In this document: positions 1 to 64,000 of the stretch, piece after piece
Layout of the letters: the number at the start of each line of letters is the position of its first letter
Position numbering within the stretch: the first letter of the stretch is position 1
From: Thermoplasmata archaeon
Lineage (GTDB): Archaea; Thermoplasmatota; Thermoplasmata; Halarchaeoplasmatales; Halarchaeoplasmataceae
Assembly: GCA_003554965.1 (NCBI GenBank)
Contig: PWHR01000046.1
Coordinates: 56,149-120,148 of the forward strand
Direction: 5' to 3'
DNA length: 64,000 nucleotides
Position numbers and translations under genes: made by a program
Notes under the pieces: generated by a model
Seen by the model: only the letters and a program-made list of their open reading frames with translations
The model's database searches: none
Told to the model about the DNA's origin: nothing

Positions 1-61
1 ATTTATGTCTTGCGTCTTTATATCAATACGACTTATCATATTTGAAAAAATTTTGCTCTAG

Positions 62-325
62 TCATCGATCATCTACATCTAGATCCATCTCTATTTCTTC
101 GTCATTTTCTTCGGTTATCTTCTTTATTTTCCCTTCAGCTTCCTCCAACTTCTGCTCACAGTGTTCTATCAACGATACGCCTTCTTGGTATAGATCGATA
201 GCTTCTTCTAGAGGGATCTTATCTCTTTCCAACTTCTCATTGATATCCTCTAATCTTCCCAAAGCATCTTTGAAGCCCATGTCTTCGGTTTCTTTTTCTT
301 CTAATTTTCTAATCTTTGCCGACAT
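62..325 (-). CDS. xseB: Exodeoxyribonuclease VII small subunit
   Basis: 87 aa, acidic and helical. It carries the typical XseB pattern (LEExLxxLExIVxxLE...LEESLxLYEEG). It overlaps the start of the xseA ORF on the same strand. Confidence 0.8.
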   Translation of the reverse strand: MSAKIRKLEEKETEDMGFKDALGRLEDINEKLERDKIPLEEAIDLYQEGVSLIEHCEQKLEEAEGKIKKITEENDEEIEMDLDVDDR

Positions 326-1551
326 TTTTTCACCTTTTCTGTTTTCGCCTCTATCTCACCATCGTTAACATTTATATCGATGAGATCATCTTTTTTAACA
401 TCTTCTACACTGGTTATCACGTCACCCTCTTCGTCCATAACTATGGAGTAGCCCCTTTCCATCGTTTGAAGAGGGCCTAAAGCATTCAATCTTTCTTTTT
501 GGTTCTTCAATCTTCGGTTATAGTTCTCTAAACATCGTTTTATGTTTAAATTTAATTTTTTAACATTTTCGTCAAGTAACTGATATCTCTCTTCCAATAA
601 TATATTGGGATCTCTAAAAACTGGCCTATCCTTCAAAGATGCCAACTTATCTTTATTCTCTTTCAAGATATTCTGCAGAGCTGTTACCGTCCGTCTCTTT
701 TGATACTTCAATGTTTGTTCTAACTCATTTTTTACTGGGACAACTAACTCAGCAGCACCAGTCGGGGTGGGGGCTCGTTTATCAGCCACGAAATCAGAGA
801 TCAGAAAATCGGTCTCATGTCCTACAGCAGAAACTATCGGGGTTTTCGCTTGGAAGATCGCTCTAGCGACTTTTTCTTCATTAAAGCTCCACAGATCTTC
901 TATAGAACCTCCTCCTCTTCCGATTATGATCACGTCAACATCTTTTTTATCCAGTTTTTTGACGGATGAAACGATACTATCCGCCGCGCCTTTTCCCTGC
1001 ACCAATGAAGGAACCAGTAATACATCTACGTTTTCGTATCGCTGTTTGAGGCCCTTCACCATGTCTCTCAGAGCCGCTGCTTCTTCCGAAGTGACGATAC
1101 CTACTTTTCTAGGCAAGAAAGGAAGGTCTTTTTTATGTGCATCATCAAAGAGACCTTCTTCCATCAACTTCTTCTTCAGCTGTTCATAGGCAAGATAAAG
1201 TTTTCCGATCCCTCCCACGATCATCTCTTTTATAACGATCTGATACTGACCCCTAGGAACATAAAGACCAACATCGCCCCTACACAGAACTTCCATACCC
1301 TCCTCCGGTTCAAATTCCAGATCTTTATTATCGGAATGGAACATCACACTGTTGATCTCGCTCTTTTCGTCCTTTAAAACGAAGTACATATGTTTACTAT
1401 CGTAGTGTTTGAAATTTGAGATCTCTCCTTTAACCCATATATCTTGTATCTCATCCTCCCTTCTCAAAAGTGATTTTACATACAAGTTAAGGTCCGAAAC
1501 AGAGTAAATCTTGCGTTCAGGCTTTTTACCAGCGCCCGTGTTCACATCCAT
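301..1551 (-). CDS. xseA: Exodeoxyribonuclease VII large subunit
   Basis: 416 aa. N-terminal OB fold (YSVSDLNLYVKSLL...IWVKGEISN), ExoVII catalytic core and C-terminal coiled-coil. Immediately followed by xseB. Confidence 0.85.
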   Translation of the reverse strand: MDVNTGAGKKPERKIYSVSDLNLYVKSLLRREDEIQDIWVKGEISNFKHYDSKHMYFVLKDEKSEINSVMFHSDNKDLEFEPEEGMEVLCRGDVGLYVPRGQYQIVIKEMIVGGIGKLYLAYEQLKKKLMEEGLFDDAHKKDLPFLPRKVGIVTSEEAAALRDMVKGLKQRYENVDVLLVPSLVQGKGAADSIVSSVKKLDKKDVDVIIIGRGGGSIEDLWSFNEEKVARAIFQAKTPIVSAVGHETDFLISDFVADKRAPTPTGAAELVVPVKNELEQTLKYQKRRTVTALQNILKENKDKLASLKDRPVFRDPNILLEERYQLLDENVKKLNLNIKRCLENYNRRLKNQKERLNALGPLQTMERGYSIVMDEEGDVITSVEDVKKDDLIDINVNDGEIEAKTEKVKKCRQRLEN

Positions 1552-1667
1552 ATATTTTGTTATACCATCTTAAGTATATAAAATTGTGGCGGGAGGGGAG
1601 GGTTCATCGAAAATAGGTTTCGTTTTTTGACAAATTACAAATATGATACCTCGGTTGGTGAAATGAA

Positions 1668-2192
1668 ATGAAATCCGCACTGACAGGCACTCCAGGCGTG
1701 GGTAAAACCACGGTCTCTAAACTCCTGGAAAAAAAAGGATACAATATATTAGACCTCAACGAGTTCATCAGAGAAAACGATCTCATTGAAGGGGAAGACA
1801 GAGAAAGAGGGACTTTCGAGGTCGATACAGAGCTCTTGCTTAGAGCTTTCAATAGAGAAAAAGGCGAATATGACATCGTGGAAGGACACCTTTCACACCA
1901 CCTGAAGATCTCACCAACTATAGTTTTAAGATGCTCACCTGAAGAGCTCAAAAATAGGATGGAGAAAAAAAGATGGGATCAAAAAAAGATCAAAGAAAAC
2001 ACGGAAGCTGAAGCGCTTGATATAATCCTAGTTGAGGCATTGGAATTGTGTGATCAAGTATACGAGATAGATACCACAGACAAAAATCCTGAAAAAGTCA
2101 CCGAATGCGTTATAGAGATACTCGAAAAAAGATCTGATGATTATACTCCCGGCTCAGTAGATTGGTCCGAGGATTATTTTTTCGGGCGATAG
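1668..2192 (+). CDS. AK6/Fap7-like nucleoside-triphosphatase (putative archaeal adenylate kinase, COG1936)
   Basis: 174 aa. P-loop LTGTPGVGKTT at the N-terminus. Central DIVEGHLSHHL and a C-terminal segment typical of Fap7/hCINAP. Confidence 0.7.
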   Translation: MKSALTGTPGVGKTTVSKLLEKKGYNILDLNEFIRENDLIEGEDRERGTFEVDTELLLRAFNREKGEYDIVEGHLSHHLKISPTIVLRCSPEELKNRMEKKRWDQKKIKENTEAEALDIILVEALELCDQVYEIDTTDKNPEKVTECVIEILEKRSDDYTPGSVDWSEDYFFGR

Positions 2193-2222
2193 TTTTTATT
2201 ACTCCTTTCGATTGAAGAAACG

Positions 2223-2861
2223 ATGGTATTGAACAAATATCGTGATCAGGCAGATACTGTCCTTGAGCCTTTAGCAAAGAAAATGTCATCTGTCGATCCA
2301 AACTTGATCTCGTGGTTATCGCTCCTTTTTGCTTTTGCGGCAGGACTATCATTTTTCTTTTACACCTCGGGAATGGAGATACTTGTCCTACTTGGAGGTG
2401 TATTCATCGTGATTAACTCCCTATTAGACGCCTTGGATGGGAAGGTAGCGAAGTTAACCGGGAAAGCCTCTCTTAAAGGTGATTTCCTTGACCATACGAT
2501 AGATCGATATGCAGATATACTCATCTTGGGAGGTTTGATTCTAGGACCTCTCGTCGAAACTTGGATAGGGGTTCTAGCCCTAATCGGTGTGCTTATGACA
2601 TCCTATATGGGTACACAAGCAGACGCTGTCGGTGTTTCAAGGGACTATGGTGGTATCGCCGGAAGGGCAGAACGTCTGGTTCTCCTGATATTAATTTCTC
2701 TGCTCTATTTCTCGTTGAGCGGTCCCGGTTGGAACAGTTATCACATCTGGGAAGTCGAATTGAACATGTTCGAATTGTTGATGATCTGGTTCGCCATATC
2801 TGGTAATCTGACCGCTATATACAGAGGATCGAATACTTGGTCATCTTTGGAAAAAAAATGA
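2223..2861 (+). CDS. CDP-alcohol phosphatidyltransferase family protein (archaetidylinositol-phosphate / archaetidylserine synthase-like)
   Basis: 212 aa multi-TM protein. Contains the signature D-G-x2-A-R...G-x3-D-x3-D as DALDGKVAKL...GDFLDHTIDRYAD. Confidence 0.75.
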   Translation: MVLNKYRDQADTVLEPLAKKMSSVDPNLISWLSLLFAFAAGLSFFFYTSGMEILVLLGGVFIVINSLLDALDGKVAKLTGKASLKGDFLDHTIDRYADILILGGLILGPLVETWIGVLALIGVLMTSYMGTQADAVGVSRDYGGIAGRAERLVLLILISLLYFSLSGPGWNSYHIWEVELNMFELLMIWFAISGNLTAIYRGSNTWSSLEKK

Positions 2862-2878
2862 ATCCGTGGTTTGAGCTG

Positions 2879-3973
2879 TTAGTCCTCTTCTTTATATTCC
2901 TCCCTATCTCCTTCCTCATCTTCTCCGGCTTTTCTCTTTTTGAATGAATAATATGTAAGGGGATGAGTCATCCATTCTTGATCACACAGGGAATCAGCAC
3001 CAGAACATATACCGTTGGTCTTCATCAATGCACAACCAGGGGGCGAGTACTCCGTCCCAGATATCTCTCCGATAATATGTTCGATCTGGTAAGAAGCCAG
3101 TTCTCTATCGAAGTCAGGAGATTCCTGAAAATATGATATTATCTCTTCTTTAGAAAGGCCTACTTTTTTCATGAAGGCCGTCAAAGCGAACCTGGCTTCG
3201 TGAGAAAGATTCTCACCCTCCTGCTGCCTAGCCAATAGGTTTTTTATACAAGGAGAAAAATATTCATCCTCTACTTTCCCCAGATCAAGATCGGTTATCT
3301 CGGTCCTGGTCTCTTCAAGGACTTCTTCGATCTCTTTGATATCTTCTTCAAGATGATCCAATATCTGTTTAGAAACTGGCGTGGGCAATCCCTCGCATAT
3401 GGAAGAAAAAACTTTTTCTTTGATTAGACGGATGAATCTCTTTTTGTCTAGAAAAATTTCTCCTTCTCTAAGGTCTTGGTTAACCATTTTCCATTCTGGC
3501 GATCTCAGTCCCTCTGTTATCTCTAAATAGTCCGTAAAATGAACTGCGATGTATTTTTCCCTTTTTCTGGCTCTTATATCTAGTTCCGCTGCCAGATCCA
3601 AGAGTTTTGCATCATCGTTTTCCCTAGATAATTCTCTAACAACTCTTTCAGATTCCCCTAGGCTGTATCTTCTTATCAAAAAATCATCCTCGATAGAAGA
3701 AACCAACATTCTAGCAACAGGATATGAAAACAATTCGTTTTCGCTCTCAAGCTCATCATCCATACCCTTTATCGTTACTCTGCCTTCTTTCAGTGCTTCA
3801 ATAATACGGGCTTTACCCCGCCTTCTCACCGGCCCCCATAGATTATCCCCAAGAAGTTCTTCAAGGGATGGAGCCTCCTCACTGATATATCTCTTAGCTT
3901 TCTCCAAAAAAGGATAACGCGCCATATCCTCCAATGCCCAATCTACTGAATCACTTCGGACAGCCATTATCAT
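2879..3973 (-). CDS. priL: DNA primase large subunit PriL (candidate)
   Basis: 364 aa. N-terminal RYPFLEKAKRYI motif. C-terminal cysteine cluster (PPGCALMKTNGICSGADSLCDQEW...HPLTYY) resembling the PriL 4Fe-4S domain. Confidence 0.55.
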   Translation of the reverse strand: MIMAVRSDSVDWALEDMARYPFLEKAKRYISEEAPSLEELLGDNLWGPVRRRGKARIIEALKEGRVTIKGMDDELESENELFSYPVARMLVSSIEDDFLIRRYSLGESERVVRELSRENDDAKLLDLAAELDIRARKREKYIAVHFTDYLEITEGLRSPEWKMVNQDLREGEIFLDKKRFIRLIKEKVFSSICEGLPTPVSKQILDHLEEDIKEIEEVLEETRTEITDLDLGKVEDEYFSPCIKNLLARQQEGENLSHEARFALTAFMKKVGLSKEEIISYFQESPDFDRELASYQIEHIIGEISGTEYSPPGCALMKTNGICSGADSLCDQEWMTHPLTYYSFKKRKAGEDEEGDREEYKEED

Positions 3974-4071
3974 TCCAACGGAAAAGGATTAGGAAACTCG
4001 TACTTAATTATTTTCTCACCTATTGTTGATTTTTGTAGATGACAAAGTTTTAATCTTTTCAATTATTTTCG

Positions 4072-5334
4072 ATGAAGAGTGATAAGATGGTAGAAATCGT
4101 GTCGATAGATGCAAGGGAGATATTAGATTCAAGAGGAAATCCCACTGTTCAGGCTTTGGTTAAGACCAAAAAGTGTGTTGGAAAGGCTTCTGTTCCTTCT
4201 GGAGCTTCTACAGGTATGAACGAGGCTTTAGAGCTAAGAGATGAAAGCGATAGATATAGGGGTAAAGGGGTTCAAAAAGCGGTTGAGAATATAAAGAACC
4301 TGATAGCTTCGGAACTTTTAGGGGAGGATGTAACGGAGCAGATGAAGATAGATAAAAAGATGATAGAATTGGACGGAACAGAGGACAAAAGTAATCTCGG
4401 TGCAAATGCGATATTAGCTGTCTCATTAGCCTCGGCTAGAGCTGCTTCTAAGGAGGTAAATTTACCTCTTTACAGTTATATCGGAAGGCTAAACGATGTC
4501 ACGCTTCCTATCCCTTTCATGAACGTATTGAACGGGGGCGAACACGCAGGTAACGAGCTTGATATACAGGAATATATGATAGCTCCAACGAAAACCGAAA
4601 ATTTCAAAGAAGCTCTCAGAATAGGAGCAGAAGTTTACCATTCCCTAGGTGATATAATCGAAAAGGAATACGGCAGTTCTGCGACAAATCTAGGAGACGA
4701 AGGCGGTTATGCACCACCTCTAAGCGACCCAACTGAACCTTTCGATCTCATCCTGGAAGCAATTGATGATTGTGGTTACTCTGAAGAGATTGACCTTGCG
4801 ATCGACACTGCTGCAAGCGAACTCAAAACACCTAAAGGATATGAATCTAGAGGGGAGATAGTGAGCTCTGAAGAGATGATCCAGTTCTATGAGGAAGTGG
4901 TTAAAGATTATCCATTGGTATCGATAGAGGATCCTCTAGGAGAAGACGATTGGAAAGGCTTCATCGAGATAACTCAACGGATCGGTGATGAAGTACAAGT
5001 AATCGGAGATGATCTATTCGTCAGCGATCCTGAATTGATCCAAAAGGGAATAGAAGAAGGTGCATGTAATTCGATCCTGCTTAAGGTGAACCAGATAGGG
5101 ACCCTTACTGAAGCTATGGAAGCTGCCACTTTAGCTGTAGAAAACGGCTATAATGTTATGGTCTCTCACAGGTCAGGAGAAACTTCCGATCCTTTCATAG
5201 CAGACCTCTCCGTTGCCCTTTCTTCCCGGCAGATAAAGACCGGAGCCCCGGCTAGAGGAGAGAGAACCGCCAAATATAATAGACTACTGGCTATAGAAGA
5301 AGAGCTGGGTTATATTTCGAACTATGGGTTTTAA
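4072..5334 (+). CDS. eno: Enolase (phosphopyruvate hydratase)
   Basis: 420 aa. Contains SRGNPTV, the GASTG...EALELRD block and the full enolase barrel. The start may instead be the internal MVEIV. Confidence 0.95.
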   Translation: MKSDKMVEIVSIDAREILDSRGNPTVQALVKTKKCVGKASVPSGASTGMNEALELRDESDRYRGKGVQKAVENIKNLIASELLGEDVTEQMKIDKKMIELDGTEDKSNLGANAILAVSLASARAASKEVNLPLYSYIGRLNDVTLPIPFMNVLNGGEHAGNELDIQEYMIAPTKTENFKEALRIGAEVYHSLGDIIEKEYGSSATNLGDEGGYAPPLSDPTEPFDLILEAIDDCGYSEEIDLAIDTAASELKTPKGYESRGEIVSSEEMIQFYEEVVKDYPLVSIEDPLGEDDWKGFIEITQRIGDEVQVIGDDLFVSDPELIQKGIEEGACNSILLKVNQIGTLTEAMEAATLAVENGYNVMVSHRSGETSDPFIADLSVALSSRQIKTGAPARGERTAKYNRLLAIEEELGYISNYGF

Positions 5335-5484
5335 AACATTGAACCATATTTAACCTATCTATAGATCGGTATCAATCAAAATATTTACGGTGATTATTGC
5401 TCATCGACCCAAAAATATAAAAAGGAGTTTACGAATTTCGTAAATGATATATACTACCAATTGAATATTTAGCTCAAGAATAAG

Positions 5485-5868
5485 GTGAATAATATGGCGG
5501 AAGAAGGTCTAACAAAGGAACAAAAAGAGTTGGTCGACAAACTGATCAAAGCGGGAATCCAGAAAAATATTGCTCGAACCTTGGTCTTCGTTGCAAGCAG
5601 AGATGAAACTAGGAGCAGAGACATCGAAGACGCTACGAATCTGAGACAACCAGAAGTCTCGATTGCCATGCAGGATCTTAGGGGGCGAGGATGGGTAACC
5701 AAGAGAGACATCAAGAAAGAAGGAAAAGGTAGACCAGTTCACGGTTATCGATTGGATAAACCGATTGAGGAGATAGTCGAAGAGATAGAAGAAAAGGAAA
5801 AAGAGCGCATCGAAGAGATAGAGAAAAACTTGGAAGAGATAAAAGAAATAGTGGGCTCGGCATTTTAG
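5485..5868 (+). CDS. Winged-helix DNA-binding protein (putative transcriptional regulator) with acidic C-terminal tail
   Basis: 127 aa. Predicted HTH around IARTLVFVASRDETRSRDIEDATNL, followed by a RGWV wing. C-terminal E/K-rich helix. Confidence 0.4.
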   Translation: MNNMAEEGLTKEQKELVDKLIKAGIQKNIARTLVFVASRDETRSRDIEDATNLRQPEVSIAMQDLRGRGWVTKRDIKKEGKGRPVHGYRLDKPIEEIVEEIEEKEKERIEEIEKNLEEIKEIVGSAF

Positions 5869-5925
5869 TGTTGATCTAATTGATCAAACAGTGCTCTTCG
5901 TTGCCTCCTATAGGACTAAACCTCC

Positions 5926-6615
5926 TTAATCCAACTCTTCAAAACCCTTTCCCTCCTCTTTTCCTATTACGACCTTGTCGGTAATATCTAAAAATAACCC
6001 GTGTTCTAGTACTCCTGGTATAGAATTCAATTCTTTCGATAATTCTTCTGGTTCATCGATACCTCCAAAATCACAGTCGAGGATATTGTTTCCATTATCG
6101 GTCCTGTATACCTCTTCCTGATATGTTCTCAATTCAGTTTCGCATCCCAATCTTCTTACGCAGTCAGCGATCCCTTCATTCCATTTTGGAAGTATCTCTA
6201 CAGGGAGATCAAAACTTATGCCCAATTTCTCCACTTTTTTAGATTGATCGACTATGATGATATATCTTTTTGAATTATATGCAATGATCTTTTCTCTCAA
6301 AAGAGCACCTCCTCCTCCTTTGATCAATCTTTTCTCTGGATCGACTTCATCGGCCCCGTCTATCGTTAAATCGATCTTGTTCGCTTCGTCCAACTCGACC
6401 ATATCTATACCTGCAGCTTTAGCTCTTTTTGCTGTCTCTAAAGAGGTCGGTATACCTAAAATATCGAGATCTTCTTCTTGAATCCTATCTCCTATTTTTT
6501 GTATAGCGAACTTTGCAGTGGAACCAGTACCTAATCCAACCACCATCCTGTCTTCAACGTACTCAGCAGCCCTATAGCCCGCATTCTTTTTCTGTAGATC
6601 TCTATCCGTACTCAT
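5926..6615 (-). CDS. rpiA: Ribose-5-phosphate isomerase A
   Basis: 229 aa. Contains VVGLGTGSTA and the DGADEVD...KGGGGAL motifs of RpiA. Confidence 0.85.
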   Translation of the reverse strand: MSTDRDLQKKNAGYRAAEYVEDRMVVGLGTGSTAKFAIQKIGDRIQEEDLDILGIPTSLETAKRAKAAGIDMVELDEANKIDLTIDGADEVDPEKRLIKGGGGALLREKIIAYNSKRYIIIVDQSKKVEKLGISFDLPVEILPKWNEGIADCVRRLGCETELRTYQEEVYRTDNGNNILDCDFGGIDEPEELSKELNSIPGVLEHGLFLDITDKVVIGKEEGKGFEELD

Positions 6616-6748
6616 GATACCAACTGGGATATCTTGATCGAACTTATTAATATTTACTACTGACTTTACTGAAAGCTTGAAAATACGAAATCAGCCTAAT
6701 GATTTAAATAATAGTAGTGCTTCAACATCATCTAAGAACGGTGGAAGC

Positions 6749-6898
6749 ATGGCAAGATTTCCAGAAGCTGAGAAAAGACTGCTAGACAAGAAGGTGTGCA
6801 TGAACTGCTATGCGAGCAATCCTGTGAAAGCAAAAAGCTGCAGGAAATGCGGCGAGGATAACCTTCGCATGAAAGCTAAAGAGAGCAGACGGTTGTAG
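6749..6898 (+). CDS. rpl40e: Ribosomal protein L40e
   Basis: [35 protein letters not shown] matches the L40e consensus. Start is taken at the internal Met of the 73-aa ORF. Confidence 0.8.
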
Positions 6899-6969
6899 AA
6901 ACAAACTGAAGTTCTTCATTTATCAGCTGCTGTATTTACCTAATAATTTATACAGTAGATGACATCTTT

Positions 6970-9282
6970 TTAATCTTTAAATCCAAGATCACATTCTGGA
7001 TTCGGACAGAATTCCCAAGGCTCTTTACTCTTTTTAGTCATCTTCTGGATAGGAGCTCCGCATTTTTCACACTTTTCTCCTGAATGGACTATATTACCTC
7101 TGCGAGGCAGCGGGTAAGTGTTTTTACAATCGGGATAGTTAGAACATCCGAGAAATCTTTTACCTTTGTATGAGCGTTGCTCTCTCATATCTCCACCACA
7201 TTCATCACATTCGCCTCTAAACCTTTCTTTATTGTTGTACTTACACTTTATATCGATACACAATTTTTCCGTGTCTCCTCCGTGGTAAACTTTTATCATC
7301 GGAGAGCCGCATTCTGGACACTCATCATTATCAGGTTTAACGGTCCCCGAACGGGGGATACTGTAAGTATTCTTACAATCGGGATAATTACTGCATCCGA
7401 CAAATCTTCCTCTTTTTGATTTCCTTATGACAAGAGTGCCGTCGTCACACTCAGGACAGACCCCAACAGCGTTTTGGTCTCTTAATGAACGTTTCAATTC
7501 CTTCCTGATCTCTTCTCTATCCTGTTTAAGAGATTTGATAACTTTTTCAAGCATCTCTCTTGATTCTTCTACCACTTTTTCCTTTTCTAGATCTGCCTCG
7601 GCGATCTTTTTCATGTCTTCTTCAAGGGTCCGGGTCATATCAGGTTTAGTGACCATCTCCGCGTGCTTTTCCATGGTTTTGATGACACTTTTCCCGGTGA
7701 TAGTTGATCGGGGTACCTTTCCTTTGATGAAGTTCCTATTGTAGAGTTTCTGTATTATACCGTGTCTAGTACTTTTGGTGCCAAGACCTTTGTCTTCCAT
7801 TATCTGAACTAATCTTCCTTGGGAATACCTGTTAGGAGGTTTTGTCTCTTTTTCCTCCATAGCTACGTCGGAGACTTTGACTTTTTCACCCTTCTCTACT
7901 GCGGGCATCTTCACTTCTTTTAGTTTGTAATACGGATAATATTTTCTCCAGCCGGCCTTTATCAGCTCATTACCTTTGGATTTGAACTCTTCTCCTTTTA
8001 TATCAAATCTAGCTTTTCTTAGTCTCTTCACTCCATAAGGAGCTAAGGTTGCTAAAAAACGTCTCAATATCAGTTCATATACTTTCCATCTTTTTCCACT
8101 CAGATCATCTTTGGTGGCGGGTTTAATCGGATAAATTGGAGGATGATCAGTTGTCTTTTTTTTCCCTTTTGTCGCCCAGATCTTATCCTGTGATAGTAGC
8201 TCGTTTACTTCATCGGATAATTCTGAGCTTTTTAATTTCTTTAAGTGCTCTTCAAGATGCAAACTGTCAGGGTAGACAGTATTTTCTGTTCTTGGGTAGG
8301 AGATCCATCCTGCGGTATAAAGGTCTTCAGCGATGCTCATGGCCTGAGATGGACTCAATCCGATCTTATTTGCATCAGAAAGATATTTCGTTGTATTGAA
8401 TGGAATCGGGGGCCAATCCTTCTTAGTTTTCTCTTCAAAGTGTAATGTTTGCGCTTCTTCGGCCTTTTCAACTGCTCGGTAAACTTTATCGGCTTTCTCT
8501 TTGTCCCATATCTTATCTTCTTCGTAAAAGGCTTTGAATTCGATATCCTTCTCCAGGATAGCAGTCAACTTCCAATATGGCTCAGGATCGAAGGATTCTA
8601 TCTCATCATCTCTATCCACTATTATAGCCAGTGTTGGACTCTGGACCCTTCCTACCGAAAGGAAGTCATCTCCGTATTGGCCTGAAGCTTTAGAAAGAAA
8701 ACGTGTTAGCACAGCGCCCCATGCAAGATCGACGACCTGTCTAGTGTCTGCGGATTCGGCAAGATTTATATCGAGGTCTTTCAGATCCGAAAAGGCCTCT
8801 TCAAGTTCATTTTTGGTGATAGAACTGAATCTCGCCCTCTCCATATCTACATTCTTTGTGGAACCTTCATTAGCTATCCTTGCAGCTTCTAACCCTATCA
8901 ATTCGCCCTCTCTATCATAATCCGTAGCCACCACGATACGATCAACTTCCTTTCCCTTTTTCTTTAAAAGATTAGCTATCCTTTTGGCTGTCATCTTCTT
9001 TTCGGGTTCTACCCAAATCAACTCCTCTTCGTCGACCCTACTCCAATTGTTGTACTTTTTAGGATAATCGTATTGAACTATATGACCCCTAAGAGGGACG
9101 CATATATATTGCTCTCCATCTCTTTCAAATTCAAAATAGGGATGATTATAGTATGAATCCTGGGTCTGATTACCCCCTGAAAGTAGATAAGCGATACGAG
9201 AAGCGGCACTCTTCTTTTCACATATCAACAACGTAGTCATCGGATGCGGACTACTTGAGGTGAAGTATTTAATCTTTCCCAT
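6970..9282 (-). CDS. topA: DNA topoisomerase I (type IA) with C-terminal zinc ribbons
   Basis: 770 aa. TOPRIM (LLICEKKSAASRIA), active-site tyrosine region (GWISYPRTENTVY) and several C-terminal Cys4 ribbons. Confidence 0.9.
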   Translation of the reverse strand: MGKIKYFTSSSPHPMTTLLICEKKSAASRIAYLLSGGNQTQDSYYNHPYFEFERDGEQYICVPLRGHIVQYDYPKKYNNWSRVDEEELIWVEPEKKMTAKRIANLLKKKGKEVDRIVVATDYDREGELIGLEAARIANEGSTKNVDMERARFSSITKNELEEAFSDLKDLDINLAESADTRQVVDLAWGAVLTRFLSKASGQYGDDFLSVGRVQSPTLAIIVDRDDEIESFDPEPYWKLTAILEKDIEFKAFYEEDKIWDKEKADKVYRAVEKAEEAQTLHFEEKTKKDWPPIPFNTTKYLSDANKIGLSPSQAMSIAEDLYTAGWISYPRTENTVYPDSLHLEEHLKKLKSSELSDEVNELLSQDKIWATKGKKKTTDHPPIYPIKPATKDDLSGKRWKVYELILRRFLATLAPYGVKRLRKARFDIKGEEFKSKGNELIKAGWRKYYPYYKLKEVKMPAVEKGEKVKVSDVAMEEKETKPPNRYSQGRLVQIMEDKGLGTKSTRHGIIQKLYNRNFIKGKVPRSTITGKSVIKTMEKHAEMVTKPDMTRTLEEDMKKIAEADLEKEKVVEESREMLEKVIKSLKQDREEIRKELKRSLRDQNAVGVCPECDDGTLVIRKSKRGRFVGCSNYPDCKNTYSIPRSGTVKPDNDECPECGSPMIKVYHGGDTEKLCIDIKCKYNNKERFRGECDECGGDMREQRSYKGKRFLGCSNYPDCKNTYPLPRRGNIVHSGEKCEKCGAPIQKMTKKSKEPWEFCPNPECDLGFKD

Positions 9283-9434
9283 ACGCTAAATCCGTGATTA
9301 GAATTCGGTTCAAGATCGATTGATTTTGATTCAAAAATGGAAAAAGACTAATAAACCGATTATTTTACTGATTTTTGAAAAAGAAGAAATAACAAATAGG
9401 ATAAACTATATGTAGAAATACAAGATTAAACCTG

Positions 9435-12400
9435 GTGAGTAAAGGCTTATCCGAGGTAGGAGATGAGAAATTGTGTGGAAAATACCTTAAAGCTAGAAAA
9501 CTTGCAAGAGAGATGGAGGAGAAAGCCAAAAAAACCGCTCAATTAAAAGAAGAAGCTAAAAAAAAGAAGGAGAAGGTAGAAGAACTTTTGAAAGCTTCTA
9601 TGCAGATCGACATAGAAGTGGATGTCGAGATAGATGAATATGAAATGGAAGAAAAGATCGACGAAGCTAAAAAAGAGATCGATGGCAAGAACTTTGAAGA
9701 AGCTGAAAAAAAATTTAATGAAGTCATAGACCAGCTTCAAGAATGCAATTTTGCTAAATTCGAAAAAATCATCGAACCAGTAGAAAATTATATAGAGTTT
9801 GCCGAAAAAGATTCAAAATCTGAAGAATTAGAGGGAAAGATAGAAAGAGCTAAAGAGCTGATCGAAAAGGGAGAGATTGAAGAAGGGTTCGAGATAGCCG
9901 AAGAAACTAGCCAGGAAGTGGAAGAAACAATCGAGGAAAGAATAGGGGAAGAGTTGGAAGAGATTCAGTCATTAACAAGAACGATCGACCGATCAGGTGT
10001 CCCGATAGAGGAGATCGAGAAGATCATATCTAAAGCCGATTATGCCTACGATGCCAGCGAATATGAAAGGGCGATGTCTTTGGTAGAGGAGGCTAAAGAA
10101 TCCCTAGATGAAGAATTATCGGACGATTTAGAAGATATGTTGAATTCATTTGAAAAAAGGATAGAAAAGTTCGAAAAGAAAGGAATGAATGTTTCTGAGG
10201 TCCAAGAAGATCTAGAAGAAGCGAAAAAAAGAGAGGATGAGGATGAATACCGAATAGCCCTCAAATATATCCAATCAGGAAATGAAAAATTGGATGAATT
10301 CTTTATAGATATATTGGATCAAAGTATCGAAGAACTGAAAGATGAGATTGATGAAGCTAAAGATATAGGAGCCTCTACTGAGGAGGTAGAAAAAAAGTTA
10401 GAAGAAATAAAAGAACTGAGGGAGGATCAAAGATTCCAGAAGATGAGTGGGCTCCTAGACGAAGCTTTTGAGGAGATAAGTGAAACAAAATTCAACATGG
10501 TTTTGAACACTATAGCCGATTCGCGAGATTATTTCATAAAGGCTAAAAATATAGGAGCCGATATCAAAGAGCCGATGGAACTTTTGAGCAAAGCTAGAAA
10601 CTCCTTGAACGAAAGAAACTACAAAAAAGCTTTGGACTGGGCTGAAAAGGGCAGAGAAAGAGTAGAAGGGCTAGTGAAAAAATTTGAAGATTGTCAGGAT
10701 GAAATAGAAGATAAGAAAACCAAGATGGATGAGTTAAAAAATATCTTGGACATCGATCTTTCAGAAGAAAGAGATACAATAGCAAAGGCAGAGTCGAAGT
10801 TGATGGGTGAAAAATACGAAGAGGCTAAATCTATCCTTGAAGAGTTCGAGGAAGTCTTCGATAAAAAAATTTATGATGAGATAATGGAGCATATCGATGA
10901 GCTAGACAAACTCATTATGACTGGTTCTGAGATTGATGTTAAGACTGAAGATACTTCTCATGAATTTAATCAAGCGGTTGAAAGTTCTAAATCTTCAAAT
11001 TTCATAGAAGCTGCTCAGACGATAAGAAAGACAAAGAATAAGATGGTGGAGAGGATAGAAGATGAATTGGGGAGTATGATCCAAGATATAAGGAAAAGCC
11101 TGAATATGATAGAGGATATCGAAGAGAATCAAAGAGGGGATATCCAGGATTTATTGGGGAAAGCAGATAATAAACTATCCTCTGGAAGATATGATGAGGC
11201 CGTGAGATTGGCAAAAGAAGCAGAAGAACAGCTAGATTTGGCTCAGATCGGGAGCGCTGAAAAACATGTCCAAAAAACCATCGATCTTGTTGAGCGTCTA
11301 GAAAAGATCGATATAGAGGATGAGGAATTAGATCTTTCGTCCTATAGAGAGAGGATAGATGGAGCAAAACAAAAATTGGAGGACAAAGAACATGTCCGAG
11401 CTGTTGATGATGTAGATCAAATGAGGGAAGAGCTGAACGAAGAATTAGAAGATAAGGTGGAACAGTTGTTCGAGGGGGCAAAAAAAGAAACAGTGGTAGC
11501 AAAAAAAATCGGAGTCGATATCGAGGACTTTAGAATGAATTTGATCGAATGCAAGAAAAAGATAAAACAAAACAACCATCTAGAAGCTGCACAGATCGCC
11601 TTTGACGTTAAAGAGGGTGCTAAGGAACTCCATAAAAAAAGAAAGGAAGCCTATGATATGATTTCCGAAACTACTTCAAAGCTAAAATCGATGAAAGAGG
11701 AGGGGAAAATCGACGATATCTCAGAACTTAAAGATTCTTTGAAGACAGCTAAAGAGGATTTTGAAAACAAAGATTATTCATCAGCAAAGGAAAGAATCGA
11801 AGAGATCGACTTGAAAATATCTAGTATGAGAAAAATGGATATATTCGGTAAGAAGAAAAATGAGATATTTAACAGGATGAGGGAGTTCGAAAGTCATAAG
11901 TTTGGCATAGAGAGCTTCGATGATATAAGGCAAGAAATCGAAGAGATCGAGTCAGATGCGAAAGCTGAGGAAGCATATTCTAAAGCCTTGATGAAGTTGG
12001 AAGACTTCGGGAAGAAGATCGATGAGAAAGTTAAAGAGATCATAGAAGATCGATTAGATGATATCAGGAACACCATAAAATCAGCAGAAAAATTAGCCAT
12101 GGATACCCAAGAAGTGTGGGAGCACGTGAAAGAAATCAAAAAATCTGTAGAAGAAGAAGATTATAAAGAAGGCTTAAAGATATTGGAAAAATGCTACAAA
12201 AAGTTAGAAAAACTCAAAAGCAAATACGAAAAGGCACAGGATTTTATCGAGAAAACAGAGGATGAACTTCAAGAAGCTGAAAATATAGAGGCTGACGTTG
12301 AGGAGGGGAAAGAAGCCCTAGAAAAAGCGAAAGCCGCATTCAAAGGTCATCGATGTGAAGAAGCTTTACAGAGAGCGAAAGAAGCAGAAAACAGTTTGAG

Positions 12401-13838
12401 AAAAGCACAAAAAGAAAAGGTCGATAATATAATTAAAAGGTTCAAAGAAAAAGTTTCATCCTTGAGAAGAGACCAAGATACTGCCCTTGCTAATAATCTT
12501 TTAAATAAAGCACAGAAAGCGAAAGAAAAAGGTTCATACAAGGAGGCCATAAAGTATTCGATGCAGAGTGAGGGTGAGCTGGAGAAGATGGAACTTCAGC
12601 AATCTGTATCGAAGAGGAGTATCTCGAAAGCAGAAGAAAAGATAAAGGAGGCAAGAGAGAAAGGACTCTTGATCAACGACCCAAAAAGAGCATTTCAGGA
12701 GGCAAAGAACTCATACCAAAGCGGCTTTTACGTTAAGGCATTCGAGAAAGCTTTAGAAGCTAGTCAAGAGTTGAGTCATTCTATCAAAGATTTTGAGTAC
12801 ACAAAAAGATTCTTAGAGAATATAGAAACTGCGATATCGGGATTGGAAGAAGAGGGTAGAGAAATAACTGAACTTGAAGACATCAAGGATGAGGTAGAGC
12901 AGGAATACAATAAAGGAGATTATGAAGCGGCTAAATCAAAGGTTAAAGAGGCTGAATACGTTTTTCAACAAGAAAAAGAAGCATTGGTGAACTTCATATC
13001 TGAAGCAGAAGAAAAGATCGATGAGTATGGGGCGAACGATGAATCTGATCAGAAGATAGATAGAGCTTGGACCCTTGTAGATCTAGATCAACCACTAGAG
13101 GTCATCTGTTTGATAAATAAAGCGAAACAAGTTTCTGGTTTACAGATGCTAGAAGGATATGAAAACACTATCGAAAAAGTTCAAGGGCTGGTCGAAAAGG
13201 CTAGAAAATTTGGAGCTTCTGTAGAAGTTGTAGATAAGGAGATCAAAGAGGCAAAACGAATGGAAGAAAATGAAAATTTTGAAGATGCACTCGAAAAGGC
13301 CAAGGATGCTTTAGAAAGTGTAGAAAAAGCTCTTGAGCCCTACAGCCCAAAGATAGATGTGGAAGTGTCTGAAGCCCTCGATCTATATCGATGGAATTCC
13401 ACTAAAGTCAAATTGGAAAATACCGGAAACGGTTTCGCTAACGATATTGGTCTGGATATGAAAGGAGGGGAAATCGAGGGTTTCGATGTAAAAGACAAGA
13501 TGAGAGCAGGAGAAGTGATCGAAATAACAGGGATGATAAAACCGATAAACGAAAACGCAAAGGTCATCGGAAAAGCTCACAGGGTGTTCGATCAAAAAGA
13601 ATTGATAGACAAAACAGATATCAAAATCAAAGGTGAAGAGACCGAAGAAGAAAAGACGATATGTGAAGCATGTGAAAATGAGATCAAAGGGTCCGATAAA
13701 TTAAAATCCTGTAAGGATTGTGGGACTCCGTTCCATAAAAAATGTCTGGAGGGAAAAGAGATATGCCCGATTTGCGGAGAAGGTCTGAAGACCGAGGAAA
13801 AGAAGAAAAAAAGAAGGTTGGACATGGGTCTAGGATAG
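9435..13838 (+). CDS. Giant acidic helical-repeat (K/E-rich) protein with C-terminal beta-domain and C4HC3 RING/PHD-like zinc finger; function unknown
   Basis: 1467 aa. About 10 degenerate helical-hairpin repeats share the core [KR]xxxxxxxYxxAxxxxxxAxxxL. C-terminus reads CEAC-x11-CKDC-x4-H-x2-C-x6-CPIC. Confidence 0.6.
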   Translation: MSKGLSEVGDEKLCGKYLKARKLAREMEEKAKKTAQLKEEAKKKKEKVEELLKASMQIDIEVDVEIDEYEMEEKIDEAKKEIDGKNFEEAEKKFNEVIDQLQECNFAKFEKIIEPVENYIEFAEKDSKSEELEGKIERAKELIEKGEIEEGFEIAEETSQEVEETIEERIGEELEEIQSLTRTIDRSGVPIEEIEKIISKADYAYDASEYERAMSLVEEAKESLDEELSDDLEDMLNSFEKRIEKFEKKGMNVSEVQEDLEEAKKREDEDEYRIALKYIQSGNEKLDEFFIDILDQSIEELKDEIDEAKDIGASTEEVEKKLEEIKELREDQRFQKMSGLLDEAFEEISETKFNMVLNTIADSRDYFIKAKNIGADIKEPMELLSKARNSLNERNYKKALDWAEKGRERVEGLVKKFEDCQDEIEDKKTKMDELKNILDIDLSEERDTIAKAESKLMGEKYEEAKSILEEFEEVFDKKIYDEIMEHIDELDKLIMTGSEIDVKTEDTSHEFNQAVESSKSSNFIEAAQTIRKTKNKMVERIEDELGSMIQDIRKSLNMIEDIEENQRGDIQDLLGKADNKLSSGRYDEAVRLAKEAEEQLDLAQIGSAEKHVQKTIDLVERLEKIDIEDEELDLSSYRERIDGAKQKLEDKEHVRAVDDVDQMREELNEELEDKVEQLFEGAKKETVVAKKIGVDIEDFRMNLIECKKKIKQNNHLEAAQIAFDVKEGAKELHKKRKEAYDMISETTSKLKSMKEEGKIDDISELKDSLKTAKEDFENKDYSSAKERIEEIDLKISSMRKMDIFGKKKNEIFNRMREFESHKFGIESFDDIRQEIEEIESDAKAEEAYSKALMKLEDFGKKIDEKVKEIIEDRLDDIRNTIKSAEKLAMDTQEVWEHVKEIKKSVEEEDYKEGLKILEKCYKKLEKLKSKYEKAQDFIEKTEDELQEAENIEADVEEGKEALEKAKAAFKGHRCEEALQRAKEAENSLRKAQKEKVDNIIKRFKEKVSSLRRDQDTALANNLLNKAQKAKEKGSYKEAIKYSMQSEGELEKMELQQSVSKRSISKAEEKIKEAREKGLLINDPKRAFQEAKNSYQSGFYVKAFEKALEASQELSHSIKDFEYTKRFLENIETAISGLEEEGREITELEDIKDEVEQEYNKGDYEAAKSKVKEAEYVFQQEKEALVNFISEAEEKIDEYGANDESDQKIDRAWTLVDLDQPLEVICLINKAKQVSGLQMLEGYENTIEKVQGLVEKARKFGASVEVVDKEIKEAKRMEENENFEDALEKAKDALESVEKALEPYSPKIDVEVSEALDLYRWNSTKVKLENTGNGFANDIGLDMKGGEIEGFDVKDKMRAGEVIEITGMIKPINENAKVIGKAHRVFDQKELIDKTDIKIKGEETEEEKTICEACENEIKGSDKLKSCKDCGTPFHKKCLEGKEICPICGEGLKTEEKKKKRRLDMGLG

Positions 13839-14395
13839 ATGAATATACATCATCGACATATAAAAGTCTACTTTTACACACCTGTTGTGCTCCCTGCTTA
13901 ACATATACCTATAGAGAATTCGATAGTAAATTTGAGGAAATAACGGCATTGTGGTTCAATCCAAACATCCATCCATTCAAAGAATATGAAAGTAGATTTT
14001 CAGCTTTGAAAAGATATGAGGAGAAAACAGGTCACGATGTTATCTATATCGACATTTACGATCTAGAAGGTTTTTTAGAAGGAATATCGGAGATGGAATC
14101 TAGATGCAATTTCTGCATCGAGTGGAGATTCAGAAAAACAGCTGTTGAGTGTGTTAAAAGAGGATTCGACTCATTCTCCTCCACATTGATCCTATCCCCA
14201 TATCAGGATCATGATCGTTTGAAAAGGTTGGGGAAAAAGGTTGCAAAGGAAGAAGGGATAGAGTTCATATATGAAGATATGAGGGATGGTTTTGAAGAGC
14301 ACCATCAGTTAGCCGATGAGATGAATCTTTATAAGCAGGGCTACTGCGGCTGTATATTCAGTGAAAAAGAGAGATATCAAAAGGATTTAAAGTGA
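13742..14395 (+). CDS. queH: QueH-like protein (DUF208; epoxyqueuosine reductase family)
   Basis: Contains LLLHTCCAPC, the DUF208/QueH signature, plus additional conserved Cys residues. There is no in-frame ATG/GTG/TTG between 13838 and that motif, so the start must lie inside the preceding gene (overlap of at least 76 nt). Confidence 0.55.
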   Translation: MSGGKRDMPDLRRRSEDRGKEEKKKVGHGSRIDEYTSSTYKSLLLHTCCAPCLTYTYREFDSKFEEITALWFNPNIHPFKEYESRFSALKRYEEKTGHDVIYIDIYDLEGFLEGISEMESRCNFCIEWRFRKTAVECVKRGFDSFSSTLILSPYQDHDRLKRLGKKVAKEEGIEFIYEDMRDGFEEHHQLADEMNLYKQGYCGCIFSEKERYQKDLK

Positions 14396-14403
14396 TCCTT
14401 GTC

Positions 14404-15189
14404 TTATCCTTCTCTGTAAAAAGAACCTTCTCCTCCTCTCTCTTCGATCTTCTTTACCGCCTCTTGAGCCTGGTCTTCGAAGATCTCCTCAGCTTTCTTG
14501 TAATCCTCTGACTGTATTTCCACCCTGTATTTTGGTGCAGCTACATAATTAACTTCCACTTTTGAATCCTCTGTATCCTCAAAAGCTGAGAGGGCGTAAT
14601 TGATATCATCGATGCCGTCCGGGTTCGTAGAAGATATCTCCACAAACCCATCGATACTTACGTACGGAGGAGATATATTTTCTTCAGCTACATCAATAAA
14701 ATGATCGATCCAATCCCCTTCAAACCCATCTTTCGCCAATATTTCCGGGTCTAAAGAACACTTTTCGAAGGCTTTATAGAGACTTCCGTACTTATCACTC
14801 AATTCAAAAGCGAATTCTTCATAACACTCTTCCTTGTCTTTACCAAACCTTTCCGCTACGATACTTAGAAGATTATCGGCCTTCTTCTGATTCTTCCAAG
14901 CCTGTAATTTTTCTCTCTTCTGATGTTCATTCACTTGTTTCAAGGAAAGATCGATATGTCCTTTGTGTTTATCAACACGTAAAACCTTACAGACTCTTTT
15001 TTCCCCTTCCTGTATATGATCCTTGATCCTCTTCACCCATCCAGAGGATATTTCAGATATATGGACGAAACCCTCTTTTCCATCGTACTCTTCCAAAGTC
15101 AAAAAAGATCCAAAATCTTTTACAGTCTTTACATTACATATGACGAGTTCGCCTTCGCTAGGCCATTCATACTCTTCCGTTGAGGTCAT
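14404..15189 (-). CDS. eif2a: Translation initiation factor 2 alpha subunit (aIF2-alpha)
   Basis: 261 aa. N-terminal S1 domain (GELVICNVKTVKDFGSFLTLEEYDGKEGFVHISEIS), helical domain and C-terminal alpha/beta domain. Confidence 0.9.
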   Translation of the reverse strand: MTSTEEYEWPSEGELVICNVKTVKDFGSFLTLEEYDGKEGFVHISEISSGWVKRIKDHIQEGEKRVCKVLRVDKHKGHIDLSLKQVNEHQKREKLQAWKNQKKADNLLSIVAERFGKDKEECYEEFAFELSDKYGSLYKAFEKCSLDPEILAKDGFEGDWIDHFIDVAEENISPPYVSIDGFVEISSTNPDGIDDINYALSAFEDTEDSKVEVNYVAAPKYRVEIQSEDYKKAEEIFEDQAQEAVKKIEERGGEGSFYREG

Positions 15190-15377
15190 GCTCCGCCCTC
15201 TTCAGGAGGTTCGATCTCTTCGATTACCTCTGCCTCGAACTTCCCTCTGCCCCCTGTCGGCTTTGCCAAAGAAGCTCCACAGACCTGACAGTCTACCTGT
15301 TTCGAGAGCCGCTTGAAGGTTACCTGTTCGTTTTCACAATCCGAGCATTTTATCTTAACAAATTTCTTTTCAGACAT
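15186..15377 (-). CDS. rps27e: Ribosomal protein S27e
   Basis: MSEKKFVKIKCSDCENEQVTF...CQVCGASLAKPTGGRG is a C4 zinc ribbon. Start taken at the internal Met. Overlaps the aIF2-alpha start by 4 nt (ATGA). Confidence 0.85.
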   Translation of the reverse strand: MSEKKFVKIKCSDCENEQVTFKRLSKQVDCQVCGASLAKPTGGRGKFEAEVIEEIEPPEEGGA

Positions 15378-15397
15378 TTTTACACCTCGATATCGCT

Positions 15398-15676
15398 TCA
15401 ACCTTCGAACTCGAATCGACCGGCTCGCTGACTTTTTTTCTGCCAGCTCTTTCCACACTCTGTACAGGTGTAAATCAGATAAACTCTTTTTACAGGTTTA
15501 CCTGGGCCGGAGGGTTTAGACCACGGAAAACCTCCGTAGCCGGAAGTGACTCTCCTAAAACGCCTCTGACCTTTTCGTAGTTCGCTCCCGGGCCTGTTCT
15601 TTCCCTTGCTCAATTCCATCTGCGTGTGCGTGTCACAGTTAGGACAGTAATCTTTTAATTTACGTGGTTTCTTCAT
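15398..15676 (-). CDS. rpl44e: Ribosomal protein L44e
   Basis: MKKPRKLKDYCPNCDTHTQ...YTCTECGKSWQ...AGRFEF. Start taken at the internal Met. The L44e-S27e-aIF2alpha order is conserved in archaea. Confidence 0.85.
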   Translation of the reverse strand: MKKPRKLKDYCPNCDTHTQMELSKGKNRPGSELRKGQRRFRRVTSGYGGFPWSKPSGPGKPVKRVYLIYTCTECGKSWQKKSQRAGRFEFEG

Positions 15677-15749
15677 AGTGAAAAGTCCAAACAACGGTCC
15701 ACTATTAAAACCTTACCCCATTTCCATTTGGAATTTTTGTATTAAAAAC

Positions 15750-15756
15750 TTATATA
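15750..15756 (+). promoter_or_regulatory. Candidate archaeal TATA box (with A-rich BRE) for the SRP RNA gene; possibly shared with the divergent L44e operon
   Basis: TTATATA is preceded by AAAAA, about 22-27 nt upstream of the inferred SRP RNA 5' end. It lies in the intergenic region between the divergent L44e gene and the SRP RNA. Confidence 0.3.
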
Positions 15757-15774
15757 CCACATGGCCCTAACAGA

Positions 15775-16097
15775 GTGTTGCTAGGTCTAACCGGGGCGGT
15801 CGGCGTGCCCTTATACACCGAAATCGTCGATACGCGGGGGTGACCACTAGGGGCGGTGTAATCAGCCCACCATCGAGCCAGATCCAGACGATGAGACTTC
15901 GTCCTTCGGGATCGGAGGTGACTTGAGTGACGATCGGAGGGTCGTCCCTCTTGTCTTAGCCAGGTTAACCAGGCCAGGCCCGGAAGGGAGCAGCCGATAC
16001 CTGGGCTGCCGATGCTCGAGGGATAGCGGGGTCGAGGATGGATCTGGGGTCACTTGATGGTGAGCTGAGCACCCACCCTAGTGACCTAGCACTTAAC
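15775..16097 (+). ncRNA. ffs: Signal recognition particle RNA (archaeal 7S RNA)
   Basis: GC-rich island in an AT-rich genome. Contains the universally conserved domain IV motif CCAGGCCAGGCCCGGAAGGGAGCAGCC (compare E. coli 4.5S CCAGGUCAGGUCCGGAAGGAAGCAGCC). The 5' segment GUGUUGCUAGGUC can pair with the 3' segment GACCUAGCAC to form helix 1. Ends are uncertain by about 15 nt. Confidence 0.75.
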
Positions 16098-16106
16098 AAC
16101 TCTCTT

Positions 16107-17000
16107 TCAGTCGTATTTTGTACAGATATAAATCCCTATAAGCGTGATCGTCCCTCCAAGAACCGTCAATCCTGGAGGGATCTCTCTAAGGATCAGAAAT
16201 GCAAGAACTGATGCTCCCATGGGTTCCCCTAAAAAACTTACAGATATTATCCGGGCTTTGACATGTTTTAGACCCCAATTAAAGAAAGTATGACCAAATA
16301 CAGTTGGGATAAGGGCTAAAGCGAAGAACAGCAGATATTCTCTTGCCGGGTAAACAGCGAAGGTGGTCGAGAAAGGTAAAGAGAATATTGCGAGGAAAAT
16401 AGAGCTGAAGAGATAAACCACGAAGGCATAAGGAATCACGTCCATCTTCTGTCTTATCTTTCTACCTCTCAATATGTATCCCGCCATAGCTATCATGCCC
16501 AGGAGAGCCAGCATATCACCAAAGAATGCCCTACCGCTGACTCTATAATTGGAAAAAGTCATCAATACCACTCCTATCAAGGCTATGCCTATCCCGGAAT
16601 AAGCTTTCAAAGAAGTCCTCTCCCCGAGATACCAACTGGATATCCAAGCGACAAGCAAGGGATGTGTACTCACCAATATCGAAGATGATGCCACGGAAGT
16701 GTGATCGAGAGAAGCTATCCAAGATGCAAAATGTATAGCCAAAAACAGTCCTGTTGTTATCAAAGTCAACCATTCTCTTTTGGTAGTCTTTTTCAGAGAC
16801 TTTAGATGAGGAGGTATGAATATCCCAAGTATAGCAGCGGAGAAGAACATCCTGTAGAAAGCGACCGCTATAGGATGAGAACCGGAGAGCCTTATGAATA
16901 TTGCTGCGAAGGATACCGCCACAATAGCGATCGGTATCACGGTATGAGCGGTTACCTTTTTACGATCTTTTCCTTCCAATAGATCCCTTATAGACTGCAT
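16107..17000 (-). CDS. EamA/DMT-family transporter
   Basis: 297 aa with about 10 TM segments and two EamA-like halves. Confidence 0.7.
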   Translation of the reverse strand: MQSIRDLLEGKDRKKVTAHTVIPIAIVAVSFAAIFIRLSGSHPIAVAFYRMFFSAAILGIFIPPHLKSLKKTTKREWLTLITTGLFLAIHFASWIASLDHTSVASSSILVSTHPLLVAWISSWYLGERTSLKAYSGIGIALIGVVLMTFSNYRVSGRAFFGDMLALLGMIAMAGYILRGRKIRQKMDVIPYAFVVYLFSSIFLAIFSLPFSTTFAVYPAREYLLFFALALIPTVFGHTFFNWGLKHVKARIISVSFLGEPMGASVLAFLILREIPPGLTVLGGTITLIGIYICTKYD

Positions 17001-17089
17001 CTGACGCTCTTCTAAAATGCTTTGTATAAATCAATCTTTCTACTAACTTCGAACGAATATTTTTAATAAGTTCATGACTATTCGATATA

Positions 17090-18532
17090 TTGGTTAAGAA
17101 AATGAATAGGGGATTAGATGAAAAAAATATGCCTTTACACCTTGATGAAACTTTAATAGCTAGTTTAAAAAATAAAAAAGGGGTGTGTTTAGTCGACGGA
17201 GAACACTATCCTCCCGTCACCAAAGCCACGCTCCAGGCTATTGAAAAAAAAGGCGTTGATATTTCTGCACTGATATTTTTAGGAGGAACTGAAAAGATCG
17301 AAGAACCTTTAGAGGAGTTAAAATTCGAAGATCTGGATGATGACCTTAAAATTTACTCAGGGGAAAATATCCTTGAAACGATAGAAAAAGTTCTGAACGA
17401 AAAAGAAGTAGACCTGGTCATCGATCTTTCGGATGAGCCTATTGTAACTTATGAAGACAGATTCCAGATAGCTTCTTCAGCTATGGATCAGGAAACCGGC
17501 TACCTAGGCTCAGATTTTATCTTAAGGCCACCAGTACAGGAAGAAATCCTAGAAAAGCCGAGTCTATCTATAATCGGCACAGGAAAAAGGATAGGAAAAA
17601 CAGGAGTGAGCGTATCTATAGCCCGGATATTGAAAAAGAAGGGTTATGATCCAGTTATAGTCTGCATGGGTCGTGGAGGACCGCAAGAGCCAGTTCTCAT
17701 CGATACGAGCGATAAGAAAGTCGATGCGGATACTCTTTTGGAGTTGTCTGAAAGCGGAAAACATGCAGCCTCAGACTACCTTGAAGATGCTCTACTCGCC
17801 GACGTTCCCACCATCGGATGCAGAAGATGTGGAGGAGGTCTGTCAGGCAATCCTTTTTCTTCAAATGTGTTGAAGGGAGCTGATATGACCAACGATCTTC
17901 CTCAACGATTCGTCATAATGGAAGGTTCTGGATCTACTTTACCACCGGTGAAAACTGATTCTAGGATAGTCCTTATCGGGGCAGCACAACCATTAGATCA
18001 TATCATCAAGTATTTCGGCCAGTACAGGATCAAAACTTCTGATCTGGCGGTGGTGACCATGTGTGAAGAACCTATGGCGGGGGAGGAGAAGTTAAACAAG
18101 ATCAAAGAGGGAATAAAAAATATCAAGCCAGAACTCGATTACCTCCTCACGAAATTCAGGCCAGAACCATCTGAGGATATCTCAGGTCAAAAGGTGTTTG
18201 TTGCTTCTACAGCCCCTGAAACGATATTGCCAACTATTGAGACATACCTCGAAAAGAATTTTCACTGCGACGTTGTTGGTTCTACCAACAATCTATCAAA
18301 TAGGAAAAAATTAAGAAGTGATCTAGAAGAGGGGATGAGATCTACTGATCTACTCCTGACTGAGATAAAAGCAGCTTCTATCGATATTGCTGGAAAGTAC
18401 GCTAAAGAAAGAGGTGTGGACATAAGCTTCATGCACAATGAGACCCTTGTCATAGAGGGGACAAAAAACAGTCTAGAAGAGGCGATAATCCCTTTATGCG
18501 AGAAAACCTTAAAGAAAGGTGATAAAAGATGA
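17090..18532 (+). CDS. cpgS: Cyclic 2,3-diphosphoglycerate synthetase-like protein (COG2403 family)
   Basis: 480 aa with a P-loop-like IGTGKRIGKTG. Length and organisation match cDPG synthetase. It is directly followed by, and overlaps, a 2-phosphoglycerate kinase-like gene, the pairing seen in Methanothermus. Confidence 0.5.
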   Translation: MVKKMNRGLDEKNMPLHLDETLIASLKNKKGVCLVDGEHYPPVTKATLQAIEKKGVDISALIFLGGTEKIEEPLEELKFEDLDDDLKIYSGENILETIEKVLNEKEVDLVIDLSDEPIVTYEDRFQIASSAMDQETGYLGSDFILRPPVQEEILEKPSLSIIGTGKRIGKTGVSVSIARILKKKGYDPVIVCMGRGGPQEPVLIDTSDKKVDADTLLELSESGKHAASDYLEDALLADVPTIGCRRCGGGLSGNPFSSNVLKGADMTNDLPQRFVIMEGSGSTLPPVKTDSRIVLIGAAQPLDHIIKYFGQYRIKTSDLAVVTMCEEPMAGEEKLNKIKEGIKNIKPELDYLLTKFRPEPSEDISGQKVFVASTAPETILPTIETYLEKNFHCDVVGSTNNLSNRKKLRSDLEEGMRSTDLLLTEIKAASIDIAGKYAKERGVDISFMHNETLVIEGTKNSLEEAIIPLCEKTLKKGDKR

Positions 18533-19407
18533 GGTGCGTGATTAAAGAAGGAAAACGATATCCCTTTTCTAAAGGTATACTAGCTAGCTCTCTAGAGATA
18601 ACGGGACTCTCCATCGATGAGACCTACGATATAGTAAAAGAGGTGGATAAAGACCTGAAAGATATAGATGAGATACCTTCAAAAGAGATAAAGGAAAGAG
18701 TTTGCGGGAAACTTTTAGACAGAGGACTGACTAAAGAAGAGAGATTTTACAGGGTAACAAGAAAACTTCGGTATCTGGAGAAACCACTTCTTTTAATGAT
18801 AGGAGGGGGAGCAGGAGTAGGGAAATCAACACTTTCTGCTGAGCTCGGGCATCGGTTGGACATAACAAGGATAATAGGCACCGACACTGTAAGGGAGATA
18901 ATGAGGACGATGGTATCCAAAGAATTAGTACCAACACTCTACGAATCTACTTTCAACACAGATAAAAAGGTGAAAGCCCCATTTGTCAAAAAACGTTTGA
19001 TATACGGTTTCGATCGGCAGGTCAGCGTGGTCAGTACTGGTGTTAAAGCCGTAATAGATAGAGGTGTGAAGGAAGGCCTTAATTCGATTGTTAACGGCGT
19101 CCACGTAGTTCCAGGCTACCTTGATATGGATAACCGTGAAGATTGTTTCGTTTTCCAATATGTTCTAGAGGTCGAAGATCTAGAAGAGCACGCAAAGAGA
19201 TTTGAGATGAGAGCTGAAGGAAGCCATAGAGATCCCGATAAATATATTGATAAGATGGAAAAGATAAGAGATATACAAGAATACATCATACAGCAGGGTG
19301 TAGAGAATGGAGCTAAGGTCTTGACGAATAAAAAGATGGAAAATACTATCAGGATGATAGTTGAAGATATAATAACAGAGTTGGAACCGGTGATAAAGGA
19401 TGGTTGA
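18529..19407 (+). CDS. 2-phosphoglycerate kinase-like protein (ATP-cone + P-loop kinase)
   Basis: 292 aa. N-terminal ATP-cone-like MRCVIKEGKRYPFSKGILASSL and Walker A GGGAGVGKST. Overlaps the upstream cpgS-like gene by 4 nt. Confidence 0.55.
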   Translation: MRCVIKEGKRYPFSKGILASSLEITGLSIDETYDIVKEVDKDLKDIDEIPSKEIKERVCGKLLDRGLTKEERFYRVTRKLRYLEKPLLLMIGGGAGVGKSTLSAELGHRLDITRIIGTDTVREIMRTMVSKELVPTLYESTFNTDKKVKAPFVKKRLIYGFDRQVSVVSTGVKAVIDRGVKEGLNSIVNGVHVVPGYLDMDNREDCFVFQYVLEVEDLEEHAKRFEMRAEGSHRDPDKYIDKMEKIRDIQEYIIQQGVENGAKVLTNKKMENTIRMIVEDIITELEPVIKDG

Positions 19408-19831
19408 AGAACTACCTAAATTTCATGAGATAGAAAATCCTGTACGGACATTTATGAGTAAGAGGGTCTTCGGTGTGGATTCTGAGACATCGATACAGGA
19501 AGCGGCTGAAAAGATGGTAGAGTTCAATATCAGCAGTTTAGTCGTGGTAAAAAATGATGAGATCATCGGTCTTATCACTAATGATGACCTGAAGAAAAGA
19601 GTTGTAGCGAAGGGACTAGATTCAACTACAGAAGTTGAAAAAATCATGACGAAAGAGCTTATCACAGTCGATATAGATACTTCCGTTAAAGAAGCTCTTG
19701 AGATAATGGCAGGCAAAAATATAAAACATATCCCTGTCAAGGAAGATGGAGAAATAGTGGGTATGCTTACATTCAGCGACCTTATAGATTTTGAGAAGCA
19801 GAAGCTGGAAACTCATATATCGAGGGAATGA
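19400..19831 (+). CDS. CBS-domain pair protein
   Basis: 143 aa with two CBS motifs (VVKNDEIIGLITNDDL; HIPVKEDGEIVGMLTFSDL). Overlaps the upstream gene (ATGGTTGA). Confidence 0.8.
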   Translation: MVEELPKFHEIENPVRTFMSKRVFGVDSETSIQEAAEKMVEFNISSLVVVKNDEIIGLITNDDLKKRVVAKGLDSTTEVEKIMTKELITVDIDTSVKEALEIMAGKNIKHIPVKEDGEIVGMLTFSDLIDFEKQKLETHISRE

Positions 19832-19832
19832 A

Positions 19833-21335
19833 ATGAAGATACTCCACATCTCCGATACACACATCAACGGCTCTAAACATTTCGAAGAAAATTCTCTAAG
19901 AGAGATATTAGCTGAGGTTGAAAAAGAAAGATATGATCTCATTATACATTCTGGAGACGTCACACAGGAAGGAAAGGAGAATCATTATTTAAAAGCTAAA
20001 AAGATATTTTCAGGGATTGATATCCCGATGGTTGTGATCCCAGGAAACCATGATAAAAGGAGTGGAGGGATATCGCTGTTCAAAGATCATATCGGTGACC
20101 CTAACGGGGTAAAAGAAACCGAAAGTGGCGTGGTGATATACGTGGACAGTGGTGTGCTTGATAGTGACATAGGAAGGGTGGGTATGACCAAATATAACAT
20201 GATAAATAGAGCTCTAAAACTACATAATGATAAAGATATAAAAATAATCGCGATGCATCATCATACCTTGCCTATCCCGATGGCCGGCAGAGAAAGGAAC
20301 GTTCTTTCTAATGCAGGTGATCTTTTGGAACTCTTTCTAAGATACGATGTAGATCTGGTCCTTTCTGGCCACAGGCACTATCCCAATGTTTATCATGTTG
20401 ATGGAACAGTTTTTGTGAATGCAGGCACCGCATCAGGGAAAAAAACGAGATACGGAGATGTGAATTCCTATAATGTTATCGAGATAGACGAAGAAAAAAT
20501 GAAAGTGACTACCCACCGGATCGGTGAAAACAGTGATACTGATGAAAAAAAATATTTCAGGAAAGAAAAGCGAGTATTCCATGACTTTGGAAAGAGAAAA
20601 TTTAGATTGATCCATACCTCAAATTCTTTCATCTCTTCTTCTAGAAAGTTCAAAGAGAAGCATTTTTTCAATGCTTTAAATAAGATAAATTCGCTTGAGG
20701 GGGATGTATTAGTGCACTGCGGAGGGATAGTTAAAGAAGGGATCCCAAAAGATTACGACGTTGCAAGTGCCTACATGTCCAAGTTCGATGTTCCTGTGGT
20801 TTACAGTCCCGCTGGTAGAGACATAAACTACTTGGGCTATGAACTGTTTGAAGAGCATTTCGGAGAAATAGATCAAAAATTTCGTGATAAAGATATTTAC
20901 CTGAGAGGTATATCTTCGGCGCAGTACGATTCACCTATCGGGATCATCGGTGAAACGGGGAGAGAAAGACTTTTCACGGAATTTAATGAAGTGGATGAAT
21001 CTTTCAAAGGCATCTTCCTTCACCATAACGTACTTCCTATCCCTCACGCAAGAGAAAAAGGTTTATTGGAAGATAGTGGTGATTTTTTGAGAAGGGCAGT
21101 AGATGAAAAGGTGGACCTTATACTTACTGGAACTTCCTCTCATCCTTTTGCAGCTAGGGTAGGAGAGACCGTTGTAGTAAACGCCAATTCATTGAGCAGC
21201 GTTTACCAGAGTAGCCTTTTCGGTAACTCTTTCAACGTGATCGACGTTTATGAAAAAGTGATCGTAGTTTCGGAGATAAACAGTCTTTGGGGTGCGAGAA
21301 GGGTGCTTGGTATATGGGAAAGGAACAATGCGTAG
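19833..21335 (+). CDS. Tandem calcineurin-like metallophosphoesterase (N-terminal domain intact, C-terminal domain degenerate)
   Basis: Domain 1 has DTH, GD, GNHD, HHH and GHRH. Domain 2 keeps the fold-like spacing but reads VHCGG, SPAGRD, LHHN and GTSSHP. Start taken at MKILHISDTH, 1 nt after the CBS gene stop. Confidence 0.75.
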   Translation: MKILHISDTHINGSKHFEENSLREILAEVEKERYDLIIHSGDVTQEGKENHYLKAKKIFSGIDIPMVVIPGNHDKRSGGISLFKDHIGDPNGVKETESGVVIYVDSGVLDSDIGRVGMTKYNMINRALKLHNDKDIKIIAMHHHTLPIPMAGRERNVLSNAGDLLELFLRYDVDLVLSGHRHYPNVYHVDGTVFVNAGTASGKKTRYGDVNSYNVIEIDEEKMKVTTHRIGENSDTDEKKYFRKEKRVFHDFGKRKFRLIHTSNSFISSSRKFKEKHFFNALNKINSLEGDVLVHCGGIVKEGIPKDYDVASAYMSKFDVPVVYSPAGRDINYLGYELFEEHFGEIDQKFRDKDIYLRGISSAQYDSPIGIIGETGRERLFTEFNEVDESFKGIFLHHNVLPIPHAREKGLLEDSGDFLRRAVDEKVDLILTGTSSHPFAARVGETVVVNANSLSSVYQSSLFGNSFNVIDVYEKVIVVSEINSLWGARRVLGIWERNNA

Positions 21336-21377
21336 AAAAACCCTAAATGTCTTATCTTACGCTTTATTTATGTATAT

Positions 21378-23693
21378 ATGCACGATTGGACCGAAAGATT
21401 GAGTGCAAGATTTCCTGAATATAAGGATCAGATCACTTTTTCTACCGTGATACCTCCGTCTGAACCCGAATACGGAGAGAGTGAAGAACTATCTAGGTAT
21501 ATAAAAGAAAAGTTAAATGAAAATGATATCAAACTCTACTCACACCAATCTAGAAGCGTTGATCGATTTTTAAATGGAGAAAACATCTGTCTTGCAACGG
21601 GTACCGCCAGCGGTAAAACATTGGCGTATGCTCTATGCTCGGCTCAGATCATGCACAATAACCCAAGATCGAATTTTTTGATCCTTTATCCCACCAAGGC
21701 GTTGACACGAGACCAGAGGGTTGAACTCGAAGAAATATTTTCTATCCTTGAGATGGACATATCTATAGGGATTTACGATGGTGACGTGAGTCCAGATGAA
21801 AAAAAGAGGGTCAGGGAAAATGCCGATATAATATTGAGCAATTTTACAGGACTCAACCTCTATCTGGCAAATCATGAACTTTGGAGTGGATTTTTTGAAT
21901 ACCTTTCTGGAGTGATCATAGATGAAGCTCATCACTATACAGGGCTTTTCGGGATGCACGTGGCCTGGATAATCAGGCGTTTGAGAAGGGTTGTGGATTA
22001 TTATGCTGGAAAAAGCCAGTTCATACTTTCAAGCGCTACTCTAGGTAACCCTGAAGAGCATTCTAAAAACCTCGTCGGTGTGGATTTCACTGTGATAGAA
22101 AAAGATTGCAGCGGGAGGTGTGCCCGGAACCTTATATTCTGGAATCCACCGACTATCGACGAACGTGTTGGGGAAAAAAGGAGTACCCACAGAGAGAGTA
22201 GCGATCTTTTGGCACATCTTGTGAATGAAGGCCTGCAAACTCTTATGTTCGTTCCCTCCAGGAAGATGGCTGAGCTGCAGAGTTTATGGTCTTCTGAGAG
22301 GTTAAAAGAAGAGTACGGTGATCCAGGAGTTGAAGTGATTCCATATCATGCAGGCCATACTAAAAATAGTAGAAGGGAAACAGAAGAGAGATTAAAGTCA
22401 GCAGAACTAAGTGGTGTAGTCTCTACAACAGCACTTCAATTAGGAATCAATATCGGGAGCATCGATGCAACACTACTTTCGGGTTACCCAGGAAGCAGGA
22501 TCGATTTCTGGCAGCAGATCGGCAGAGCCGGTAGAGATCCTAGTGGAGGTGAAAGCGTATTGTCTGTTATGGTGCCTTTTAATAGTTCTCTTGATCAGTT
22601 CATAGTGGAAAATCCTGATCATCTTTTAGAGAAAAGTATAGAAGATGCAGTGATCGATCTTTCGAACAATCAAATATTCTCTAAACACATGTTGGCTTCC
22701 GCATCTGAACTTCCTTTGAAAGAGAAGGATGTTGAATTTTTTCCTCCAAAATTTAAAGCCGCTGCGGAGATGTGGAAAAAAGAGGGGAGTATATCAGGGG
22801 ACCTAAAAACAGGATACCGTCATGTAAAAGATGATATGCCCCAGCAGGATATAGATCTTTATTCAGTCGGAGATGAGAATTTCGAGGTCTTTATTAGAAA
22901 GGACAGTGAAGTAAAGAACCTTCCTGAAGTTGAGAAGAGCAGAGCTTACAGGGACCTGCATCCTGGAGCTATTTACCTATATCAGGGCGAATATTATAAA
23001 GTGGTAGATTTCGATGACGGCATGCATCCATCTATAACTCTCGAGCAAACCGATACGTCTTTTTATACTGTGACTCTTAGGAACACCGATATATTCGACG
23101 TGGAAAAAGAAGAAGAAAAATCTCTAGGAAAAGTTAAGCTCTGCAGAGGAAAAGGAAGCGTTAGTGTCAATTATTTTGCCTATAAGAAAAAAAGACTGTC
23201 TAACGACAATGTGATCGGCACTGAGAAAACTGGACTCGAACCCGTCAGATTAAATACACATCTGACTTGGATCGAGATTCCCTCTGAGGTGAAAATGAGA
23301 TTGGTAGATGATGATATCGAGGATGGATTGGACAACATGGCTTATGATGGGGCTCTTCACGCATCTGAGCACGCTCTCATCAACATGATGCCAATCTTGA
23401 TGTTGGTGGACAAAAAAGATGTGGGCGGTCTATCTACTCGTTCTCATCCTGGTTCAGATAGTGAAGGTGGGACGATCTTCTTATATGATGGTGTTGAAGG
23501 TGGAGTTGGTTTCGTTTACGATGCCTACCAAAGGTTCGGTGAGTTGGCAAGAAAAGCTGAAAAAAGGTTGAGGAACTGTACCTGTGAAAGCTCCAAAGGC
23601 TGTCCCGCATGTACTTTTTCAGCTAACTGCGGTAATGACAACACACCTTTGAATAAAGAGTTGGCAGCCGAACTTTTGAAAAAGATGTATTAA
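21378..23693 (+). CDS. DEAH-box helicase with C-terminal DUF1998/MZB zinc domain (MrfA/YprA-like)
   Basis: 771 aa. Motif I GTASGKT, Ia PTKALTRDQ, II DEAHHYTG, III SSAT, VI QQIGRAGR. C-terminal CTCESSKGCPACTFSANC is a DUF1998 four-Cys cluster. Confidence 0.85.
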   Translation: MHDWTERLSARFPEYKDQITFSTVIPPSEPEYGESEELSRYIKEKLNENDIKLYSHQSRSVDRFLNGENICLATGTASGKTLAYALCSAQIMHNNPRSNFLILYPTKALTRDQRVELEEIFSILEMDISIGIYDGDVSPDEKKRVRENADIILSNFTGLNLYLANHELWSGFFEYLSGVIIDEAHHYTGLFGMHVAWIIRRLRRVVDYYAGKSQFILSSATLGNPEEHSKNLVGVDFTVIEKDCSGRCARNLIFWNPPTIDERVGEKRSTHRESSDLLAHLVNEGLQTLMFVPSRKMAELQSLWSSERLKEEYGDPGVEVIPYHAGHTKNSRRETEERLKSAELSGVVSTTALQLGINIGSIDATLLSGYPGSRIDFWQQIGRAGRDPSGGESVLSVMVPFNSSLDQFIVENPDHLLEKSIEDAVIDLSNNQIFSKHMLASASELPLKEKDVEFFPPKFKAAAEMWKKEGSISGDLKTGYRHVKDDMPQQDIDLYSVGDENFEVFIRKDSEVKNLPEVEKSRAYRDLHPGAIYLYQGEYYKVVDFDDGMHPSITLEQTDTSFYTVTLRNTDIFDVEKEEEKSLGKVKLCRGKGSVSVNYFAYKKKRLSNDNVIGTEKTGLEPVRLNTHLTWIEIPSEVKMRLVDDDIEDGLDNMAYDGALHASEHALINMMPILMLVDKKDVGGLSTRSHPGSDSEGGTIFLYDGVEGGVGFVYDAYQRFGELARKAEKRLRNCTCESSKGCPACTFSANCGNDNTPLNKELAAELLKKMY

Positions 23694-23731
23694 GAATAAT
23701 AGTACTCTAATCGTTAAAAAATGTTGGAAAA

Positions 23732-23778
23732 AACAAGAAAAAGAAAGGGGTTTTTGATTTTGTGTTTGGTTAGCTATT
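23732..23778 (-). terminator. Conserved 3' element / oligo-U terminator downstream of giant gene 1
   Basis: In mRNA sense this reads AAUAGCUAACCAAACACAAAAUCAAAAACCCCUUUCUUUUUCUUGUU. It is nearly identical to the block after giant gene 2 and similar to the one after gene 3. Confidence 0.45.
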
Positions 23779-26700
23779 TTACTCTTCGAAGGATTCGGTT
23801 TCTCTAGTCTCTTCTTTCACTGGTTCATTTCCGCCTTTTTTCATCATCACCGCGAAGACTGCTATTATCACTGCAAGTATCGCTAAGACCATTCCGACTA
23901 TTCCTAGGTTTCTAGCCATATCTACATCGTCTTCAAGGTCTGAAATGTCGTCTTCGATATCTGCTATGTTTCCTTCGATGTCTTCTATTTCCGCTTCAAT
24001 GTCTTCAATGTCTCCTTCGATGTCTTCTATTTCCGCTTCAATGTCTTCTATGTTTCCTTCAATACCGTCTATGTCTCCCTCAATGTCGTCTATGTTTCCT
24101 TCAATGTCATCTATGTTTCCTTCAATGTCATCTATGTTTCCTTCAATGTGGTTTATGTCTCCTTCAATGTCGTCTATCTGGGCTTGGAGATCTGACTCAA
24201 CGTCATCTAATTCATCGTCTAAATCGTCTATCTGATTTTGAAGTTCTGTCTCAATGTCATCTAATTCATCAAACAAATCGTCTATCTGGGTTTGTAGACC
24301 TGTCTCAACGTCATTTAAGTCATCTCTCAAGTCATCTAGTTCATCATTCAATTCCTCTAGCTCAGGTAGATACAGTGCATAAACCGTAGCTTCTGCGACA
24401 ATCTCCTCATCATCCATAGCCTGAACTGTGAATACATTTTGTCCTTCTATGAGGTCAGTCTCGTATACGAATTCTCCGTTATCATCAACAGATACAGATG
24501 CATCGTTAACGTACACATCTAGATTTGGATCGGTCTCACCATGGATTGTGAACTCTTCATCATAGGTTAGACTTTCCACACCGTCTTCTGGACTAAATAT
24601 CTCTAGTTTTTCCTCTATAGTGGATACCTCAAAGACCCTAGTCTCAGTATATCTGTTCCCAGCTCCATCAGTAGCTCTGACCTGTACAACGTGAGTACCA
24701 TCCTCTAATCCAATAAAGGTGTAGTCTGTATCAGTTCCGATATCGTCCCAATCACCGTAGTTTATCCGTATCTCGTAATCGATGTCTCCTAGATATTCGT
24801 GTCCTTCCCATTCTACAGTCACCGTATCCTGCTCTATTATCACATAGTCCTCTTCTGGAGAGGTTATGTCAAAGGCTTCAACAGGTGGATTCACTATGAC
24901 TGATATCTTATCTGTATCAGTGTTACCCTCTTCATCGCTAACCTCGAGATATACATCGTAGGTTCCTTGGTATGGGAAGACGTAATCGACGATCTCTCCT
25001 TCAGTTGTATCATAGTATCCTTCCGCTTCACCAGAAATTCCTTCAATCGACCAGCTCCAATCTTCTACTCCGACATTATCCGTGGAACCAGATCCGTCTA
25101 GCTCATATTCGACTCCTACTCTTGTTTGATCAGATGTGCCTGCATCTGCTACCGGATCTTCAGTATCTATGGCATAGATTTCATCCCATGCTTCGGCGGA
25201 ATTACCATAAGCGTCAGTTACTGTTAGAGTTATGTCATAATAGAGAGCGTACTCCAAAGGCTTCTCTATCACTGGTTCGTAGAAATAGTATGTCTCGTCG
25301 TATGGATCGACGATCTCCCATGTGTAGTTTTCGATTCCTGCGTTATCGGATGGTGGGTTATACGATTCTGTTGCATTCAGTGTTATGGTGTCGCCCTGGT
25401 AGTAATCTGGTTCCTCTTCGATGTGGAATTCGGCATGCGGTTCCACATCATCTTCTAGATGGAATGACCAACCGTATCCTTCTGGTACTGCAGCTGGGTC
25501 ACTAGTATACTCTACTGCATTAGCGAACATCTGGTTCGCTTCTTCGGACCAACCCGGATCGTCGGCTTCTCCAAAGAATCCTATTCCCTTAGCTGGGAGC
25601 AGGACTTCATTCCTATCTTCACAGACGCCTACCGCTGGTCCTCCATATCCTCCACCGTAATCTTTCTCAGCGAGTATTTCTCCACTGTATTCATCGAACC
25701 ATGAACCCCAGTTAGTGGTTCCGTCGAACATCAACACTTCATCTCCTTCTTCTCCAATATCTTCGAATATCGGATGATCTTCGAGTATCTCTAGATATTG
25801 TGGTGGGTTCGTACCAGTTCCTTCAGAATCATGGTATCCAGGATCATCTCTTACGTTGTGTAGCTGAGTAACTCCGTCAGAATAACCTTCTTGACTAGCG
25901 CCAACATGTGTATCTAGATAGACAACTCCTTGTCCGTCTTGTAGATTGTCTAGGAAGTCTTCAGCAGCCGCTTCAGAGTCTGCCTCTGTATACTCATACC
26001 TCTGTATAACAAATGTATCATAATTGTCTATCTCATCTATAAGCCAATCGTCCCAGTGTTCGTTATCTTCGTTCCACAATGTTTCAACGTTGTATTCGTC
26101 GTCTGGTAAGTAGTCTTCCAGTTTATACTCGATCTCATATTCTTGCCAGTTGTCCGCATCGACTACTGCAACGTCAACTTCGTCGCCCATCAATTCTTCG
26201 TCAGTCGGCTCTTCATCGATCTCGTCACCAGTTACTGGGACTTCAACATAGGCTTCAAGACCCCAAGCACCAAGACCTGACTCCTCCCAGTTCGCTGGGT
26301 CATGAGGATCTTCCCAAGTGATCCATTGTCCTTCGTCGGGATAAGAAGTATCATCTATTCCAAATGGGAAATGACCATCGCCGGGATCATCTATGTGCAT
26401 TACTATCCAATACTCATCTTCCTCTATCATGACATCTTCGTCAAGTTCGAGTTCGACCCAACCTGCTCCTTCTGGGTTATATTCCTCTGTCTCTGTGAGC
26501 CATTCTCCTGGTGCTCCTCCATCATCTTCTGCTATGTAACCATAAGCCCAGTCGCCAAATTCACCAGTGTCATCGTCATAGTCATAATAAGCGACTTCTG
26601 AGATGTATCCTCCTATATCGTCTGATAGGTCCAATCTCATGGCACCGTACCAGTCAATTGGATCTGGTCCTACACCTCCGGCATTATCAGCTTCAAATCG

Positions 26701-29700
26701 ATGGTCTGCTTCGTATAACCAGCGCCATTCTCCTTCTAATTCACCAACATGTTCAAAGTTAGCTGTTATCTCTTTATCCGAATCCATAGTGACAGTTATC
26801 TCTTCTTCAGTACCTTCATAATCACCAGTCCATTCGGTAAATTGCCATTCAGCGTCCTCAGGTATCGCTTCAAGATCCACATCAGTACCTTCAATGTAGT
26901 TGTCCTCTTCTGGATCGATCTCAACTGTTCCTTGGCCAGCAACATCGACATCTAAAGTATACATACCTGGGTTTATACTACCCATGTTGTAATCTTCGTA
27001 TGTTACCATCACGTACCAGTGATTATCGTTAGCCATCCTTTCTTCTTCTAGTTCCCAAGTCGTCTCTAACCTCTGATCTTCAATGATCTCGAATGAATCG
27101 ATCAGTTGATCCCAGTTTCCGTCGTAGAATTCGACTTCAATATATTGGTCGGTCGGATTGGTCACATCAACAGATAGATCTTGTTCAAGACCTGTTACCC
27201 ATTCGTCATGTTCTGGTTCTGGTTCTGTAGCTTCAGGCAGTGGTAATTCATAGACCGAATCTTCATTCATCTCTCTATTACCTACTCTGTCAACTGCTCT
27301 CACAACATAATGCCACTGTTCTCCGTCATCCGCCATTCCTTCATCTACATAACTGTACTCTTCTGATCCATCGGCCTCGACTTCGGCTATAGGTTCGTCC
27401 CATGGACCGTCCTGGTCTTCAGCTCTGTAGACTTCATAATATTCAGTGTCATCGTAACCTGCACCATCATCTGGTGACGCATCCCAAGTCAACTCGTTTC
27501 CTGTAACTGCCCATGGATCTGCATCCCAATCCAGTTCTAAGTTTTCAACTTGTTCTGGAGGATCTGCGTTTATGTCTGCAGTATCATGAACGTATCTTCC
27601 TTCTGGTTCGTAGGTATGGAATTCCCATGTATCAGACTCGATGGTTGTGACTCCGTCGTAAACTTCTACATGCCATTCGAAGGTTGAATTCGTTTCTAAT
27701 AAAACAAACTGTGTAGCTGCTTCTTCTCCAGACATTACTTCTTCAACAGTTTCATTACCGATCTCATAGCCGTCTTCATCGTACAGGTAGAATGTTACAT
27801 CCATGTGGTAATCATTTGGATCGTTGACTGTCACATTCATCAGTGGGGAATGAGTCACATCTTCTTCACCATCATACGGGCTTGGATCAGATACTTCAGG
27901 ATCTTCATGTTCATCCACGAAGACTCGTTCACTAACCTCTACGTTCTCTAGATTATCATCTTCAGGATGATCAGTTACCATCGTTAGAATGTAATCGCTC
28001 GGTTCTTCAGTTTCGGGAGTCCAGTCATCGAACTGGACCTGTTCGTCCTGACCAACACTCAAGTTTTCCACTTCTTGTTCGTCGTAGTATTCTTCTTCGG
28101 TATATTCCGTGGTTATAGTTACATCATCGATTCCCCAGTACTCATCTTCTTCGACTTCTTCTGAATAAATCTCCCAACCTATCCAGACTTCGTCTTCTTC
28201 AGAAGCCCATTGAGTTATATCGTATTCTTGTTCGCCGTGAGTTATGTTCCTGCCTATCCTTTTATAGCTATCGCCTTCATCGGTCGAGATCAAGAGTGAT
28301 CTTTCGTTTTCGTCGTAATTTCCTTCAAATTCAGAGAAGAATTCCAGGATGACTCTGTGTTCACCGTCACTACAATCAGCCATCTCAGACCACAGTATAT
28401 CGTGTTCGTGGTCGTCTATCGGAGTTATCTCGACCTTCTCTTCCTCTTCGTTATATTCCCAAGTATTATCGTTTCCATCCCTATCTTCGGCTTCCCAACC
28501 ATTATCAAATGGATCATCTGAGAAGTCCTCATCAAGCGGGATGTCGTCAATTATCTGTTCGATGCTCATTTCGACAGGTCCTTCATCAATATCCTGGTTA
28601 CCGACGTTGGTGACTGTTCCAGTAACGTTTCTCTCCTGGAAGTCAAATATCGGTTCTTCTGGTTCATCTATGGAAGTAGCTTCAAGATCATAGACGATCG
28701 GGATCACTTCAGTGAACTGCTCTAGGGTGGCTGAATCAGGATCAGTTTCATCTTCATGTTTAGCTGTAATATTGAATACATATTCACCTGCATCGGAAGG
28801 TGTCCAATCCTCGAACTCTGCATTGATCGTCTCGTCTTCATCTATAGTGACCTCTATCTCGTCAGAATAATCTTCTTCTCTTTCGCCCAATATAACGTCG
28901 TTGACGAACCAGTCATCCAGTTCGATCGTCGAGCCATGATATTCAAAGATCACCTGGGTTTCAGGACCTATATGGTCTGTTAGATTAACCTCATAATGAT
29001 CGGGCGCAATGCTTCCATCAACTGGATTCTCCCACGGGGTCACATCCTGCCATGACTCATCAGGATCGGACCTAGCCTGCACTATCGCATCGAATTGGTC
29101 TGTGCTATGATCGATGTAAGAGAAGAATTCCAAAGTTAACTCATCAGCTTCGGTTGTGTCCACAGCAGGACTCTGTAGATACGAGTAATCATCGTCTCCA
29201 ACATCAAACCAATAGAGATTAGCCTCTGGTGGATTACCTCCTGCTTCGTTGGAATCAGACTGAGTCCAGTCATCTGTTTCCCAACCTTCAGGTGGGAAAC
29301 TACCAGAGAAATCTTCAACGAATCCTTCGACATGTTCAGCTTTAGCTTCAACCGGTACATCTTCAACCATGAAGTCGCCATAGTTAGTTATCTCGGCTTC
29401 AACGTCCTGGGTTTCTTCCCAGACTTCTGTTTCTGGAGAGATTATCTCATCTACACCTAGATTCGCTTCGGGTGCTCTGACCAATATTGTTTCCCTCACG
29501 TAATCGAGTTCATCATCTAATTCTGTGCTGACGTTTATCTCGTACTCACCGACTTCTTCTGGATCCCACTCTTCAAATTCGACCTCTTTTGTCTCCTGAG
29601 CATCTATGTCTATTGTTGTAGCGTCGTCATATTCGTCATCTAAGCTTGTAACCATTACTTCGTATATCTCCCAGCTATCAGGTGTAAATGGATCTCCTCC

Positions 29701-32700
29701 GTGGTCGTCAGTTTCGTAGAGGAATCCTATCTGAACGTTCTCTTCACCGTCTGCATATTCTGATATGTCATAATAGATTTCGCCAAAATCATCATCCGTA
29801 AAGTTGTCGATCTCTTCCCATGTATCTCCACCATCTGTCGTAATCGAGATTTCCCCGTAGGGGTCACCTTCAATTCCATCGTCGAAATCGTGATCGACAA
29901 CGAGTTCAGTTCCTTCTGCCTCGGAAGCATCGATTTCTGGTGAGATCAACCATTCTTCTTGGACTTCTCCGTCATCATCCTCTACCCTTGCCATGCCTTC
30001 GTCGTCAAAGTAATGCTCCCAAGTTTCATCGCTCGTATCATCTATCTCCCATTCATCAGGGATTTCATCATGGAAGTCTTCATCTAGCCAGTAAAGTACT
30101 TGTTCCATCTCTACATCTACAGGAACTTCCTCTTCGTCGAATGTTCCGTAGTTTTCTATTGCGGTTGTAACGTCATGAACCTCATCGATCATCACAGTAT
30201 CGCTCGGGGAAATAATCTCTGAAACTTCTACACCGTGGACATCTTCGACTATTATATCCTGCGTGGTTCCGAAACCTACTATTTCATCATCTAAGTCTTC
30301 CGTCGTGGACTCCATCAAATATTCTCCTTTTTCATCTGGGTTCCAGTCTTCGAAAACCGCAGTAGTTTCTTCACCGGCATCTACGTCTACTTCGATTTCA
30401 TCTTGATATACATCTTGAACATATTCTACAGTGACCTCTTCGATACTCCAATCACAGAATGTTGAATGATCGTCGTCGTCGCTGCTGTGCCATACAAAAG
30501 CAACATGAACTTCTTCTTCACCATCTGCGTAGTCTGATATATCATACTCATACTCACCGTCAGGATCATCGTCTCCATCCCATTCTTCTATAAGATCCCA
30601 TTCATCGCCACCGTCCGAACTGACCTGGACTTCGGCAGTGTATTCTGGATCGCCAAAGCTGGGGCTTAGATCATGATCGAATATCAGCGTAGTATGGGAA
30701 CCATCGCTTACATCGATCTCCGGACTTATCAACCACTCTTCCTGGATTTCGTCACGGGTAACATCGATATCTGCCGAACTCGTTCCATGATGCCAAGTTT
30801 CATCGCTCGTATCATCTATCTCCCAATCGTCAGGTATCTCATCATCGAAATCCTCGTGTAGTGCGGTAACAAATTCATTTATCGTAGTCTCTACGGGTAC
30901 GTCTTCGTGATCAGCATCTCCTAAATTTTCAACTAGTGTTTCAATAGCATGATCTTCTTCAGTATTCACTCTTTCAGGAGGTTCTAGTATTTCGCTCACT
31001 CCGACTACATCGTCAGGCATCTCTGTAAAGTATTCTACTGAATTTGCCAATAGGGTCCAAGCTTCGTCCGTCCAATCTGGATCGTCTGGTGGGGCAAAGT
31101 AATCTATACCCACTGCTGGGAGTAGGATCTCATTTCCATCTTCATCGATCCCTACACCTTGTCCTTCGTAGGTAGTATCGTCATTATGGTATATGACTTC
31201 AGCTAGATCGTCTCCGCTGTAATCTTCGTAATAAGAACCGTAGATGTTACTTCCGACGTACATGTCAACAACATCGTCTTCTTCACCTACTCCATCAAAT
31301 ATTTCATGATCTTCTTGTATATCAATCTGGACAGGCGGCCTTGTATCGAGACCTTCGGCCCAATGTTCTTCAGGGTCATCGCGCACATTATGGAGTCTTG
31401 TTACACCATCTGGATAGCCTTCGTCAGTAGCACCCTCGTCAGAGTCTAGATATATCGCTGCTTGATCATCTTCTAGTTCATCCAAGAAGTCTTCAGCTAG
31501 TGAATCGCTGCCGAACCTCCACGGTACGAACGCATCGTAGTTCTCCATCTCATCTATTAGTTCATCGGCCTCTAACGTATCAACGACATATGGTCCTACC
31601 AAGCGTTGTTCTAATTGGTAAGCGATCTCGCCTTCAAAATAGTCTATTTCATCGATCACAGCTATTTTCGGAATCTCTTCATGCGGCGTCTCTGTAAGCA
31701 AATCCTCGTTTTCACTATCCATGCCTTCTTCAAGATCATCAGGATGTCCTGGATCCGCATCCCAGTACTCTGCTTCTATCTCGCCAGCATGGTCGACTTG
31801 AAGAGTTCCTTCTTCATCTTCTTCACTTAATTGCACTTGACCCTCGAAAAATCCTAAGTTCTCTTCATCTTCTTCCAATTCTAACGTTTTAACCTCGATC
31901 TCTTCTCCATCTTCATCGTAACTTGTCACATTAACCTCGTGAGTTCCCTCTCCTTCAAGTATTATGTCGTTCAAAGTAACATTGACAAGATCTTCACCGG
32001 CATACTCGTCCTTCTCGATCTCAATCTCACCTTCTTTGTCAGGTACTTCTATATCAACAATGTCGTCAGGAACGTTCGAGGCACTCAAAGCATAATCCTG
32101 GTTCGCCTCTCCATCGTTGTTAGCGTCTTCAGGAACATTAGTTCCGTGAACTCTAACGGTATAAGAACCGCTCTCTAGTTCGTCAGGATGAATGAAAACG
32201 TTCTGAACGTTGTTCACATCATCCCAACCGTCTCCATCATAATCGAAATCATCCATGACATCTGTATTCGGATAACTGTAACCGCTATCACTAGTACCGT
32301 CACCAGTTTCATCGAAAGCATTACCTCTGTATATGTCGCCACCAGGAGATTCCACTTCAAGATCCAAATTGTTCTTCAGTGTTGGTGTCCCACCTGCACT
32401 ATCGCCTTCTTGAGCGTTTTTATCTGTATAAGAAAGCGTTACCTTCAATGGTTCATCCTCATCTGCAGGATTAAACTCGTATTCTTCAACTTCTCCTGTT
32501 TCTATCAAAGTCTCCTGATCTTCCAGTTGGAATCCCATCGGTTCTTCTTTTGGATATTCTAATTTTGATAGATTCGGAACGCCCCAACCTTCATCTCTGT
32601 TTGGCACGTGCCCATCTGAAGGTATATTTCCTCCAGTATTACCTACTTCAGGGTCTAGTTCCTCTGCAGTATTAACGAGGATAGATCTGACCATGGCGGG

Positions 32701-34536
32701 ACTCGGTTTTTCATCGTATCTTTCTTCATACCATTCTACGATGATGGTAGCAGCTCCCGCTACCAAAGGATTACCGAAAGAAGTTCCACTAGAGGCTACA
32801 TAACCTCCACCTTCTAATGGTGTGTTTTGGGAGATAACATCTTCAGAAGGAGCTATAACATCAGGCTGTATCCTATTGTCTTCTGTCCATCCACGAGAAC
32901 TCATTCCATACATATTTTCTGGATTTTCACGATTGAGTCCAGGATTGTATGGTTCGTTACCACCTATAGCGATGGTGTTTTTAGCGTTCGCAGGACTACC
33001 TATCTCCTGATCGTAATCTCCTCTACCTCCGTCATTACCTGCAGAGGTAGTTATCACCATCGGAACGTTTTCGTCCGTATCTCTATCAGCGTCTCTTACC
33101 GCTTGATCGAATATCTCATCAGAATCACTGTATTCTCCCATAGTTCCAGCGCCCCACGAATTCGTATGTATGTAAGCGTCAGAACGCTGAGCGGGTTCCT
33201 CTACGATCGGATAATATTCTGCAGGGATAAAGCCGCCCCCGTCGTCGAAGATCTTGGTACCGAAGAGTTCAGATTCATAGCCTAGTCCTTGTCCCATATA
33301 ATACTCCATATCACCATCTTCTGTTTCATCCCAGGTCTCACCTGTTCCTCTGTAAGTATCACCAGACACAAGTCCTGTACATTGTGTTCCATGACCCATT
33401 CCATCGGCCCAATCATCTTCTTGTTCAAATCCGTAACCATCGACAACTCTACCTGTAAAATCTTCAACACCTGCATCACCGACTGATCCATCTCCTATTC
33501 CTGAGTCAGCCACAGCGACAGTTACTCCTTCTCCACTGTAACCTAACTGATTGATGTAAGCTCCGTAATCACCGTGTTTTCTGTACGGCTCTTGCGGATC
33601 TCCTTCTCTCGGTGGAGGTGTCAGATCGTCTCGACGATCATATTCATCGTCCATGAACCATTGTCCACCACCGATCAGCTGGATATCCATCTCCGCATGA
33701 AGTTCTGGCTCCACATAAGGTGCGATGTAATAAACATCGTTCTCCAAGGCTAAATCTTCAACATCGTCCATAGATTCTATGTCGACAGTCACTCTAGAGC
33801 CATCTTCTCTAAGATCTTCTACACCCAAAACATCGGCTTCGGCTTCGATCATATTCAACGTAGAAGCATCAAATCCTGGCCTCAACCTTATGTTCAAAGG
33901 CATCTCCTTGTCAAGAGCCTCGTCTATCTCGCTGTGCATCTTGAATTCTGGTTGGTAGATACCGACCCAATCAACAAAATCAAAGTCCTCGACTTCTTCA
34001 GCCTGTTCGGGCGTCATTATAACTTCGTACGCATAGTTCGGCTGGTAATTGAACACATTTACTCCGATATCTTCTATTTGCTCTCGCCATTCAGGATTTA
34101 TCGGACCCATCATATCTACGATATAAAGTCCCTCAGTTTCTGAATCGTATCCCTCTATTTTCAACTCAGAGTTCAATTCTGGAAAACCTTCATTGGTATC
34201 AAACGTGTGACCTTTCACACTAATCTCATTTCTGTTCTCTAGAATCTGGGCATCTAACTCAGATTCTAGTTCCCGAGCTGTTCTTTCATCCGTCCTCATC
34301 AATACGTTTCGTCCGTAATGATCTAAAATTTCGCCTTCAAGGCTCAAATCTTCAACCATTTCAGGACTATCCGTATCGATTAGGACCACCGTTTCTACAT
34401 CTTCGATAGTTTCAAACAAACCTGTTCCATCTTGCTCAGCATCTCCAAAAACCATCATCCCAGGGACGACGGTTCCTACCACTAGTACAAAGGCTATCAC
34501 TAAAACAGATATTCCTCTTCTTGCTTTTCCTTCCAT
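23779..34536 (-). CDS. Giant secreted/membrane-anchored multidomain protein with subtilisin-like S8 peptidase domain (SPEARE-like surface protein)
   Basis: About 3585 aa. Start taken at MEGKARRG (RBS GAGGT 7 nt upstream; homologous to the start of the 43060..50931 gene); the ORF-track ATG is at 34560. Signal peptide present. S8 triad reads VADSGIGDG / HGTQCTG / GTSFGNPLVAGAA. P-domain-like region is followed by many acidic beta-sandwich (MAM/choice-of-anchor-J-like, CARDB-like), fn3 and PKD repeats. Ends in a heptad coiled coil, TM anchor and acidic tail ending FEE. Confidence 0.85.
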   Translation of the reverse strand: MEGKARRGISVLVIAFVLVVGTVVPGMMVFGDAEQDGTGLFETIEDVETVVLIDTDSPEMVEDLSLEGEILDHYGRNVLMRTDERTARELESELDAQILENRNEISVKGHTFDTNEGFPELNSELKIEGYDSETEGLYIVDMMGPINPEWREQIEDIGVNVFNYQPNYAYEVIMTPEQAEEVEDFDFVDWVGIYQPEFKMHSEIDEALDKEMPLNIRLRPGFDASTLNMIEAEADVLGVEDLREDGSRVTVDIESMDDVEDLALENDVYYIAPYVEPELHAEMDIQLIGGGQWFMDDEYDRRDDLTPPPREGDPQEPYRKHGDYGAYINQLGYSGEGVTVAVADSGIGDGSVGDAGVEDFTGRVVDGYGFEQEDDWADGMGHGTQCTGLVSGDTYRGTGETWDETEDGDMEYYMGQGLGYESELFGTKIFDDGGGFIPAEYYPIVEEPAQRSDAYIHTNSWGAGTMGEYSDSDEIFDQAVRDADRDTDENVPMVITTSAGNDGGRGDYDQEIGSPANAKNTIAIGGNEPYNPGLNRENPENMYGMSSRGWTEDNRIQPDVIAPSEDVISQNTPLEGGGYVASSGTSFGNPLVAGAATIIVEWYEERYDEKPSPAMVRSILVNTAEELDPEVGNTGGNIPSDGHVPNRDEGWGVPNLSKLEYPKEEPMGFQLEDQETLIETGEVEEYEFNPADEDEPLKVTLSYTDKNAQEGDSAGGTPTLKNNLDLEVESPGGDIYRGNAFDETGDGTSDSGYSYPNTDVMDDFDYDGDGWDDVNNVQNVFIHPDELESGSYTVRVHGTNVPEDANNDGEANQDYALSASNVPDDIVDIEVPDKEGEIEIEKDEYAGEDLVNVTLNDIILEGEGTHEVNVTSYDEDGEEIEVKTLELEEDEENLGFFEGQVQLSEEDEEGTLQVDHAGEIEAEYWDADPGHPDDLEEGMDSENEDLLTETPHEEIPKIAVIDEIDYFEGEIAYQLEQRLVGPYVVDTLEADELIDEMENYDAFVPWRFGSDSLAEDFLDELEDDQAAIYLDSDEGATDEGYPDGVTRLHNVRDDPEEHWAEGLDTRPPVQIDIQEDHEIFDGVGEEDDVVDMYVGSNIYGSYYEDYSGDDLAEVIYHNDDTTYEGQGVGIDEDGNEILLPAVGIDYFAPPDDPDWTDEAWTLLANSVEYFTEMPDDVVGVSEILEPPERVNTEEDHAIETLVENLGDADHEDVPVETTINEFVTALHEDFDDEIPDDWEIDDTSDETWHHGTSSADIDVTRDEIQEEWLISPEIDVSDGSHTTLIFDHDLSPSFGDPEYTAEVQVSSDGGDEWDLIEEWDGDDDPDGEYEYDISDYADGEEEVHVAFVWHSSDDDDHSTFCDWSIEEVTVEYVQDVYQDEIEVDVDAGEETTAVFEDWNPDEKGEYLMESTTEDLDDEIVGFGTTQDIIVEDVHGVEVSEIISPSDTVMIDEVHDVTTAIENYGTFDEEEVPVDVEMEQVLYWLDEDFHDEIPDEWEIDDTSDETWEHYFDDEGMARVEDDDGEVQEEWLISPEIDASEAEGTELVVDHDFDDGIEGDPYGEISITTDGGDTWEEIDNFTDDDFGEIYYDISEYADGEENVQIGFLYETDDHGGDPFTPDSWEIYEVMVTSLDDEYDDATTIDIDAQETKEVEFEEWDPEEVGEYEINVSTELDDELDYVRETILVRAPEANLGVDEIISPETEVWEETQDVEAEITNYGDFMVEDVPVEAKAEHVEGFVEDFSGSFPPEGWETDDWTQSDSNEAGGNPPEANLYWFDVGDDDYSYLQSPAVDTTEADELTLEFFSYIDHSTDQFDAIVQARSDPDESWQDVTPWENPVDGSIAPDHYEVNLTDHIGPETQVIFEYHGSTIELDDWFVNDVILGEREEDYSDEIEVTIDEDETINAEFEDWTPSDAGEYVFNITAKHEDETDPDSATLEQFTEVIPIVYDLEATSIDEPEEPIFDFQERNVTGTVTNVGNQDIDEGPVEMSIEQIIDDIPLDEDFSDDPFDNGWEAEDRDGNDNTWEYNEEEEKVEITPIDDHEHDILWSEMADCSDGEHRVILEFFSEFEGNYDENERSLLISTDEGDSYKRIGRNITHGEQEYDITQWASEEDEVWIGWEIYSEEVEEDEYWGIDDVTITTEYTEEEYYDEQEVENLSVGQDEQVQFDDWTPETEEPSDYILTMVTDHPEDDNLENVEVSERVFVDEHEDPEVSDPSPYDGEEDVTHSPLMNVTVNDPNDYHMDVTFYLYDEDGYEIGNETVEEVMSGEEAATQFVLLETNSTFEWHVEVYDGVTTIESDTWEFHTYEPEGRYVHDTADINADPPEQVENLELDWDADPWAVTGNELTWDASPDDGAGYDDTEYYEVYRAEDQDGPWDEPIAEVEADGSEEYSYVDEGMADDGEQWHYVVRAVDRVGNREMNEDSVYELPLPEATEPEPEHDEWVTGLEQDLSVDVTNPTDQYIEVEFYDGNWDQLIDSFEIIEDQRLETTWELEEERMANDNHWYVMVTYEDYNMGSINPGMYTLDVDVAGQGTVEIDPEEDNYIEGTDVDLEAIPEDAEWQFTEWTGDYEGTEEEITVTMDSDKEITANFEHVGELEGEWRWLYEADHRFEADNAGGVGPDPIDWYGAMRLDLSDDIGGYISEVAYYDYDDDTGEFGDWAYGYIAEDDGGAPGEWLTETEEYNPEGAGWVELELDEDVMIEEDEYWIVMHIDDPGDGHFPFGIDDTSYPDEGQWITWEDPHDPANWEESGLGAWGLEAYVEVPVTGDEIDEEPTDEELMGDEVDVAVVDADNWQEYEIEYKLEDYLPDDEYNVETLWNEDNEHWDDWLIDEIDNYDTFVIQRYEYTEADSEAAAEDFLDNLQDGQGVVYLDTHVGASQEGYSDGVTQLHNVRDDPGYHDSEGTGTNPPQYLEILEDHPIFEDIGEEGDEVLMFDGTTNWGSWFDEYSGEILAEKDYGGGYGGPAVGVCEDRNEVLLPAKGIGFFGEADDPGWSEEANQMFANAVEYTSDPAAVPEGYGWSFHLEDDVEPHAEFHIEEEPDYYQGDTITLNATESYNPPSDNAGIENYTWEIVDPYDETYYFYEPVIEKPLEYALYYDITLTVTDAYGNSAEAWDEIYAIDTEDPVADAGTSDQTRVGVEYELDGSGSTDNVGVEDWSWSIEGISGEAEGYYDTTEGEIVDYVFPYQGTYDVYLEVSDEEGNTDTDKISVIVNPPVEAFDITSPEEDYVIIEQDTVTVEWEGHEYLGDIDYEIRINYGDWDDIGTDTDYTFIGLEDGTHVVQVRATDGAGNRYTETRVFEVSTIEEKLEIFSPEDGVESLTYDEEFTIHGETDPNLDVYVNDASVSVDDNGEFVYETDLIEGQNVFTVQAMDDEEIVAEATVYALYLPELEELNDELDDLRDDLNDVETGLQTQIDDLFDELDDIETELQNQIDDLDDELDDVESDLQAQIDDIEGDINHIEGNIDDIEGNIDDIEGNIDDIEGDIDGIEGNIEDIEAEIEDIEGDIEDIEAEIEDIEGNIADIEDDISDLEDDVDMARNLGIVGMVLAILAVIIAVFAVMMKKGGNEPVKEETRETESFEE
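23950..24330 (-). repeat. Coding tandem repeats (21-nt heptad units DIEGNID..., then about 54-nt units) forming the coiled-coil stalk of giant protein 1
   Basis: Repeated gtttccttcaatgtcatctat-type 21-mers and longer LQxQIDDLxDELDD units are visible in the DNA. Confidence 0.8.
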
Positions 34537-34742
34537 ACTTAATACCTCTACCACTAGCACTGTCTACATTCATCTTTAGAGGATTAATAAATCTCACTAC
34601 GACATGTCGACGATTCGAGGGGAAAAAGGATATAAGAGCTTTTGCTATAGAGATATATCACATGTATTTACACCGAATTATAGTAATTTATTTTCATAAC
34701 GGGAGTAACTTCTTTATAACCCTTAAACCTACTTGTATCTAA

Positions 34743-37700
34743 ATGAAGTTAAATACAGGTAGGTCTAGAATTTTGGTCCATCTTTGGGCACAAAAGAAAT
34801 CTATTGGGTATGATGAACATAAGGAGGTTCCTTTTAGTTTATGCCAGAAAGGTATTTCTGAGTCTGTAGATCTCTCAAGAAATCGAACTAGTGAGATCAT
34901 AAGGGATCTGGTCGAAAAGGGTTTAGTTGAAGAGTCAGTACGACGGGTTGTAGGATTGAAAAGGCGTAGAAAGGTCTATTCTTTAACGGAAAAGGGGATG
35001 AAAAGAGCTAAAGAGATACGAGATGAATTAAAAGATAGAGAAGTGAAAGTCAAGACGGATTCCTCGACATATGAGGTTAAATTAGAAGAGATCGATTCTT
35101 ATCTAGATTCTAGAGAACCTTTTTTGGTAGCGTTAAATAATCTAGACGAGAAAGACACGCTCGACCTTACTGAGCCTGAAAAAAAGAAGGAAGATGTTTT
35201 TGTGGGAAGAGAAGAAGAGATAGCAAGCCTTTCAAGTGGATTAGAAAAAGCAAAAAACGGCGAGGCTTCAGTTTATATGATAAGGGGGAAAGCCGGTATA
35301 GGTAAGACTAGACTAGTAAATGAATTCAAAAACCATGCCCTTTCTAACGGATTTGATTTCATAGCTGGAAAAGGCTATTACTACAGTTCAGAACCTTACC
35401 TTCCTTTCAAAGAAGCATTTAAGAAATTTCAGGACGAGGAAAACGTCGACTACCCTCTTGAATTTCCAGAAGGTTCGAGTAAAACAAATAAGATTCCATC
35501 TGAAAAAGAATTACAAGATAAAAACTACAGCGATGTTATATTCTCCGAGACAATAAAAAATATAAAAAAAATAGTAAAGAAAAGACCATTATTGATATTC
35601 ATTGATGATCTTCAATGGGTCGATAAAGCATCTCTTATTCTATTCCATTATATAGCTGATAAATTGAACGATCAAAAGATGATGTTGATCGGGTCGTATC
35701 GTCCTGAGGATGTTGTAGAAAATGATTTTCTCAGAGAGATACTACAGAGAATGAACAGGGAAGACCTTTACGATGAGATTTCCCTTGAACCGCTCACATG
35801 GGAAGATACTCGAGAAATAATAAAAAGTTTGATCGGGAAGTACGTGATACCAGAAGATTTTGCGAAAATAATACACGAAACTTCGGAAGGCAATCCTCTA
35901 TTTTCCAAAGAACTCGTAAAACAGATGCTCGATGACGGTACTTTAGATCCAAAAAACAAAGTCTTCCCCTCGAAAAAGAATGGTTTTGAATTACCGAAAG
36001 TCATTGACGAGATAATAGAAAGAAGGATAAAGAGATTGAATAAGGAGAACCTAAAAGTACTGCAGATCGGGAGTATTATAGGTGAGGATATTCCCTTTGC
36101 TTTACTCCACAAAGTCAGTGATCTTGAGTCCTTTGAACTATTAGAATACACTGATATACTGACGGGGTCTGGAATTTGGGATTATGATGCCGAGGATGAT
36201 CTATTTCATTTCGCTCACGGTCTTATTTACCTTTCCATATATCAATCCATTCCCAAGCATATCAAAAAAATTCTTCACGGAGAAGTGGCTGAAGCCATGG
36301 AAAAGATCTTCGAGGATGATCTAAAAAGTCACTATCATGAGATCGGTAAGCATTACAAGGTCTCAAGTAATTATTCTAAGGCTATGCAATATTTTGAAAA
36401 GGCAGGTGAGAATGCTAGAAATTTGTACGCCTATCAGGACGCCATAGAGATTTTCGAAAAGGCCTTTGATTTAGCTGAAAAAACGAATTCGCATGAAAAA
36501 ATTGGGAAGATATCATTAAAGCTAGGGGATCTTTATAGCATTATTGGAAAGTATGAAAAGAGTTTAGATTATTATGAAATGGTTCCCTTGGATGAGTTAG
36601 AAACCGATCAGGAGGCTCGTAAATTTTACAGGAAGAAAGCTAAATTATTCGATAGGATGGGTCGGTTGAAGGAAGCGATAAAATTAACAGATAAAGGCCT
36701 TGAAATAGGTAACGAAGAAAATATGGAGACCGCTAAACTTTTAAATCGAAAAGGTTGGGCTCAAATGAGAATCGGTTACCATTCTTCAGCAAAAGAAAAC
36801 TTTTTGAAGGCTTTGAAAATCAGCAAAAACCAAGGAGAGGAAAATGAATTTGGAGACATGTATCATGCCCTCGGTTCGATCTATATCCATGATGCAGAAT
36901 ATGATGAAGCTTTGAAATATTTGAAAAAGGGTTTAGAGGTAAGAGATAAGAATGATGATAAAGAGGGTAAAGCCTCCTCACTCGCTAACATAGGGAACGT
37001 ATACTTAAAAAAGGGTGAGATCTATAAAGCCTTGGATAAATTCAATCAGAGCCTAGAAATTTTAAGAGAAATTGGGAAAAAAGACCAACTATTCAAAATC
37101 CTTACTAATATTGGAAACGCCAGGCTTAAAAAAGGAGAACTGGAAAAAGCATATGAATGCTATAAAGAATCTCAGGAGATAATTGAAGAGCTTGATGATG
37201 TCAGAGGCTTAAACATTTCACTAACCAATTTAGGAAATTATCATATATTAAAAGGAGATTTTGATAAAGCTCTTGAATATCATAAAAAGAGTCTTGAGAT
37301 GAGTCAAGAGAAAGACCTTAAAAATGGGATCGCATTAGGGCATAATAATCTGGGTATAATTTATACTCATAAAGAAGATTATGATAATGCAAAAAGTAAT
37401 TTCTTCAAAAGTATAGAAATTTGCGAGGAAACAGAAAACTATCATCTCCTTGTCCATCCACTAGTTGGATTAGCTCATATATTCAATCATGAGAAAAAAT
37501 TCGAAAAAGCGTTGGAGAAAGCAGAAAGAGCTCTTGAAATTTCAAAAAACATCGGAGCCAAGATAGAAGAAGGTATAAGTAATAAAGCTCTGGGGATCGT
37601 TCACCGGGATATTGGAAACTTTGATGAGGCAAAAATTAGGTTTGAGAAAGGAAAGGAGATGCTTTCCGAATCGGGAGAAAGTAAAGAAATGGGTAAGCTA

Positions 37701-37841
37701 CTTTTCGAAGAAGCACTATTAGCAAAGAAAATAGACGATGGAAAAAAACACGATGAACTTTTGAAGAAAGCTAAATCCTTGTTTGAAGAGCGGGATATGA
37801 AATATTGGATAGAGAAATGTGAAAAAGAAATTGAAAGTTAA
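34743..37841 (+). CDS. STAND-type regulator: N-terminal winged HTH + AAA(AAA_16-like) ATPase + C-terminal TPR array
   Basis: 1032 aa. wHTH in the first ~100 aa. FVGREEEIASL...MIRGKAGIGKTRL (Walker A) and LLIFIDDLQWVD (Walker B). At least 10 TPR-like repeats in the C-terminal 450 aa. Confidence 0.75.
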   Translation: MKLNTGRSRILVHLWAQKKSIGYDEHKEVPFSLCQKGISESVDLSRNRTSEIIRDLVEKGLVEESVRRVVGLKRRRKVYSLTEKGMKRAKEIRDELKDREVKVKTDSSTYEVKLEEIDSYLDSREPFLVALNNLDEKDTLDLTEPEKKKEDVFVGREEEIASLSSGLEKAKNGEASVYMIRGKAGIGKTRLVNEFKNHALSNGFDFIAGKGYYYSSEPYLPFKEAFKKFQDEENVDYPLEFPEGSSKTNKIPSEKELQDKNYSDVIFSETIKNIKKIVKKRPLLIFIDDLQWVDKASLILFHYIADKLNDQKMMLIGSYRPEDVVENDFLREILQRMNREDLYDEISLEPLTWEDTREIIKSLIGKYVIPEDFAKIIHETSEGNPLFSKELVKQMLDDGTLDPKNKVFPSKKNGFELPKVIDEIIERRIKRLNKENLKVLQIGSIIGEDIPFALLHKVSDLESFELLEYTDILTGSGIWDYDAEDDLFHFAHGLIYLSIYQSIPKHIKKILHGEVAEAMEKIFEDDLKSHYHEIGKHYKVSSNYSKAMQYFEKAGENARNLYAYQDAIEIFEKAFDLAEKTNSHEKIGKISLKLGDLYSIIGKYEKSLDYYEMVPLDELETDQEARKFYRKKAKLFDRMGRLKEAIKLTDKGLEIGNEENMETAKLLNRKGWAQMRIGYHSSAKENFLKALKISKNQGEENEFGDMYHALGSIYIHDAEYDEALKYLKKGLEVRDKNDDKEGKASSLANIGNVYLKKGEIYKALDKFNQSLEILREIGKKDQLFKILTNIGNARLKKGELEKAYECYKESQEIIEELDDVRGLNISLTNLGNYHILKGDFDKALEYHKKSLEMSQEKDLKNGIALGHNNLGIIYTHKEDYDNAKSNFFKSIEICEETENYHLLVHPLVGLAHIFNHEKKFEKALEKAERALEISKNIGAKIEEGISNKALGIVHRDIGNFDEAKIRFEKGKEMLSESGESKEMGKLLFEEALLAKKIDDGKKHDELLKKAKSLFEERDMKYWIEKCEKEIES

Positions 37842-37900
37842 ATTTTTATTTTATAGAAAATTTCTCAAATCTAAAATTTTCTTTCAAATTACTTGGATAA

Positions 37901-37947
37901 AACAAGAAAAAGAAAGGGGTTTTTGATTGTGTGTTTGGTTAGCTATT
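37901..37947 (-). terminator. Conserved 3' element / oligo-U terminator downstream of giant gene 2
   Basis: aacaagaaaaagaaaggggtttttgattgtgtgtttggttagctatttt is almost identical to 23732..23778. It is convergent with the STAND gene end. Confidence 0.45.
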
Positions 37948-40900
37948 TTACTCTTCGAAAGTAACAGTTTCGTCTTTCTCTTCGAACATCTCTTCTTCCT
38001 CTGGTTCACTTTTATCCTGTTTTTTCATTACCACCGTAAAGATCGCTATTATCACTGCAAGTATCGCCAAGATCATTCCGACTATTCCTAGGTTTCTTGC
38101 CATATCTACATCGTCTTCAAGGTCTGAAATGTCGTCTTCGATATCTGCTATGTCGTCCTCTAGTCCAGCTATATCGTTTTCGATATCTGCTATGTCATCC
38201 TCTAGTCCAGCTATGTCATCCTCTAGTCCAGCTATGTCATCCTCTAGTCCAGCTATGTCATCCTCTAGTCCAGCTATGTCATCCTCTAGTCCAGCTATGT
38301 CGTCTTTTATGTCCTCTATATCTCCTTCGAGAGCATCTAGCTCGTCCCACAAGTCATCTACCTGGCCTTGTAGATCGTCTTCGAGAGCATCTAGCTCGTC
38401 CCACAAGTCATCTACCTGGCCTTGTAGATCGTCTTCGAGAGCATCTAGCTCGTCCCACAAGTCATCTATCTGGCCTTGTAGATCGTCTTCGAGAGCATCT
38501 AGCTCGTTCCACAAGTCATCTATCTGTGTATATAAATCCTCTATATCGCCTCTCAGATCATCTATCTCTGGTATGTAGGATGCAGTAAGCTCTTTGACTA
38601 CCTCATTGCCGGCCTCGTCTTCAGCGACTATCTCGATGTAGTTATCGCCTTCTTCTAGTGTCACTGTTTCCTCGAAGCCGAACTCTTCGTCCAGTTCAAC
38701 TGGCTCATCATTTATCCAAACTGTTACTCCCTCTTCTGTCTCTCCGTATATAATAGCTTCATCAGTCTCGACATCGTTTTGTAGATCTATGTTAAGCATC
38801 GGAACTGTGTTGTCGACTTCGAATGTGACTTCGAATTCATTGGTATTACCTTCCTCATCCTCTACTTCCATGTGATAAGTGTGACTTTGTTCAGCCAAGA
38901 CCACTGGTAGTTCAAATTCGACTTCCGGTTCTCCTATGTCTATATATCCGTCTTCCCACCAACCGTCTAAACTCAGATGGGCCGAATATAGGTTCTCAAC
39001 AGGATGTTCTTCTGCAATCTCTCCAGATATGACCAGTGAATCTCCTTGTACCACGTCGCCTTCTTCTGGATCTAAGATCATTTCGACTGGAACTTCTTGA
39101 GGCTCAAAAGTCAGTACAACTCCTGTTTCTTCATGATCTTCCCACTGTGTGACAGCTTTGAACTCATAAGTTGCACCTGTTTCTAAACCTTCTAGAGTCT
39201 CCTCAAATTCACCAACATCTTCCATCACCTGTTCTTCAGTTTCGTTCCATTCATCACCCGGGAACCTGAATCTAAAGAATACATCTACTTCGGTTACATT
39301 CTCTGGCATGCTCAAAAGTTCACCATTTAGTGAGGCTTTTTCCTCGCTAATTATAGTGGAGGGCTCTGTAGATACAATAGAAGTGCTTAATTCAGCAGAG
39401 AACTCTTGATAAGGTTCATGCCCTGATATCTGATGACTCTGGAGAGCGATCATGTAAGTTCCAGATTCCAGCATATCTCTCTCCAAGGCAACGTATCCCT
39501 CACTTCCTAGATCCGTGTAGTCAATAGTTTCTAGGGTATTAACGCCATATCGATCTATCATGTCCCAATCATTGGTCACGATGCTAAACGGATCTTCCTC
39601 ATAAGGTTCTCCAAGTTCTAGCAGATCATGTTCCGCTCCACCGAGTAGGAAAGCTGTCATATCACTCATCGGATCGTCCCATTCGAGCTCTAATTTTACA
39701 TCGCTATCTACGATGTCTTCCGTCAAGTGGAACGTGTAGAATCTCCAGTCTCCATTCAAGCCGCCTTCCCAGCTTCCGTACAATCTGTCGTTCCTGTATA
39801 TACCGAAGTCCTCTTCAGCATCGCCGTCTCCGGCTCCGAAGTGCATCGGTTCTGCCAGATCTGTGTGTTCGCCAACGGTTATCGTGATGGGTATCTGCAT
39901 CGTTCTATCATTCGTAGTGTCTTCTAACATCATCTTTCCGCTGTAGATTCCTTTAGGGGCCTCCTCGGGTACTTCGGCGGTGATATTATACTCTAATGAA
40001 TCTTCAACTGGTATGCTTCCTTCTGGTTCATCGATCTCTATCCAATCCCATTCTACCTGGTTGTACATCTCTATATTCAAAGTGAAATTGAATGACTCAG
40101 GTATGGGATTTTCTTCAGTAGCTAATAGATTATCGATCTGTAATATAATACCATCTTCAGCTCTCTCTAACGCATCATGTATGGTGAAATAATCACTCGT
40201 AAGCTCTTCTCCCACAGCCGCTAAAGTAGCGAATGTGTAGCCGATCCTGTTTCTCTCTTCCCAACCATCGTAAGAACTGTTATCGTTAACGTCTTCCCAG
40301 TTATAGATTTGTGCGATAGCATAATCCCATTGATCTTGCTCTTCAAGTGGTGTGTGTGTGCCGAACCTCAAAAGATCCGCTTCTTCTGGATCGTCAAGTT
40401 CTACCAACAAGTCGCTGATATTCCAGTTCTCATTATCTTCGTCGTATTCCAGCTCATAAACACCTGTTTCGTTGATCATGACCTGTGGTTCTATTGGTCC
40501 GGTACCACTGTTTAGCTCGACGGATGCGTTATCTTCTTGTTCCATTCTGTAAGGGGTCATCTCGTAATCTATATCTTCATCGTGCCAATTGTGCAAGGTC
40601 ATCTCGTCCGTCACTTCTTCACCGGGCTCCATCATGTTCACGTGATGCTCGACATGTTCACCCATCTCTGGGTTCGTACCGGGTCTCCACTGGAACTCTT
40701 CAGAATAGAGACCGCCCTGAGCTATCTGTACAGAATCATATGCATTGGCGTCGCCAGGACCCTGCAGATTAGGAGTGTTGTTTATGTCGTCGGCTCCCTG
40801 CATAACTATGTTCTTCAATGTTTCAGCTGTAGGAGCTTCACCATGTGCGTCCTCATAAGCCTCGTAAACTAAAGCGGCGATACCGGCAGCGTTCGGCGCC

Positions 40901-42807
40901 GAAAGGCTAGTTCCGGACCAAAGTGTCCAGGAATTGTTGCCTTGGAAATCTCCGATATTTTCAAGCTGTTGATTGAGTGGATCTCCACCGTATCCGAACT
41001 GCCCATTGGTCATTATGTCCGGACCGTGTGAACCTTTAGAATGCGGACCTGTACTTGTCATGCCAGTAACATCACCATACCATGGATTTGGACCGCCATC
41101 GTCCATTCTCCACGGATCGACTCTATACATCTGATTTCCGGTCGCGCCGACAGAAAGTACGCCTTGAGCACCTGAAGGCGCGCTAACAGTTCCGAATCCA
41201 CTACCTGAATTACCCTGAGAGTTTATGAACAGTGTGTTTTCAGTGTATTGAGTACCGACATAGTCGAACAACCTTTCGTAGAAGTTGAAGCCACCGTGAT
41301 TCTCATCGATGGTCCGTCCGAAGCTGCTGGAAGCGATATCAGCGGAATCGCAGGTTATCTCTACATCACCTGTGTAGCCTTCAGCAGTGAAGAACAGAGA
41401 CGAATATGTTGTAGGTACTGCGTACTGATCTATACTCAATGGATTTTCGGGTGGCAGATAATCAAAGAACCTGCCCATCGGGATTATGGTCGCGTTCGGA
41501 GCCATACCTCTCGGAAGGCCTTCTCCTGGTTCACCTGGTGGATATGGACTTTCTCCAGGCACTAAAATATCTTCTTCAGGAACGCCCGTAACGGCTTGAC
41601 CAGCTACGGCTGATGCGGTCCAAGTTCCGTGAGCACCCATAGAGCCGAACTCGTTGAAGTCGCCCATGAGAGCCACCATGTCGCCGTCTTCGGGTGTGGT
41701 GTAGAAATCTTCACCTACTACAGCTTCCCATGCATCTTCTACATCAGGATCCATTTCTCCAATAGTTCCTGGCGGATATCCCATGTAGAGATTGATGATC
41801 TTGTTCATCGTATCTCTGAAGTGATCCATGTAGGGTATAGCTCTCTCGCCGTCAGACACGAAGTAAACCATACCACCTGAGATGTCAGCGATGTCGTCTC
41901 CAGTCACATCTTTGGTGATCATTTCGGATTCCGGATCTTCTCCGTCTATCCATGCTCCAGTTTCCTCAACGAATTCTTTATCATTCTCAAGGTCCACATA
42001 TACATTCGTCCAATCGCCATCATCGTTCTGTGTCAAAAGGACTGCTGGTCTCTCTTCGTACCATATGTGAAGTTTCTCGTCGGGATGATCACCGAATCTT
42101 ACTTCTTCCTCGGCTTCAGCGACCTCAGTGACGTTGTAAGTTTCGTCTCCGTAATCGGCCCATATATATCCCTCATACTCATAGGTCTCCGTCTCGTAGC
42201 TAGTATCAACATACCAGCTGTTATCTTCAAAATCAGGCATGACTTCGTAATCTTGACTTATCTCCCCATCGAATGCATAGTCAGCCATAGAGACCGGATC
42301 AAAGGCTATCGGATGACCGTCATAGGCTTCATACTCATCAGGCATCGTATCCTCGTCATACTCGAATACAGCGTGGGTCCCGATCAGATCAGGGTGCGCC
42401 ATGTCGAATCCGGTATCCATGAGAGATACAGTTACGTTTTCTCCCGTTATGCCCATGTCATGGACCGGCTCAACTTGATGCTGGTCTATGGTGTGGGGAT
42501 CGGTTAACAAGTCCTCCGATGAGGATAATCCTTCTCTAGATACTTCAGAGCCCGATAATATCTCTGTCAGTTCAGGGTCTAGAACGTCCGGTCTATCCAC
42601 TGGGTCAGTAGGATCTCTCTCCTCAATATTCTCTAGAACTTCTTCCAAAAGCGCTGGATCACTTTCCGTTTCCTCTTCTGAGAGTGCGGTTTCTGTATCC
42701 TGCGCGTGAACTCCAGTTACTCCCGCCGTTAGAACGGAAAAAATCAACAGTGCCGCTATAACAGTAGAAATCACTATACTTCTTTTTCTATTCTTTTTAA
42801 CATTCAT
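37948..42807 (-). CDS. Giant secreted/membrane-anchored protein with subtilisin-like S8 peptidase domain (paralog family, SPEARE-like)
   Basis: 1619 aa. Strong RBS GGAGGAG. Signal peptide present. S8 triad reads SLMDTGFD / HGTWTASAVAG / GTSLSAPNAAGIAAL with a large insert. Acidic beta-sandwich domains follow. C-terminal coiled coil built from perfect repeats, then MARNLGIVG + TM + acidic tail ending FEE. Confidence 0.85.
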   Translation of the reverse strand: MNVKKNRKRSIVISTVIAALLIFSVLTAGVTGVHAQDTETALSEEETESDPALLEEVLENIEERDPTDPVDRPDVLDPELTEILSGSEVSREGLSSSEDLLTDPHTIDQHQVEPVHDMGITGENVTVSLMDTGFDMAHPDLIGTHAVFEYDEDTMPDEYEAYDGHPIAFDPVSMADYAFDGEISQDYEVMPDFEDNSWYVDTSYETETYEYEGYIWADYGDETYNVTEVAEAEEEVRFGDHPDEKLHIWYEERPAVLLTQNDDGDWTNVYVDLENDKEFVEETGAWIDGEDPESEMITKDVTGDDIADISGGMVYFVSDGERAIPYMDHFRDTMNKIINLYMGYPPGTIGEMDPDVEDAWEAVVGEDFYTTPEDGDMVALMGDFNEFGSMGAHGTWTASAVAGQAVTGVPEEDILVPGESPYPPGEPGEGLPRGMAPNATIIPMGRFFDYLPPENPLSIDQYAVPTTYSSLFFTAEGYTGDVEITCDSADIASSSFGRTIDENHGGFNFYERLFDYVGTQYTENTLFINSQGNSGSGFGTVSAPSGAQGVLSVGATGNQMYRVDPWRMDDGGPNPWYGDVTGMTSTGPHSKGSHGPDIMTNGQFGYGGDPLNQQLENIGDFQGNNSWTLWSGTSLSAPNAAGIAALVYEAYEDAHGEAPTAETLKNIVMQGADDINNTPNLQGPGDANAYDSVQIAQGGLYSEEFQWRPGTNPEMGEHVEHHVNMMEPGEEVTDEMTLHNWHDEDIDYEMTPYRMEQEDNASVELNSGTGPIEPQVMINETGVYELEYDEDNENWNISDLLVELDDPEEADLLRFGTHTPLEEQDQWDYAIAQIYNWEDVNDNSSYDGWEERNRIGYTFATLAAVGEELTSDYFTIHDALERAEDGIILQIDNLLATEENPIPESFNFTLNIEMYNQVEWDWIEIDEPEGSIPVEDSLEYNITAEVPEEAPKGIYSGKMMLEDTTNDRTMQIPITITVGEHTDLAEPMHFGAGDGDAEEDFGIYRNDRLYGSWEGGLNGDWRFYTFHLTEDIVDSDVKLELEWDDPMSDMTAFLLGGAEHDLLELGEPYEEDPFSIVTNDWDMIDRYGVNTLETIDYTDLGSEGYVALERDMLESGTYMIALQSHQISGHEPYQEFSAELSTSIVSTEPSTIISEEKASLNGELLSMPENVTEVDVFFRFRFPGDEWNETEEQVMEDVGEFEETLEGLETGATYEFKAVTQWEDHEETGVVLTFEPQEVPVEMILDPEEGDVVQGDSLVISGEIAEEHPVENLYSAHLSLDGWWEDGYIDIGEPEVEFELPVVLAEQSHTYHMEVEDEEGNTNEFEVTFEVDNTVPMLNIDLQNDVETDEAIIYGETEEGVTVWINDEPVELDEEFGFEETVTLEEGDNYIEIVAEDEAGNEVVKELTASYIPEIDDLRGDIEDLYTQIDDLWNELDALEDDLQGQIDDLWDELDALEDDLQGQVDDLWDELDALEDDLQGQVDDLWDELDALEGDIEDIKDDIAGLEDDIAGLEDDIAGLEDDIAGLEDDIAGLEDDIADIENDIAGLEDDIADIEDDISDLEDDVDMARNLGIVGMILAILAVIIAIFTVVMKKQDKSEPEEEEMFEEKDETVTFEE
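38144..38301 (-). repeat. Perfect 21-nt tandem repeat (about 7.5 copies) encoding DDIAGLE heptads
   Basis: gtcatcctctagtccagctat is repeated head-to-tail. Confidence 0.9.
38326..38541 (-). repeat. Perfect 54-nt tandem repeat (4 copies) encoding DDLWDELDALEDDLQGQV
   Basis: tcgagagcatctagctcgtcccacaagtcatctacctggccttgtagatcgtct is repeated 4 times, with only synonymous or conservative changes. Confidence 0.9.
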
Positions 42808-43008
42808 TTTTCTCCTCCGTTCGGGATCTTAGGCGAAAACCTTTGATCCCTTAAAATCAAATTAGCTTATTATTATATATGTTTTACGGGAATATGGACT
42901 TCATTCGAAATAAGACGATTTGAAACCAAGATCGACTGATTAGATTATTGAACGTGACTTTTTTCCTTAAAATGATTGAGTTGTTAAACAAATTAAAAAA
43001 AGAAAAAA

Positions 43009-43059
43009 AACAAGAAAAAGAAAGAGGTTTTTGATTGTTTATGTGTTTACTTGGCTGTT
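43009..43059 (-). terminator. Conserved 3' element / oligo-U terminator downstream of giant gene 3 (diverged copy)
   Basis: aaaaaaaacaagaaaaagaaagaggtttttgattgtttatgtgtttacttggctgtttt is related to the other two 3' blocks. Confidence 0.4.
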
Positions 43060-46000
43060 TTACTCCTCGAAAAAATCAGTCTCTTCAGATTCCCCTACCA
43101 TCTCTTCTTCTACTGGTTCACTTCCGCCTTTCTTCTGCATCACTGCGAAGACCGCTATTATCACCGCTAGTATCGCCAGAACTATACCGACTATTCCCAG
43201 GTTTCTAGCCATGTCGATGTCGTCCTCCTGATCTTCTTCTACGTCTTCCTGGTCTTCCTTGAACTCTTCTAAGTCATTCCTTAACTCATCGATGTCATCT
43301 TCGAGCGCCGTTATATCGTCCTCTATATCAGCTATGTCATCTTCGATCTCTGCTATGTCGGCCTCTATGTCATCTATGTCTACTTCAAGTTCGTCTATTT
43401 GACTTTGTAGATCTTCTTCTACCTCTTCAAGATCATCACTTAGTTCGTCTATCCATCCATCGAGATCATCTATTTGACCTTGGAGATCTTCTTCTAAATA
43501 ATCAAGATCATCTCTCAGATCGCCTATGTCTTCTTCAATAGCATCTATATCTGTCTCAATGGTCTCAATTGAATTCCAAATCTCAGGTATCTCGGGCAAG
43601 TATAGTGCAGACACTGTAGTTTGCCTATGATTTCCTGCTCCATCCTCTGCAATCACTTCGATCACGTTTTGTCCTTCAACAAGCATCAATGTATATGAGA
43701 AATCTCCTTCCTCGTCGACATCGACCATTTCACCGTCAATCCATAGTTCAGCTTCAGGATGTGTCGTTCCTTCGATCATCAGTTCTTCTTCGTAAGTTAG
43801 CTCTTCAATTCCATCTTCTGGAGAGGTGAATTCGATGTCTGGCGGTGTAGTATCTATGGTGAGGTCCACCATCTCTACATGTTCGTTACCTGCATAATCT
43901 GTTGCCCTTACATAGGCGGTATTCTCACCGTCGGGGACACCATTGAACGTATGGGTTTGAGGTTCTACCTCTTCGTCTTCAGTATGGGCAGCAACGACTC
44001 TATCGTCTTCAGCACCGCTGTAAACCACTCCTTCAGAGGCATGGATGTCTCTCACGAAGTGTTCGTGATGCTCGTGAGACCACAACATTTCACCATCTTC
44101 TGCATCGGCGGCTAGCACTCTCTCATCATCTCCACCGCTGAAAACCATACCCTCACATTCAGAAAGGGCATAGATTATAGCGTCTTCGTGATGTGTGTGA
44201 CTCCAGTCTTCTTCACCGTCTTCAACGGATGCCGCTACAACTTCACCGTCATTGCCAGCGCTGTAAACCAGCTCTTCAGAAGCATGGACCGCATATATCG
44301 GACCGACATGATGCTCGTGCTCCCAGATCATATCTCCATCCTCAGCATCAGCCGCGATCACGGTATTTCCTTGGCCTACTGAACCGCTGTAAACGACTCC
44401 ATCGTGAGCATCAACATCGAACACAGCTTCTCCATGGTGGTCGTGTCTCCAGATTTCTTCACCGTCATCTAAATCAGCTGCTATGACATTTCCACCAAGG
44501 CCTCCGCTTACTATCATATCATCGACTACTGTCAAAGAGTAAACTCCCATATCGTGATGGTCATGTGTCCATAATTCTTCGCCTGTATCAGCATCTGCTG
44601 CTATAACCGAACCATCAAAACAACCACTGTAGACGACTCCATCATGTTCCACTATTCCATATACAGCGTTTGTGTGCTCATAATGGCTCCAAAGAACTTC
44701 TCCTGTTGCTGTGTCATAAGCGATCACTTCACCAGGTTCACCTAATCCTATATCTGCACCGCTGTATATCACTCCATCCGACTCGTAAACTGCTTCTACT
44801 TTTCCATCGTGTTCACTATGTTCCCATATCATTTCACCGGCCTGAGCAGGTGGTTCCGGAGCATCATAGTCTATCCATCCAGTGTCTTCTAAACGCACCT
44901 CTATCTTCTCAGCTTCACCTAGTACGTTCCAAGCAACTTCAACACTGTCTTCAGCGATCTCTTCTCCTTCAGCTGGGCTCACTATATCTAACTCAGGAGC
45001 AATAGTATCCACTGTAAACATAGCTTCCTCGGTTCCTTGATTACCTGCTTCGTCTGTCGCCCTTACCTGAACAGAATGTTCACCATCTGGGAGGTCAGTC
45101 AATTCATACCATGTTCTATGACCAACTTGTATCCAGTCATCCTCAATCGGTGACCATACCTCATAGTATTCTATCGAGGTCGTTTCCTCGTAACCTATCC
45201 ATTGCACTGTAACCTCGCCTTCGTCGAAGTATTCTCCATCTTCAGGATTTGCTATTAATATCTCAGGAGGAACGGTATCAACTATGAATGTGACTGAGTC
45301 TATAGCCTCATTACCTGCATTATCAACTGCCTTGACCTCCACTGTATGTTCGCCTTCACCTAATTCTTCAAATTCAAAGCTGGTATCATCTCCAACGTCC
45401 ATCCATTCCTGTTCTTCTAGACACCAGACTTCGAAATGAGATAGTCCTGAGTACTCGTCTTCACCAAACCATTCAACTGTCACATTTGAAGTATCTAACA
45501 CTGCATCCTCCTCAGGATAGGTTATCTCTATCGTTGGAGGTTCTTCATCTTCGATGATCTCAAAAGTTTCACTGGTATCTTCATCATAGTAACTTATTAC
45601 ATCCACGACTTCAGCCCTTATCATAGCCTCATCTGTAGGATGATCAGGAACTTTCCATGTATATTCACCCGTATCCTCAAGACCTTCCGCTATAGTATTC
45701 CAGCTGTCACCACCGTCAACGCTGTATTCAAGGTTTACATAGTCGATGTCTTCATCTCCTTCAATAGTGTTCCAATCAAGGTCCTGTTCTGAATAATGGA
45801 ACCATTCTTCCCCTCCTTCAGGAGTGGTAATTTCTATCTCAGGAGATTCAACATCTGGATCACCAGGTTCATATTTCGAATTCTCGTTGTCCTCTTCCTG
45901 TCCATAATTATCAACAGCTCTTACCAAGTACCAATAGAACGGTTCACCTGCAGCATCCTCGTCGATATACTCGTATTCCGTTACATCTTCGTCTGCCTCT

Positions 46001-49000
46001 ACAGTAGCTATCGGATCATCCCAAGGACCACCTTCATCTTCAGATCTGTATACATTGTATTCGTCTATCCTGTATTCATCGGGGCTCTCTACCCATGTTA
46101 TCTTGTTGTGATCTTCTTCGTGCTCATGTACACGTACTCTTTGTGGAGGCTCTACCATAGGTGGTAAAGGTTCTTGGGCCGCATCTTCGTTCTGCTCTTC
46201 CATCTCATTCAATGCTACCGCTCGGACCACATACCACAAGCGAGTGTCGTTTTGAGCGGGACCCATATCAGGATCTAGGTACCAATAATCTTCTGAGCCA
46301 TCCGCTGGAACAGTATCTATGAGTGCTTCTTCATCCCATGGACCTGTTTCCTCGTCAGCTCTGTATATGTTGTAATGTGTTACTTGTTCAGGAGCGTCCG
46401 CAGGATCATCAGGGCTCGCATCCCACGATAGTACATTGTGATCTAAACCATCCTCGTCCACCTGTTCAACATTGACCTCTAACGCCCAGCTATCATCGAA
46501 TCCTAGTCCTATCAACTCGTCCCAGGTCTCACCGTCCATGCTTATATATCCTGCATCCTCGAGATAACCTTCTACTGTGCCGGTAGGTTGGAATCCATCA
46601 CCGATATCTTCGACCTCTAGAACTACCCAATAATAGCCAGAATCTATACTGACGGGTTCCATGAGAGGTATTTCGTTCCATTCTTGTTCATCGAACTCAG
46701 TCATGGTTTCAGTTTGACCGAGCATCTCACCCGGAGAGTCACCTGTATCTTCATGTATCGTACCTGTGATCGACTCCGCATCATCCCATTGGTAATACGC
46801 TATATCCTCAACTTGTCCTCTAGGCAATTCTATCCTCATCGCAGTCCAGTATTCCCCAGGTCCGGTCAAACCGATAGCATTATCGGCCTCAGGCCTATGG
46901 TCATCATCGTACATCCAGTGCCATTCTTCCTCTAAACTACCGTGTTCTACTTCCAGGTTCTCCGGCTGTTGAGGAGGCTGCCCTACTATCTCGAACTCTT
47001 CGCTCGTGTTTTCATGGAATCTACCATATTCGTCTACAACTCTCGCCTGTATCATAGCTTCATCACTGGGCCAATTCGCTACTTCCCACTCATATTCGCC
47101 GTCATCTTCAAGTATGTTGTCGATCTCGGTCCAAGTTTCTCCTCCATCTGTACTGTAACTCAAATGATCGATGTAATCTATCTCTACTGGTTCATCGTTC
47201 TCTTCGGCTTCTTCTGTTGTCCACATTATGTCCTCCAGATCATAAGCGTCCCAAACTGAGTCAGCATCAGGTTGATCTATGGTGATCTCAGGAGTCTCAA
47301 CATCTGGATCACCGGGCTCCTGCTTCGCTTCTTCGTTCTCCTCTTCTAATTCATTGATCCCAACAGACCTTACCACATACCAGTAGTATGGCTCTTCTGC
47401 AGCATCTAGATCGATGTATTCGTACTTTTCAGAACCGTCAGCTTCTACACTGCCTATAGGTTCGTCCCATGGACCTTCCATATCTTCGGCTCTGTAAACA
47501 TTATAATGACTGACCTCGCCTACATCTTCGCTGGGGCTAGCATACCATCTAAGTTGATTGTTCACGGGTTCATCCCGCTCTATCTCAACTGTCATCTCGA
47601 TGTCATCGATGCGCCAGCCTCCGTCCCATTCGTCCCAGTCATGGGTAGAAGCTATCCAAGCTATATTAACCGTTTCTCCGGCGTATTCATCTAGATCGAC
47701 TGTCACTTCTTCCCAGTCTTCAGATCCCCACCAAGCCGGGAGACCTTCCATTGGATTATCAAAACCTTCATTGAGTTCTCCATCGTAACCGGGTTCTGGA
47801 TCATCGATGAGTCCAAATTCCTCTCCATCGGTAGAGATCAACAAAGTGCCTCCATCCCATTCTGGCTCCATATCTCGCCAGTGCTGGAATGAGAATTCCG
47901 CACTCTCGGCTTCAGTCAAGTCGATCGTCGGAGAGACCAACCAACTATCATCACCGACCTGTTCGTAAGTCTCGTTTCCCCAGTCCCAGGACTGTTCACC
48001 TACTGCAGCACCGTGATCTCTTATATCCCATTCGTTCACTTCATCCATGGTCATGTATCCTTTATCTTCGGAAACGTTGTCTTCAAATATCGTATCGAAC
48101 TCAGTATAATGATCTTCAACTAACAGGCTCTCCGGAGGCTCAGGCGGCACTCCTTCGATAGTAAATTCATCTGAAACAGCTTCTCCGTAACCTCCTTCTT
48201 CGTCTATCACTCTGATACGTATCTGAGCTTCGTCGACTTCAGGTTCTGTAGGATTTATAACGTCCCAGGTGTAGGTACCCTCATCTTCTTCTAATGTAGC
48301 TATGTTATTCCATATCTGACCTCCGTCCGTGGTATACCATAGGACCGCTTTATCTATATCATAATCACCTGGAGTGGAATCCCAAATGATATCCTCTTCT
48401 GTATGACCGACCCACACAGTATCTTCTTCGGGTTCTTCTACCTCTACCGTAGGTGGATCATGTATCATCTCTGCTTCTTCAGCATTGTGAACTGCTAAAG
48501 CATAATCTTGACTTGTCTCTCCTATATTTACTGCATCTGCTACGATGTTCGCCCCGGTCACTCTGACAGAGTAATTTCCAGCAACTAAATCCTCAGGCGG
48601 GATATACACGTTCTGTACATTGTTGGTGTCGTCCCAACCGTCGCCCTTTCTATCGAAAACTTCCATAGTGTCCTCATTCGGCTGAGTCCAACCTTCTTCG
48701 AACGCGTTTCCTTGATAGACTTCTCCTTCCGGTGATACGACCTCTAGATTCAGATCGTTCATCAGAGTAGGATCGTCGAAAGCGTCAGGTGGAGCTGCCT
48801 CATCGGCCCACCCAAGAGTTACCTTCATCGGCTCTTCAGGATCTTCATGTTCCACTGTATATTCGTGATATTCCCCACTGTCGGTCAGTTCTTCTTCCTG
48901 ATCCACTGTGTAGAAGGGGAGTTGATCCTCTTTTGGATATTCGAGCTTGGAGATGTCTACCATACCCCAACCTTCGTCTCTATTAGGGATCGGGCCTTCA

Positions 49001-50931
49001 GTATTGCCTATCTCTTCAGACAATGGTTCTGCGGTATTGATCAAAAGAGACCTTACCATCGCGGGACTCGGTCTATAACCGTGATTCTCTTCATACCATT
49101 CAACTATCACGGAGGCTGCACCGGCCGCTACTGGATTAGAAGATGAAGTACCACCCATCCATCTGTATTCCTCTGGGTTTGGCTCATAAGTTCCTGTGCC
49201 TTGTGGAGTTTGCGTAGAAGTTGTCAACTCAGCAGGAGCAACAACATCAGGTTTAATCCTATTGTCTGCTGTCCATCCTCTAGAACTGTAACCAACGATA
49301 TCTTCTGGATTATCGGAATTCACTCCTCCATAATCTCCTCCATCAGGAGCCCAATTGTAAGTCGCTCCGACAGTGATCACGTTCTTTGCATGACCCGGAC
49401 TTCCGGTGGATTGGTATCCTGGACCTGCGTTACCTGCAGAACTGGTTATAACCATCGGCTCGTTTTCTTCTGTTTCCCTGTTTGCATCTCTCACCGCTGA
49501 ATCGAAAACTGAATCAGTCTCTATATATTCGCCGAATGTATCTGCGCCCCAAGAGTTAGAGTGAATGTAGGTATCGGATTCCTGAGCAGGAACTTCGAGT
49601 ATCTCAAAATAATCTTCGGGACCTACCCAAGTTGCTCCATCATCGCCAAATATCTTGGCACTGTATAGTTCAGATTCATAAGCCAATCCCTGAGAAAGGT
49701 AATAAGGTCCTGTAGTTTCTCCTGCATAGGTCTCTCCTGTTCCACCATAAGTATGTCCAGCAGCTAAGCCTGCCGCGTGTGTTCCATGATAATGGCCGTC
49801 TCCCCAATAATCTGGGTCATCCCAATTATATCCTCCTACTACTCTATCAGTGAAATCCGGATGGCCTGCATCACCTTCCTCACTATCGCCTATTCCAGTG
49901 TCAGCGATCGTTATGGTCACGTCTTCTCCTGAGTAGCCGATCTGATTTATGTATGCTCCGTAATCTCCATGTTTTCTATAGGGCTCTTGTGGATTCCATT
50001 CATCTTCATCATCCATGAACCAGAGACCTCCGCCGGTCAACTGTGATTCCATCTCGTGTAGTTCCGGTTCTTCGTGCTCACTTATATAATAGACTTCATC
50101 GATCATAGCTATTTCATAAAGGTCTTCTTCTTCGTCTATCTCCATCCGTACTCTATGTTCTCCGTCAGGAAGTTCTACGTGGGAAATCACAGGTTTTTCG
50201 ATCTCCTCGTTTCCAACTGCGAGTTCCAACTCATTCTCTCTCCGGTCGGTTTCTACAGCCGCTTTTTCAGTTATCTGGTTTATCGTTTCGAAGTCAGCGT
50301 TTGGCGTAAGTCCAACTTCTATAGCACCAGACTCAAGTCCTGGTTGTATCTTGAACTCCGGTTGATATATGCCGACCCAATCGACGAATTCCAAGTTCTC
50401 GACTCTTTCAGCCTGTTCTGGAGTCATCAGCACTCTGTATCCGTAGTTGTGGACGTAGTTCATCACTTCTACGCTTTTTTCTTCAAGAGTCTCCACCCAA
50501 TCGGAACTTATGGGACCTATCATGTCGACCAGATATATCCCTTCTGTTCCCTGTTCGTAAGATTCAATAGTGTATTCCTCGTTCAATTCAGGGAGACCTT
50601 CATTAGTATCGAACTCGTAACCGTTCACGATCAATTCGTTTCTATGGTTCAAAGTCCTCACTTCATACTGACTTTCTATTGTCTCTAATCCTCTCTCCGA
50701 AGTCTCCAATATAACGTTCCTTCCGTAATGGTCGATGATTTCACCATGTTCACTAAGATAATCTAAATCTCCTGATCCATCAGCGTAAACCAAAATAACT
50801 TCATCCATTTTCTCTAAGTTTTCATCAGATTCGGCACCACCTAGAACCATCATCCCAGGTATCACGGTGCCTACCACTAGTACAAAGGCTATCACTAAAA
50901 CGGATATTCTCTTTCTAATTTTACTATTCAT
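43060..50931 (-). CDS. Giant secreted/membrane-anchored protein with S8 peptidase domain, fn3 repeats and an 8-bladed PQQ-like beta-propeller (paralog family, SPEARE-like)
   Basis: 2623 aa. RBS GAGGT. The N-terminal ~330 aa are homologous to giant protein 1. S8 triad reads IADTGIGD / HGTHAAGLAAG / GTSSSNPVAAGAASVIVEW. Repeated fn3-like modules (YNVYRAED..GPWDEPI) are present. Eight ~40-aa repeats follow the pattern VYSG..DG.V.A.DA..GE..W.H.HH. C-terminal coiled coil + MARNLGIVG + TM + acidic tail ending FFEE. Confidence 0.85.
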   Translation of the reverse strand: MNSKIRKRISVLVIAFVLVVGTVIPGMMVLGGAESDENLEKMDEVILVYADGSGDLDYLSEHGEIIDHYGRNVILETSERGLETIESQYEVRTLNHRNELIVNGYEFDTNEGLPELNEEYTIESYEQGTEGIYLVDMIGPISSDWVETLEEKSVEVMNYVHNYGYRVLMTPEQAERVENLEFVDWVGIYQPEFKIQPGLESGAIEVGLTPNADFETINQITEKAAVETDRRENELELAVGNEEIEKPVISHVELPDGEHRVRMEIDEEEDLYEIAMIDEVYYISEHEEPELHEMESQLTGGGLWFMDDEDEWNPQEPYRKHGDYGAYINQIGYSGEDVTITIADTGIGDSEEGDAGHPDFTDRVVGGYNWDDPDYWGDGHYHGTHAAGLAAGHTYGGTGETYAGETTGPYYLSQGLAYESELYSAKIFGDDGATWVGPEDYFEILEVPAQESDTYIHSNSWGADTFGEYIETDSVFDSAVRDANRETEENEPMVITSSAGNAGPGYQSTGSPGHAKNVITVGATYNWAPDGGDYGGVNSDNPEDIVGYSSRGWTADNRIKPDVVAPAELTTSTQTPQGTGTYEPNPEEYRWMGGTSSSNPVAAGAASVIVEWYEENHGYRPSPAMVRSLLINTAEPLSEEIGNTEGPIPNRDEGWGMVDISKLEYPKEDQLPFYTVDQEEELTDSGEYHEYTVEHEDPEEPMKVTLGWADEAAPPDAFDDPTLMNDLNLEVVSPEGEVYQGNAFEEGWTQPNEDTMEVFDRKGDGWDDTNNVQNVYIPPEDLVAGNYSVRVTGANIVADAVNIGETSQDYALAVHNAEEAEMIHDPPTVEVEEPEEDTVWVGHTEEDIIWDSTPGDYDIDKAVLWYTTDGGQIWNNIATLEEDEGTYTWDVINPTEPEVDEAQIRIRVIDEEGGYGEAVSDEFTIEGVPPEPPESLLVEDHYTEFDTIFEDNVSEDKGYMTMDEVNEWDIRDHGAAVGEQSWDWGNETYEQVGDDSWLVSPTIDLTEAESAEFSFQHWRDMEPEWDGGTLLISTDGEEFGLIDDPEPGYDGELNEGFDNPMEGLPAWWGSEDWEEVTVDLDEYAGETVNIAWIASTHDWDEWDGGWRIDDIEMTVEIERDEPVNNQLRWYASPSEDVGEVSHYNVYRAEDMEGPWDEPIGSVEADGSEKYEYIDLDAAEEPYYWYVVRSVGINELEEENEEAKQEPGDPDVETPEITIDQPDADSVWDAYDLEDIMWTTEEAEENDEPVEIDYIDHLSYSTDGGETWTEIDNILEDDGEYEWEVANWPSDEAMIQARVVDEYGRFHENTSEEFEIVGQPPQQPENLEVEHGSLEEEWHWMYDDDHRPEADNAIGLTGPGEYWTAMRIELPRGQVEDIAYYQWDDAESITGTIHEDTGDSPGEMLGQTETMTEFDEQEWNEIPLMEPVSIDSGYYWVVLEVEDIGDGFQPTGTVEGYLEDAGYISMDGETWDELIGLGFDDSWALEVNVEQVDEDGLDHNVLSWDASPDDPADAPEQVTHYNIYRADEETGPWDEEALIDTVPADGSEDYWYLDPDMGPAQNDTRLWYVVRAVALNEMEEQNEDAAQEPLPPMVEPPQRVRVHEHEEDHNKITWVESPDEYRIDEYNVYRSEDEGGPWDDPIATVEADEDVTEYEYIDEDAAGEPFYWYLVRAVDNYGQEEDNENSKYEPGDPDVESPEIEITTPEGGEEWFHYSEQDLDWNTIEGDEDIDYVNLEYSVDGGDSWNTIAEGLEDTGEYTWKVPDHPTDEAMIRAEVVDVISYYDEDTSETFEIIEDEEPPTIEITYPEEDAVLDTSNVTVEWFGEDEYSGLSHFEVWCLEEQEWMDVGDDTSFEFEELGEGEHTVEVKAVDNAGNEAIDSVTFIVDTVPPEILIANPEDGEYFDEGEVTVQWIGYEETTSIEYYEVWSPIEDDWIQVGHRTWYELTDLPDGEHSVQVRATDEAGNQGTEEAMFTVDTIAPELDIVSPAEGEEIAEDSVEVAWNVLGEAEKIEVRLEDTGWIDYDAPEPPAQAGEMIWEHSEHDGKVEAVYESDGVIYSGADIGLGEPGEVIAYDTATGEVLWSHYEHTNAVYGIVEHDGVVYSGCFDGSVIAADADTGEELWTHDHHDMGVYSLTVVDDMIVSGGLGGNVIAADLDDGEEIWRHDHHGEAVFDVDAHDGVVYSGSVGQGNTVIAADAEDGDMIWEHEHHVGPIYAVHASEELVYSAGNDGEVVAASVEDGEEDWSHTHHEDAIIYALSECEGMVFSGGDDERVLAADAEDGEMLWSHEHHEHFVRDIHASEGVVYSGAEDDRVVAAHTEDEEVEPQTHTFNGVPDGENTAYVRATDYAGNEHVEMVDLTIDTTPPDIEFTSPEDGIEELTYEEELMIEGTTHPEAELWIDGEMVDVDEEGDFSYTLMLVEGQNVIEVIAEDGAGNHRQTTVSALYLPEIPEIWNSIETIETDIDAIEEDIGDLRDDLDYLEEDLQGQIDDLDGWIDELSDDLEEVEEDLQSQIDELEVDIDDIEADIAEIEDDIADIEDDITALEDDIDELRNDLEEFKEDQEDVEEDQEDDIDMARNLGIVGIVLAILAVIIAVFAVMQKKGGSEPVEEEMVGESEETDFFEE

Positions 50932-51089
50932 ATTTTACCTCGGGAAAGAGCAATTTGAATCTGTCTAATATACTTTATGTTCGAAAGCCTTATATTTACC
51001 ATATTTCGAATATATACTACTTGGTGAAAACAACATTCACCCAGGATAACAGCACTTACGTCCCGATCGACTCGCTGGATTGTCTTCAT
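50928..51089 (-). CDS. Candidate small upstream ORF (52 aa) whose stop overlaps the giant gene 3 start codon (ATGA)
   Basis: Hand-translated as MKTIQRVDRDVSAVILGECCFHQVVYIRNMVNIRLSNIKYIRQIQIALSRGKI*. A GAGGA lies 4 nt upstream of its ATG. No homology is recognised; speculative. Confidence 0.2.
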   Translation of the reverse strand: MKTIQRVDRDVSAVILGECCFHQVVYIRNMVNIRLSNIKYIRQIQIALSRGKI

Positions 51090-51236
51090 CAAATCCTCTA
51101 ATTCAGATCCTCCAATAATTTTAAAAATCTAGAACTATAGCGACAAAATTCTCTGAAAATGCGATAAATATAATAGCTTCATTATCCTAACGGAGTGATT
51201 TCCATCGGAAAAAATAGATCTAATCTCAAGCCCTTC

Positions 51237-52562
51237 CTATTGTCGATCATCCACCCGGAACTGTGCTCTTCTTAGATAAGGAGTCAACTTTATCCGGGAT
51301 GGGCACACGTACGAACATAGTCCGCAGTCGATACAATCTCGGGGATTCAATCTTTTCAACCACTTCATATCGTCTTTCTTCTCTGACTGCATTATCTGTT
51401 GAGGATAGATATCTACAGGGCACACAAGGTTACAATAGCCGCACCTTATACAGGGCAACTGCTCTCTATAGGGATCATATTCTTCAGGAGTCAATCCTGT
51501 GAGTCCAGAAGTTGCCTTAAGTACTGGATAAGAAGGATCAGGTACCATCGGCCCCATCATTATAGAACCTAAGGCCACTCTATCGAATCTAAGTGGAGAG
51601 ACATCCATGAAATCGAATATATGTTCAACGGATGTGCCCATCCTAGTCCAAAGGTTCTTTCCACCGGTCGCGCTGGTGTAAAAAGTCATCCCTCTAGAAA
51701 CTAAAGAATATCCTTCAAGTACGGCTTCCGCCAATGCGTATGCTGTTGCGACATTGTGAACTACAGTTCCTATACTGGGTGGAAATTCACCGGAAGGGAG
51801 TTCTTTGTCGATTACCTCGTTCACCAGCAACCTTTCGCTTCCGACGGAGTAATTCGGCTTCACCCTTATTATCTTAACACCGTGTTCTCTAAGCAGTCTC
51901 TCGAATTCAGGCGTTTCCCCTTCTTCTGTTCTTGTAGCAAATATTATCTCTTTCACATCTAGGATATGCCCCATCAGTTTTATACCTTTGATCATCATCT
52001 CCGGCTCTTCCATCATCAACCTGACGTCGCAGGCAAGGTTCGGGTCGCTCTCCTTGGCATTTATAAGAAGGTGAGATATACCGTCCTCTGACAGTTTAAC
52101 ATGCGTGGGGAATGCAGCTCCACCGAGGCCGACGATGCCGGCCTCCCTTACCCTTTCTATAAGTTCGTCTCTCGTTGAATCCCTAGGATCCATAGGTGTG
52201 TAAGTCGGCTCTTTCTCATCACTCTCTGTACGGATCACCACTGTTTTCTCTTCTTCATCCGTTACTGGATTTTTCATCCTCTTGATCTCTTTGACCGTAC
52301 CGGTTACAGGACTATGGATAGGTACCAACATCATCCCCTGTTCTTCTTTACCTCCGATCTTTTCTCCGTACTTAACGTAGGAACCTTTTTCCACCAAAAC
52401 TTCAGCTTCCGGACCTAGGTGCTGACTCATATATACTTTCATCTCGTCCTCTGGTGGGACTTCAGTTATCGGATCATCTATAGATTCTTCTTTCATCCTA
52501 GTATCTACTTCAAACCCGCCCTTTTCTTTGAAATTCTTTATCTGGTTTTTTTTAGAGGCCAT
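51237..52562 (-). CDS. RnfC-like protein (RnfC_N + NADH/FMN-binding 51K-like + 2x[4Fe-4S]), paralog 2
   Basis: 441 aa. IVGLGGAAFPTHVKL and LINAKESDPNLACDVRLM. C-terminal CIRCGYCNLVCP and CIDCGLCSYVCP ferredoxin motifs. Confidence 0.7.
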   Translation of the reverse strand: MASKKNQIKNFKEKGGFEVDTRMKEESIDDPITEVPPEDEMKVYMSQHLGPEAEVLVEKGSYVKYGEKIGGKEEQGMMLVPIHSPVTGTVKEIKRMKNPVTDEEEKTVVIRTESDEKEPTYTPMDPRDSTRDELIERVREAGIVGLGGAAFPTHVKLSEDGISHLLINAKESDPNLACDVRLMMEEPEMMIKGIKLMGHILDVKEIIFATRTEEGETPEFERLLREHGVKIIRVKPNYSVGSERLLVNEVIDKELPSGEFPPSIGTVVHNVATAYALAEAVLEGYSLVSRGMTFYTSATGGKNLWTRMGTSVEHIFDFMDVSPLRFDRVALGSIMMGPMVPDPSYPVLKATSGLTGLTPEEYDPYREQLPCIRCGYCNLVCPVDIYPQQIMQSEKKDDMKWLKRLNPRDCIDCGLCSYVCPSRIKLTPYLRRAQFRVDDRQ

Positions 52563-52610
52563 GATTTATACAATCCTTTAGTTGAGTTTCTAGCACGTTC
52601 ATATACACAT

Positions 52611-53963
52611 CTATTCAAATTCAGACTTTGCCTTTCTAAGATGTGGTTTGAAGTTTATACGAGCTGGGCATACGAACGAACATAGTCCGCAGTCCATGCA
52701 GGTATCTGGATTGAGCTTTTTCAACCTCTTCGTTTTGCCTTTCTTTTGAGCTTTCATTATCATCTGCGGGTAAATATCCACAGGACACACGGTGTTACAA
52801 TATCCACACCGTATACACCAAGTCTGATGCTCATAAGGGTGAGGTTCATCTTCGGTGAATCCGGTCACACCTGCATGAGCCTTAAGGAGTGGTGTTGAGG
52901 TGTCGGGAATTGCAGGACCCATCATTATAGAACCTAAAGCCACTCTTTCAAATTTAGAGGGGGATTCCCCGAGATAATCGAATATATGTCCCACGGGAGT
53001 ACCGTTCCTTACCCATAGATTTCTCCCTCTGATATCCTGAGAATAGTAAGTCAAACCTCGAGATACTAACGGTTCTCCTTTCCTTATGGCTCTAGAGATG
53101 GCGTAAGCCGTCAATACGTTATGGACCAAAGCTCCTATATCGGTGGAATGCTTGTTGTGAGGAACTACGTCTCCCAATATCTCGGTGATCAATAATCTTC
53201 CATAACCTATAGAATAGTTCGGTCTAACTCTAGCTATCCTGATATTTCTTTCTCTTTCGATATGTTTTTCGAACTCAGGTAGTTCGCCCTCCTGGGTCCT
53301 TGTGGCAAATACTATATCATCGGCCCCGATTATATACGCCATCAATTTTATCCCATCTATCATCTCCCTCGGTCTTTCGACCATCAATCTGACGTCGCAA
53401 GCCACGTTGGGATCGCTCTCCTTAGCGTTTATTATCAAAGTTGAGACTTCTCCTTTAGCTTCATCGAGTTTTGCATGTGTCGGAAAGACGGCTCCTCCTA
53501 AACCGACGATCCCGGCTTCTCTTATCCTTTGGATCAATTCATCTCTAGACGCTTCTTTTGGATCTAGAGGTTCATAGACCCGCCTTTTTTCTTCATTTTC
53601 GGTCTTTATTATGACCGCGGTTTCCTCATCGCCTGAGATAGGATGTTCGATCTTCTCTATACTTTTTACTGTTCCATCCACAGGGCTGTGAACAGGGACC
53701 ATCAACCATCCTAAATCTTCCCCTCCACCGATCTTTTGACCGTACTTCACCTCGTCACCTTCTTCCACCAATGGTCTACATTCTGGTCCTATATGCTGTC
53801 TCAAAAATACCGTCATCTCGTCAGCAGGAGGGACTTCTTCGAAGGGACTCTCTATCGCTTCCCTCTTCATCCGTAGGTCTAACTCAAAACCTCCATTCTC
53901 TTCGAATTTTCTGTGAGCTTTTTCCTTGTTGAGTGCTTTCCTTTTATCAACCATGCTAAACAC
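52611..53963 (-). CDS. RnfC-like protein, paralog 1
   Basis: 450 aa. IVGLGGAVFPTHAKL and IINAKESDPNVACDVRLM. C-terminal CIRCGYCNTVCP and CMDCGLCSFVCP. Clearly paralogous to the downstream gene. Confidence 0.7.
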   Translation of the reverse strand: MFSMVDKRKALNKEKAHRKFEENGGFELDLRMKREAIESPFEEVPPADEMTVFLRQHIGPECRPLVEEGDEVKYGQKIGGGEDLGWLMVPVHSPVDGTVKSIEKIEHPISGDEETAVIIKTENEEKRRVYEPLDPKEASRDELIQRIREAGIVGLGGAVFPTHAKLDEAKGEVSTLIINAKESDPNVACDVRLMVERPREMIDGIKLMAYIIGADDIVFATRTQEGELPEFEKHIERERNIRIARVRPNYSIGYGRLLITEILGDVVPHNKHSTDIGALVHNVLTAYAISRAIRKGEPLVSRGLTYYSQDIRGRNLWVRNGTPVGHIFDYLGESPSKFERVALGSIMMGPAIPDTSTPLLKAHAGVTGFTEDEPHPYEHQTWCIRCGYCNTVCPVDIYPQMIMKAQKKGKTKRLKKLNPDTCMDCGLCSFVCPARINFKPHLRKAKSEFE

Positions 53964-53965
53964 CC

Positions 53966-55042
53966 CTACTCCTTCACCCCGTGCCCATAGGGTTTCTTGA
54001 CCACGATCATATCTAATACGGGAGTGGCGAAGTTCATTATAACCAGAGCGATTATCGAGCCGCCCAAAAAGCCGTAAAGCTGGAAGACGAACGATAGAAC
54101 TGCGAGACCTATACCAAAAAGGTATTGAGAGAATTCAGGCATCGGAGTGGACTGCGGCTCAGTGGCCATGAAAAACGCCATGAACAGGATGCTGCCGCTG
54201 AATACGTGGAAAGCTATCCTTTGAGTGATCATCTCAGCCGTGGAAACATCACCGCTTTCCCATATGAGCGCCGCTGCTATGGCTAACGCTGTCATCGTAC
54301 CGAGAGTCGCCACCACTATCCTCCATTTGTACCGAAGCCAGTATACCGATATCGCTCCTACGATTATGACCACGATACCCATGCCGCTTCCGATCCAGCC
54401 ATGGGGCTGCCAGAAGAAATGAGCCTGGGTAGCACTTATTTCAGTTCCAAAAAAGGGTATGGTATCTACAAAACTGATTTCAAAAAATTCCATCATGTTT
54501 ACGAATCCTTCACCACTCATCATGCTGTGTTCATAATGGTGGGGATGGAAAATCCCTCCACCCTCTAACGCCCCATCGAATACGTTGAAAAGGCTGACAC
54601 CATAAAGTCCAAGAAGAACGAGGGATTTCGCGGCGGCGGCGGGATTCAAATATTTGTGATCTAAATATCTTCCCTGTATATATTTGAAGACAAACATCGT
54701 CAAGAATGCCACGAAAGCCGTTATGAGAAAAGGAGTTTCGAGAGGCATTGAAAGCCCCACGATCATACCTGCGACCAAGGGCGATGCCGGTGATTCATAA
54801 GTCGGCTTCACGCCTCTCCACTTCTGATAAGAATATATGGTGTTATGAACTATCAGAACAGTACCTATAGCCACGATTATATGTATCAACGCGTCTATCC
54901 CCATGACTACTACCGATGCAAAAGCGATTATAGCCATCAAAAGGAATGTCTTCAACATGAGCTCGTTCTTTTCGAAGCCTATATGGACGTGCGGTGGATT
55001 CACTATTTTATACGGCCTAGCTTTCTTTTCTTTTTTTACCAT
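53966..55042 (-). CDS. RnfD/NqrB-family membrane protein
   Basis: 358 aa polytopic membrane protein. NPAAAAK motif (compare RnfD NPA). C-terminal FFMATEPQSTP...IALVIMNFATPVLD matches the RnfD FMN-threonine region (FMATDPVTSP...AVLLMN..PLID). Strong RBS AAGGAGGT. Confidence 0.65.
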   Translation of the reverse strand: MVKKEKKARPYKIVNPPHVHIGFEKNELMLKTFLLMAIIAFASVVVMGIDALIHIIVAIGTVLIVHNTIYSYQKWRGVKPTYESPASPLVAGMIVGLSMPLETPFLITAFVAFLTMFVFKYIQGRYLDHKYLNPAAAAKSLVLLGLYGVSLFNVFDGALEGGGIFHPHHYEHSMMSGEGFVNMMEFFEISFVDTIPFFGTEISATQAHFFWQPHGWIGSGMGIVVIIVGAISVYWLRYKWRIVVATLGTMTALAIAAALIWESGDVSTAEMITQRIAFHVFSGSILFMAFFMATEPQSTPMPEFSQYLFGIGLAVLSFVFQLYGFLGGSIIALVIMNFATPVLDMIVVKKPYGHGVKE

Positions 55043-55074
55043 CTTAAGACCTCCTTATTTAAGAAACTAAAATT

Positions 55075-55437
55075 TTGACCTTGATATTCGTATATCGTCG
55101 TTATAGTATCTTGTTTAAGTATTTTATTTTTACGGAATTTTTCGCTCTTAAGACGAAATTTTTAAATATTATTATAACGTTGTTATTGCTTGTGGTGGAA
55201 GAAGTGGAAGAAAGAAGTGGAAAAAAGATCACTAACTTAGATAATAATGAGGAGATTGTGGAGTGCGTTCATATATGCGGAGAAAGATGTGTTTGTCCAA
55301 TATACAGAAATGAGATAGATGGATACAAGTTCAAATGTGAGTACGGACACTGCAGTGAGGAGATCGTCGGCGATTCAAAAGAAGAAGTGATCTCTAAGGC
55401 CGAAAATCATCTGGTAAAGCACTCTAGTTATTATTGA
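55075..55437 (+). CDS. Small Cys/His-rich protein, DUF1059-like (start uncertain)
   Basis: C-terminal KFKCEYGHCSEEIVGDSKEEVISKAENHLVKH resembles the DUF1059 pattern (C..C...eeEv...A..H...H). A second half-motif VECVHICGERCVC lies upstream. N-terminal hydrophobic stretch. Divergent from the rnfD-like gene. Confidence 0.3.
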   Translation: MTLIFVYRRYSILFKYFIFTEFFALKTKFLNIIITLLLLVVEEVEERSGKKITNLDNNEEIVECVHICGERCVCPIYRNEIDGYKFKCEYGHCSEEIVGDSKEEVISKAENHLVKHSSYY

Positions 55438-55498
55438 GCAGACATAAAGACCTGACAAAAATCTATATACCAGGCAGGATTAGAAAGTATCGATCATA

Positions 55499-56446
55499 GT
55501 GAAAGCTCTCGAGATAAAAGATCTAGATAAGCACTTCGATTCATTCAAGGCGGTCAATGGCCTAAACCTCGTTGTCGAAGAAAGTGAGATACACGGCTTT
55601 CTAGGACCAAACGGAGCTGGTAAAACCACCACTTTGAGGATGATAATGGGACTTTTAGAACCGGATGATGGAGACATCCTGATCTACGGGAAAAATAATG
55701 ATAGCAAAGATCTCGATGTTCTTTCTAGAATAGGTTACATGCCGGAAAGGCCTTCTTTTCCAGTTCATCTCACCAGCAGAGAATTGTTGGAGATATACGG
55801 ACAGACATATGGAATACCTGAAGAAGTCAGAGAGGCGAGAGCGAGCCGTCTTTTAAACAAAGTTGGATTAGATAACTATGCTGATAAAAGAACCGGTAAG
55901 TTCAGCAAAGGTATGAAACAGAGGTTGGGCATCGCTCAAGCCCTGATAAGCGAACCGGACCTATTGGTACTAGATGAACCTACTGCTGGTCTCGATCCTG
56001 GAGGAAGGGCCCGGATGAGACAGATAATAAAAGAGATCGGAAAAGATGACATAACGATGCTCATATCATCTCATCTGTTAGAGGAGGTCGAGAAGATTTG
56101 CGAGACGGTAACCATGATAGACGAAGGGAAGAGCGTCCTGTCGGGCTCGGTAGAGGAATTATCACATTCAAAGACCGTTCTTCAGATAGAGTTGATGGAG
56201 ATCACTTCTAGAATCATCAACGCTTTAGAAGATCTGCCCAAAGTCAAAGAAGTGATCCGTGTAGATGATGATAAAGAAGAAATAAAGGTGATCGCCTCTG
56301 ACGATGAGGATTATAGACCGGTAGTTTCTAAAACGATAGTGGATCATGGGGGGACTATTTTAAAGATGACCGATAGATCAAGGAGTTTGGAAGACGTGTA
56401 TCTGGAGGTTATAGACGGAGGACCCGAAGATGAACAGCTCAGATAG
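55499..56446 (+). CDS. ABC transporter ATP-binding protein
   Basis: Walker A GPNGAGKTT, signature FSKGMKQRLGIAQAL, Walker B LLVLDEPTAGLD. Confidence 0.85.
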   Translation: MKALEIKDLDKHFDSFKAVNGLNLVVEESEIHGFLGPNGAGKTTTLRMIMGLLEPDDGDILIYGKNNDSKDLDVLSRIGYMPERPSFPVHLTSRELLEIYGQTYGIPEEVREARASRLLNKVGLDNYADKRTGKFSKGMKQRLGIAQALISEPDLLVLDEPTAGLDPGGRARMRQIIKEIGKDDITMLISSHLLEEVEKICETVTMIDEGKSVLSGSVEELSHSKTVLQIELMEITSRIINALEDLPKVKEVIRVDDDKEEIKVIASDDEDYRPVVSKTIVDHGGTILKMTDRSRSLEDVYLEVIDGGPEDEQLR

Positions 56447-57386
56447 ACGCGATGATGTTTGGGAACAGGTCAAAGCTGTTTTCAGGTACGAACTTCTGCG
56501 AAACCTCAGAAACAAAAACTTCCTGGTGATTTTTTTGATAGCCGTCGGTATATTCTCTTTGAACCTTTTCTTGCCTCCTATCTTAGACGGATTTGAAACA
56601 GACCCAAACTTCTTTTTGGAAAATCTGAACCCCGGCGGTCTGGTCATAATGATCCTCGCTGTAGGAGTGTCCATGAAGACTATCGCCGGAGAGTTTGAAA
56701 GTGGTTCCATGGAACTGCTCGCTTCGAAGCCTATAAGTAGAGATGTCATCTACCTCGGCAAATTAGCAGCTCTGTTCGCTATACTTTTAGTTGTTTATAT
56801 CTTCTTTTTCCTGTATTCTTTGGGAACGAGCACTTGGATATACGGCCTCCAGGATGGACTCTCACTTGTCATGTTGGCGGTTCCCTTCTTTCTAGCGCTC
56901 AGCAGCATGGTATGGGTATCTGTATCTCTTTTTTTGGGAGCCTGGACAAAAAGTTCCGTTGTGACCGTTCTCGGCACCGTCGGAATATTCATAGGTCTCA
57001 GTGTTGCGGCAGGGATAGTACCTTACTATTCGCCAATGACGGGAGAAGCCTTCAATTATCTTCCCGGAGAAGGAGAGAGCGGTGAATTAGCGGTGGGTGA
57101 TGAAGACAGCCCAGTTGAAGGTATAATGATCAACACTGGAACGGACCATCTTTCGGACCTTTTTGTTACCTATTCTCTAGATCCTGAAACGAATATATCT
57201 ATATTGGAACATGAAAGAGGCTGTCCCGTTACAGGTATGGGAGGGGAGGAATTCGTTCCTGGGGATAGAGGCTATACATTGAGTAGTTCCGTAGCTAGGA
57301 CCCTGATGATGACTATGGTTTACATAATCGGATTGAACTATCTAGGGATCCTGTTATTCAAAAAGTCGAGCATCATGAGACATTGA
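56430..57386 (+). CDS. ABC-2 type transporter permease
   Basis: 318 aa with about 6 TM segments. Overlaps the ATPase gene. Confidence 0.6.
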   Translation: MNSSDRRDDVWEQVKAVFRYELLRNLRNKNFLVIFLIAVGIFSLNLFLPPILDGFETDPNFFLENLNPGGLVIMILAVGVSMKTIAGEFESGSMELLASKPISRDVIYLGKLAALFAILLVVYIFFFLYSLGTSTWIYGLQDGLSLVMLAVPFFLALSSMVWVSVSLFLGAWTKSSVVTVLGTVGIFIGLSVAAGIVPYYSPMTGEAFNYLPGEGESGELAVGDEDSPVEGIMINTGTDHLSDLFVTYSLDPETNISILEHERGCPVTGMGGEEFVPGDRGYTLSSSVARTLMMTMVYIIGLNYLGILLFKKSSIMRH

Positions 57387-57482
57387 CTAGAAAAAATTAT
57401 CCTCGACCGAAAAGAGAATGGCCATTAATTTTTTATACTAAAAAGTCATCTTAGTTATAACACTGAAATAAGGATTTAGGTA

Positions 57483-58721
57483 GTGATATTGATGGATGTG
57501 AAAAAGCTGGCCGTTGTTTTGATTAGCCTCGTATTGCTGACTAGTGCTTCTTTGATCGTCATAGAATCAGGAGAAAATGAGCGATTGGTAACAGGGGAAC
57601 CTGATGAAGATCTAGAGATATCTGTGGAATTAACAGTCAATGGAGAAGAAGACGAAGTAACGATAGATGAAGACGATGAAGTGGAGATAGACGTGAGTAT
57701 AGAGAATGACGGTGAGACGGAAGAAACTGTAGAGTTGTACGTACTCGAGGACGATGATCCTATCGCACCTCATGATCCGTATGAAGATTACACCGTAGCC
57801 GCTGGAGAATCAGAAGAAGATACGTTGACCCACGACCACGTTAGCGATTGGGAAGGAGAGTTCTATGCACGTCTTATCCATGAGGATACCGACGAAGTGC
57901 TCGCAGAAGTGGACGTGACCGTCGGCGATCCTGTTGTCGATCCTGATATAACGGCAAATCTAGAAGTCAATGGAGAAGAAGACGAAGTAACGATAGATGA
58001 AGACGATGAAGTGGAGATAGAGGTGAGTATAGTGAATGAAGGTGATACGGAAGAAACTTTTGATTTGTATGTAGTCCGACAAGATACCGAGGAAGTCCAT
58101 GATCCCTACGAGACCTATGATGTAAGTCCAGATGACTATATTGAGGTTACAGAGGATCACGACCACGTTAGCGATTGGGAAGGGGAGTTCTATGCACGTC
58201 TTATCCATGAGGATACCGACGAAGTGCTCGCAGAAGTGGACGTGACCGTCGGCGATCCTGTTGTCGATCCTGATATAACGGCGAATCTAGAAGTCAATGG
58301 AGAAGAAGACGAAGTAACGATAGATGAAGACGATGAAGTAGAGATAGACGTAAGTATAGAGAATAACGGTGAGACGGATGAAACTGTTAAGTTTTACGTA
58401 CTCGAGGACGATGATCCTATTGCACCCCATGATCCGTATGAAACTTACACCGTGCCCGCAGGAGGATCTGAAGAAGATACATTGACTCACGATCACGTTA
58501 GCGATTGGGAAGGAGGGTTCTATGCACGTCTTATCCAGGAAGATACAGAAGATATACTCGCGGAAGTAGACGTGACCGTCGGCGATCCCGATGTAGATCC
58601 TGTTGAAGACGACCCGGATTGGGAGAGTTTGCGGATCTTGATAGGAATTGCTCTAGCCACCTTCATAGTCGGGATAGGCGTCGGATTATTGTACGAGAGG
58701 AAAATAAAGAGAGAGAAATAA
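57483..58721 (+). CDS. Acidic tandem-repeat cell-surface protein (signal peptide, 3 x ~109-aa beta-sandwich/CARDB-like repeats, C-terminal TM anchor + basic tail)
   Basis: N-terminal hydrophobic signal. Three near-identical repeats (ITANLEVNGEEDEVTIDEDDEVEI...DHVSDWEGEFYARLIHEDTDEVLAEVDVTVGDP). C-terminal ILIGIALATFIVGIGVGLLYERKIKREK. Confidence 0.65.
   Translation: MILMDVKKLAVVLISLVLLTSASLIVIESGENERLVTGEPDEDLEISVELTVNGEEDEVTIDEDDEVEIDVSIENDGETEETVELYVLEDDDPIAPHDPYEDYTVAAGESEEDTLTHDHVSDWEGEFYARLIHEDTDEVLAEVDVTVGDPVVDPDITANLEVNGEEDEVTIDEDDEVEIEVSIVNEGDTEETFDLYVVRQDTEEVHDPYETYDVSPDDYIEVTEDHDHVSDWEGEFYARLIHEDTDEVLAEVDVTVGDPVVDPDITANLEVNGEEDEVTIDEDDEVEIDVSIENNGETDETVKFYVLEDDDPIAPHDPYETYTVPAGGSEEDTLTHDHVSDWEGGFYARLIQEDTEDILAEVDVTVGDPDVDPVEDDPDWESLRILIGIALATFIVGIGVGLLYERKIKREK
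57618..58600 (+). repeat. Three tandem ~327-330 nt coding repeats, copies 2 and 3 nearly identical at the DNA level
   Basis: The landmark tcaatggagaagaagacgaagtaacgatagatgaagacgatgaagt recurs at 57637, 57967 and 58294. Confidence 0.85.
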
Positions 58722-58801
58722 GGTACGACCAAAACACTTTTTTTCTTTTTTCTTCGAAGATTCTTTAAAGGCTGACCTTTATCATCTATTAGGAATGAAT
58801 C

Positions 58802-59551
58802 ATGATCTCTCGAAAAGAGCTGGAAGGAAAAGTCGCTTTAGTGACCGGAGCGAGCTCAGGAATAGGAAAAGCGATATGTAATAGATTGGCGGAAGAAGGC
58901 ATAAACCTAGGAATGGCTGCCAGACGGAAGAGCGTACTTGACTCTCTATCTGATAAGCTGGAAAAAAAGCATGGTAACAGATGTTTGCCTTTACCCACTG
59001 ATGTTACTAAAGATGAAGAGGTGAACGATATGGTAAAAAAGACAGTAGATAAGTTCGGAAAACTGGACATACTGGTGAACAATGCCGGAGTGATCAGATA
59101 TGGAGATATAGAAGATTTCTCGACCGAGGACTACAAAGCGATGATGTCCACTAACTGCGACGGCATGTTCTATTCCACTAGAGCGTCTCTCCCTCACCTA
59201 AGAAAGACTGAAGGAAATCTGATATTCATCGGCAGCTTCGATGCAAATCATCCCCGCTCATTCAATCCTATCTACAGCGCAACGAAATGGTGGACCAAAG
59301 CTTTCGCCCACAGCATCGAAAGTATTGTGGGAAAAGAAGGTGTTGCAGTGACCCTAATAAATCCCTCGGAAGTTAGAACGGACATCGAAGACGAAGAAGG
59401 GATGCCTTACAGAGAAAAATTCGATCCTGAAGAAGTTCTTGATCCCGAAGAGCTCGCTGAAGTGGTGCTCTTCACGATAAAACAGGAAAACAGTACCACC
59501 ATAAGCGAGATAAACATTTTCAGGAGAGATAAGATGAGCGAGTTCTTCTGA
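58802..59551 (+). CDS. Short-chain dehydrogenase/reductase (SDR) family oxidoreductase
   Basis: TGASSGIGKAI Rossmann motif, NNAG, and catalytic YSATK. Confidence 0.85.
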   Translation: MISRKELEGKVALVTGASSGIGKAICNRLAEEGINLGMAARRKSVLDSLSDKLEKKHGNRCLPLPTDVTKDEEVNDMVKKTVDKFGKLDILVNNAGVIRYGDIEDFSTEDYKAMMSTNCDGMFYSTRASLPHLRKTEGNLIFIGSFDANHPRSFNPIYSATKWWTKAFAHSIESIVGKEGVAVTLINPSEVRTDIEDEEGMPYREKFDPEEVLDPEELAEVVLFTIKQENSTTISEINIFRRDKMSEFF

Positions 59552-59556
59552 TATTT

Positions 59557-60360
59557 TCAGAAGACAGTCTTGCCTATGCTCTCAAAAAATTCTCTTTTCT
59601 CTTCAAAGTGATCGTCGTCGCCAAAGTATATCTTTTTGTACTTCTCTTCCATCTCCTCATCCATCAAAGACTGCATCTCCCTCCATATCCCTTCTCTCAT
59701 ATTGAGCTTGTCCAGGTATATCTCTTCGATACCGATAGAATTCAGTGTCTCCTTCAACCTTTTTAGACCTTGTTCCCTGTCGTTTTCAAAGGGTAAGATA
59801 GGACCTATAAACGCCCAAACGTTCAATCCCTCCTCGCTCAATTCTCTAGCCGCGGACAACCTTCTCCCTATGGAGGGAGCTTCAGGCTCGAACCTTTTTC
59901 TGAATTCATCATCAAGTGAAGTTATAGTGAACCCTATATCCGCTTCCATCTCATCTAAGATATCTATATCTCTTGTGACCAGATCGGATTTGGTTTGGAT
60001 CAACACTGGAAGATCCTTCTTTCCAAGCTGTTTCAGACATCTCCTTGTCAGCTTGCAGTGGCGTTCAGCTTCCTGATAAGGGTCGGTAACGCTTCCCAGT
60101 CGAACTATACCTCTGTCCTTTTTGTCTAACTCATCATGAAGCACCTTGGGTATGTTCCTTTTTACATCTAGAAATTCCCCCCACGGTCTATCTTCCCCTA
60201 TAACGAAAGAAGAATAGCAGTATATACAACCGTGAGTACAGCCTCTGTAAGGATTAAGGGAGTAATCCGCCTCCAAACCTGATTTTGAAAGGGCTGTTTT
60301 ACAGCTAACCTCTTTTATTTCGACACCATCCACTTCTATTAAAGTACTTTTCAATTCCAA
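59557..60360 (-). CDS. Radical SAM protein, SplB-like (DNA repair photolyase family, COG1533)
   Basis: YSLNPYRGCTHGCIYCYSSF matches the NPY-G-C-x-H-x-C-x-YC radical SAM cluster motif of the SplB family. Confidence 0.7.
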   Translation of the reverse strand: MELKSTLIEVDGVEIKEVSCKTALSKSGLEADYSLNPYRGCTHGCIYCYSSFVIGEDRPWGEFLDVKRNIPKVLHDELDKKDRGIVRLGSVTDPYQEAERHCKLTRRCLKQLGKKDLPVLIQTKSDLVTRDIDILDEMEADIGFTITSLDDEFRKRFEPEAPSIGRRLSAARELSEEGLNVWAFIGPILPFENDREQGLKRLKETLNSIGIEEIYLDKLNMREGIWREMQSLMDEEMEEKYKKIYFGDDDHFEEKREFFESIGKTVF

Positions 60361-61667
60361 TGTCTCTCCTCCTTAAATTCAAAATCTTTTTCCTCTTTCT
60401 TATTTTTCACACTGAAGTCGCTCAATCTGGTCTGATGTAATGCATCCTGTAAGACCTCACTGTGCTTTTCCCATGTATCTATCTTTATATCAAGTCTGGT
60501 AGAGATATAAAACAACGCTTCCTTCAAGGTATCAAAAGTTTTAGGTTCTTTTTTCAATGCATCCCTCACATGTTCTCTCACGTTCCAAACTCCAACAGGC
60601 ATTATGTAGCCAGGGTGGGTCTCTCTAAGGATCACCGCTCCTGCCTGCCTTTTCTCCCTTGAAAGTTTCTCAGCTACTGCAAGCCTAGCGGCGTAAAAAC
60701 AGCCTCCTATCTCGGCATATTTAGATCTACCGTCATACTTTTCATGGCTCGAAATTATAGCGATGTCCTTTCCATGAGGATTCCAAGCGGTTTCTGGATA
60801 CCAGGCTTCGACTAACTCATAGATCCACGTCCTAGGAAGCATCAGTATCTCCCATCGATTGTCCAGTTCCCATGTTTCGTAAACCCTGTATTCATCTATC
60901 GGCCTGTAATCTTTGACCTCCTCCCGCAAGTTCTTGCCTATGGTGTCATCAACTGCCGTTATACTCCACCTTGTGGGAACGAATTTCCTGTTCTCATCTA
61001 TCCCAAAAGCTCCAACACTGAAAGCACGCTGTATCTTTGAAAGGTATACGTCGCTTTCATAAAGATCTAAAACGGCTTTGGTAGCTTTAAGATCGGTATC
61101 GAAATGTACCTTATCAAGCCTTTTATCGAACTTTATCGTTCCGAGATCCAACTTTTGTAGCGGTCCAGAAGGACCATAGGGTTGGACGGAATCAGATAGT
61201 TGGATCTTTCCTCCCGGTTTTTTGGAAAAGAAAGCCTCTACTTCAGCCGGATCTTTCGCTAGAGCCATCTGACGAGTTATATCAGCTATTCTATCTCTAT
61301 CATCGAATTTGTCAACCCTTATCGGATACTTACCTCTCACAAGTTTTGTCCGGTTCTCCACGATGTCCTCTATATCCTTTCCAACCCACAATTCAGGCAT
61401 GTCTAGCTCGGAAGTGTCTCCATGAAAGGGCGGAACTAGCGGTCCTACGTCGACTTTTGGATATCCATACCTTCCAACGAAAACACCTGGAGGTGAAGAA
61501 CCAGAGATATCTGTATCTTCCACCAAATCCTTAGATTCCATCTTATGATAGTATTTGACTACGACGGGACAGCGTTCTCTTCCACATAGGTTCTTTGACC
61601 CTCGACACCTTGCACATCTAGAATTTTTCTTGACGAAATGTTCTTCGTCGGCTAGATCGACTTTCAT
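60351..61667 (-). CDS. NreA-like protein (archaeal Nre family, putative DNA repair) with C-terminal PIP-like box
   Basis: 438 aa. N-terminal Cys4 cluster RCARCRGSKNLCGRERCP is typical of Nre. The C-terminus has QTRLSDFS, which resembles a PCNA-interacting Q-x-x-L-x-x-F motif. Overlaps the radical SAM gene by 10 nt. Confidence 0.5.
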   Translation of the reverse strand: MKVDLADEEHFVKKNSRCARCRGSKNLCGRERCPVVVKYYHKMESKDLVEDTDISGSSPPGVFVGRYGYPKVDVGPLVPPFHGDTSELDMPELWVGKDIEDIVENRTKLVRGKYPIRVDKFDDRDRIADITRQMALAKDPAEVEAFFSKKPGGKIQLSDSVQPYGPSGPLQKLDLGTIKFDKRLDKVHFDTDLKATKAVLDLYESDVYLSKIQRAFSVGAFGIDENRKFVPTRWSITAVDDTIGKNLREEVKDYRPIDEYRVYETWELDNRWEILMLPRTWIYELVEAWYPETAWNPHGKDIAIISSHEKYDGRSKYAEIGGCFYAARLAVAEKLSREKRQAGAVILRETHPGYIMPVGVWNVREHVRDALKKEPKTFDTLKEALFYISTRLDIKIDTWEKHSEVLQDALHQTRLSDFSVKNKKEEKDFEFKEERHWN

Positions 61668-61736
61668 CCATCTATAGTTATGCGGTCGAGAGTTTTTAAC
61701 TGTTTCGCAGGCTCACAGATATTTTCACAAAAAGGC

Positions 61737-63011
61737 TCAAGGGGCGATCGGGCTCTCCTCTTTCTTTTCAGCCATTTCGATCTCCTCTTTTATAACCTTG
61801 GAAAGGGCCTTTATGCCTCTTTTTATCTCTTCTTCTGAAGAGTGTGTATAGTTGAGCCGCATCGTGTTGTTCCCTCCATCGTCCACATAGAAAGCGTCAC
61901 CGACCACGTAAGCTACCTTTTCATCTACAGCTTTTTCGAACATCTCCCTGGTATCTACGTGTTTTGGGAGTTCCGCCCAGATGAACATACCTCCTTCAGG
62001 TCTGTTCCATTCGACCTCATCAGGGAAGTGCTCTTCCATCGAATCAAGCATCGTCAGCCTTTTCTTGTTATACAGCTCTTTTATGTTCTCAAGGTGCTCA
62101 TCCATGATGCCCTCTGAAAGGTATTTGTACGCCACATACTGACCGAAAGGATTGGTACAGAGGTCCGTGGCCTGTTTAGCGATCACCATCTTTTCGATGA
62201 GTTCTTCAGGCCCGGTCATCCAGGCGATCCTGAATCCCGGTGCCAATATCTTGGAAAAAGTCTCCAGCCTCACAACCCTTTCCTCGGTATCCATGGACAT
62301 CAGGTGAGGCATCTTTTCTCCTTCATATCTAAGGTGTGAATACGGTGAATCTTCAACTATAAGAATATCGTATTTTGAAGCTATATCTAGAAGCCTTTCT
62401 CTTTTCTCAGCTGTCATGGTGGCACCTGAAGGGTTCTGAAAAGTGAGAACCACATAGATGAACTTGGGCAGTTCACCTTTCACTTTCATCTGACGCAATT
62501 TTCTATCTAACAAGTCCATATCCATCCCGTCTTCCCTGACCTCTACGGTCTCCATCTCACCCTCAAAAGCCTTGAAGGCTCCAGTCGCCCCTAAATAGGT
62601 CGGAGAACCGACTAATATCTTATCGCCCGGGTTAAGAAGGACTTTGCTAAGAAGATCCAAAGCCTGTTGAGAACCGTGAGTGATCAGAATATTTTCATGA
62701 TCGACATCCATCCCTCTATCTCTCATCAACTTTGCGAGTTCTTTTCTCAAAGGATTGACACCTTCTGTGGAGCCGTATTGAAGTACCTTTTCACCCATCT
62801 CGTCTAAATTTTCATTTATTATCTTTTTGGTCGCCTCTATCGGGAAAGCTTCGGGATTAGGCAGTCCTCCTGCGAACGAGATCACGTCACCCTGCTGTAT
62901 CAATTTCAATATCTCCCTTATCTCAGATCTTTCCATCTTAGACGCCCTTTCCGAGAATATCTGCTCAAAATCCACCATATTTATCATCCTTTTGTAGTTT
63001 CTTCTAGGCAC
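61737..63011 (-). CDS. PLP-dependent aminotransferase, class I/II (AspB/LysN-like)
   Basis: 424 aa. Fold-type I aminotransferase blocks (GGLPNPEAFP, ITHGSQQALDL, YSHLRYEG, SFSKILAPGFRIAWM lysine region). Confidence 0.8.
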   Translation of the reverse strand: MPRRNYKRMINMVDFEQIFSERASKMERSEIREILKLIQQGDVISFAGGLPNPEAFPIEATKKIINENLDEMGEKVLQYGSTEGVNPLRKELAKLMRDRGMDVDHENILITHGSQQALDLLSKVLLNPGDKILVGSPTYLGATGAFKAFEGEMETVEVREDGMDMDLLDRKLRQMKVKGELPKFIYVVLTFQNPSGATMTAEKRERLLDIASKYDILIVEDSPYSHLRYEGEKMPHLMSMDTEERVVRLETFSKILAPGFRIAWMTGPEELIEKMVIAKQATDLCTNPFGQYVAYKYLSEGIMDEHLENIKELYNKKRLTMLDSMEEHFPDEVEWNRPEGGMFIWAELPKHVDTREMFEKAVDEKVAYVVGDAFYVDDGGNNTMRLNYTHSSEEEIKRGIKALSKVIKEEIEMAEKKEESPIAP

Positions 63012-63103
63012 TAGGGTACCTTATTTCTTTCGGTCATGGTCCAGAGACTTTCCAGTATCAAGACGAACATGGTCAAAAAACCATCAAATTTAAAAATATC
63101 TAG

Positions 63104-64000
63104 ATGATGTCTTCTGCAGATAAAATGCCAACTAAAATAAGATCACTCCTGAAAAGTATTCCAAAAGTCGAATTAGGCTTCTTTCCGACACCACTTCAAA
63201 GACTCCATAAACTCTCAGAAAAATACAACGTTGATCTTTACATGAAAAGAGATGATATCTCTGGTCCGGGTTTCGGGGGCAACAAGATAAGGAAACTAGA
63301 ATATATAATCGCGGAAGCTCTCGATGAAGAATGTGATTATGTATTCACCTATGGCGGGATACAATCAAATCACTGCAGGCAGCTGGCCGCTTCCTGCAGG
63401 ATATTCGATTTGGAACCTGTGCTGTACCTCATAGGAGAGGAAGAGCCGGAAGAGTACAGGGGAAATCTTCATCTGGATAAGTTGTTAGACGCTGAAGTCA
63501 ACATAGTTACCGCAGGAGCGAAAGAGGTAGATAATATCAGTGAGAAAGCAGATAAGCTCGCCCAAGAAAGGATGAAAGAGCTGAGAACTGAAGGCCATAG
63601 GTGTTATGATTGTCCTGCTGGAGGGTTCAATGCCGCCGGTTGTTTAGGATTCATCGAAGCATTTGAAGAGCTGATGGAACAGACAGATGAGCAAGATATA
63701 GAGTTAGATTATCTTGCCCATGCCAACGGAACAGGAGGAACTTATACCGGTCTGGAGATCGGAAGAAAATTGTTGAGTTCTGAAATAAAGATACTCCCTT
63801 TCAGCGTCGGCACTCTTTCTGAAGACTTTGAAGAGAAAGTGTCGAGGATGAGCAAAAGTGTAGCTGATAAACTCGATATAGACGAAGAAGACGTGATGAT
63901 AGATGCTGAGGAAATAAACGTGGAAACTAGGTATTCAGGACCTGATTACGGAGTACCTTACACTGCTTCTGAGGAGGCCATGAAAGAACTCGCCCGTGAA
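63104..64000 (+). CDS. ACC deaminase / D-cysteine desulfhydrase family PLP enzyme (partial; runs off the window)
   Basis: MMSSADKMP...FFPTPLQRLHKLSEKYNVDLYMKRDDISGPGFGGNKIRKLEYII... This frame is open to the end of the window. Confidence 0.7.
   Translation, partial: MMSSADKMPTKIRSLLKSIPKVELGFFPTPLQRLHKLSEKYNVDLYMKRDDISGPGFGGNKIRKLEYIIAEALDEECDYVFTYGGIQSNHCRQLAASCRIFDLEPVLYLIGEEEPEEYRGNLHLDKLLDAEVNIVTAGAKEVDNISEKADKLAQERMKELRTEGHRCYDCPAGGFNAAGCLGFIEAFEELMEQTDEQDIELDYLAHANGTGGTYTGLEIGRKLLSSEIKILPFSVGTLSEDFEEKVSRMSKSVADKLDIDEEDVMIDAEEINVETRYSGPDYGVPYTASEEAMKELARE

Follow-up and report, generated by a model that had tools for sequence, protein, structure and literature searches.

A predicted rod of twenty three-helix bundles with an Ig-like domain and a RING/PHD-type zinc finger in Thermoplasmatota

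Several described proteins and operons resemble parts of the system presented here. The bacterial protein EzrA regulates the Z-ring (PDB 4UXV/4UY3; PMC4243239). DUF357 (arCOG01224; AF_1782, PDB 2OO2) is a near-universal small archaeal protein whose function is unknown (PMC6393860). The pair cdrS-ftsZ2 forms a conserved division operon (PMC7439475). In Haloferax volcanii, the FtsZ1 membrane anchor CdpC attaches to FtsZ1 by means of a zinc ribbon, and distant relatives of CdpC with multiple zinc ribbons are reported from all classes of Thermoplasmatota (bioRxiv 10.64898/2026.07.16.738847). The gene that we analysed lies in a window of 64,000 nucleotides (the whole stretch of DNA under study) from a contig of a Thermoplasmata archaeon. 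Its long helical region has EzrA as the closest multi-repeat structural match, and the features of the locus are as follows.

9435-13838, + strand: maximal open reading frame of the repeat/RING protein, with stop codon TAG at 13836-13838 (list of open reading frames; 100% match to cluster P0001)
9453-9473, + strand: Shine-Dalgarno-like GAGGTAGGAG (9453-9462) and putative start codon TTG (9471-9473) (sequence and N-termini of homologues)
9477-9605, + strand: conserved basic N-terminal helix, residues 15-57, GKYLKARxLAxEMEEKAKKTA (conservation; AF2 model)
9600-13349, + strand: array of 20 repeats of about 63 residues each, residues 56-1305, predicted to be chained three-helix bundles
10344-10724, + strand: repeats 5-6, residues 304-430, KFxKVLNTIAESRExFIKAKEIGADIxEPMELLxKAR..., candidate partner-binding site (conservation)
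12447-12830, + strand: repeats 16-17, residues 1005-1132, with DTALA..., AMQSEGELEK..LQQ and GFYVKAF, second conserved stretch (conservation 0.65)
13350-13634, + strand: predicted Ig-like beta-sandwich of CARDB type, residues 1306-1400, reached via a conserved YSPK linker
13656-13784, + strand: RING/PHD-type binuclear zinc finger, residues 1408-1450 (Prok-RING_1, invariant cysteines, profile matches)
13785-13835, + strand: Lys-rich linker and conserved C-terminal peptide (...KKKKRRLDMGLG) (alignment of C-termini)
13865-14395, + strand: QueH-like gene (DUF208) with a putative start (synteny by tblastn; Pfam QueH in homologous loci)

Reading frame and helical repeats

The frame is open without interruption for 1467 codons from GTG 9435, as a preliminary description of this DNA had reported. 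The true start is likely TTG 9471, which would give a protein of 1455 residues, because it is preceded by GAGGTAGGAG (9-18 nt upstream) and because homologues start in the same way: their aligned N-termini read M(S/C)GKYLKAR, and the product of TTG 9471 begins MCGKYLKAR.... The protein is rich in E (18.6%), K (14.0%) and D (7.8%), with a pI of 4.7 and a net charge of about -122, and DSSP assignments on the AF2 models are helical almost throughout, up to residue ~1305. The acidic, K/E-rich and nearly all-helical character noted earlier is thus borne out. We found no hydrophobic segment pointing to a membrane span or a signal peptide, and the Pfam and NCBIfam scan of the protein revealed neither a catalytic nor an ATPase domain.

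The chain opens with a helix that the AF2 model draws as a single one (residues 11-57). This helix has the highest mean conservation of all segments in the window's own halophilic clade (0.76); its columns G15-K38 are almost invariant, and its motif recurs in distant clades as SYLKAxQLxKQLEEKAKEA or PYLSRLKLEKELEKKA. It is followed by 20 copies of a unit that runs from a 15-residue helix via a turn into one of ~39 residues (DSSP of the AF2 models), with a period of 62.9 ± 2.9 residues and starts at residues 68, 127, 192 and so on up to 1264. The preliminary description had proposed about 10 copies of 80-100 residues, which does not hold; the four signatures it quoted are one motif, taken from repeats 3, 6, 15 and 17. 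Two independent AF2 models (mean pLDDT 84.7 and 80.7) agree on the order of 20 repeats, beta-sandwich and finger. They suggest an extended rod in which continuous helices join the bundles, an arrangement known from spectrin and EzrA, the continuity between bundles being read from the DSSP strings of the models rather than from coordinates. Helix lengths give an estimated rod of 50-60 nm. The rod may be straight, curved or folded back, as the pTM of the model of 1180 residues is 0.30.

Individual repeats keep their positional identity among relatives, and the length of the rod is also maintained across the phylum. The conserved parts of the protein are the N-terminal helix, repeats 5-6, repeat 16, repeat 20 and the finger. 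Repeats 5-6 are the best conserved stretch of the rod (0.62 and 0.69 per repeat vs ~0.45 elsewhere), with columns K352-V410 invariant and a block that can also be made out across the broad family. Repeats 16-17 carry the invariant residues A1019, A1026, E1046, L1049, Q1055 and K1101, of which Q1055 is also invariant in the broad family.

Ig-like domain, zinc finger and tail

The small beta-domain described earlier ahead of the zinc motif is present at residues ~1306-1400, and structure comparison matches it to Ig-like sandwiches. The window protein scores below significance against CARDB (PF07705; cut-off 22.7 bits) in scans of the full-length protein and of the C-terminus; among 23 close relatives, two give a match with E 0.0016, and the distant member P0052 reaches 28.2 bits.

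The finger follows the pattern C-x2-C-x12-C-x2-C-x4-H-x2-C-x6-C-x2-C. Its eight ligands stand in the C4HC3 order originally proposed, with a first spacer of 12 residues instead of the 11 given at that time. In alignments of 26-35 diverse relatives, C1410, C1413, C1426, C1429, C1437, C1444 and C1447 are invariant, far beyond chance. At least 90% of the broad family keep the fifth ligand, H1434; among the 28 halophilic-clade members that have a finger, 13 carry E, D or Q instead. One member of this clade, P0006, has lost the finger altogether, and a subfamily of ~1,443 residues lacks it while retaining the N-terminal helix, the rod and the beta domain. The assignment to a RING/PHD-type binuclear class, made earlier from the letters, agrees with the match to Prok-RING_1 (PF14446), which scores 34.0 bits on the last 112 residues and 30.2 on the last 287 (cut-off 29.1), falls to 26.7 bits, under the cut-off, within the full-length protein, and is found in 17 of 23 clade members. 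It also agrees with profile alignments: at all ligand positions the finger profile aligns with the solved RING-H2 E3 domains of RNF165, RNF24, Arkadia and AMFR (E ~1e-5) and with the PHD fingers of Pygopus and MTF2. Matches to C1 domains are weak and under their cut-offs. The AF2 models, which hold no zinc, predict a knuckle, a beta-beta element and a short helix beginning at H-x2-C (pLDDT 68-75 in the finger). The alignments with RING-H2 and PHD structures and the predicted order of elements lead us to favour a treble-clef cross-brace.

The tail reads KRVSLDI, KRVALKI or KKKLALKIG in relatives, with R1461 invariant, and is disordered in the AF2 model (pLDDT <50). It is absent from the DHVE2-type clade and from several other members.

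Family and gene neighbourhoods

The family comprises at least roughly 100 cluster representatives, all annotated as 'hypothetical', with lengths of ~1,440-1,640 residues and 20-50% identity; full-length relatives of the halophilic clade have 1,413-1,486 residues. Certain database sources label relatives 'TPR repeat protein'. All records come from Thermoplasmatota bar one contig, which is probably mis-binned. The protein, with its predicted rod, Ig-like domain and RING-type finger, is uncharacterised and conserved across Thermoplasmatota. The earlier remark that the family was not recognised stands for the whole protein and fails for the finger, which matches a known Pfam family of prokaryotic RING domains.

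The genes around the rod gene differ between clades. In all 13 DHVE2-type loci we found the order cdrS-ftsZ2-gene-arcS (RHH/CdrS-like, FtsZ, the rod gene, ArcS-like). Genes were called in five of these loci; there, 27-51 nt separate FtsZ from the rod gene and 1-5 nt separate the rod gene from arcS, and the outer flanks of this string differ among four of the loci. Adjacency to FtsZ is limited to this one order-level clade; no FtsZ was found in the flanks examined of the window or of any halophilic-clade locus. In ~25 halophilic-clade loci, the rod gene is followed by a QueH-like gene (tblastn) that is tightly linked or overlapping and, in the window, has no canonical in-frame start 3' of its upstream stop codon. 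The neighbours in other clades are unrelated or do not recur (FTCD and TldD/PmbA, an integrase, an S8 protease). None of the ~50 neighbourhoods examined encodes an E1, an E2 or a ubiquitin-like protein.

Possible roles and comparison with known systems

Structure prediction and conservation support the architecture well, whereas its role as a scaffold, the link to division and a docking function for the finger are inferred. Our tentative reading is that the protein is a cytoplasmic scaffold of fixed length that docks partners at both of its ends, possibly at the division ring. The gene would encode a non-enzymatic protein of ~168 kDa, consisting of the basic N-terminal helix, 20 three-helix bundles, the Ig-like CARDB-type domain and the two-zinc RING/PHD-type finger, and would end in most lineages with a short basic tail whose C-terminus is hydrophobic-x-hydrophobic. 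The rod might serve as a spacer or platform, its two ends would tether partners, and repeats 5-6 and repeat 16 could provide specific docking sites. The finger would be a module for protein docking and not a ubiquitin ligase, with CdpC as a precedent for zinc modules that dock on FtsZ. A cytoplasmic location fits the lack of a hydrophobic span or signal segment and the presence of a cysteine zinc finger. We deem the division or envelope apparatus the most likely setting because the DHVE2-type gene has cdrS-ftsZ2 and arcS as very close neighbours on either side, although this conserved order could also be inherited synteny without functional link.

Other readings give the ends or the repeats different roles. 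The protein could resemble a spectrin-like membrane skeleton, in which the basic N-terminal helix and the polybasic tail bind anionic lipids, so that the rods lie along the cytoplasmic side of the membrane and maintain cell shape. The distribution of charge fits this idea (K+R vs D+E of 15 vs 9 in the N-terminus, 6 vs 3 in the tail and 215 vs 340 in the rod), as do the repeats predicted to chain like those of spectrin and, in most lineages, the polybasic run and alternating hydrophobics of the tail. The hydrophobic stripe of the N-terminal helix is nevertheless narrow and made of small residues, which is atypical for a membrane-targeting amphipathic helix, no lipid-binding domain was detected beyond the sub-cut-off C1 matches, and the tail is missing from some members; we consider this reading unlikely. 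Somewhat less probable still is a RING E3 ligase, whose finger would recruit an E2-like enzyme loaded with a ubiquitin-like protein while the rod and the Ig-like domain present substrates. Besides the best profile alignments, which are to genuine RING-H2 E3 domains, the family consensus has C-x-I-C, in which the second residue past ligand 1 is aliphatic, and usually C-P-x-C-G, with a proline after ligand 7; both are E2-contact positions in eukaryotic RINGs. Against it, the loop between ligands 6 and 7 has 6 residues vs 10 in the aligned RING-H2 domains, where this spacer carries the E2-contacting helix, the fifth ligand varies and the finger is evolutionarily dispensable (P0006 and the ~1,443-residue subfamily). 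Ubiquitin-system genes are missing from the ~50 neighbourhoods examined, and canonical E2 enzymes are not known from Thermoplasmatota.

The remaining alternatives concern the fold of the rod. The TPR/Sel1-like alpha-solenoid of ~10 hairpin repeats suggested by the preliminary description has some appeal: the motif L..A......G.Y..A...a recalls the first helix and turn of TPR/PPR repeats, the repeat profile matches designer PPR and consensus TPR proteins over a stretch of 18-20 residues (PDB profile search), TPR_2 and ANAPC3 show up faintly in precomputed Pfam lists, and there are the database labels mentioned above. We nonetheless regard it as very improbable. The 20 repeats have a period of 63 residues, when 34-40 are expected for TPR/Sel1, and are not predicted to form an alpha-alpha solenoid; no single stretch among the TPR/PPR matches is significant alone; weak TPR_2 matches arise in just four of 78 single repeats; and no TPR/Sel1 family is listed for the window protein at E <=1, a scan in which HMMER filters drop most matches above ~0.1. 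An SMC/Rad50-like coiled coil for chromosome organisation would also be long, helical and K/E-rich, and the cysteine pairs might recall the Rad50 zinc hook. The preliminary description had named this identity as one that would overturn its own account, and it is effectively refuted: neither an ABC-ATPase head nor a nucleotide-binding motif was detected (Pfam, NCBIfam), conserved turns break the helices every 15 and ~39 residues, and the cysteines lie in the C-terminal RING-type domain rather than at a coiled-coil apex.

Compared with solved fingers, the one described here shares with Prok-RING_1, RING-H2 and PHD domains the order of the eight ligands and, by prediction, that of knuckle, beta-hairpin and short helix. 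It departs from RING-H2 in its PHD- or C1-like spacing of ligands 3-6 (C-x1-2-C-x4-H-x2-C) and in its shorter 6-7 loop, and from known RING/PHD domains in the replacement of the histidine in a subclade, the lack of ubiquitin-system genes nearby and the fusion to a rod of ~1,300 residues. The Ig-like domain resembles CARDB in being a beta-sandwich with an N-x-G...A motif. CARDB domains usually lie outside the cell, while a cytoplasmic location is predicted for the one here.

DUF357 stands alone as a protein of ~76 residues, in contrast to 20 chained repeats; DUF357 (PF04010) is absent from the 25 most-hit of the 147 families matched by 78 single repeats and from the scan of the whole protein. 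Hits to EzrA (PF06160) are sub-threshold in seven of the 78 repeats (best E 0.0014), one homologue also gives a weak match, and the protein lacks a hydrophobic segment. These similarities are generic to three-helix bundles, as de novo designed bundles score nearly equally, and that to DUF357 may reflect the simple fold only. With EzrA and spectrin the rod appears to share, in the models, a linear array of triple-helical bundles linked via continuous helices, without significant sequence homology to EzrA, and in one clade its gene adjoins ftsZ. EzrA has five repeats of ~100 residues and an N-terminal membrane anchor; the rod protein has 20 of 63, no membrane span, and the Ig-like domain and zinc finger that EzrA lacks. 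The likeness to CdpC, an archaeal protein that docks on FtsZ by a cysteine zinc module, is meant as an analogy: CdpC combines two mononuclear zinc ribbons with a disordered linker, whereas the rod protein combines a binuclear RING-type finger with a helical rod.

The gene and its surroundings

The open reading frame of the giant repeat/RING protein is uninterrupted. Residue numbers count from its GTG codon at 9435.

9435-13838, + strand: giant repeat/RING gene, 1467 codons from GTG
6970-9282, - strand: topoisomerase I gene (topA), divergent from the giant repeat/RING gene
directly 3' of the giant repeat/RING gene: QueH-like gene
strand opposite to the giant repeat/RING gene: aIF2-alpha

With these neighbours, the setting is that of an archaeal chromosome. 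The true start of the gene is probably TTG 9471, which would give a protein of 1455 aa, because this codon is preceded by GAGGTAGGAG and yields MCGKYLKAR..., the N-terminus of the homologues. The 152-nt divergent intergenic region (9283-9434) is very AT-rich and presumably holds the promoters of both topA and the giant repeat/RING gene.

The predicted repeat rod and the terminal modules

The preliminary description had portrayed an acidic, K/E-rich protein of about ten TPR/Sel1-like hairpin repeats of 80-100 residues. The composition is as described (E 18.6%, K 14.0%, D 7.8%, pI 4.7, net charge about -122), but the repeats are not. When the family profile was compared with itself, matches off the diagonal recurred at multiples of about 62-64 residues (best score 55.6, against a background of -19.9 ± 11.1), and the protein has 20 units with a start-to-start spacing of 62.9 ± 2.9 residues, all of which fit the consensus ..A...G.D..E....L.EAK.......YEEA...AEEA.E.L. 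In the AlphaFold2 models (mean pLDDT 80.7 and pTM 0.30 for residues 1-1180; mean pLDDT 84.7 for residues 1181-1467), residues 11-57 form a single long N-terminal helix, and each unit starts with a 15-residue helix and a 3-residue turn, followed by a helix of about 39 residues and a loop of 5. We read each unit as a small predicted three-helix bundle whose long helix would continue into the next, a continuity taken from DSSP strings rather than coordinates, the low pTM limiting what can be said of the overall shape. The best-conserved parts of the protein are the N-helix, repeats 5-6, repeat 16, repeat 20 and the C-terminal zinc finger. Hence the repeats differ by position and are not interchangeable. 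Both the length of the protein and the order of its repeats are conserved throughout a phylum.

At the sequence level, the copy of Pfam searched contains no family dedicated to this repeat. Its profile, run against 1.84 billion representatives, retrieved 1,371 proteins at E<=1e-3, 154 of them at E<=1e-30; among the best 150 matches, many have the full architecture, i.e., the N-terminal motif (S/G)YLKAxQLxKQLEEKAKEA, about 20 repeats and the C-terminal finger. Over the more than 1,300 cluster representatives with the repeat, architectures vary and some proteins reach 7,000-7,700 residues, so that defining it would provide annotation for a sizeable block of unannotated proteins. Other architectures occur outside the window in P0044, P0048, P0067, P0070, P0093, P0112 and P0123; one combines the repeat with an N-terminal zinc ribbon, CARDB and DUF5915, another with an N-terminal WD40/PQQ beta-propeller and C-terminal TPRs, and giant repeat proteins of 3,904-7,686 aa have 46-74 repeat matches each. 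The window contains a second giant ORF (23779-34560, - strand, 3593 aa) with a subtilase domain (Peptidase_S8) at residues 343-644, followed by InlB-B, PKD and Ig-like domains and a C-terminal coiled coil; the 63-residue repeat was not found in it.

Residues ~1306-1400 are modelled as a seven-stranded sandwich (pLDDT >90) that matches generic Ig-like folds. The sandwich is CARDB-like: the beta domain of the family member P0052 passes the CARDB threshold, which that of the window protein does not reach. The C-terminus carries the eight zinc ligands previously described, as C-x2-C-x12-C-x2-C-x4-H-x2-C-x6-C-x2-C, with 12 residues by sequence position in the first spacer rather than 11. The RING/PHD-like class assigned to the finger also stood: scanned alone, it exceeds the gathering score of Prok-RING_1, a Pfam family of RING fingers already known from prokaryotes. 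The family profile of the finger matches RING-H2 E3 domains and PHD fingers of solved structure (E ~1e-5) and, more weakly, C1 domains. All three are interleaved two-zinc domains; given also the predicted order of beta-beta-short-helix, a cross-brace is more likely than two independent ribbons. At the position of ligand 5, at least 90% of the broad family have His, and 13 of the 28 finger-bearing members of the halophilic clade, the window's own relatives, have E, D or Q. One halophilic member has lost the finger by deletion, and a subfamily with proteins of about 1,443 aa lacks it but retains all other parts. In most lineages it is followed by a Lys-rich linker and a conserved terminal peptide with one invariant Arg (KRVSLDI, KRVALKI or KKKLALKIG in relatives, RRLDMGLG in the window).

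A TPR solenoid finds some echo in the PDB-sequence profile search, where the repeat matches only an 18-20-residue 'G.YeeAl' stretch of designer PPR/TPR proteins, with no individually significant stretch. It was rejected on the period, the profiles and the fold; TPR_2 weakly matches 4 of 78 repeats, among scattered weak Pfam matches to YfdX (9/78), EzrA (7/78) and DUF4398 (6/78). An SMC/Rad50-like coiled coil was rejected because the protein has no ATPase heads in Pfam or NCBIfam searches. A protocoatomer-like protein, with an alpha-solenoid, an appendage sandwich and a RING at the C-terminus like alpha-COP or Vps proteins, was suggested by PMC4678705 and by adaptin/GGA ear matches. We set this reading aside: the helical part is no solenoid, the sandwich matches are to generic Ig folds (E 1e-4 to 1e-5) and the Vps41 RING match has an E of 0.81. 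An array of MIT domains binding ESCRT-III was discarded too, with weak MIT matches in only 2 of 78 repeats. Searched whole against PDB sequences, the protein has RNF24 as its sole, marginal match (E 0.19).

Family distribution and genomic context

A search of 5.8 billion protein clusters returned 44 relatives; every one named by source is a 'hypothetical protein' of a Thermoplasmatota metagenome-assembled genome. The closest 32 full-length relatives have 30-52% identity and lengths of 1,413-1,486 aa; further ones, of about 1,550-1,640 aa, have 22-25% identity. When the search was repeated from a non-halophilic member, it brought in about 45 more clusters, named 'hypothetical' or, automatically, 'TPR repeat protein'. 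In a scan of one genome per GTDB species, whose taxon sampling is biased by a search pattern derived from the N-terminal motif, 39 loci carry the family. They belong to Thermoplasmata MAGs, Ca. Natronoplasma and Ca. Haladaptatiplasma (order Ca. Halarchaeoplasmatales) and the DHVE2 group, plus one record labelled Candidatus Aenigmatarchaeota (L010, JBKHKA010000002.1). This last has the TopA-gene-QueH-aIF2alpha order of the window, with 49-85% protein identity, and is therefore probably a mis-binned Thermoplasmatota contig.

The family loci show three neighbourhood patterns. In the halophilic clade, including the window (about 25 loci), the gene is followed by the QueH-like gene and by aIF2-alpha on the opposite strand, and the upstream genes vary. 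In all 13 loci of the DHVE2-type clade, a separate order-level clade, the order is RHH (CdrS-like, E 2e-10), FtsZ, the gene and an ArcS-like gene (E 1e-114). In the loci with called genes, the RHH gene abuts or overlaps FtsZ, the FtsZ-gene gap is 27-51 nt and the gene-arcS gap 1-5 nt; the outer flanks vary. The cdrS-ftsZ2 pair is an established, widely conserved division operon (PMC7439475). Beyond these two clades, no recurrent neighbours were seen in the loci examined, and L038, a further lineage, retains the gene-arcS pair but not FtsZ. FtsZ was not found by tblastn in the window or the halophilic-clade loci. The FtsZ link is thus real but lineage-restricted.

The slot downstream of the gene is always tightly packed (window 13742-14395; loci L001, L002, L010-L032; L004-L009, L038-L048). 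It holds QueH-like (DUF208) genes in the halophilic clade and ArcS-like archaeosine synthase in DHVE2 and L038, i.e., two different 7-deazaguanine tRNA modification genes in one position. The window QueH frame has no canonical start beyond the upstream stop codon, so the two genes probably overlap by ~65-95 nt. In another locus (L003), a coiled-coil protein of 416 aa, which has two zinc ribbons and ends in a basic tail (VVKKVVKKRII), is encoded at 6710-7960 (+), 40 nt upstream of the homologue P0035; it may recall the multi-zinc-ribbon CdpC-like proteins reported for Thermoplasmatota.

Proposed role and comparison with known systems

By prediction and conservation, the giant repeat/RING protein is large, soluble and non-enzymatic, with 20 three-helix units and interaction-type modules at both ends. 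We consider this architecture probably correct. The rod would serve as a fixed-length scaffold or tether, with repeats 5-6, repeat 16, the N-helix, the Ig-like domain, the finger and the tail as candidate docking sites; the finger would dock a partner and not catalyse ubiquitin-like transfer. The setting would probably be cell division or envelope organisation, as suggested by the operon of the DHVE2 loci, by a rod that structurally resembles EzrA and by the earlier case of CdpC, whose zinc module binds FtsZ1 (bioRxiv 10.64898/2026.07.16.738847). Architecture and role taken together make a tentative statement, somewhat short of even, and the link to division itself is doubtful.

Two less likely rival roles start from the same features. 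The alignment with E3 domains would suit an E3 ligase; no ubiquitin machinery is visible in the neighbourhoods examined. A prokaryotic RING/PHD-type finger in such a setting bears on the roles of these fingers before ubiquitin signalling. A membrane skeleton would share the spectrin-like rod. A specific, rather unlikely version of the division role is that the family is an unrecognised Thermoplasmatota-specific cytoskeletal or divisome component, a spectrin/EzrA-like fixed-length rod that would dock on the FtsZ2 ring through the Ig-like domain, the RING-type finger and the conserved end peptides, or tether the ring to the membrane or envelope. If this is true, archaea would have their first described rod-type scaffold of the Z-ring, and a RING-type finger would be at work outside ubiquitin signalling.

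Archaeal FtsZ-based division is poorly inventoried, and haloarchaea still yield new components (CdpA, CdpB, CdpC). A conserved Thermoplasmatota-wide protein of about 1,500 residues that adjoins cdrS-ftsZ2 in one order offers a concrete division candidate open to testing; should its role be that of a generic scaffold apart from division, the result is a useful annotation rather than a discovery. On circumstantial functional evidence, it is an annotatable candidate for archaeal cell biology. The sources searched, a set that did not extend to Burroughs et al. 2011, give no functional name to the whole architecture or to the 63-residue repeat. With no demonstrable sequence membership in either group, the predicted rod is alike in design to spectrin and EzrA, and its repeat is alike in unit fold to DUF357.

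Follow-up and report, generated by a model that had tools for sequence, protein, structure and literature searches.

Three giant minus-strand open reading frames, P1, P2 and P3, form an island in a 64,000-nucleotide stretch of DNA (the window) from an uncultured haloalkaliphilic Thermoplasmata archaeon of the 'Halarchaeoplasmatales' (KTK 4A group) of hypersaline soda-lake sediment. The proteins are members of a large family specific to their lineage; they are not SPEARE proteins. We consider it fairly probable that they are cell-envelope proteinases, borne on stalks and subject to regulation, whose task is to capture proteins and digest them. The three frames are real, as the original prediction had it. 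P1 (23779..34560) has 3593 aa when read from a GTG at 34560, and 3585 aa from an alternative ATG at 34536, the start called by JGI. P2 (37948..42807) has 1619 aa and P3 (43060..50931) has 2623 aa. A STAND regulator gene of 1032 aa lies on the plus strand at 34743..37841. All coordinates given below for parts of P1–P3 are on the minus strand.

An S8 protease domain with an intact Asp/His/Ser triad had been proposed for each protein, and profile searches found it in all three. Matches to Pfam Peptidase_S8 have E-values of 5e-30 (P1), 2.5e-29 (P2) and 6e-37 (P3). By motif inspection the triad is D352/H390/S594 in P1, D131/H393/S634 in P2 and D344/H382/S596 in P3. Alignments of the two S8 families represented here, over ∼100 paralogues, show no or almost no variation in the triad and the oxyanion Asn. 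In P1 the S8 domain spans aa 343–644 (32629..33534) and is 50% identical to the modelled P3. In P3 a KP-43-like S8 domain (aa 335–656, oxyanion N501) is followed by a C-terminal beta domain (aa 660–817), the two together occupying 48481..49929. A phmmer search of the PDB aligns P3 aa 329–797 with 1WMD/5FAX at E 1e-42, through the beta domain and with the triad aligned. The S8 fold is also present in the predicted structure: an AF2 model of P3 aa 1–817 has a pLDDT of 77, and Foldseek gives a TM-score of 0.84 to SubHal/KP-43.

The catalytic and beta-barrel domains of P1 and P3 thus align end to end with KP-43 and SubHal, S8A enzymes that are oxidatively stable alkaline subtilases. KP-43, however, is a secreted Bacillus enzyme of ∼430 aa, whereas the P1/P3 unit sits in membrane-anchored proteins of 2600–3600 aa with 25–30% acidic residues, and is preceded by three tandem propeptide-like modules where the usual number is one. 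In P3 these modules are at aa 44–93, 131–188 and 202–284 (50080..50802), as read from the order of secondary structures in the AF2 model. Each has a beta-alpha-beta-beta-alpha-beta order that resembles the subtilisin I9 propeptide, and together they probably act as a folding chaperone/inhibitor. The N-region, searched with the homologous P1 slice, has no Pfam match; it is found in 1091 representative clusters and is always N-terminal. The stretch common to P1 and P3 is longer than the ∼330 aa first proposed. It covers the N-region, the S8 domain and the post-S8 domain, ∼820 aa at 50% identity.

P1 begins with a signal/TM segment, the three propeptide-like modules, the S8 and beta domains and a 'domain X'. 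Then follow four tandem ∼258-aa repeats, an InlB B-repeat, a second copy of domain X, a PKD domain, Ig-like domains, the coiled coil, a TM helix and a 20-aa tail. Domain X copy 1 (aa ∼959–1181, 31018..31686) has no Pfam model; copy 2 (aa ∼2791–3022, 25495..26190) and the tandem repeats (aa 1180–2230, 27871..31023) were found by self-comparison. Each repeat pairs a CARDB-like domain with a choice-of-anchor-J/MAM-like jelly roll (NCBIfam choice_anch_J 2e-10). P3 resembles P1 over its N-terminal 817 aa and continues with MAM-like and other beta modules, Ig-like domains, a propeller and the anchor. The propeller (aa ∼2030–2325, 43957..44844) is PQQ/BamB-type, as anticipated (PQQ_2 2.6e-29; BamB TIGR03300 2e-43, under the curated cut-off), but has seven blades rather than eight, each with a W-x-H-x-x-H motif. 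Among the other modules proposed earlier, PKD and choice-of-anchor-J/MAM, together with InlB B-repeat and PQQ, are above threshold, while the slices called 'fn3' have no Pfam match and CARDB is weak (E 0.016). Profile searches gave no recognised function for the N-region, domain X, the P2 insertion or P2 aa 690–1300.

P2 represents a second family of S8 proteases. The three genes had been regarded as paralogues, and this holds for P1 and P3; P2 is no close paralogue, its S8 domain being only ∼25% identical to theirs, and has the anchor module alone in common with them. Its order is a signal peptide, an S8 domain split by an insertion, ∼600 aa of beta-sandwich domains and the anchor. The S8 domain (aa 104–683, 40759..42498; D131, H393, N533, S634) includes a beta-rich insertion of ∼260 aa between Asp131 and His393, which marks the family. 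The best match of the P2 family profile is KP-43 (7e-31). Tripeptidyl peptidase II (3LXU) is another system for comparison, with no homology claimed for the inserted domains; that enzyme, unlike the present proteins, is a cytosolic self-compartmentalising exopeptidase.

All three proteins have a hydrophobic N-terminal signal, a single C-terminal TM helix and a tail of 20–25 aa. They contain long acidic beta-sandwich arrays, as first described, and are themselves extremely acidic (D+E 25–30%, K+R 3%). The predicted common coiled-coil and TM anchor is borne out by ∼45% identity among P1, P2 and P3. This module consists of an Ig-like domain, a coiled coil of 130–165 residues, a TM helix and an acidic tail of 20–25 aa that ends in FEE. 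In P1 it spans aa 3285–3593 (23782..24708), with an Ig-like/Glucodextran_B domain, a 155-aa coiled coil (23905..24369), a TM helix (23842..23907) and a 20-aa tail. The P2 anchor (aa 1304–1619, 37951..38898) has Big_13/Glucodextran_B Ig-like domains, a 165-aa coiled coil and a 25-aa tail, and that of P3 (aa 2327–2623, 43063..43953) a Glucodextran_B Ig-like domain, a 131-aa coiled coil and a 24-aa tail. The last 133 nt at the 3′ end of P2 are 93% identical to P1 in DNA, and the juxtamembrane/TM motif DMARNLGIVG..LAILA is found in both S8 families throughout the lineage. Periodicity of the coiled coil is 3.58 in the N-terminal half (18-residue repeats) and 3.48–3.50 in the C-terminal half (heptads). 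The Ile/Leu composition of the heptad a/d positions suggests that the stalk may be a trimer.

A comparable design is known from Staphylothermus marinus, where the subtilisin-family protease STABLE is carried on tetrabrachion, a long membrane-anchored coiled-coil stalk; suggested functions of this assembly are nutrition and self-processing (PMC5744192). The non-heptad periodicity is a further point of likeness. STABLE, however, attaches non-covalently, as a protein of its own, to a tetrameric stalk 70 nm long, whereas protease and ∼20-nm stalk are here one polypeptide. The organisms are of different phyla, and the likeness is one of design, with no sequence homology claimed. Bacterial cell-envelope proteinases (lactocepin PrtP; SpyCEP and the C5a peptidase ScpA of streptococci) differ in having a PA-domain insertion, an LPXTG/sortase anchor and a cell wall, in place of which P1–P3 have a coiled-coil stalk and TM helix; global TM-scores to them are low (0.2–0.25) and sequence identity is ∼10–18%.

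For the P1/P3 family, defined by three tandem propeptide-like modules and a KP-43-like subtilase, the searches gave 38 homologues and, across GTDB genomes, 217 loci; nearly all belong to haloalkaliphilic Thermoplasmata. Every close relative of P1–P3 and of the regulator is likewise encoded in a MAG of these archaea (Halarchaeoplasmatales, KTK 4A). The family is strongly expanded, with at least eight paralogues in one genome. Nearly half of the complete members (24 of 52) have at least 2000 aa, and P1 orthologues have 3000–3965 aa. Paralogues diversify rapidly and occur in tandem arrays, and their ectodomains are highly variable.

The gene beside P1 encodes a STAND regulator, as originally read, with matches to an N-terminal winged HTH (aa ∼10–95, a weak match), an AAA_16 NTPase (153–314; Walker A GKAGIGKT) and a TPR array (∼560–1025). 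A divergent STAND gene adjoins P1-type genes at no fewer than 12 loci. Before P1 is a perfect 10-bp palindrome, CGACATGTCG (34600..34609), present as a single copy in the window and a candidate operator of the regulator; a TATA-like box facing P1 (34584..34591, minus strand) is 8 nt downstream. Palindromes of 10 bp or more built on an ACATGT core occur in 13 of the 21 regions that flank regulator genes (∼0.36 expected), and are upstream of the TATA-like box at a constant 8–9 nt. The recognition helix of the regulator covaries with the palindrome half-site, which phylogeny alone could explain. P1 is probably under transcriptional control of the divergent STAND protein. The winged HTH would bind the palindrome abutting the BRE/TATA of P1, and the AAA_16–TPR part would sense a ligand, which might serve as the signal for either activation or repression. 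MalT/AfsR/SusR-like STAND regulators likewise combine an AAA_16 NTPase, a TPR_MalT-type sensor array and a DNA-binding domain with a dedicated target locus. The present protein differs in being archaeal, in having an N-terminal winged HTH where those have a C-terminal LuxR or N-terminal SARP domain, and in an operator that abuts an archaeal BRE/TATA. In the window, P2 and P3 lack both the palindrome and a regulator of their own next to them.

As cell-envelope proteinases, P1–P3 would be exported by a Sec-type signal and kept tethered by the one C-terminal TM helix. The stalk (130–165 residues, ∼19–24 nm) would oligomerise, lift the ectodomain off the membrane and display an active subtilase with a long, acidic, salt-adapted chain of binding modules. 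These modules (MAM/choice-of-anchor-J, PKD, InlB B-repeat and Ig-like domains and the propeller) may grip proteinaceous particles or surfaces while the S8 domain cleaves them to oligopeptides, which would be imported and then fermented. Genes for an Opp-type oligopeptide importer (SBP_bac_5, OppB, OppC, OppD) are downstream of the P2 orthologue in two of four cases examined, which favours nutrition; none are in the window or at 78 P1/P3-type loci. The Rnf genes on the flanks of the island, and the description of KTK 4A MAGs as fermenting heterotrophs (PMC6146748), point the same way.

Perhaps the proteins are primarily structural, an envelope canopy that substitutes for an S-layer, with the S8 domain serving mainly for self-processing or maturation. 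The stalk and TM design is like that of SlaB (to which there is a weak NCBIfam match) and tetrabrachion (PMC5744192), there are many paralogues per genome, and the anchor is conserved and homogenised among paralogues by gene conversion, as co-assembly would predict. Yet such variable, individually regulated ectodomains do not fit a lattice-forming S-layer protein, there is no enrichment of N-glycosylation sequons, and both the near-invariance of the catalytic residues and the Opp linkage of some P2 orthologues also speak against it. We regard a mainly structural role as unlikely.

The adhesion-type modules (PKD, InlB B-repeat, MAM, propeller), joined to a protease on a long stalk, raise the question of whether P1–P3 are contact-dependent adhesins or weapons that attach to other microbes or mat polymers and damage the target surface in the service of predation, antagonism or symbiosis, functionally like SPEARE proteins without homology to them. 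Rapid diversification and tandem arrays are typical of interaction proteins. However, KTK 4A MAGs are described as free-living fermentative heterotrophs (PMC6146748), a Pfam search gave no toxin, pore or secretion-ATPase domain, PADLOC gives the regulator generic TPR matches only, and the Opp genes again favour nutrition; such a role is quite improbable.

The original prediction had likened the island to nanohaloarchaeal SPEARE proteins, which have been proposed to breach host cells. Giant size, a mostly extracellular build, a TM helix near the C-terminus, many Ig-like/adhesion modules, acidic sequence and a predicted protease give a superficial resemblance. The feature that SPEARE proteins conserve best, though, is a large ATPase domain in the cytoplasm, type-III-restriction/VirB4-TraG-like (PMC6642349, PMC10266531), for which the 20–25 residues after the TM helix in P1–P3 leave no place. 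Pfam searches of P1–P3 gave no laminin-G match, and no nanohaloarchaeal homologue appeared in database searches or among the 217 genomic loci, the relatives being Thermoplasmata. On re-analysis SPEARE proteins have no serine protease at all (PMC10266531), whereas P1–P3 have a bona fide S8 domain. The housekeeping genes beside the island are syntenic with Thermoplasmata MAGs, and cytoplasmic proteins encoded in the window show mild acidity only (pI 4.4–8.5), both of which also speak against the nanohaloarchaeal reading. True homology is very improbable, being rejected by taxonomy as well as by the missing cytoplasmic domain that defines SPEARE proteins. The halolysin/PGF-CTERM alternative is not supported either. 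Halolysins and large haloarchaeal S8 peptidases are also extracellular and salt-adapted, and P1 domain X shares 44% identity with one segment of the Haladaptatus and Halovivax S8 peptidases. P1–P3, however, have no PGF-CTERM and no family-wide Tat motif (an RR pair is in P1 only), and haloarchaeal S8 domains are not their closest relatives.

That the frames arose as chimeras of assembly, or as decaying pseudogenes joined over repeats (the four 258-aa units, the two domain X copies and the heptad arrays could mislead assemblers), deserves almost no credence, because the JGI assembly (contigs of 39.7 and 14.5 kb) and the 152-kb NCBI contig, with reads possibly in common, agree in every letter of the island, full-length collinear P1 orthologues exist in other organisms (P0099 at 69% identity and 100% coverage, and several of 3000–3965 aa), and reading frames of up to 10.8 kb are uninterrupted.

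The three giant surface proteins are encoded on the minus strand by P1 (23779..34560, 3593 aa from the first GTG), P2 (37948..42807, 1619 aa) and P3 (43060..50931, 2623 aa). The gene of a 1032-aa STAND regulator lies on the plus strand between P1 and P2 (34743..37841). JGI places the P1 start at the ATG at 34536, which gives the 3585 aa of the original prediction, and this start lines up with the N-terminus of P3 (MEGKARRGISVLV versus MNSKIRKRISVLV). The open reading frames are found where they had been predicted. An assembly chimera had been raised as an alternative, but two JGI contigs (39.7 and 14.5 kb) agree exactly with the island DNA, the same proteins are on record in a 152-kb NCBI contig, and full-length collinear orthologues are found elsewhere. 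Thus, the genes are real and are not chimeras.

At the amino acid sequence level, all three proteins are members of peptidase family S8. The Pfam Peptidase_S8 model (PF00082, cut-off 21.8 bits) matches P1 with 105 bits (5e-30), P2 with 103 bits (2.5e-29) and P3 with 128 bits (6e-37). The Asp-His-Ser triad, predicted to be intact, is present in that order together with the oxyanion Asn: D352/H390/S594 in P1, D131/H393/S634 in P2 and D344/H382/S596 in P3. It is invariant or nearly so in two family alignments, A1 and A2, of 21 and 45 members. The proteins are very probably active, surface-anchored subtilases.

P1 and P3 are of the KP-43 type. P3 aa 329–797 aligns with KP-43 (1WMD) and SubHal (5FAX) at E ∼1e-42 with the triad in register, and the alignment covers the C-terminal beta-barrel domain of KP-43 (∼320–434), reaching residue 422. 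P1 aa 9–830 is collinear with P3. An AlphaFold2 model of P3 1–817 (pLDDT 77) displays the subtilisin alpha/beta fold, and structure search gives a TM score of 0.84 to the KP-43/SubHal structures, as the prediction of an S8 fold had called for. The N-terminal region common to P1 and P3, thought to be ∼330 aa long, in fact extends over ∼820 aa at 50% identity and comprises an N-region, the S8 domain and the post-S8 domain. P2 is not a close paralogue of these two and falls in another S8 family; its last ∼300 residues are 45% identical to the others and its S8 domain 25%, and its alignment to KP-43 is limited to the catalytic domain. On the practical side, P1 and P3 represent alkali- and salt-adapted KP-43-like proteases.

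In the P3 model, the N-region shows three beta-alpha-beta-beta-alpha-beta units (aa 44–93, 131–188 and 202–284) N-terminal of the protease. Their fold order is that of the subtilisin I9 propeptide, and pro-subtilisin and ProN-Tk-SP are among the extended structural matches. The triple propeptide-like region probably serves as an intramolecular chaperone/inhibitor. A scan of 1.84 billion representatives finds this region in 1091 clusters (87 at E≤1e-30); all but one of the 150 best matches listed have it at the N-terminus or close by, and the proteins reach 3753 aa. GTDB species genomes have 217 encoding loci; a single MAG has at least eight paralogues, and tandem pairs are common. The P1/P3 family is an established lineage-specific expansion. 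Among the complete family genes, 24 of 52 exceed 2000 aa and eight of 52 exceed 3000 aa, the largest being 3965 aa. P1 orthologues span 3000–3965 aa, including one with 69% identity from end to end. Giant proteins are thus nothing unusual in this family. Public annotation of the homologues reads just 'S8 family serine peptidase' or 'InlB B-repeat-containing protein', and no published description of this protease family was found.

The remainder of each protein is modular. Above-threshold domains are choice-of-anchor-J/MAM, PKD, InlB B-repeat (Flg_new_2), Big_13/Glucodextran_B Ig-like and PQQ_2; the PKD, choice-of-anchor-J/MAM and PQQ assignments had been made in the original prediction. CARDB-like modules, also predicted, gave a marginal Pfam match only. 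The modules described as fn3 match no Pfam model when searched as isolated slices, and the same holds for the N-region, for the insertion in P2, for P2 aa 1000–1310 and for a ∼220-aa unannotated 'domain X'. The latter is found twice in P1, at 31018..31686 (aa ∼959–1181) and 25495..26190 (aa ∼2791–3022); it is 44% identical to aa 829–1036 of an S8 peptidase of Haladaptatus cibarius and is found in Halovivax too. P1 aa 1180–2230 consists of four tandem repeats of ∼258 aa each. Internal repeats were mapped by windowed phmmer, as BLASTP self-comparison gave nothing useful or composition-driven noise. The P3 propeller (43957..44844, aa 2030–2325) has seven blades, each with a W-x-H-x-x-H motif, rather than the eight predicted. 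The blade motifs are rich in His (WEHSEH, WTHDHH, WEHEHH and others), which hints at metal binding, atypical for a BamB/PQQ-type propeller.

All three proteins end in the predicted coiled-coil and TM anchor, the last ∼300 residues being alike. One or two Ig-like domains are followed by LYLPE/YIPE and a helical segment of 131–165 residues. The N half of this segment has an 18-residue periodicity (3.58), e.g. DDLQGQIDDLWDELDALE four times in P2, and the C half has canonical heptads (3.48–3.50), e.g. IEGNIDD and IAGLEDD. Then come the motif D-[DI]-[VI]-D-M-A-R-N-L-G-I-V-G, a TM helix, KK and 20–25 acidic residues ending in F-E-E. At 1.5 Å per residue, the predicted stalk length is 19–24 nm. Ile/Leu at both the a and d positions favours trimers in GCN4 variants, and the stalk may likewise be trimeric. 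As each protein has a single signal at the N-terminus and a single TM helix at the C-terminus, nearly the whole of it is predicted to lie outside the cell. The juxtamembrane/TM motif is common to both S8 families across the lineage. At the DNA level, the 3′ ends of P1 (23842..24000) and P2 (38020..38180) are 93% identical in a 133-nt stretch that takes in the last heptads, the juxtamembrane motif and the TM helix. Identity drops to 56% just upstream, which argues for gene conversion of the anchor; the proteins are otherwise ∼25% identical. Across the P1/P3 family, C-termini are of five classes: the arrangement of the window proteins, with stalk, TM helix and acidic tail; TM helix with a Zn-ribbon tail; tails ending in YKL; a secreted-type terminal domain of ∼150 aa; and, rarely, PGF-CTERM-like ends.

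P2 orthologues within the lineage are 44–69% identical and 1450–1900 aa long. More distant relatives, 25–30% identical, are found throughout the Thermoplasmata and in one Methanosarcinales MAG, and many carry Glucodextran_B, Big_13 and coiled-coil matches. At two of four P2 orthologue loci (L082, 15253..25136; L083, 15038..24923), the genes downstream encode a 426-aa unknown protein, a 1395-aa SBP_bac_5 protein, OppB, OppC and OppD, which together constitute an oligopeptide ABC importer. The SBP_bac_5 protein is unusually large, carries an InlB B-repeat and has accessory modules in common with the S8 giants. No Opp genes were found beside P1/P3-type genes in 78 loci; the apparent 'SBP' matches there proved to lie within other S8 giants, as accessory modules of this shared kind.

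The window has an archaeal SRP RNA (15779..16091, plus strand, Rfam RF01857, 207 bits), which confirms archaeal origin, as well as archaeal PriL, Nre, topoisomerase I, enolase and RnfC/RnfD genes; a tRNA scan of the window found none. The JGI contig sample is soda-lake sediment ('SL_8KL_010_SED'). Close named homologues of P1, P2, P3 and the regulator all come from MAGs of soda and salt lakes labelled Thermoplasmata or Thermoplasmatota, including Ca. Saliniplasma, Natronoplasma, Halarchaeoplasma and Haladaptatiplasma. Two odd labels among homologues (Aenigmatarchaeota, Syntrophomonadaceae) probably reflect mis-binning of contigs. The order ExoVII/AAA_18/CDP-alcohol transferase/PriL (301..3973) recurs beside P2 orthologues in two Thermoplasmata MAGs. 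The source organisms are of the 'KTK 4A'/Halarchaeoplasmatales group, which is abundant in hypersaline soda-lake sediments and has been described as fermentative and heterotrophic (PMC6146748; PMC11332174). Directly upstream of P3 (51237..55042, minus strand) lie RnfD and a tandem pair of RnfC-like genes (441 and 450 aa); they form part of an Rnf-type ferredoxin:NAD+ complex and fit a fermentative anaerobe. The predicted extreme acidity is borne out in P1–P3 (Asp+Glu 25–30%, Lys+Arg 3%), and N-glycosylation sequons are not enriched in them. Cytoplasmic proteins of the window are moderately acidic (pI 4.4–8.5, Lys+Arg 10–18%). The extreme acidity belongs to exported proteins and is not a nanohaloarchaeal-style proteome signature.

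Several known systems were compared. The proteins had been likened to SPEARE, the giant proteins of nanohaloarchaea, and both are mostly extracytoplasmic giants with a TM helix near the C-terminus. SPEARE have a conserved large cytoplasmic type III restriction helicase-like/VirB4-TraG-like ATPase domain and laminin-G (PMC6642349; PMC10266531), and on re-analysis no protease at all (PMC10266531). P1–P3 differ in having only 20–25 residues after the TM helix and no large cytoplasmic domain; ResIII, helicase and VirB4 are absent among the Pfam/NCBIfam matches listed (all 25 families for P1, the best 25 for P2 and P3). Likewise, they carry MAM/choice-of-anchor-J jelly rolls and no laminin-G, there being no Laminin_G among the Pfam matches listed (for P2 and P3, the best 25 families). 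Their named relatives are all Thermoplasmata/Thermoplasmatota, and synteny is with Thermoplasmata MAGs. Cytoplasmic domain, laminin-G and taxonomy together rule out SPEARE membership, and a false SPEARE/nanohaloarchaeal label is thereby removed. A halolysin with a PGF-CTERM, the other identity considered, is ruled out by C-termini that consist of a TM helix and an acidic tail ending in FEE with no PGF motif; PGF/PGL-type ends occur in two distant members (P0011, L045). N-termini of P1–P3 read KARRGIS, RKRS and RKRIS, and there is no twin-arginine consensus across the family. PrtP, ScpA and SpyCEP resemble P1–P3 in architecture and structure only; P1–P3 have neither a PA-domain insertion in S8 nor an LPXTG sortase anchor, and no Pfam match to PA or Gram_pos_anchor. 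As functional analogues, these bacterial cell-envelope proteases and the archaeal tetrabrachion-STABLE complex come closest. A 2017 review names tetrabrachion-STABLE as the only enzyme-bearing archaeal S-layer reported (PMC5744192). In P1–P3 protease and stalk are one polypeptide, and the fusion is its covalent counterpart. P1–P3 are a new architectural variant of surface-anchored subtilases with a conserved STAND regulator and operator, undescribed but not categorically new.

The regulator has AAA_16 (7e-20, 72.6 bits versus a cut-off of 32.6), TPR_12 (4e-57) and TPR_MalT (2.5e-19) matches in Pfam, with Walker A GKAGIGKT and Walker B IFIDD present. It thus has the P-loop NTPase and C-terminal repeat sensor array of STAND NTPases. 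The N-terminal wHTH matches (PadR 6.6e-5, HTH_45) are below curated cut-offs, and the N-terminus has no relatives among PDB sequences; the HTH-like segment itself is conserved. At 12 or more related loci, close homologues are immediately upstream of, and divergent from, P1/P3-type giants. Of the window genes, P1 forms the conserved pair with the regulator; locus L028 retains this pair only, and the three-gene island as such is not conserved.

The P1–regulator intergenic region is 182 bp in length. A perfect CGACATGTCG is found only once in the window, at 34600..34609, 8 nt upstream of a TTTATTAA box facing P1. Palindromes of at least 10 bp with an ACATGT core are found in 13 of 21 regulator-flanking regions, always 8–9 nt from a TATA-like box, against an expectation of ∼0.36 (background 0.034 per kb over 1.28 Mb). 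The half-site flanks covary with the putative recognition helix: CGACATGTCG goes with LSRNRTSE, and ACACATGTGT goes with SRSH(I/L)SRV. This covariation of sequences fits direct binding, but shared ancestry could also explain it. No ACATGT palindrome precedes P2 or P3 in the window, and an oligo-T tract lies between P3 and P2. Regulation of P1 by the STAND protein is likely, and the regulator–operator pair offers a concrete example, among the Archaea, of a STAND regulator whose DNA site is predicted. STAND paralogues are paired with differing giant surface-protein genes (L081, 20041..26936; L085, 17156..24872), which suggests a lineage-wide layout of one sensor, one surface protein.

A second regulator copy in L081 is paired with a NosD/beta-helix surface protein carrying Glucodextran_B. 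A defence role for the STAND gene was considered and set aside, as PADLOC gave only generic TPR matches and a weak SngB match. That the FEE tails dock, as EEVD motifs do, on the TPR array encoded next door is unsupported speculation: members with TM helix and acid tail exist without an adjacent regulator (L003, L006, L009, L011, L012), and L037 is regulator-paired yet without TM helix and tail.

The S8 sites, topology, coiled coil, binding-type modules, family expansion and regulator/operator lead us to propose that P1–P3 are stalk-mounted cell-envelope proteinases. Binding modules would hold proteinaceous particles or surfaces, the S8 domain would release oligopeptides for uptake and fermentation, and the STAND sensor would set P1 expression. 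The model as a whole is somewhat favoured. The fermentative lifestyle and the Opp genes beside P2 orthologues fit a nutritional role, whose chances may be put as even. KTK 4A metabolism has been described via carbohydrate, organic acids, formate, CO and H2, and no mention of peptidases was found in those descriptions (PMC6146748; PMC11332174). Surface proteases of up to 4000 aa, with at least eight copies in one genome, suggest that protein degradation is a major niche that has been overlooked. Halarchaeoplasmatales are among the most abundant archaea of hypersaline soda-lake sediments, uncultured and with an uncharacterised cell surface; the giants name candidate envelope proteins and offer handles on the lineage's surface, nutrition and gene regulation.

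A broader reading is that the giants constitute the outer envelope of Halarchaeoplasmatales, an enzyme-bearing canopy of mixed, co-assembled stalks whose ectodomains are swapped via a bank of STAND genes. A tetrabrachion-like stalk and a STABLE-like protease would be joined within a single chain, paralogues would be able to co-assemble through the gene-converted coiled-coil/TM module, and each dedicated STAND sensor would read a different substrate cue via its TPR array. This is improbable; if true, it would represent an archaeal 'protein-utilisation locus' logic analogous to Bacteroidetes SusR/PUL systems.

Other genes are present in the window. Open reading frames of 480 aa (17090..18532, plus strand) and 412 aa (57483..58721, plus strand) have no Pfam or PADLOC match. 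A DEAD/Helicase_C/MZB (MrfA/Lhr-like) helicase gene (21378..23693, plus strand) adjoins the P1 3′ end; it has many generic PADLOC helicase matches and no evidence of defence-system membership. A Glu/Lys-rich protein of 1467 aa (9435..13838, plus strand; Glu 18.5%, Lys 14%), also on the JGI contig, has a helical-repeat look and, at its C-terminal end, a Cys-rich Prok-RING_1 zinc finger, with no other Pfam match. Some S8 members at related loci have Zn-ribbon cytoplasmic tails (CPxCG...CWACG), and a link between these and the 1467-aa protein is conceivable.

Follow-up and report, generated by a model that had tools for sequence, protein, structure and literature searches.

Genes and C-terminal modules of the locus

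The window, by which we mean the whole 64,000-nucleotide stretch of DNA that was analysed, carries three giant genes on the minus strand (G1, G2 and G3), which encode surface proteins with signal-peptide-like (Sec-type) N-termini and a shared C-terminal module. The host is a halophilic member of the Thermoplasmata (KTK 4A / Ca. Halarchaeoplasmatales group), and not a haloarchaeon as an earlier, sequence-only reading of the same DNA had implied. Halophilic Thermoplasmata are believed to be polymer degraders living by fermentation, and we know of no cultured member of the group. In salt-saturated soda-lake sediments they are among the most abundant archaea (PMC6146748). An enolase gene is also present in the window; exact-protein look-ups of this enolase and of the module protein P0002 retrieved no record. 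The features of the three genes are as follows.

23735..23755, minus strand: terminator-like element AAAAACCCCTTTCTTTTTCTT, 26 nt past the G1 stop
23779..34560, minus strand: G1, 3593-aa surface protein; from N to C, Sec-type signal peptide, Peptidase_S8, Ig-like/PKD/Glucodextran_B domains, C-terminal module
23782..23841, minus strand: G1 predicted cytoplasmic tail KKGGNEPVKEETRETESFEE, basic stop-transfer pair and acidic tail
23842..23919, minus strand: G1 motif and membrane helix MARNLGIVGMVLAILAVIIAVFAVMM
23920..23955, minus strand: G1 acidic neck EDDISDLEDDVD
23956..24366, minus strand: G1 stalk, 18-residue repeats then 11 heptads of DIEGNID type, predicted single helix
37904..37924, minus strand: terminator-like element 3' of G2
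37948..42807, minus strand: G2, 1619-aa surface protein; Peptidase_S8, Ig-like domains, module at the end
37951..38025, minus strand: G2 tail KKQDKSEPEEEEMFEEKDETVTFEE, two F-acidic motifs
38026..38139, minus strand: G2 neck EDDISDLEDDVD with MARNLGIVGMILAILAVIIAIFTVVM
38140..38571, minus strand: G2 stalk, 54-nt (18-residue) repeats x3.7 at 98% identity, then 21-nt heptads x7.4
43012..43032, minus strand (coordinates derived by hand): terminator-like element 3' of G3, variant AAAAACCTCTTTCTTTTTCTT
43060..50931, minus strand: G3, 2623-aa surface protein; Peptidase_S8, MAM-like, Ig-like, PQQ beta-propeller and Glucodextran_B domains, module at the end
43063..43134, minus strand: G3 tail KKGGSEPVEEEMVGESEETDFFEE
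43135..43248, minus strand: G3 neck EDVEEDQEDDID with MARNLGIVGIVLAILAVIIAVFAVMQ
43249..43596, minus strand: G3 stalk, 75-nt and 21-nt repeats

Translation of the minus strand confirmed the module at the ends of all three genes, with the C-terminal sequences DIEDDISDLEDDVDMARNLGIVGMVLAILAVIIAVFAVMMKKGGNEPVKEETRETESFEE (G1), DDVDMARNLGIVGMILAILAVIIAIFTVVMKKQDKSEPEEEEMFEEKDETVTFEE (G2) and EDDIDMARNLGIVGIVLAILAVIIAVFAVMQKKGGSEPVEEEMVGESEETDFFEE (G3). In each of them the heptad stalk leads into DD[VI]D-MARNLGIVG and the membrane helix, after which come KK and an acidic tail with FEE as its last residues; the residues before the motif are DDID, not DDVD, in G3. The absence of PGF was upheld for the three endings, and six-frame translation of the window yielded the exact string MARNLGIVG at three places only, namely these gene ends. 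The tails, claimed to be 20–40 residues long, comprised 20, 25 and 24 residues in G1, G2 and G3 with KK included, that is, the low end of the range. The G1 tail contains one F-acidic motif and was modelled as disordered.

The stalks are true tandem arrays, in which the 21-nt heptad units (x11 in G1, x7.4 in G2) lie closer to the membrane than the 54-nt units, and the G1 heptads have Ile at both core positions. The stalk repeats are up to 98% identical, which indicates that recombination is active. The bodies of the three proteins are 20–30% identical, whereas their last ca. 60 residues are 72–77% identical. At the DNA level, G1 and G2 share 93% identity over neck and membrane helix and 92% in the 76 nt past the stop, against about 50% in tails and stalks, and therefore the likeness of the modules within this genome is partly due to recent duplication or gene conversion. 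Together with the near-identical signal peptides of G1 and G3, these observations would also suit an ordinary single-pass anchor, the apparent conservation of which reflected recent paralogs homogenised by gene conversion, and the acidic tail of which merely mirrored the general acidity of proteins in a salt-in halophile.

Distribution of the module

A profile of the last ca. 60 residues, searched exhaustively with HMMER against 1.84 billion representative proteins, returned 22 matches at E≤1e-3, including P0001, which is identical to G3; almost all of them lie at the very C-terminal end of a large protein. A scan of JGI metagenome DNA for MARNLGI[VI]G recovered 18 true module loci, all from hypersaline soda-lake sediment, and 13 chance matches without a helix. 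The remaining copies were from NCBI, ENA and Logan records, the source of which is mostly untraced. In total, about 36 distinct copies were obtained, i.e. 33 unique copies besides the three of the window, a family whose limits are biased towards look-alikes since both the profile and the DNA pattern were built from window sequences. The module thus extends well beyond three recent paralogs, to which the sequence-only reading had allowed it might be confined. The 36 copies have in common the Q(-6)/I(-2) neck, the small-residue stripe described below, a K cluster, and an extreme C-terminal place after a coiled coil. The ectodomains preceding it are unrelated: S8 subtilase, NosD/Beta_helix, PQQ propeller, CARDB, and Ig-only.

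In 22 distinct DNA versions, which come from several genomes, each of the nine motif codons was represented by 2–6 synonymous codons while the peptide was unchanged, which indicates that the peptide is under selection. Its retention in other genomes makes the likeness more than recent duplication or gene conversion, and speaks against the homogenised-paralog explanation, as do other single-pass anchors on the same contigs, in which motif, stripe and Phe-acidic tail are all missing. A pattern scan of genome contigs (350-residue alignment, D[LQ]EDD[VI]DM) returned only two distant Thermoplasmatota loci, L002 and L003, which consist of a coiled coil and a membrane helix without motif, stripe or Phe tail, and served as negative controls.

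A word-index homology search with a 70-residue module query gave 138 candidates, none of them significant, although the collection includes the window proteins; the index is evidently unsuited to short, low-complexity queries. Pfam and NCBIfam scans for the module returned nothing above noise, no relative was found among solved structures in the PDB, and a literature search for the motif string found no paper containing MARNLGIVG. The cassette is previously uncatalogued and absent from Pfam and NCBIfam.

Neck, motif and membrane helix

The neck consensus of the family is Q(-6)-DDD-I(-2)-x. From the motif onwards, Ala, Gly or Ser occupies positions 1, 5, 8, 12, 15, 19 and 22 in 79–100% of copies, and the power spectrum peaks at a period of 3.5. 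In G1 the corresponding residues (A1, G5, G8, A12, A15, A19, A22) fall on a single heptad stripe. Q(-6), present in 85% of copies, and I/V(-2), present in 100%, lie on the same stripe. In G1 and G2 the heptads of the stalk are in perfect register with the stripe over more than 70 residues; many family members have a short acidic linker that introduces a stutter between stalk and neck, so that the register is imperfect in part of the family. The AlphaFold2 monomer model contains one helix from residue 156 to 326 of the fragment, with the stalk-neck-membrane segment unbroken, and a tail with pLDDT<50.

The Ile/Leu core positions of the stalk, continued in register by the Gly/Ala stripe, suggest that the proteins may form parallel homo-oligomers (trimers or tetramers) through the stripe. 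The two most striking residues of the motif, R2 and N3, are replaced in divergent paralogs. A g-e' salt bridge may link D(-3) and R(+2); the co-variation of the two positions is mixed.

Substrates of intramembrane proteases, too, typically have Gly and Ala in the outer half of their membrane helix. The module could accordingly be read as a shedding site, cut in the Gly/Ala-rich outer half of the helix by a rhomboid or another intramembrane protease, or at the neck by the protein's own S8 domain. Cleavage would free the enzymes into the sediment and leave the tail behind as a stub. Small, helix-destabilising residues do cluster in the outer half (G5, G8), the proteins include extracellular proteases adjoining peptide-uptake genes, and tetrabrachion undergoes proteolytic processing (PMC5744192). 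However, the small residues continue across the whole helix in heptad spacing (A12–A22), which fits packing better, non-protease ectodomains bear the same module, a leftover stub does not explain a conserved tail motif, and no rhomboid gene was present in the contigs that make up the module-gene contexts. Shedding is thus considered unlikely.

Comparison with C-terminal sorting signals

The module had been proposed to be a distinct, conserved non-PGF anchoring or sorting signal. Its distinctness and conservation were borne out, while no evidence emerged that it is an archaeosortase-type signal for sorting or cleavage. Such a signal, of a new archaeosortase/exosortase type, would require a dedicated membrane enzyme that recognises MARNLGIVG and cleaves there; the ectodomain would be joined to a lipid or another acceptor, and the helix and acidic tail discarded. 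The order of signature motif, hydrophobic helix and basic cluster mimics that of three-part sorting signals, the motif hardly varies from genome to genome, and the module is found on many unrelated surface proteins of one lineage. PGF-, Loki- and Heimdall-CTERM signals are likewise C-terminal and common to many surface proteins of a lineage, and likewise combine a signature, a hydrophobic helix and basic residues. Unlike the module, they have a Pro-Gly-Phe-type signature, preceded by a non-helical linker, and end within a few basic residues.

DD[VI]D-MARNLGIVG contains neither Pro nor PGF, whereas PGF-CTERM-type signals, counting Loki-, Heimdall-, PEF- and PFE-CTERM, have a Pro-containing signature directly before the hydrophobic helix; Pro was found in only one of the 36 copies, at position -1. 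In the structure prediction the helix of the stalk runs on into the membrane helix without any breaker. The conserved residues follow the 3.5-residue stripe rather than a linear recognition site, and the tails, which run to 6–80 residues and have a conserved repeat motif, differ from the few basic residues of known signals.

When six module variants were scanned against NCBIfam and Pfam at E≤10, no CTERM profile exceeded its cut-off, the best CTERM-type scores being 10 bits for GG_III-CTERM (cut-off 22) and 11.8 bits for NPXTG (cut-off 23.5). Ordinary VPGF+TM+YYKKKQ signals coexist on neighbouring genes of the module contigs, and as controls these passed the cut-offs of Heimdall-CTERM (24.3 bits against 24) and Loki-CTERM (22.1 against 19.9). 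No sortase-like gene was present in the Pfam lists of the contigs providing about 260 kb of module-gene context. A new sorting signal of this kind is hence regarded as distinctly unlikely, and the module has the look of an oligomeric anchor that stays in place rather than of a sortase-type signal.

The predicted cytoplasmic tail

The placement of the acidic tail in the cytoplasm agrees with the predicted topology, in which an N-terminal Sec-type signal peptide is combined with K or KK directly after the helix. Tails in the family are mostly acidic and contain 45% Glu, far over general composition. The motif EEE-[LMI]-F-[EDG]-EE is internal and repeated, with 0–6 copies per tail. The pattern [MLIVFSTP]F[EDG][ED] was observed 70 times in the tails against 8.5±2.7 in shuffled tails, and [MLIV]F 57 times against 8.2, which amounts to a roughly 8-fold enrichment of the Phe context relative to shuffles. 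An acidic proteome, as in a salt-in halophile, would leave these statistics unaccounted for; together with the family spread and the codon variation, they already contradict the explanation by an ordinary anchor on homogenised paralogs, which we consider highly improbable.

The Phe motif is kept in the divergent paralogs P0017, P0018 and the gene with which L004 begins; P0017 is from another contig of the MAG B1Sed10_34, which is also the origin of L004, and the source of P0018 is untraced. The ending F-E-E described for the tails holds for the window paralogs and one ortholog, and not for the family at large; several tails have a hydrophobic last residue after the acidic run (EEEL, EEDF, DEEY, EEEF). 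One subclass (P0002, P0005, L015, L032) has non-acidic tails without the Phe motif, and the tail of P0007 is acidic and also without it, which indicates that the tail function is not obligatory for the anchor.

The tail may be retained in the mature protein, and may bind a cytoplasmic partner. A disordered acidic tail with repeated aromatic residues flanked by Asp/Glu resembles tail motifs of eukaryotic type-I membrane proteins, among them acidic-Phe, W-acidic, FFAT-like and EEVD/EEY-type C-termini. The resemblance is an analogy only, and we know of no homologous reader domain for such motifs in archaea. Rather doubtful is the stronger proposal that the Phe-acidic array is a true cytoplasmic sorting or coupling signal, read by a cytoplasmic machine acting on trimeric stalked enzymes. 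The machine would be cytoskeletal, or one of positioning, signalling or quality control, and it would cluster, position or regulate the surface enzymes.

Neighbouring genes and 3' flanks

One gene between G1 and G2 encodes a protein of the STAND-TPR type.

34743..37841: gene for a wHTH + AAA_16/ATPase_2 + TPR_12 protein

Three further paralogs (33–44% identical) adjoin other module genes (L005, L006/L039, L029), and an ortholog adjoins the G2 ortholog in L025. TPR domains are known to grip short acidic peptides, as kinesin light chain does with W-acidic motifs and Hop/CHIP with EEVD. This neighbourhood would be explained if the STAND-TPR proteins bound the tail, the TPR region gripping acidic-Phe peptides and thereby coupling surface proteins to an NTPase switch. 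Against it, these proteins have an N-terminal winged-helix DNA-binding region (sub-threshold matches only), and their genes mostly run divergently from the giants, as is usual for a transcription regulator and its target. Moreover, three of the partner giants (P0002, P0005, P0007) are those without the Phe-acidic motif, and the module genes of L004, L008, L012, L020 and L023 have no such neighbour in the available flank. The TPR protein was downgraded as tail reader on account of the winged helix, the motif-less partner giants and its absence from the loci of other genomes, and this role is now held to be very unlikely.

No partner gene was identified in about 260 kb of context. Peptide-uptake operons adjoin module genes in related loci. 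A search for a recurrent small membrane-protein neighbour yielded only antisense shadow ORFs.

The AAAACCC-TTTCTTTT element was present downstream of 20 of the 22 module genes, and also past a PGF-like binding-protein gene and the end of an Opp operon. It is therefore a terminator of the lineage; the 3' flank was ruled out as a part of the cassette, since the element also trails non-module genes.

Proposed anchor and comparison with known stalk systems

Conservation, periodicity, modularity, the predicted continuous helix, motif enrichment and the mismatch with sorting signals, all obtained in this analysis, point to a modular, oligomerising type-I stalk anchor, with a disordered acidic tail serving as a cytoplasmic docking array for a partner. 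We assign this reading a probability of roughly 0.6. In halophilic Thermoplasmata the module would serve as a reusable stalk-and-anchor cassette at the C-terminus. Once the protein has been exported by Sec, its ectodomain, be it a protease, beta-helix, propeller or similar, would be kept off the cell by a parallel alpha-helical coiled coil, and the stalk helix would pass unbroken through the acidic neck (Q-DDD-I-x-M-A-R-N) into the membrane. There, Gly/Ala residues (A1, G5, G8, A12, A15, A/G19, A22) would take the coiled-coil core positions, allowing two to four helices to pack tightly as a transmembrane bundle. The Lys cluster would set the orientation, and the C-terminal 6–80 residues would remain cytoplasmic as a disordered polyglutamate tail, the 0–6 hydrophobic-Phe motifs of which may form a multivalent docking site. 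In a salt-in cytoplasm, the hydrophobic dipeptides would be the only adhesive sites of a tail that is otherwise strongly solvated.

The architecture, with Sec signal, extracellular beta-rich domains, long coiled coil and single C-terminal membrane helix, is of the SlaB/tetrabrachion type. SlaB, the S-layer anchor of Sulfolobales, consists of beta-sandwich domains, a coiled coil and a C-terminal transmembrane helix, and forms trimers, the stalks of which keep an extracellular assembly off the membrane (PMC6911244). The module proteins resemble it in the Sec signal peptide, beta-sandwich domains, coiled coil of ca. 100 residues and one C-terminal membrane helix. Homology to SlaB or tetrabrachion was not detected, as the best match to the SlaB model NF040788 was weak (E 8e-5, 21.7 bits against a cut-off of 700) and involved only the coiled coil and membrane helix of G2 and the C-terminal part of the model. 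To our knowledge, SlaB has no conserved neck motif, Gly/Ala heptad stripe or long acidic Phe-motif tail. Furthermore, SlaB is one S-layer subunit of a different phylum, whereas the module is found on many different enzymes.

Tetrabrachion of Staphylothermus marinus has a coiled-coil stalk carrying the subtilisin-family STABLE protease, which is believed to supply peptide fermentation (PMC5744192). Its long stalk has non-heptad (11-residue-type) repeats, comparable to the mixture of heptads, 18- and 25-residue repeats in the window stalks; this stalk binds its protease as a distinct protein, whereas in the module giants the protease is within the same polypeptide. The likeness is architectural, and a sequence relationship found no support here. 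The tetrabrachion stalk is anchored at its C-terminal end, and we know of no cytoplasmic tail motif in it.

The cassette shows how halophilic Thermoplasmata may mount extracellular enzymes, namely by one interchangeable unit fused to proteases, beta-helix proteins and propellers, beside peptide-uptake operons. As it is missing from Pfam and NCBIfam, a profile would improve the annotation of Halarchaeoplasmatales genomes and offer a simple marker for the surface proteome of halophilic Thermoplasmata. The in-register Gly/Ala heptad stripe provides a clean natural model of a soluble coiled coil continuing into a membrane bundle. Among prokaryotic surface proteins, a cytoplasmic tail with a repeated Phe-acidic motif is unusual, and the motif is a concrete peptide for partner fishing. 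If it were indeed a coupling signal, it would be a prokaryotic counterpart of eukaryotic type-I tail motifs, evolved for a cytoplasm with multimolar K+.

The C-terminal module of the three giants

The three giant surface-protein genes of the window are all on the minus strand, begin with a Sec-type signal peptide, and carry a Peptidase_S8 domain with Ig-like, PKD, Glucodextran_B or PQQ-propeller domains after it:

23779..34560, minus strand: G1, 3593 aa
37948..42807, minus strand: G2, 1619 aa
43060..50931, minus strand: G3, 2623 aa

The last ca. 180 codons of each gene translate exactly as the sequence-only reading had described, i.e. acidic heptad stalk, DD[VI]D-MARNLGIVG neck, a hydrophobic segment of 20 residues, KK, and an acidic tail, in these genes of 20–25 residues with SFEE, TFEE or FFEE as the final residues. 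In the six-frame translation of the window, MARNLGIVG was present in three places only, all at the ends of the giants. The stalks are tandem DNA arrays with 21-nt units proximal to the membrane and 54-nt or 75-nt units farther out, the latter corresponding to 18 or 25 residues (heptad plus hendecad). The 54-nt stalk repeats of G2 (38325..38526, minus strand) were 98% identical to each other, implying a very recent expansion of the array, and stalk length is probably fast-evolving. G1 and G3 have near-identical signal peptides (ISVLVIAFVLVVGTV[VI]PGMMV; 34440..34560 and 50830..50931, minus strand) on bodies of ca. 30% identity; both ends of these two genes behave like conserved cassettes flanking variable middles.

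Identity among the giants was 20–30% in the bodies versus 72–77% in the last ca. 60 residues. On the DNA level, G1 and G2 were 93% identical across neck and helix and 92% in the 76 nt after the stop codon, with only about 50% identity in the stalk, tail and farther downstream. Within the genome, the likeness is therefore partly due to duplication or gene conversion, and the three window copies alone are insufficient proof of a functional motif.

Occurrence and conservation

With a profile of the last ca. 60 residues, 1.84 billion representative proteins were scored without a word index, which produced 22 matches at E≤1e-3 (nine at E≤1e-10), nearly all at the very C-terminal end of proteins 360–3500 residues long. 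The JGI metagenome collection was searched on the DNA level with a degenerate pattern encoding MARNLGI[VI]G; of the 31 places hit, 13 were chance MAS/F matches without a helix behind, and 18 were true modules, every one from soda-lake sediment assemblies (SL_5KL, SL_8KL, Ga0207421). Pooled and de-duplicated, the searches gave 36 distinct neck, helix and tail sequences, with ectodomains varying from subtilases, NosD/right-handed beta-helix proteins and PQQ propellers with InlB B-repeats to CARDB and Ig-only proteins. At least three copies, divergent ones included, were in the MAG B1Sed10_34. The module is therefore not confined to three recent paralogs, the outcome that the first reading had named as refuting it.

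Gene conversion as the sole cause of the conservation, suggested by the G1/G2 identity, is unlikely. Across 22 distinct DNA versions of MARNLGIVG, four synonymous codons were used for Ala, four for Arg (both AGR and CGR), two for Asn, six for Leu, and three for each of the first Gly, Ile, Val and the last Gly, with Ile in place of Val at position 8 in one version; this sample is biased in that the DNA pattern itself demanded the peptide MARNLGI[VI]G. The near-invariance of MARNLGIVG was also seen in the pattern-free HMM search, and the peptide is taken to be under selection.

The module is confined to one narrow uncultured lineage. G2 is also recorded on contig SL_8KL_010_SEDDRAFT_10000350 of JGI metagenome 3300000557. 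Topoisomerase I of the window was 93% identical to an NCBI/Logan protein and ca. 80% identical to proteins of “Candidatus Natronoplasma sp.” and “Thermoplasmatota archaeon”, the former being placed in Ca. Halarchaeoplasmatales, class Thermoplasmata. The family member P0004 lies on PULU01000026, which belongs to “Thermoplasmata archaeon B1Sed10_34” of the KTK 4A group with 41% GC (Vavourakis et al. 2018, supplement). The same study describes KTK 4A archaea as fermentative heterotrophs that carry rnf genes and abound in salt-saturated soda-lake sediment (Vavourakis et al. 2018), and RnfC and RnfD genes are present in the window. On the basis of topoisomerase I relatives, P0004 and the Rnf genes, the host is a member of the halophilic Thermoplasmata and not a haloarchaeon, the group whose PGF-CTERM signals had served as contrast.

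Neck, membrane helix and stalk register

Small residues (A/G/S/C) recurred along the helix at a spacing of 4-3-4-3-4-3, the power spectrum peaked sharply at period 3.5, and each of the remaining positions from 4 to 23 was at least 74% Ile/Leu/Val/Met/Phe.

Small residues in the neck and membrane helix (Met of MARN = 0)
Position 1: 97%
Position 5: 100%
Position 8: 100%
Position 12: 100%
Position 15: 100%
Position 19: 85%
Position 22: 79%

Upstream, the stripe continued with I/V at -2 (100% conserved) and Q at -6 (85%). All core Ile/Leu in the preceding 70 residues of G1 and G2 shared the same stripe, and many other members had a short acidic linker (EEQEEIDEDQDDDIS) introducing one stutter. With the stripe read as heptad a/d positions, D(-3) would occupy g and R(+2) would occupy e, five residues apart. 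A g–e pair of this spacing is the canonical interhelical salt bridge of a parallel coiled coil; co-variation of D(-3) and R(+2) was mixed. AlphaFold2 modelled the last 350 residues of G1 as beta-sandwich domains followed by an unbroken helix (156–326) through neck and membrane segment, with stalk pLDDT above 90 and a disordered tail below 50.

Acidic tail

Module tails were of 6–80 residues and 45% Glu, with net charge to -47. Their 88 Phe residues were in a fixed context: Glu/Asp at -4 to -2 (82–86%), Leu/Met/Ile at -1 (64%), Glu/Asp/Gly at +1 (89%), and Glu at +2 (94%). The pattern [MLIVFSTP]F[EDG][ED] was observed 70 times versus 8.5±2.7 (maximum 18) in composition-preserving shuffles. Tails had 0–6 copies of the Phe motif (EEE[LMI]F[EDG]EE type), which was kept in the most divergent paralogs (P0017, P0018 and the gene at the start of locus L004) and was found in none of the other single-pass anchors of the same contigs. 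A terminal FEE was limited to the three window proteins and L025, the ortholog of G2; other tails ended in EEEL, EEDF, DEEY or EEEF, and one subclass (P0002, P0005, L015, L032) had a short non-acidic tail of KKKGG...PTLSKKSE type. The Phe motif is repeated, holds its position-specific context and is peculiar to the module; the most likely reading of the array, with modest confidence, is that it would offer several docking points to a cytoplasmic partner.

Comparison with sorting signals and ordinary anchors

Six module variants reached none of the curated C-terminal sorting models of NCBIfam and Pfam (E≤10), and no solved structure was related to the module. Giant oligopeptide-binding proteins on the same contigs end differently (...EEEDVPGFTLALLILAAVVAVAIYYKKKQ); these are SBP_bac_5 proteins of 1100–1500 aa ending VPGF, TM helix and YYKK[KE]Q:

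L008 16653..20840: VPGF binding protein
L012 6699..11156: VPGF binding protein
L020 2299..5655: VPGF binding protein

One of them exceeded the cut-offs of Heimdall-CTERM (24.3 versus 24) and Loki-CTERM (22.1 versus 19.9), and the other two were just below. An ordinary archaeosortase-type signal, short and basic at its end as usual, is therefore present in the lineage, and the module adds a second kind of C-terminus that differs from it. This VPGF signal of halophilic Thermoplasmata fits models named for Asgard archaea. An ordinary anchor is exemplified by a 412-aa protein (57483..58721, plus strand) adjoining an ABC-2 transporter, with faint CARDB/Ig-like matches and a plain C-terminal TM anchor (…ILIGIALATFIVGIGVGLLYERKIKREK).

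Sorting by a sortase-type enzyme and intramembrane shedding of the ectodomain are both unlikely. Ca. 260 kb of context contained no sortase-like or rhomboid-like gene and no small membrane-protein gene that recurred. The original interpretation is partly supported: the module is a conserved anchor of its own kind, with an acidic tail predicted to lie in the cytoplasm, but a PGF-like sorting signal is not supported.

Genomic context

A STAND-TPR gene separates G1, from which it diverges across a 183-bp spacer, from G2, to which it is convergent. Each of three other paralogs (33–44% identity) flanks a further module-bearing surface gene.

34743..37841, plus strand: STAND-TPR gene, 1032 aa; winged helix (sub-threshold matches), AAA_16/ATPase_2 (STAND), TPR_12
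L005 3752..6922, L006 6790..9873, L029 8659..11421, L025 1645..2583: STAND-TPR relatives

Given their N-terminal DNA-binding region and divergent orientation, these proteins are probably dedicated regulators of module genes rather than tail readers; three partner giants are also without the Phe motif. Directly downstream of a giant PQQ and S8 module gene, a stand-alone CheY-like receiver (150–164 aa) was present at five loci of at least two sub-lineages (L005 16254..16730; L015 5756..6211; L021 1345..1794; L023 6325..6816; L029 8062..8514), and none followed the window giants.

An A(4-7)C(2-4)T-rich element (AAAAACCCCTTTCTTTTT) was located 7–60 nt after the stop codon of 20 of 22 module genes, as well as after a PGF-like binding-protein gene and at an Opp operon end, with only nine other copies in 264 kb (both strands). 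It resembles a terminator that is specific to the lineage and serves strongly expressed units.

23735..23755, 37904..37924, 43012..43032, minus strand: element after G1, G2 and G3
5941..5965, plus strand: element, also at many loci

Elsewhere in the window, 17090..19407 (plus strand) encodes two proteins whose genes overlap by 4 bases. The downstream one, of 292 aa, reached 291 bits against the 2-phosphoglycerate kinase model, short of its cut-off of 343. The upstream one is a 480-aa P-loop protein with no match in Pfam or NCBIfam, which may resemble cyclic 2,3-diphosphoglycerate synthetase; if so, a cDPG-type solute in halophilic Thermoplasmata is suggested. A 1467-aa Glu/Lys-rich protein (9435..13838, plus strand) is apparently all-helical, with Cys-rich zinc-ribbon-like motifs at its end.

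A probable permanent surface anchor

Stalk-register periodicity, the lack of a helix breaker, and a long tail with its own motif agree with a permanent type-I anchor that oligomerises, of SlaB/tetrabrachion kind. SlaB combines beta-sandwich domains with a coiled coil and a TM helix at its C-terminus, and is trimeric (PMC6911244), and in tetrabrachion a coiled-coil stalk carries a protease of the subtilisin family that is linked to the fermentation of peptides (PMC5744192). New in the module are its conserved neck, its Gly/Ala heptad stripe, its Phe-acidic array in the cytoplasm, and its use as one cassette across many enzymes. At L008 (10001..25136), L012 and L020, the gene order is module S8 gene, membrane-anchored PQQ propeller, PGF-like binding protein, and OppB/C/D-type transporter genes (OppB, OppC, ATPases), which fits one proteolysis-plus-uptake unit, with surface proteolysis feeding peptide uptake.
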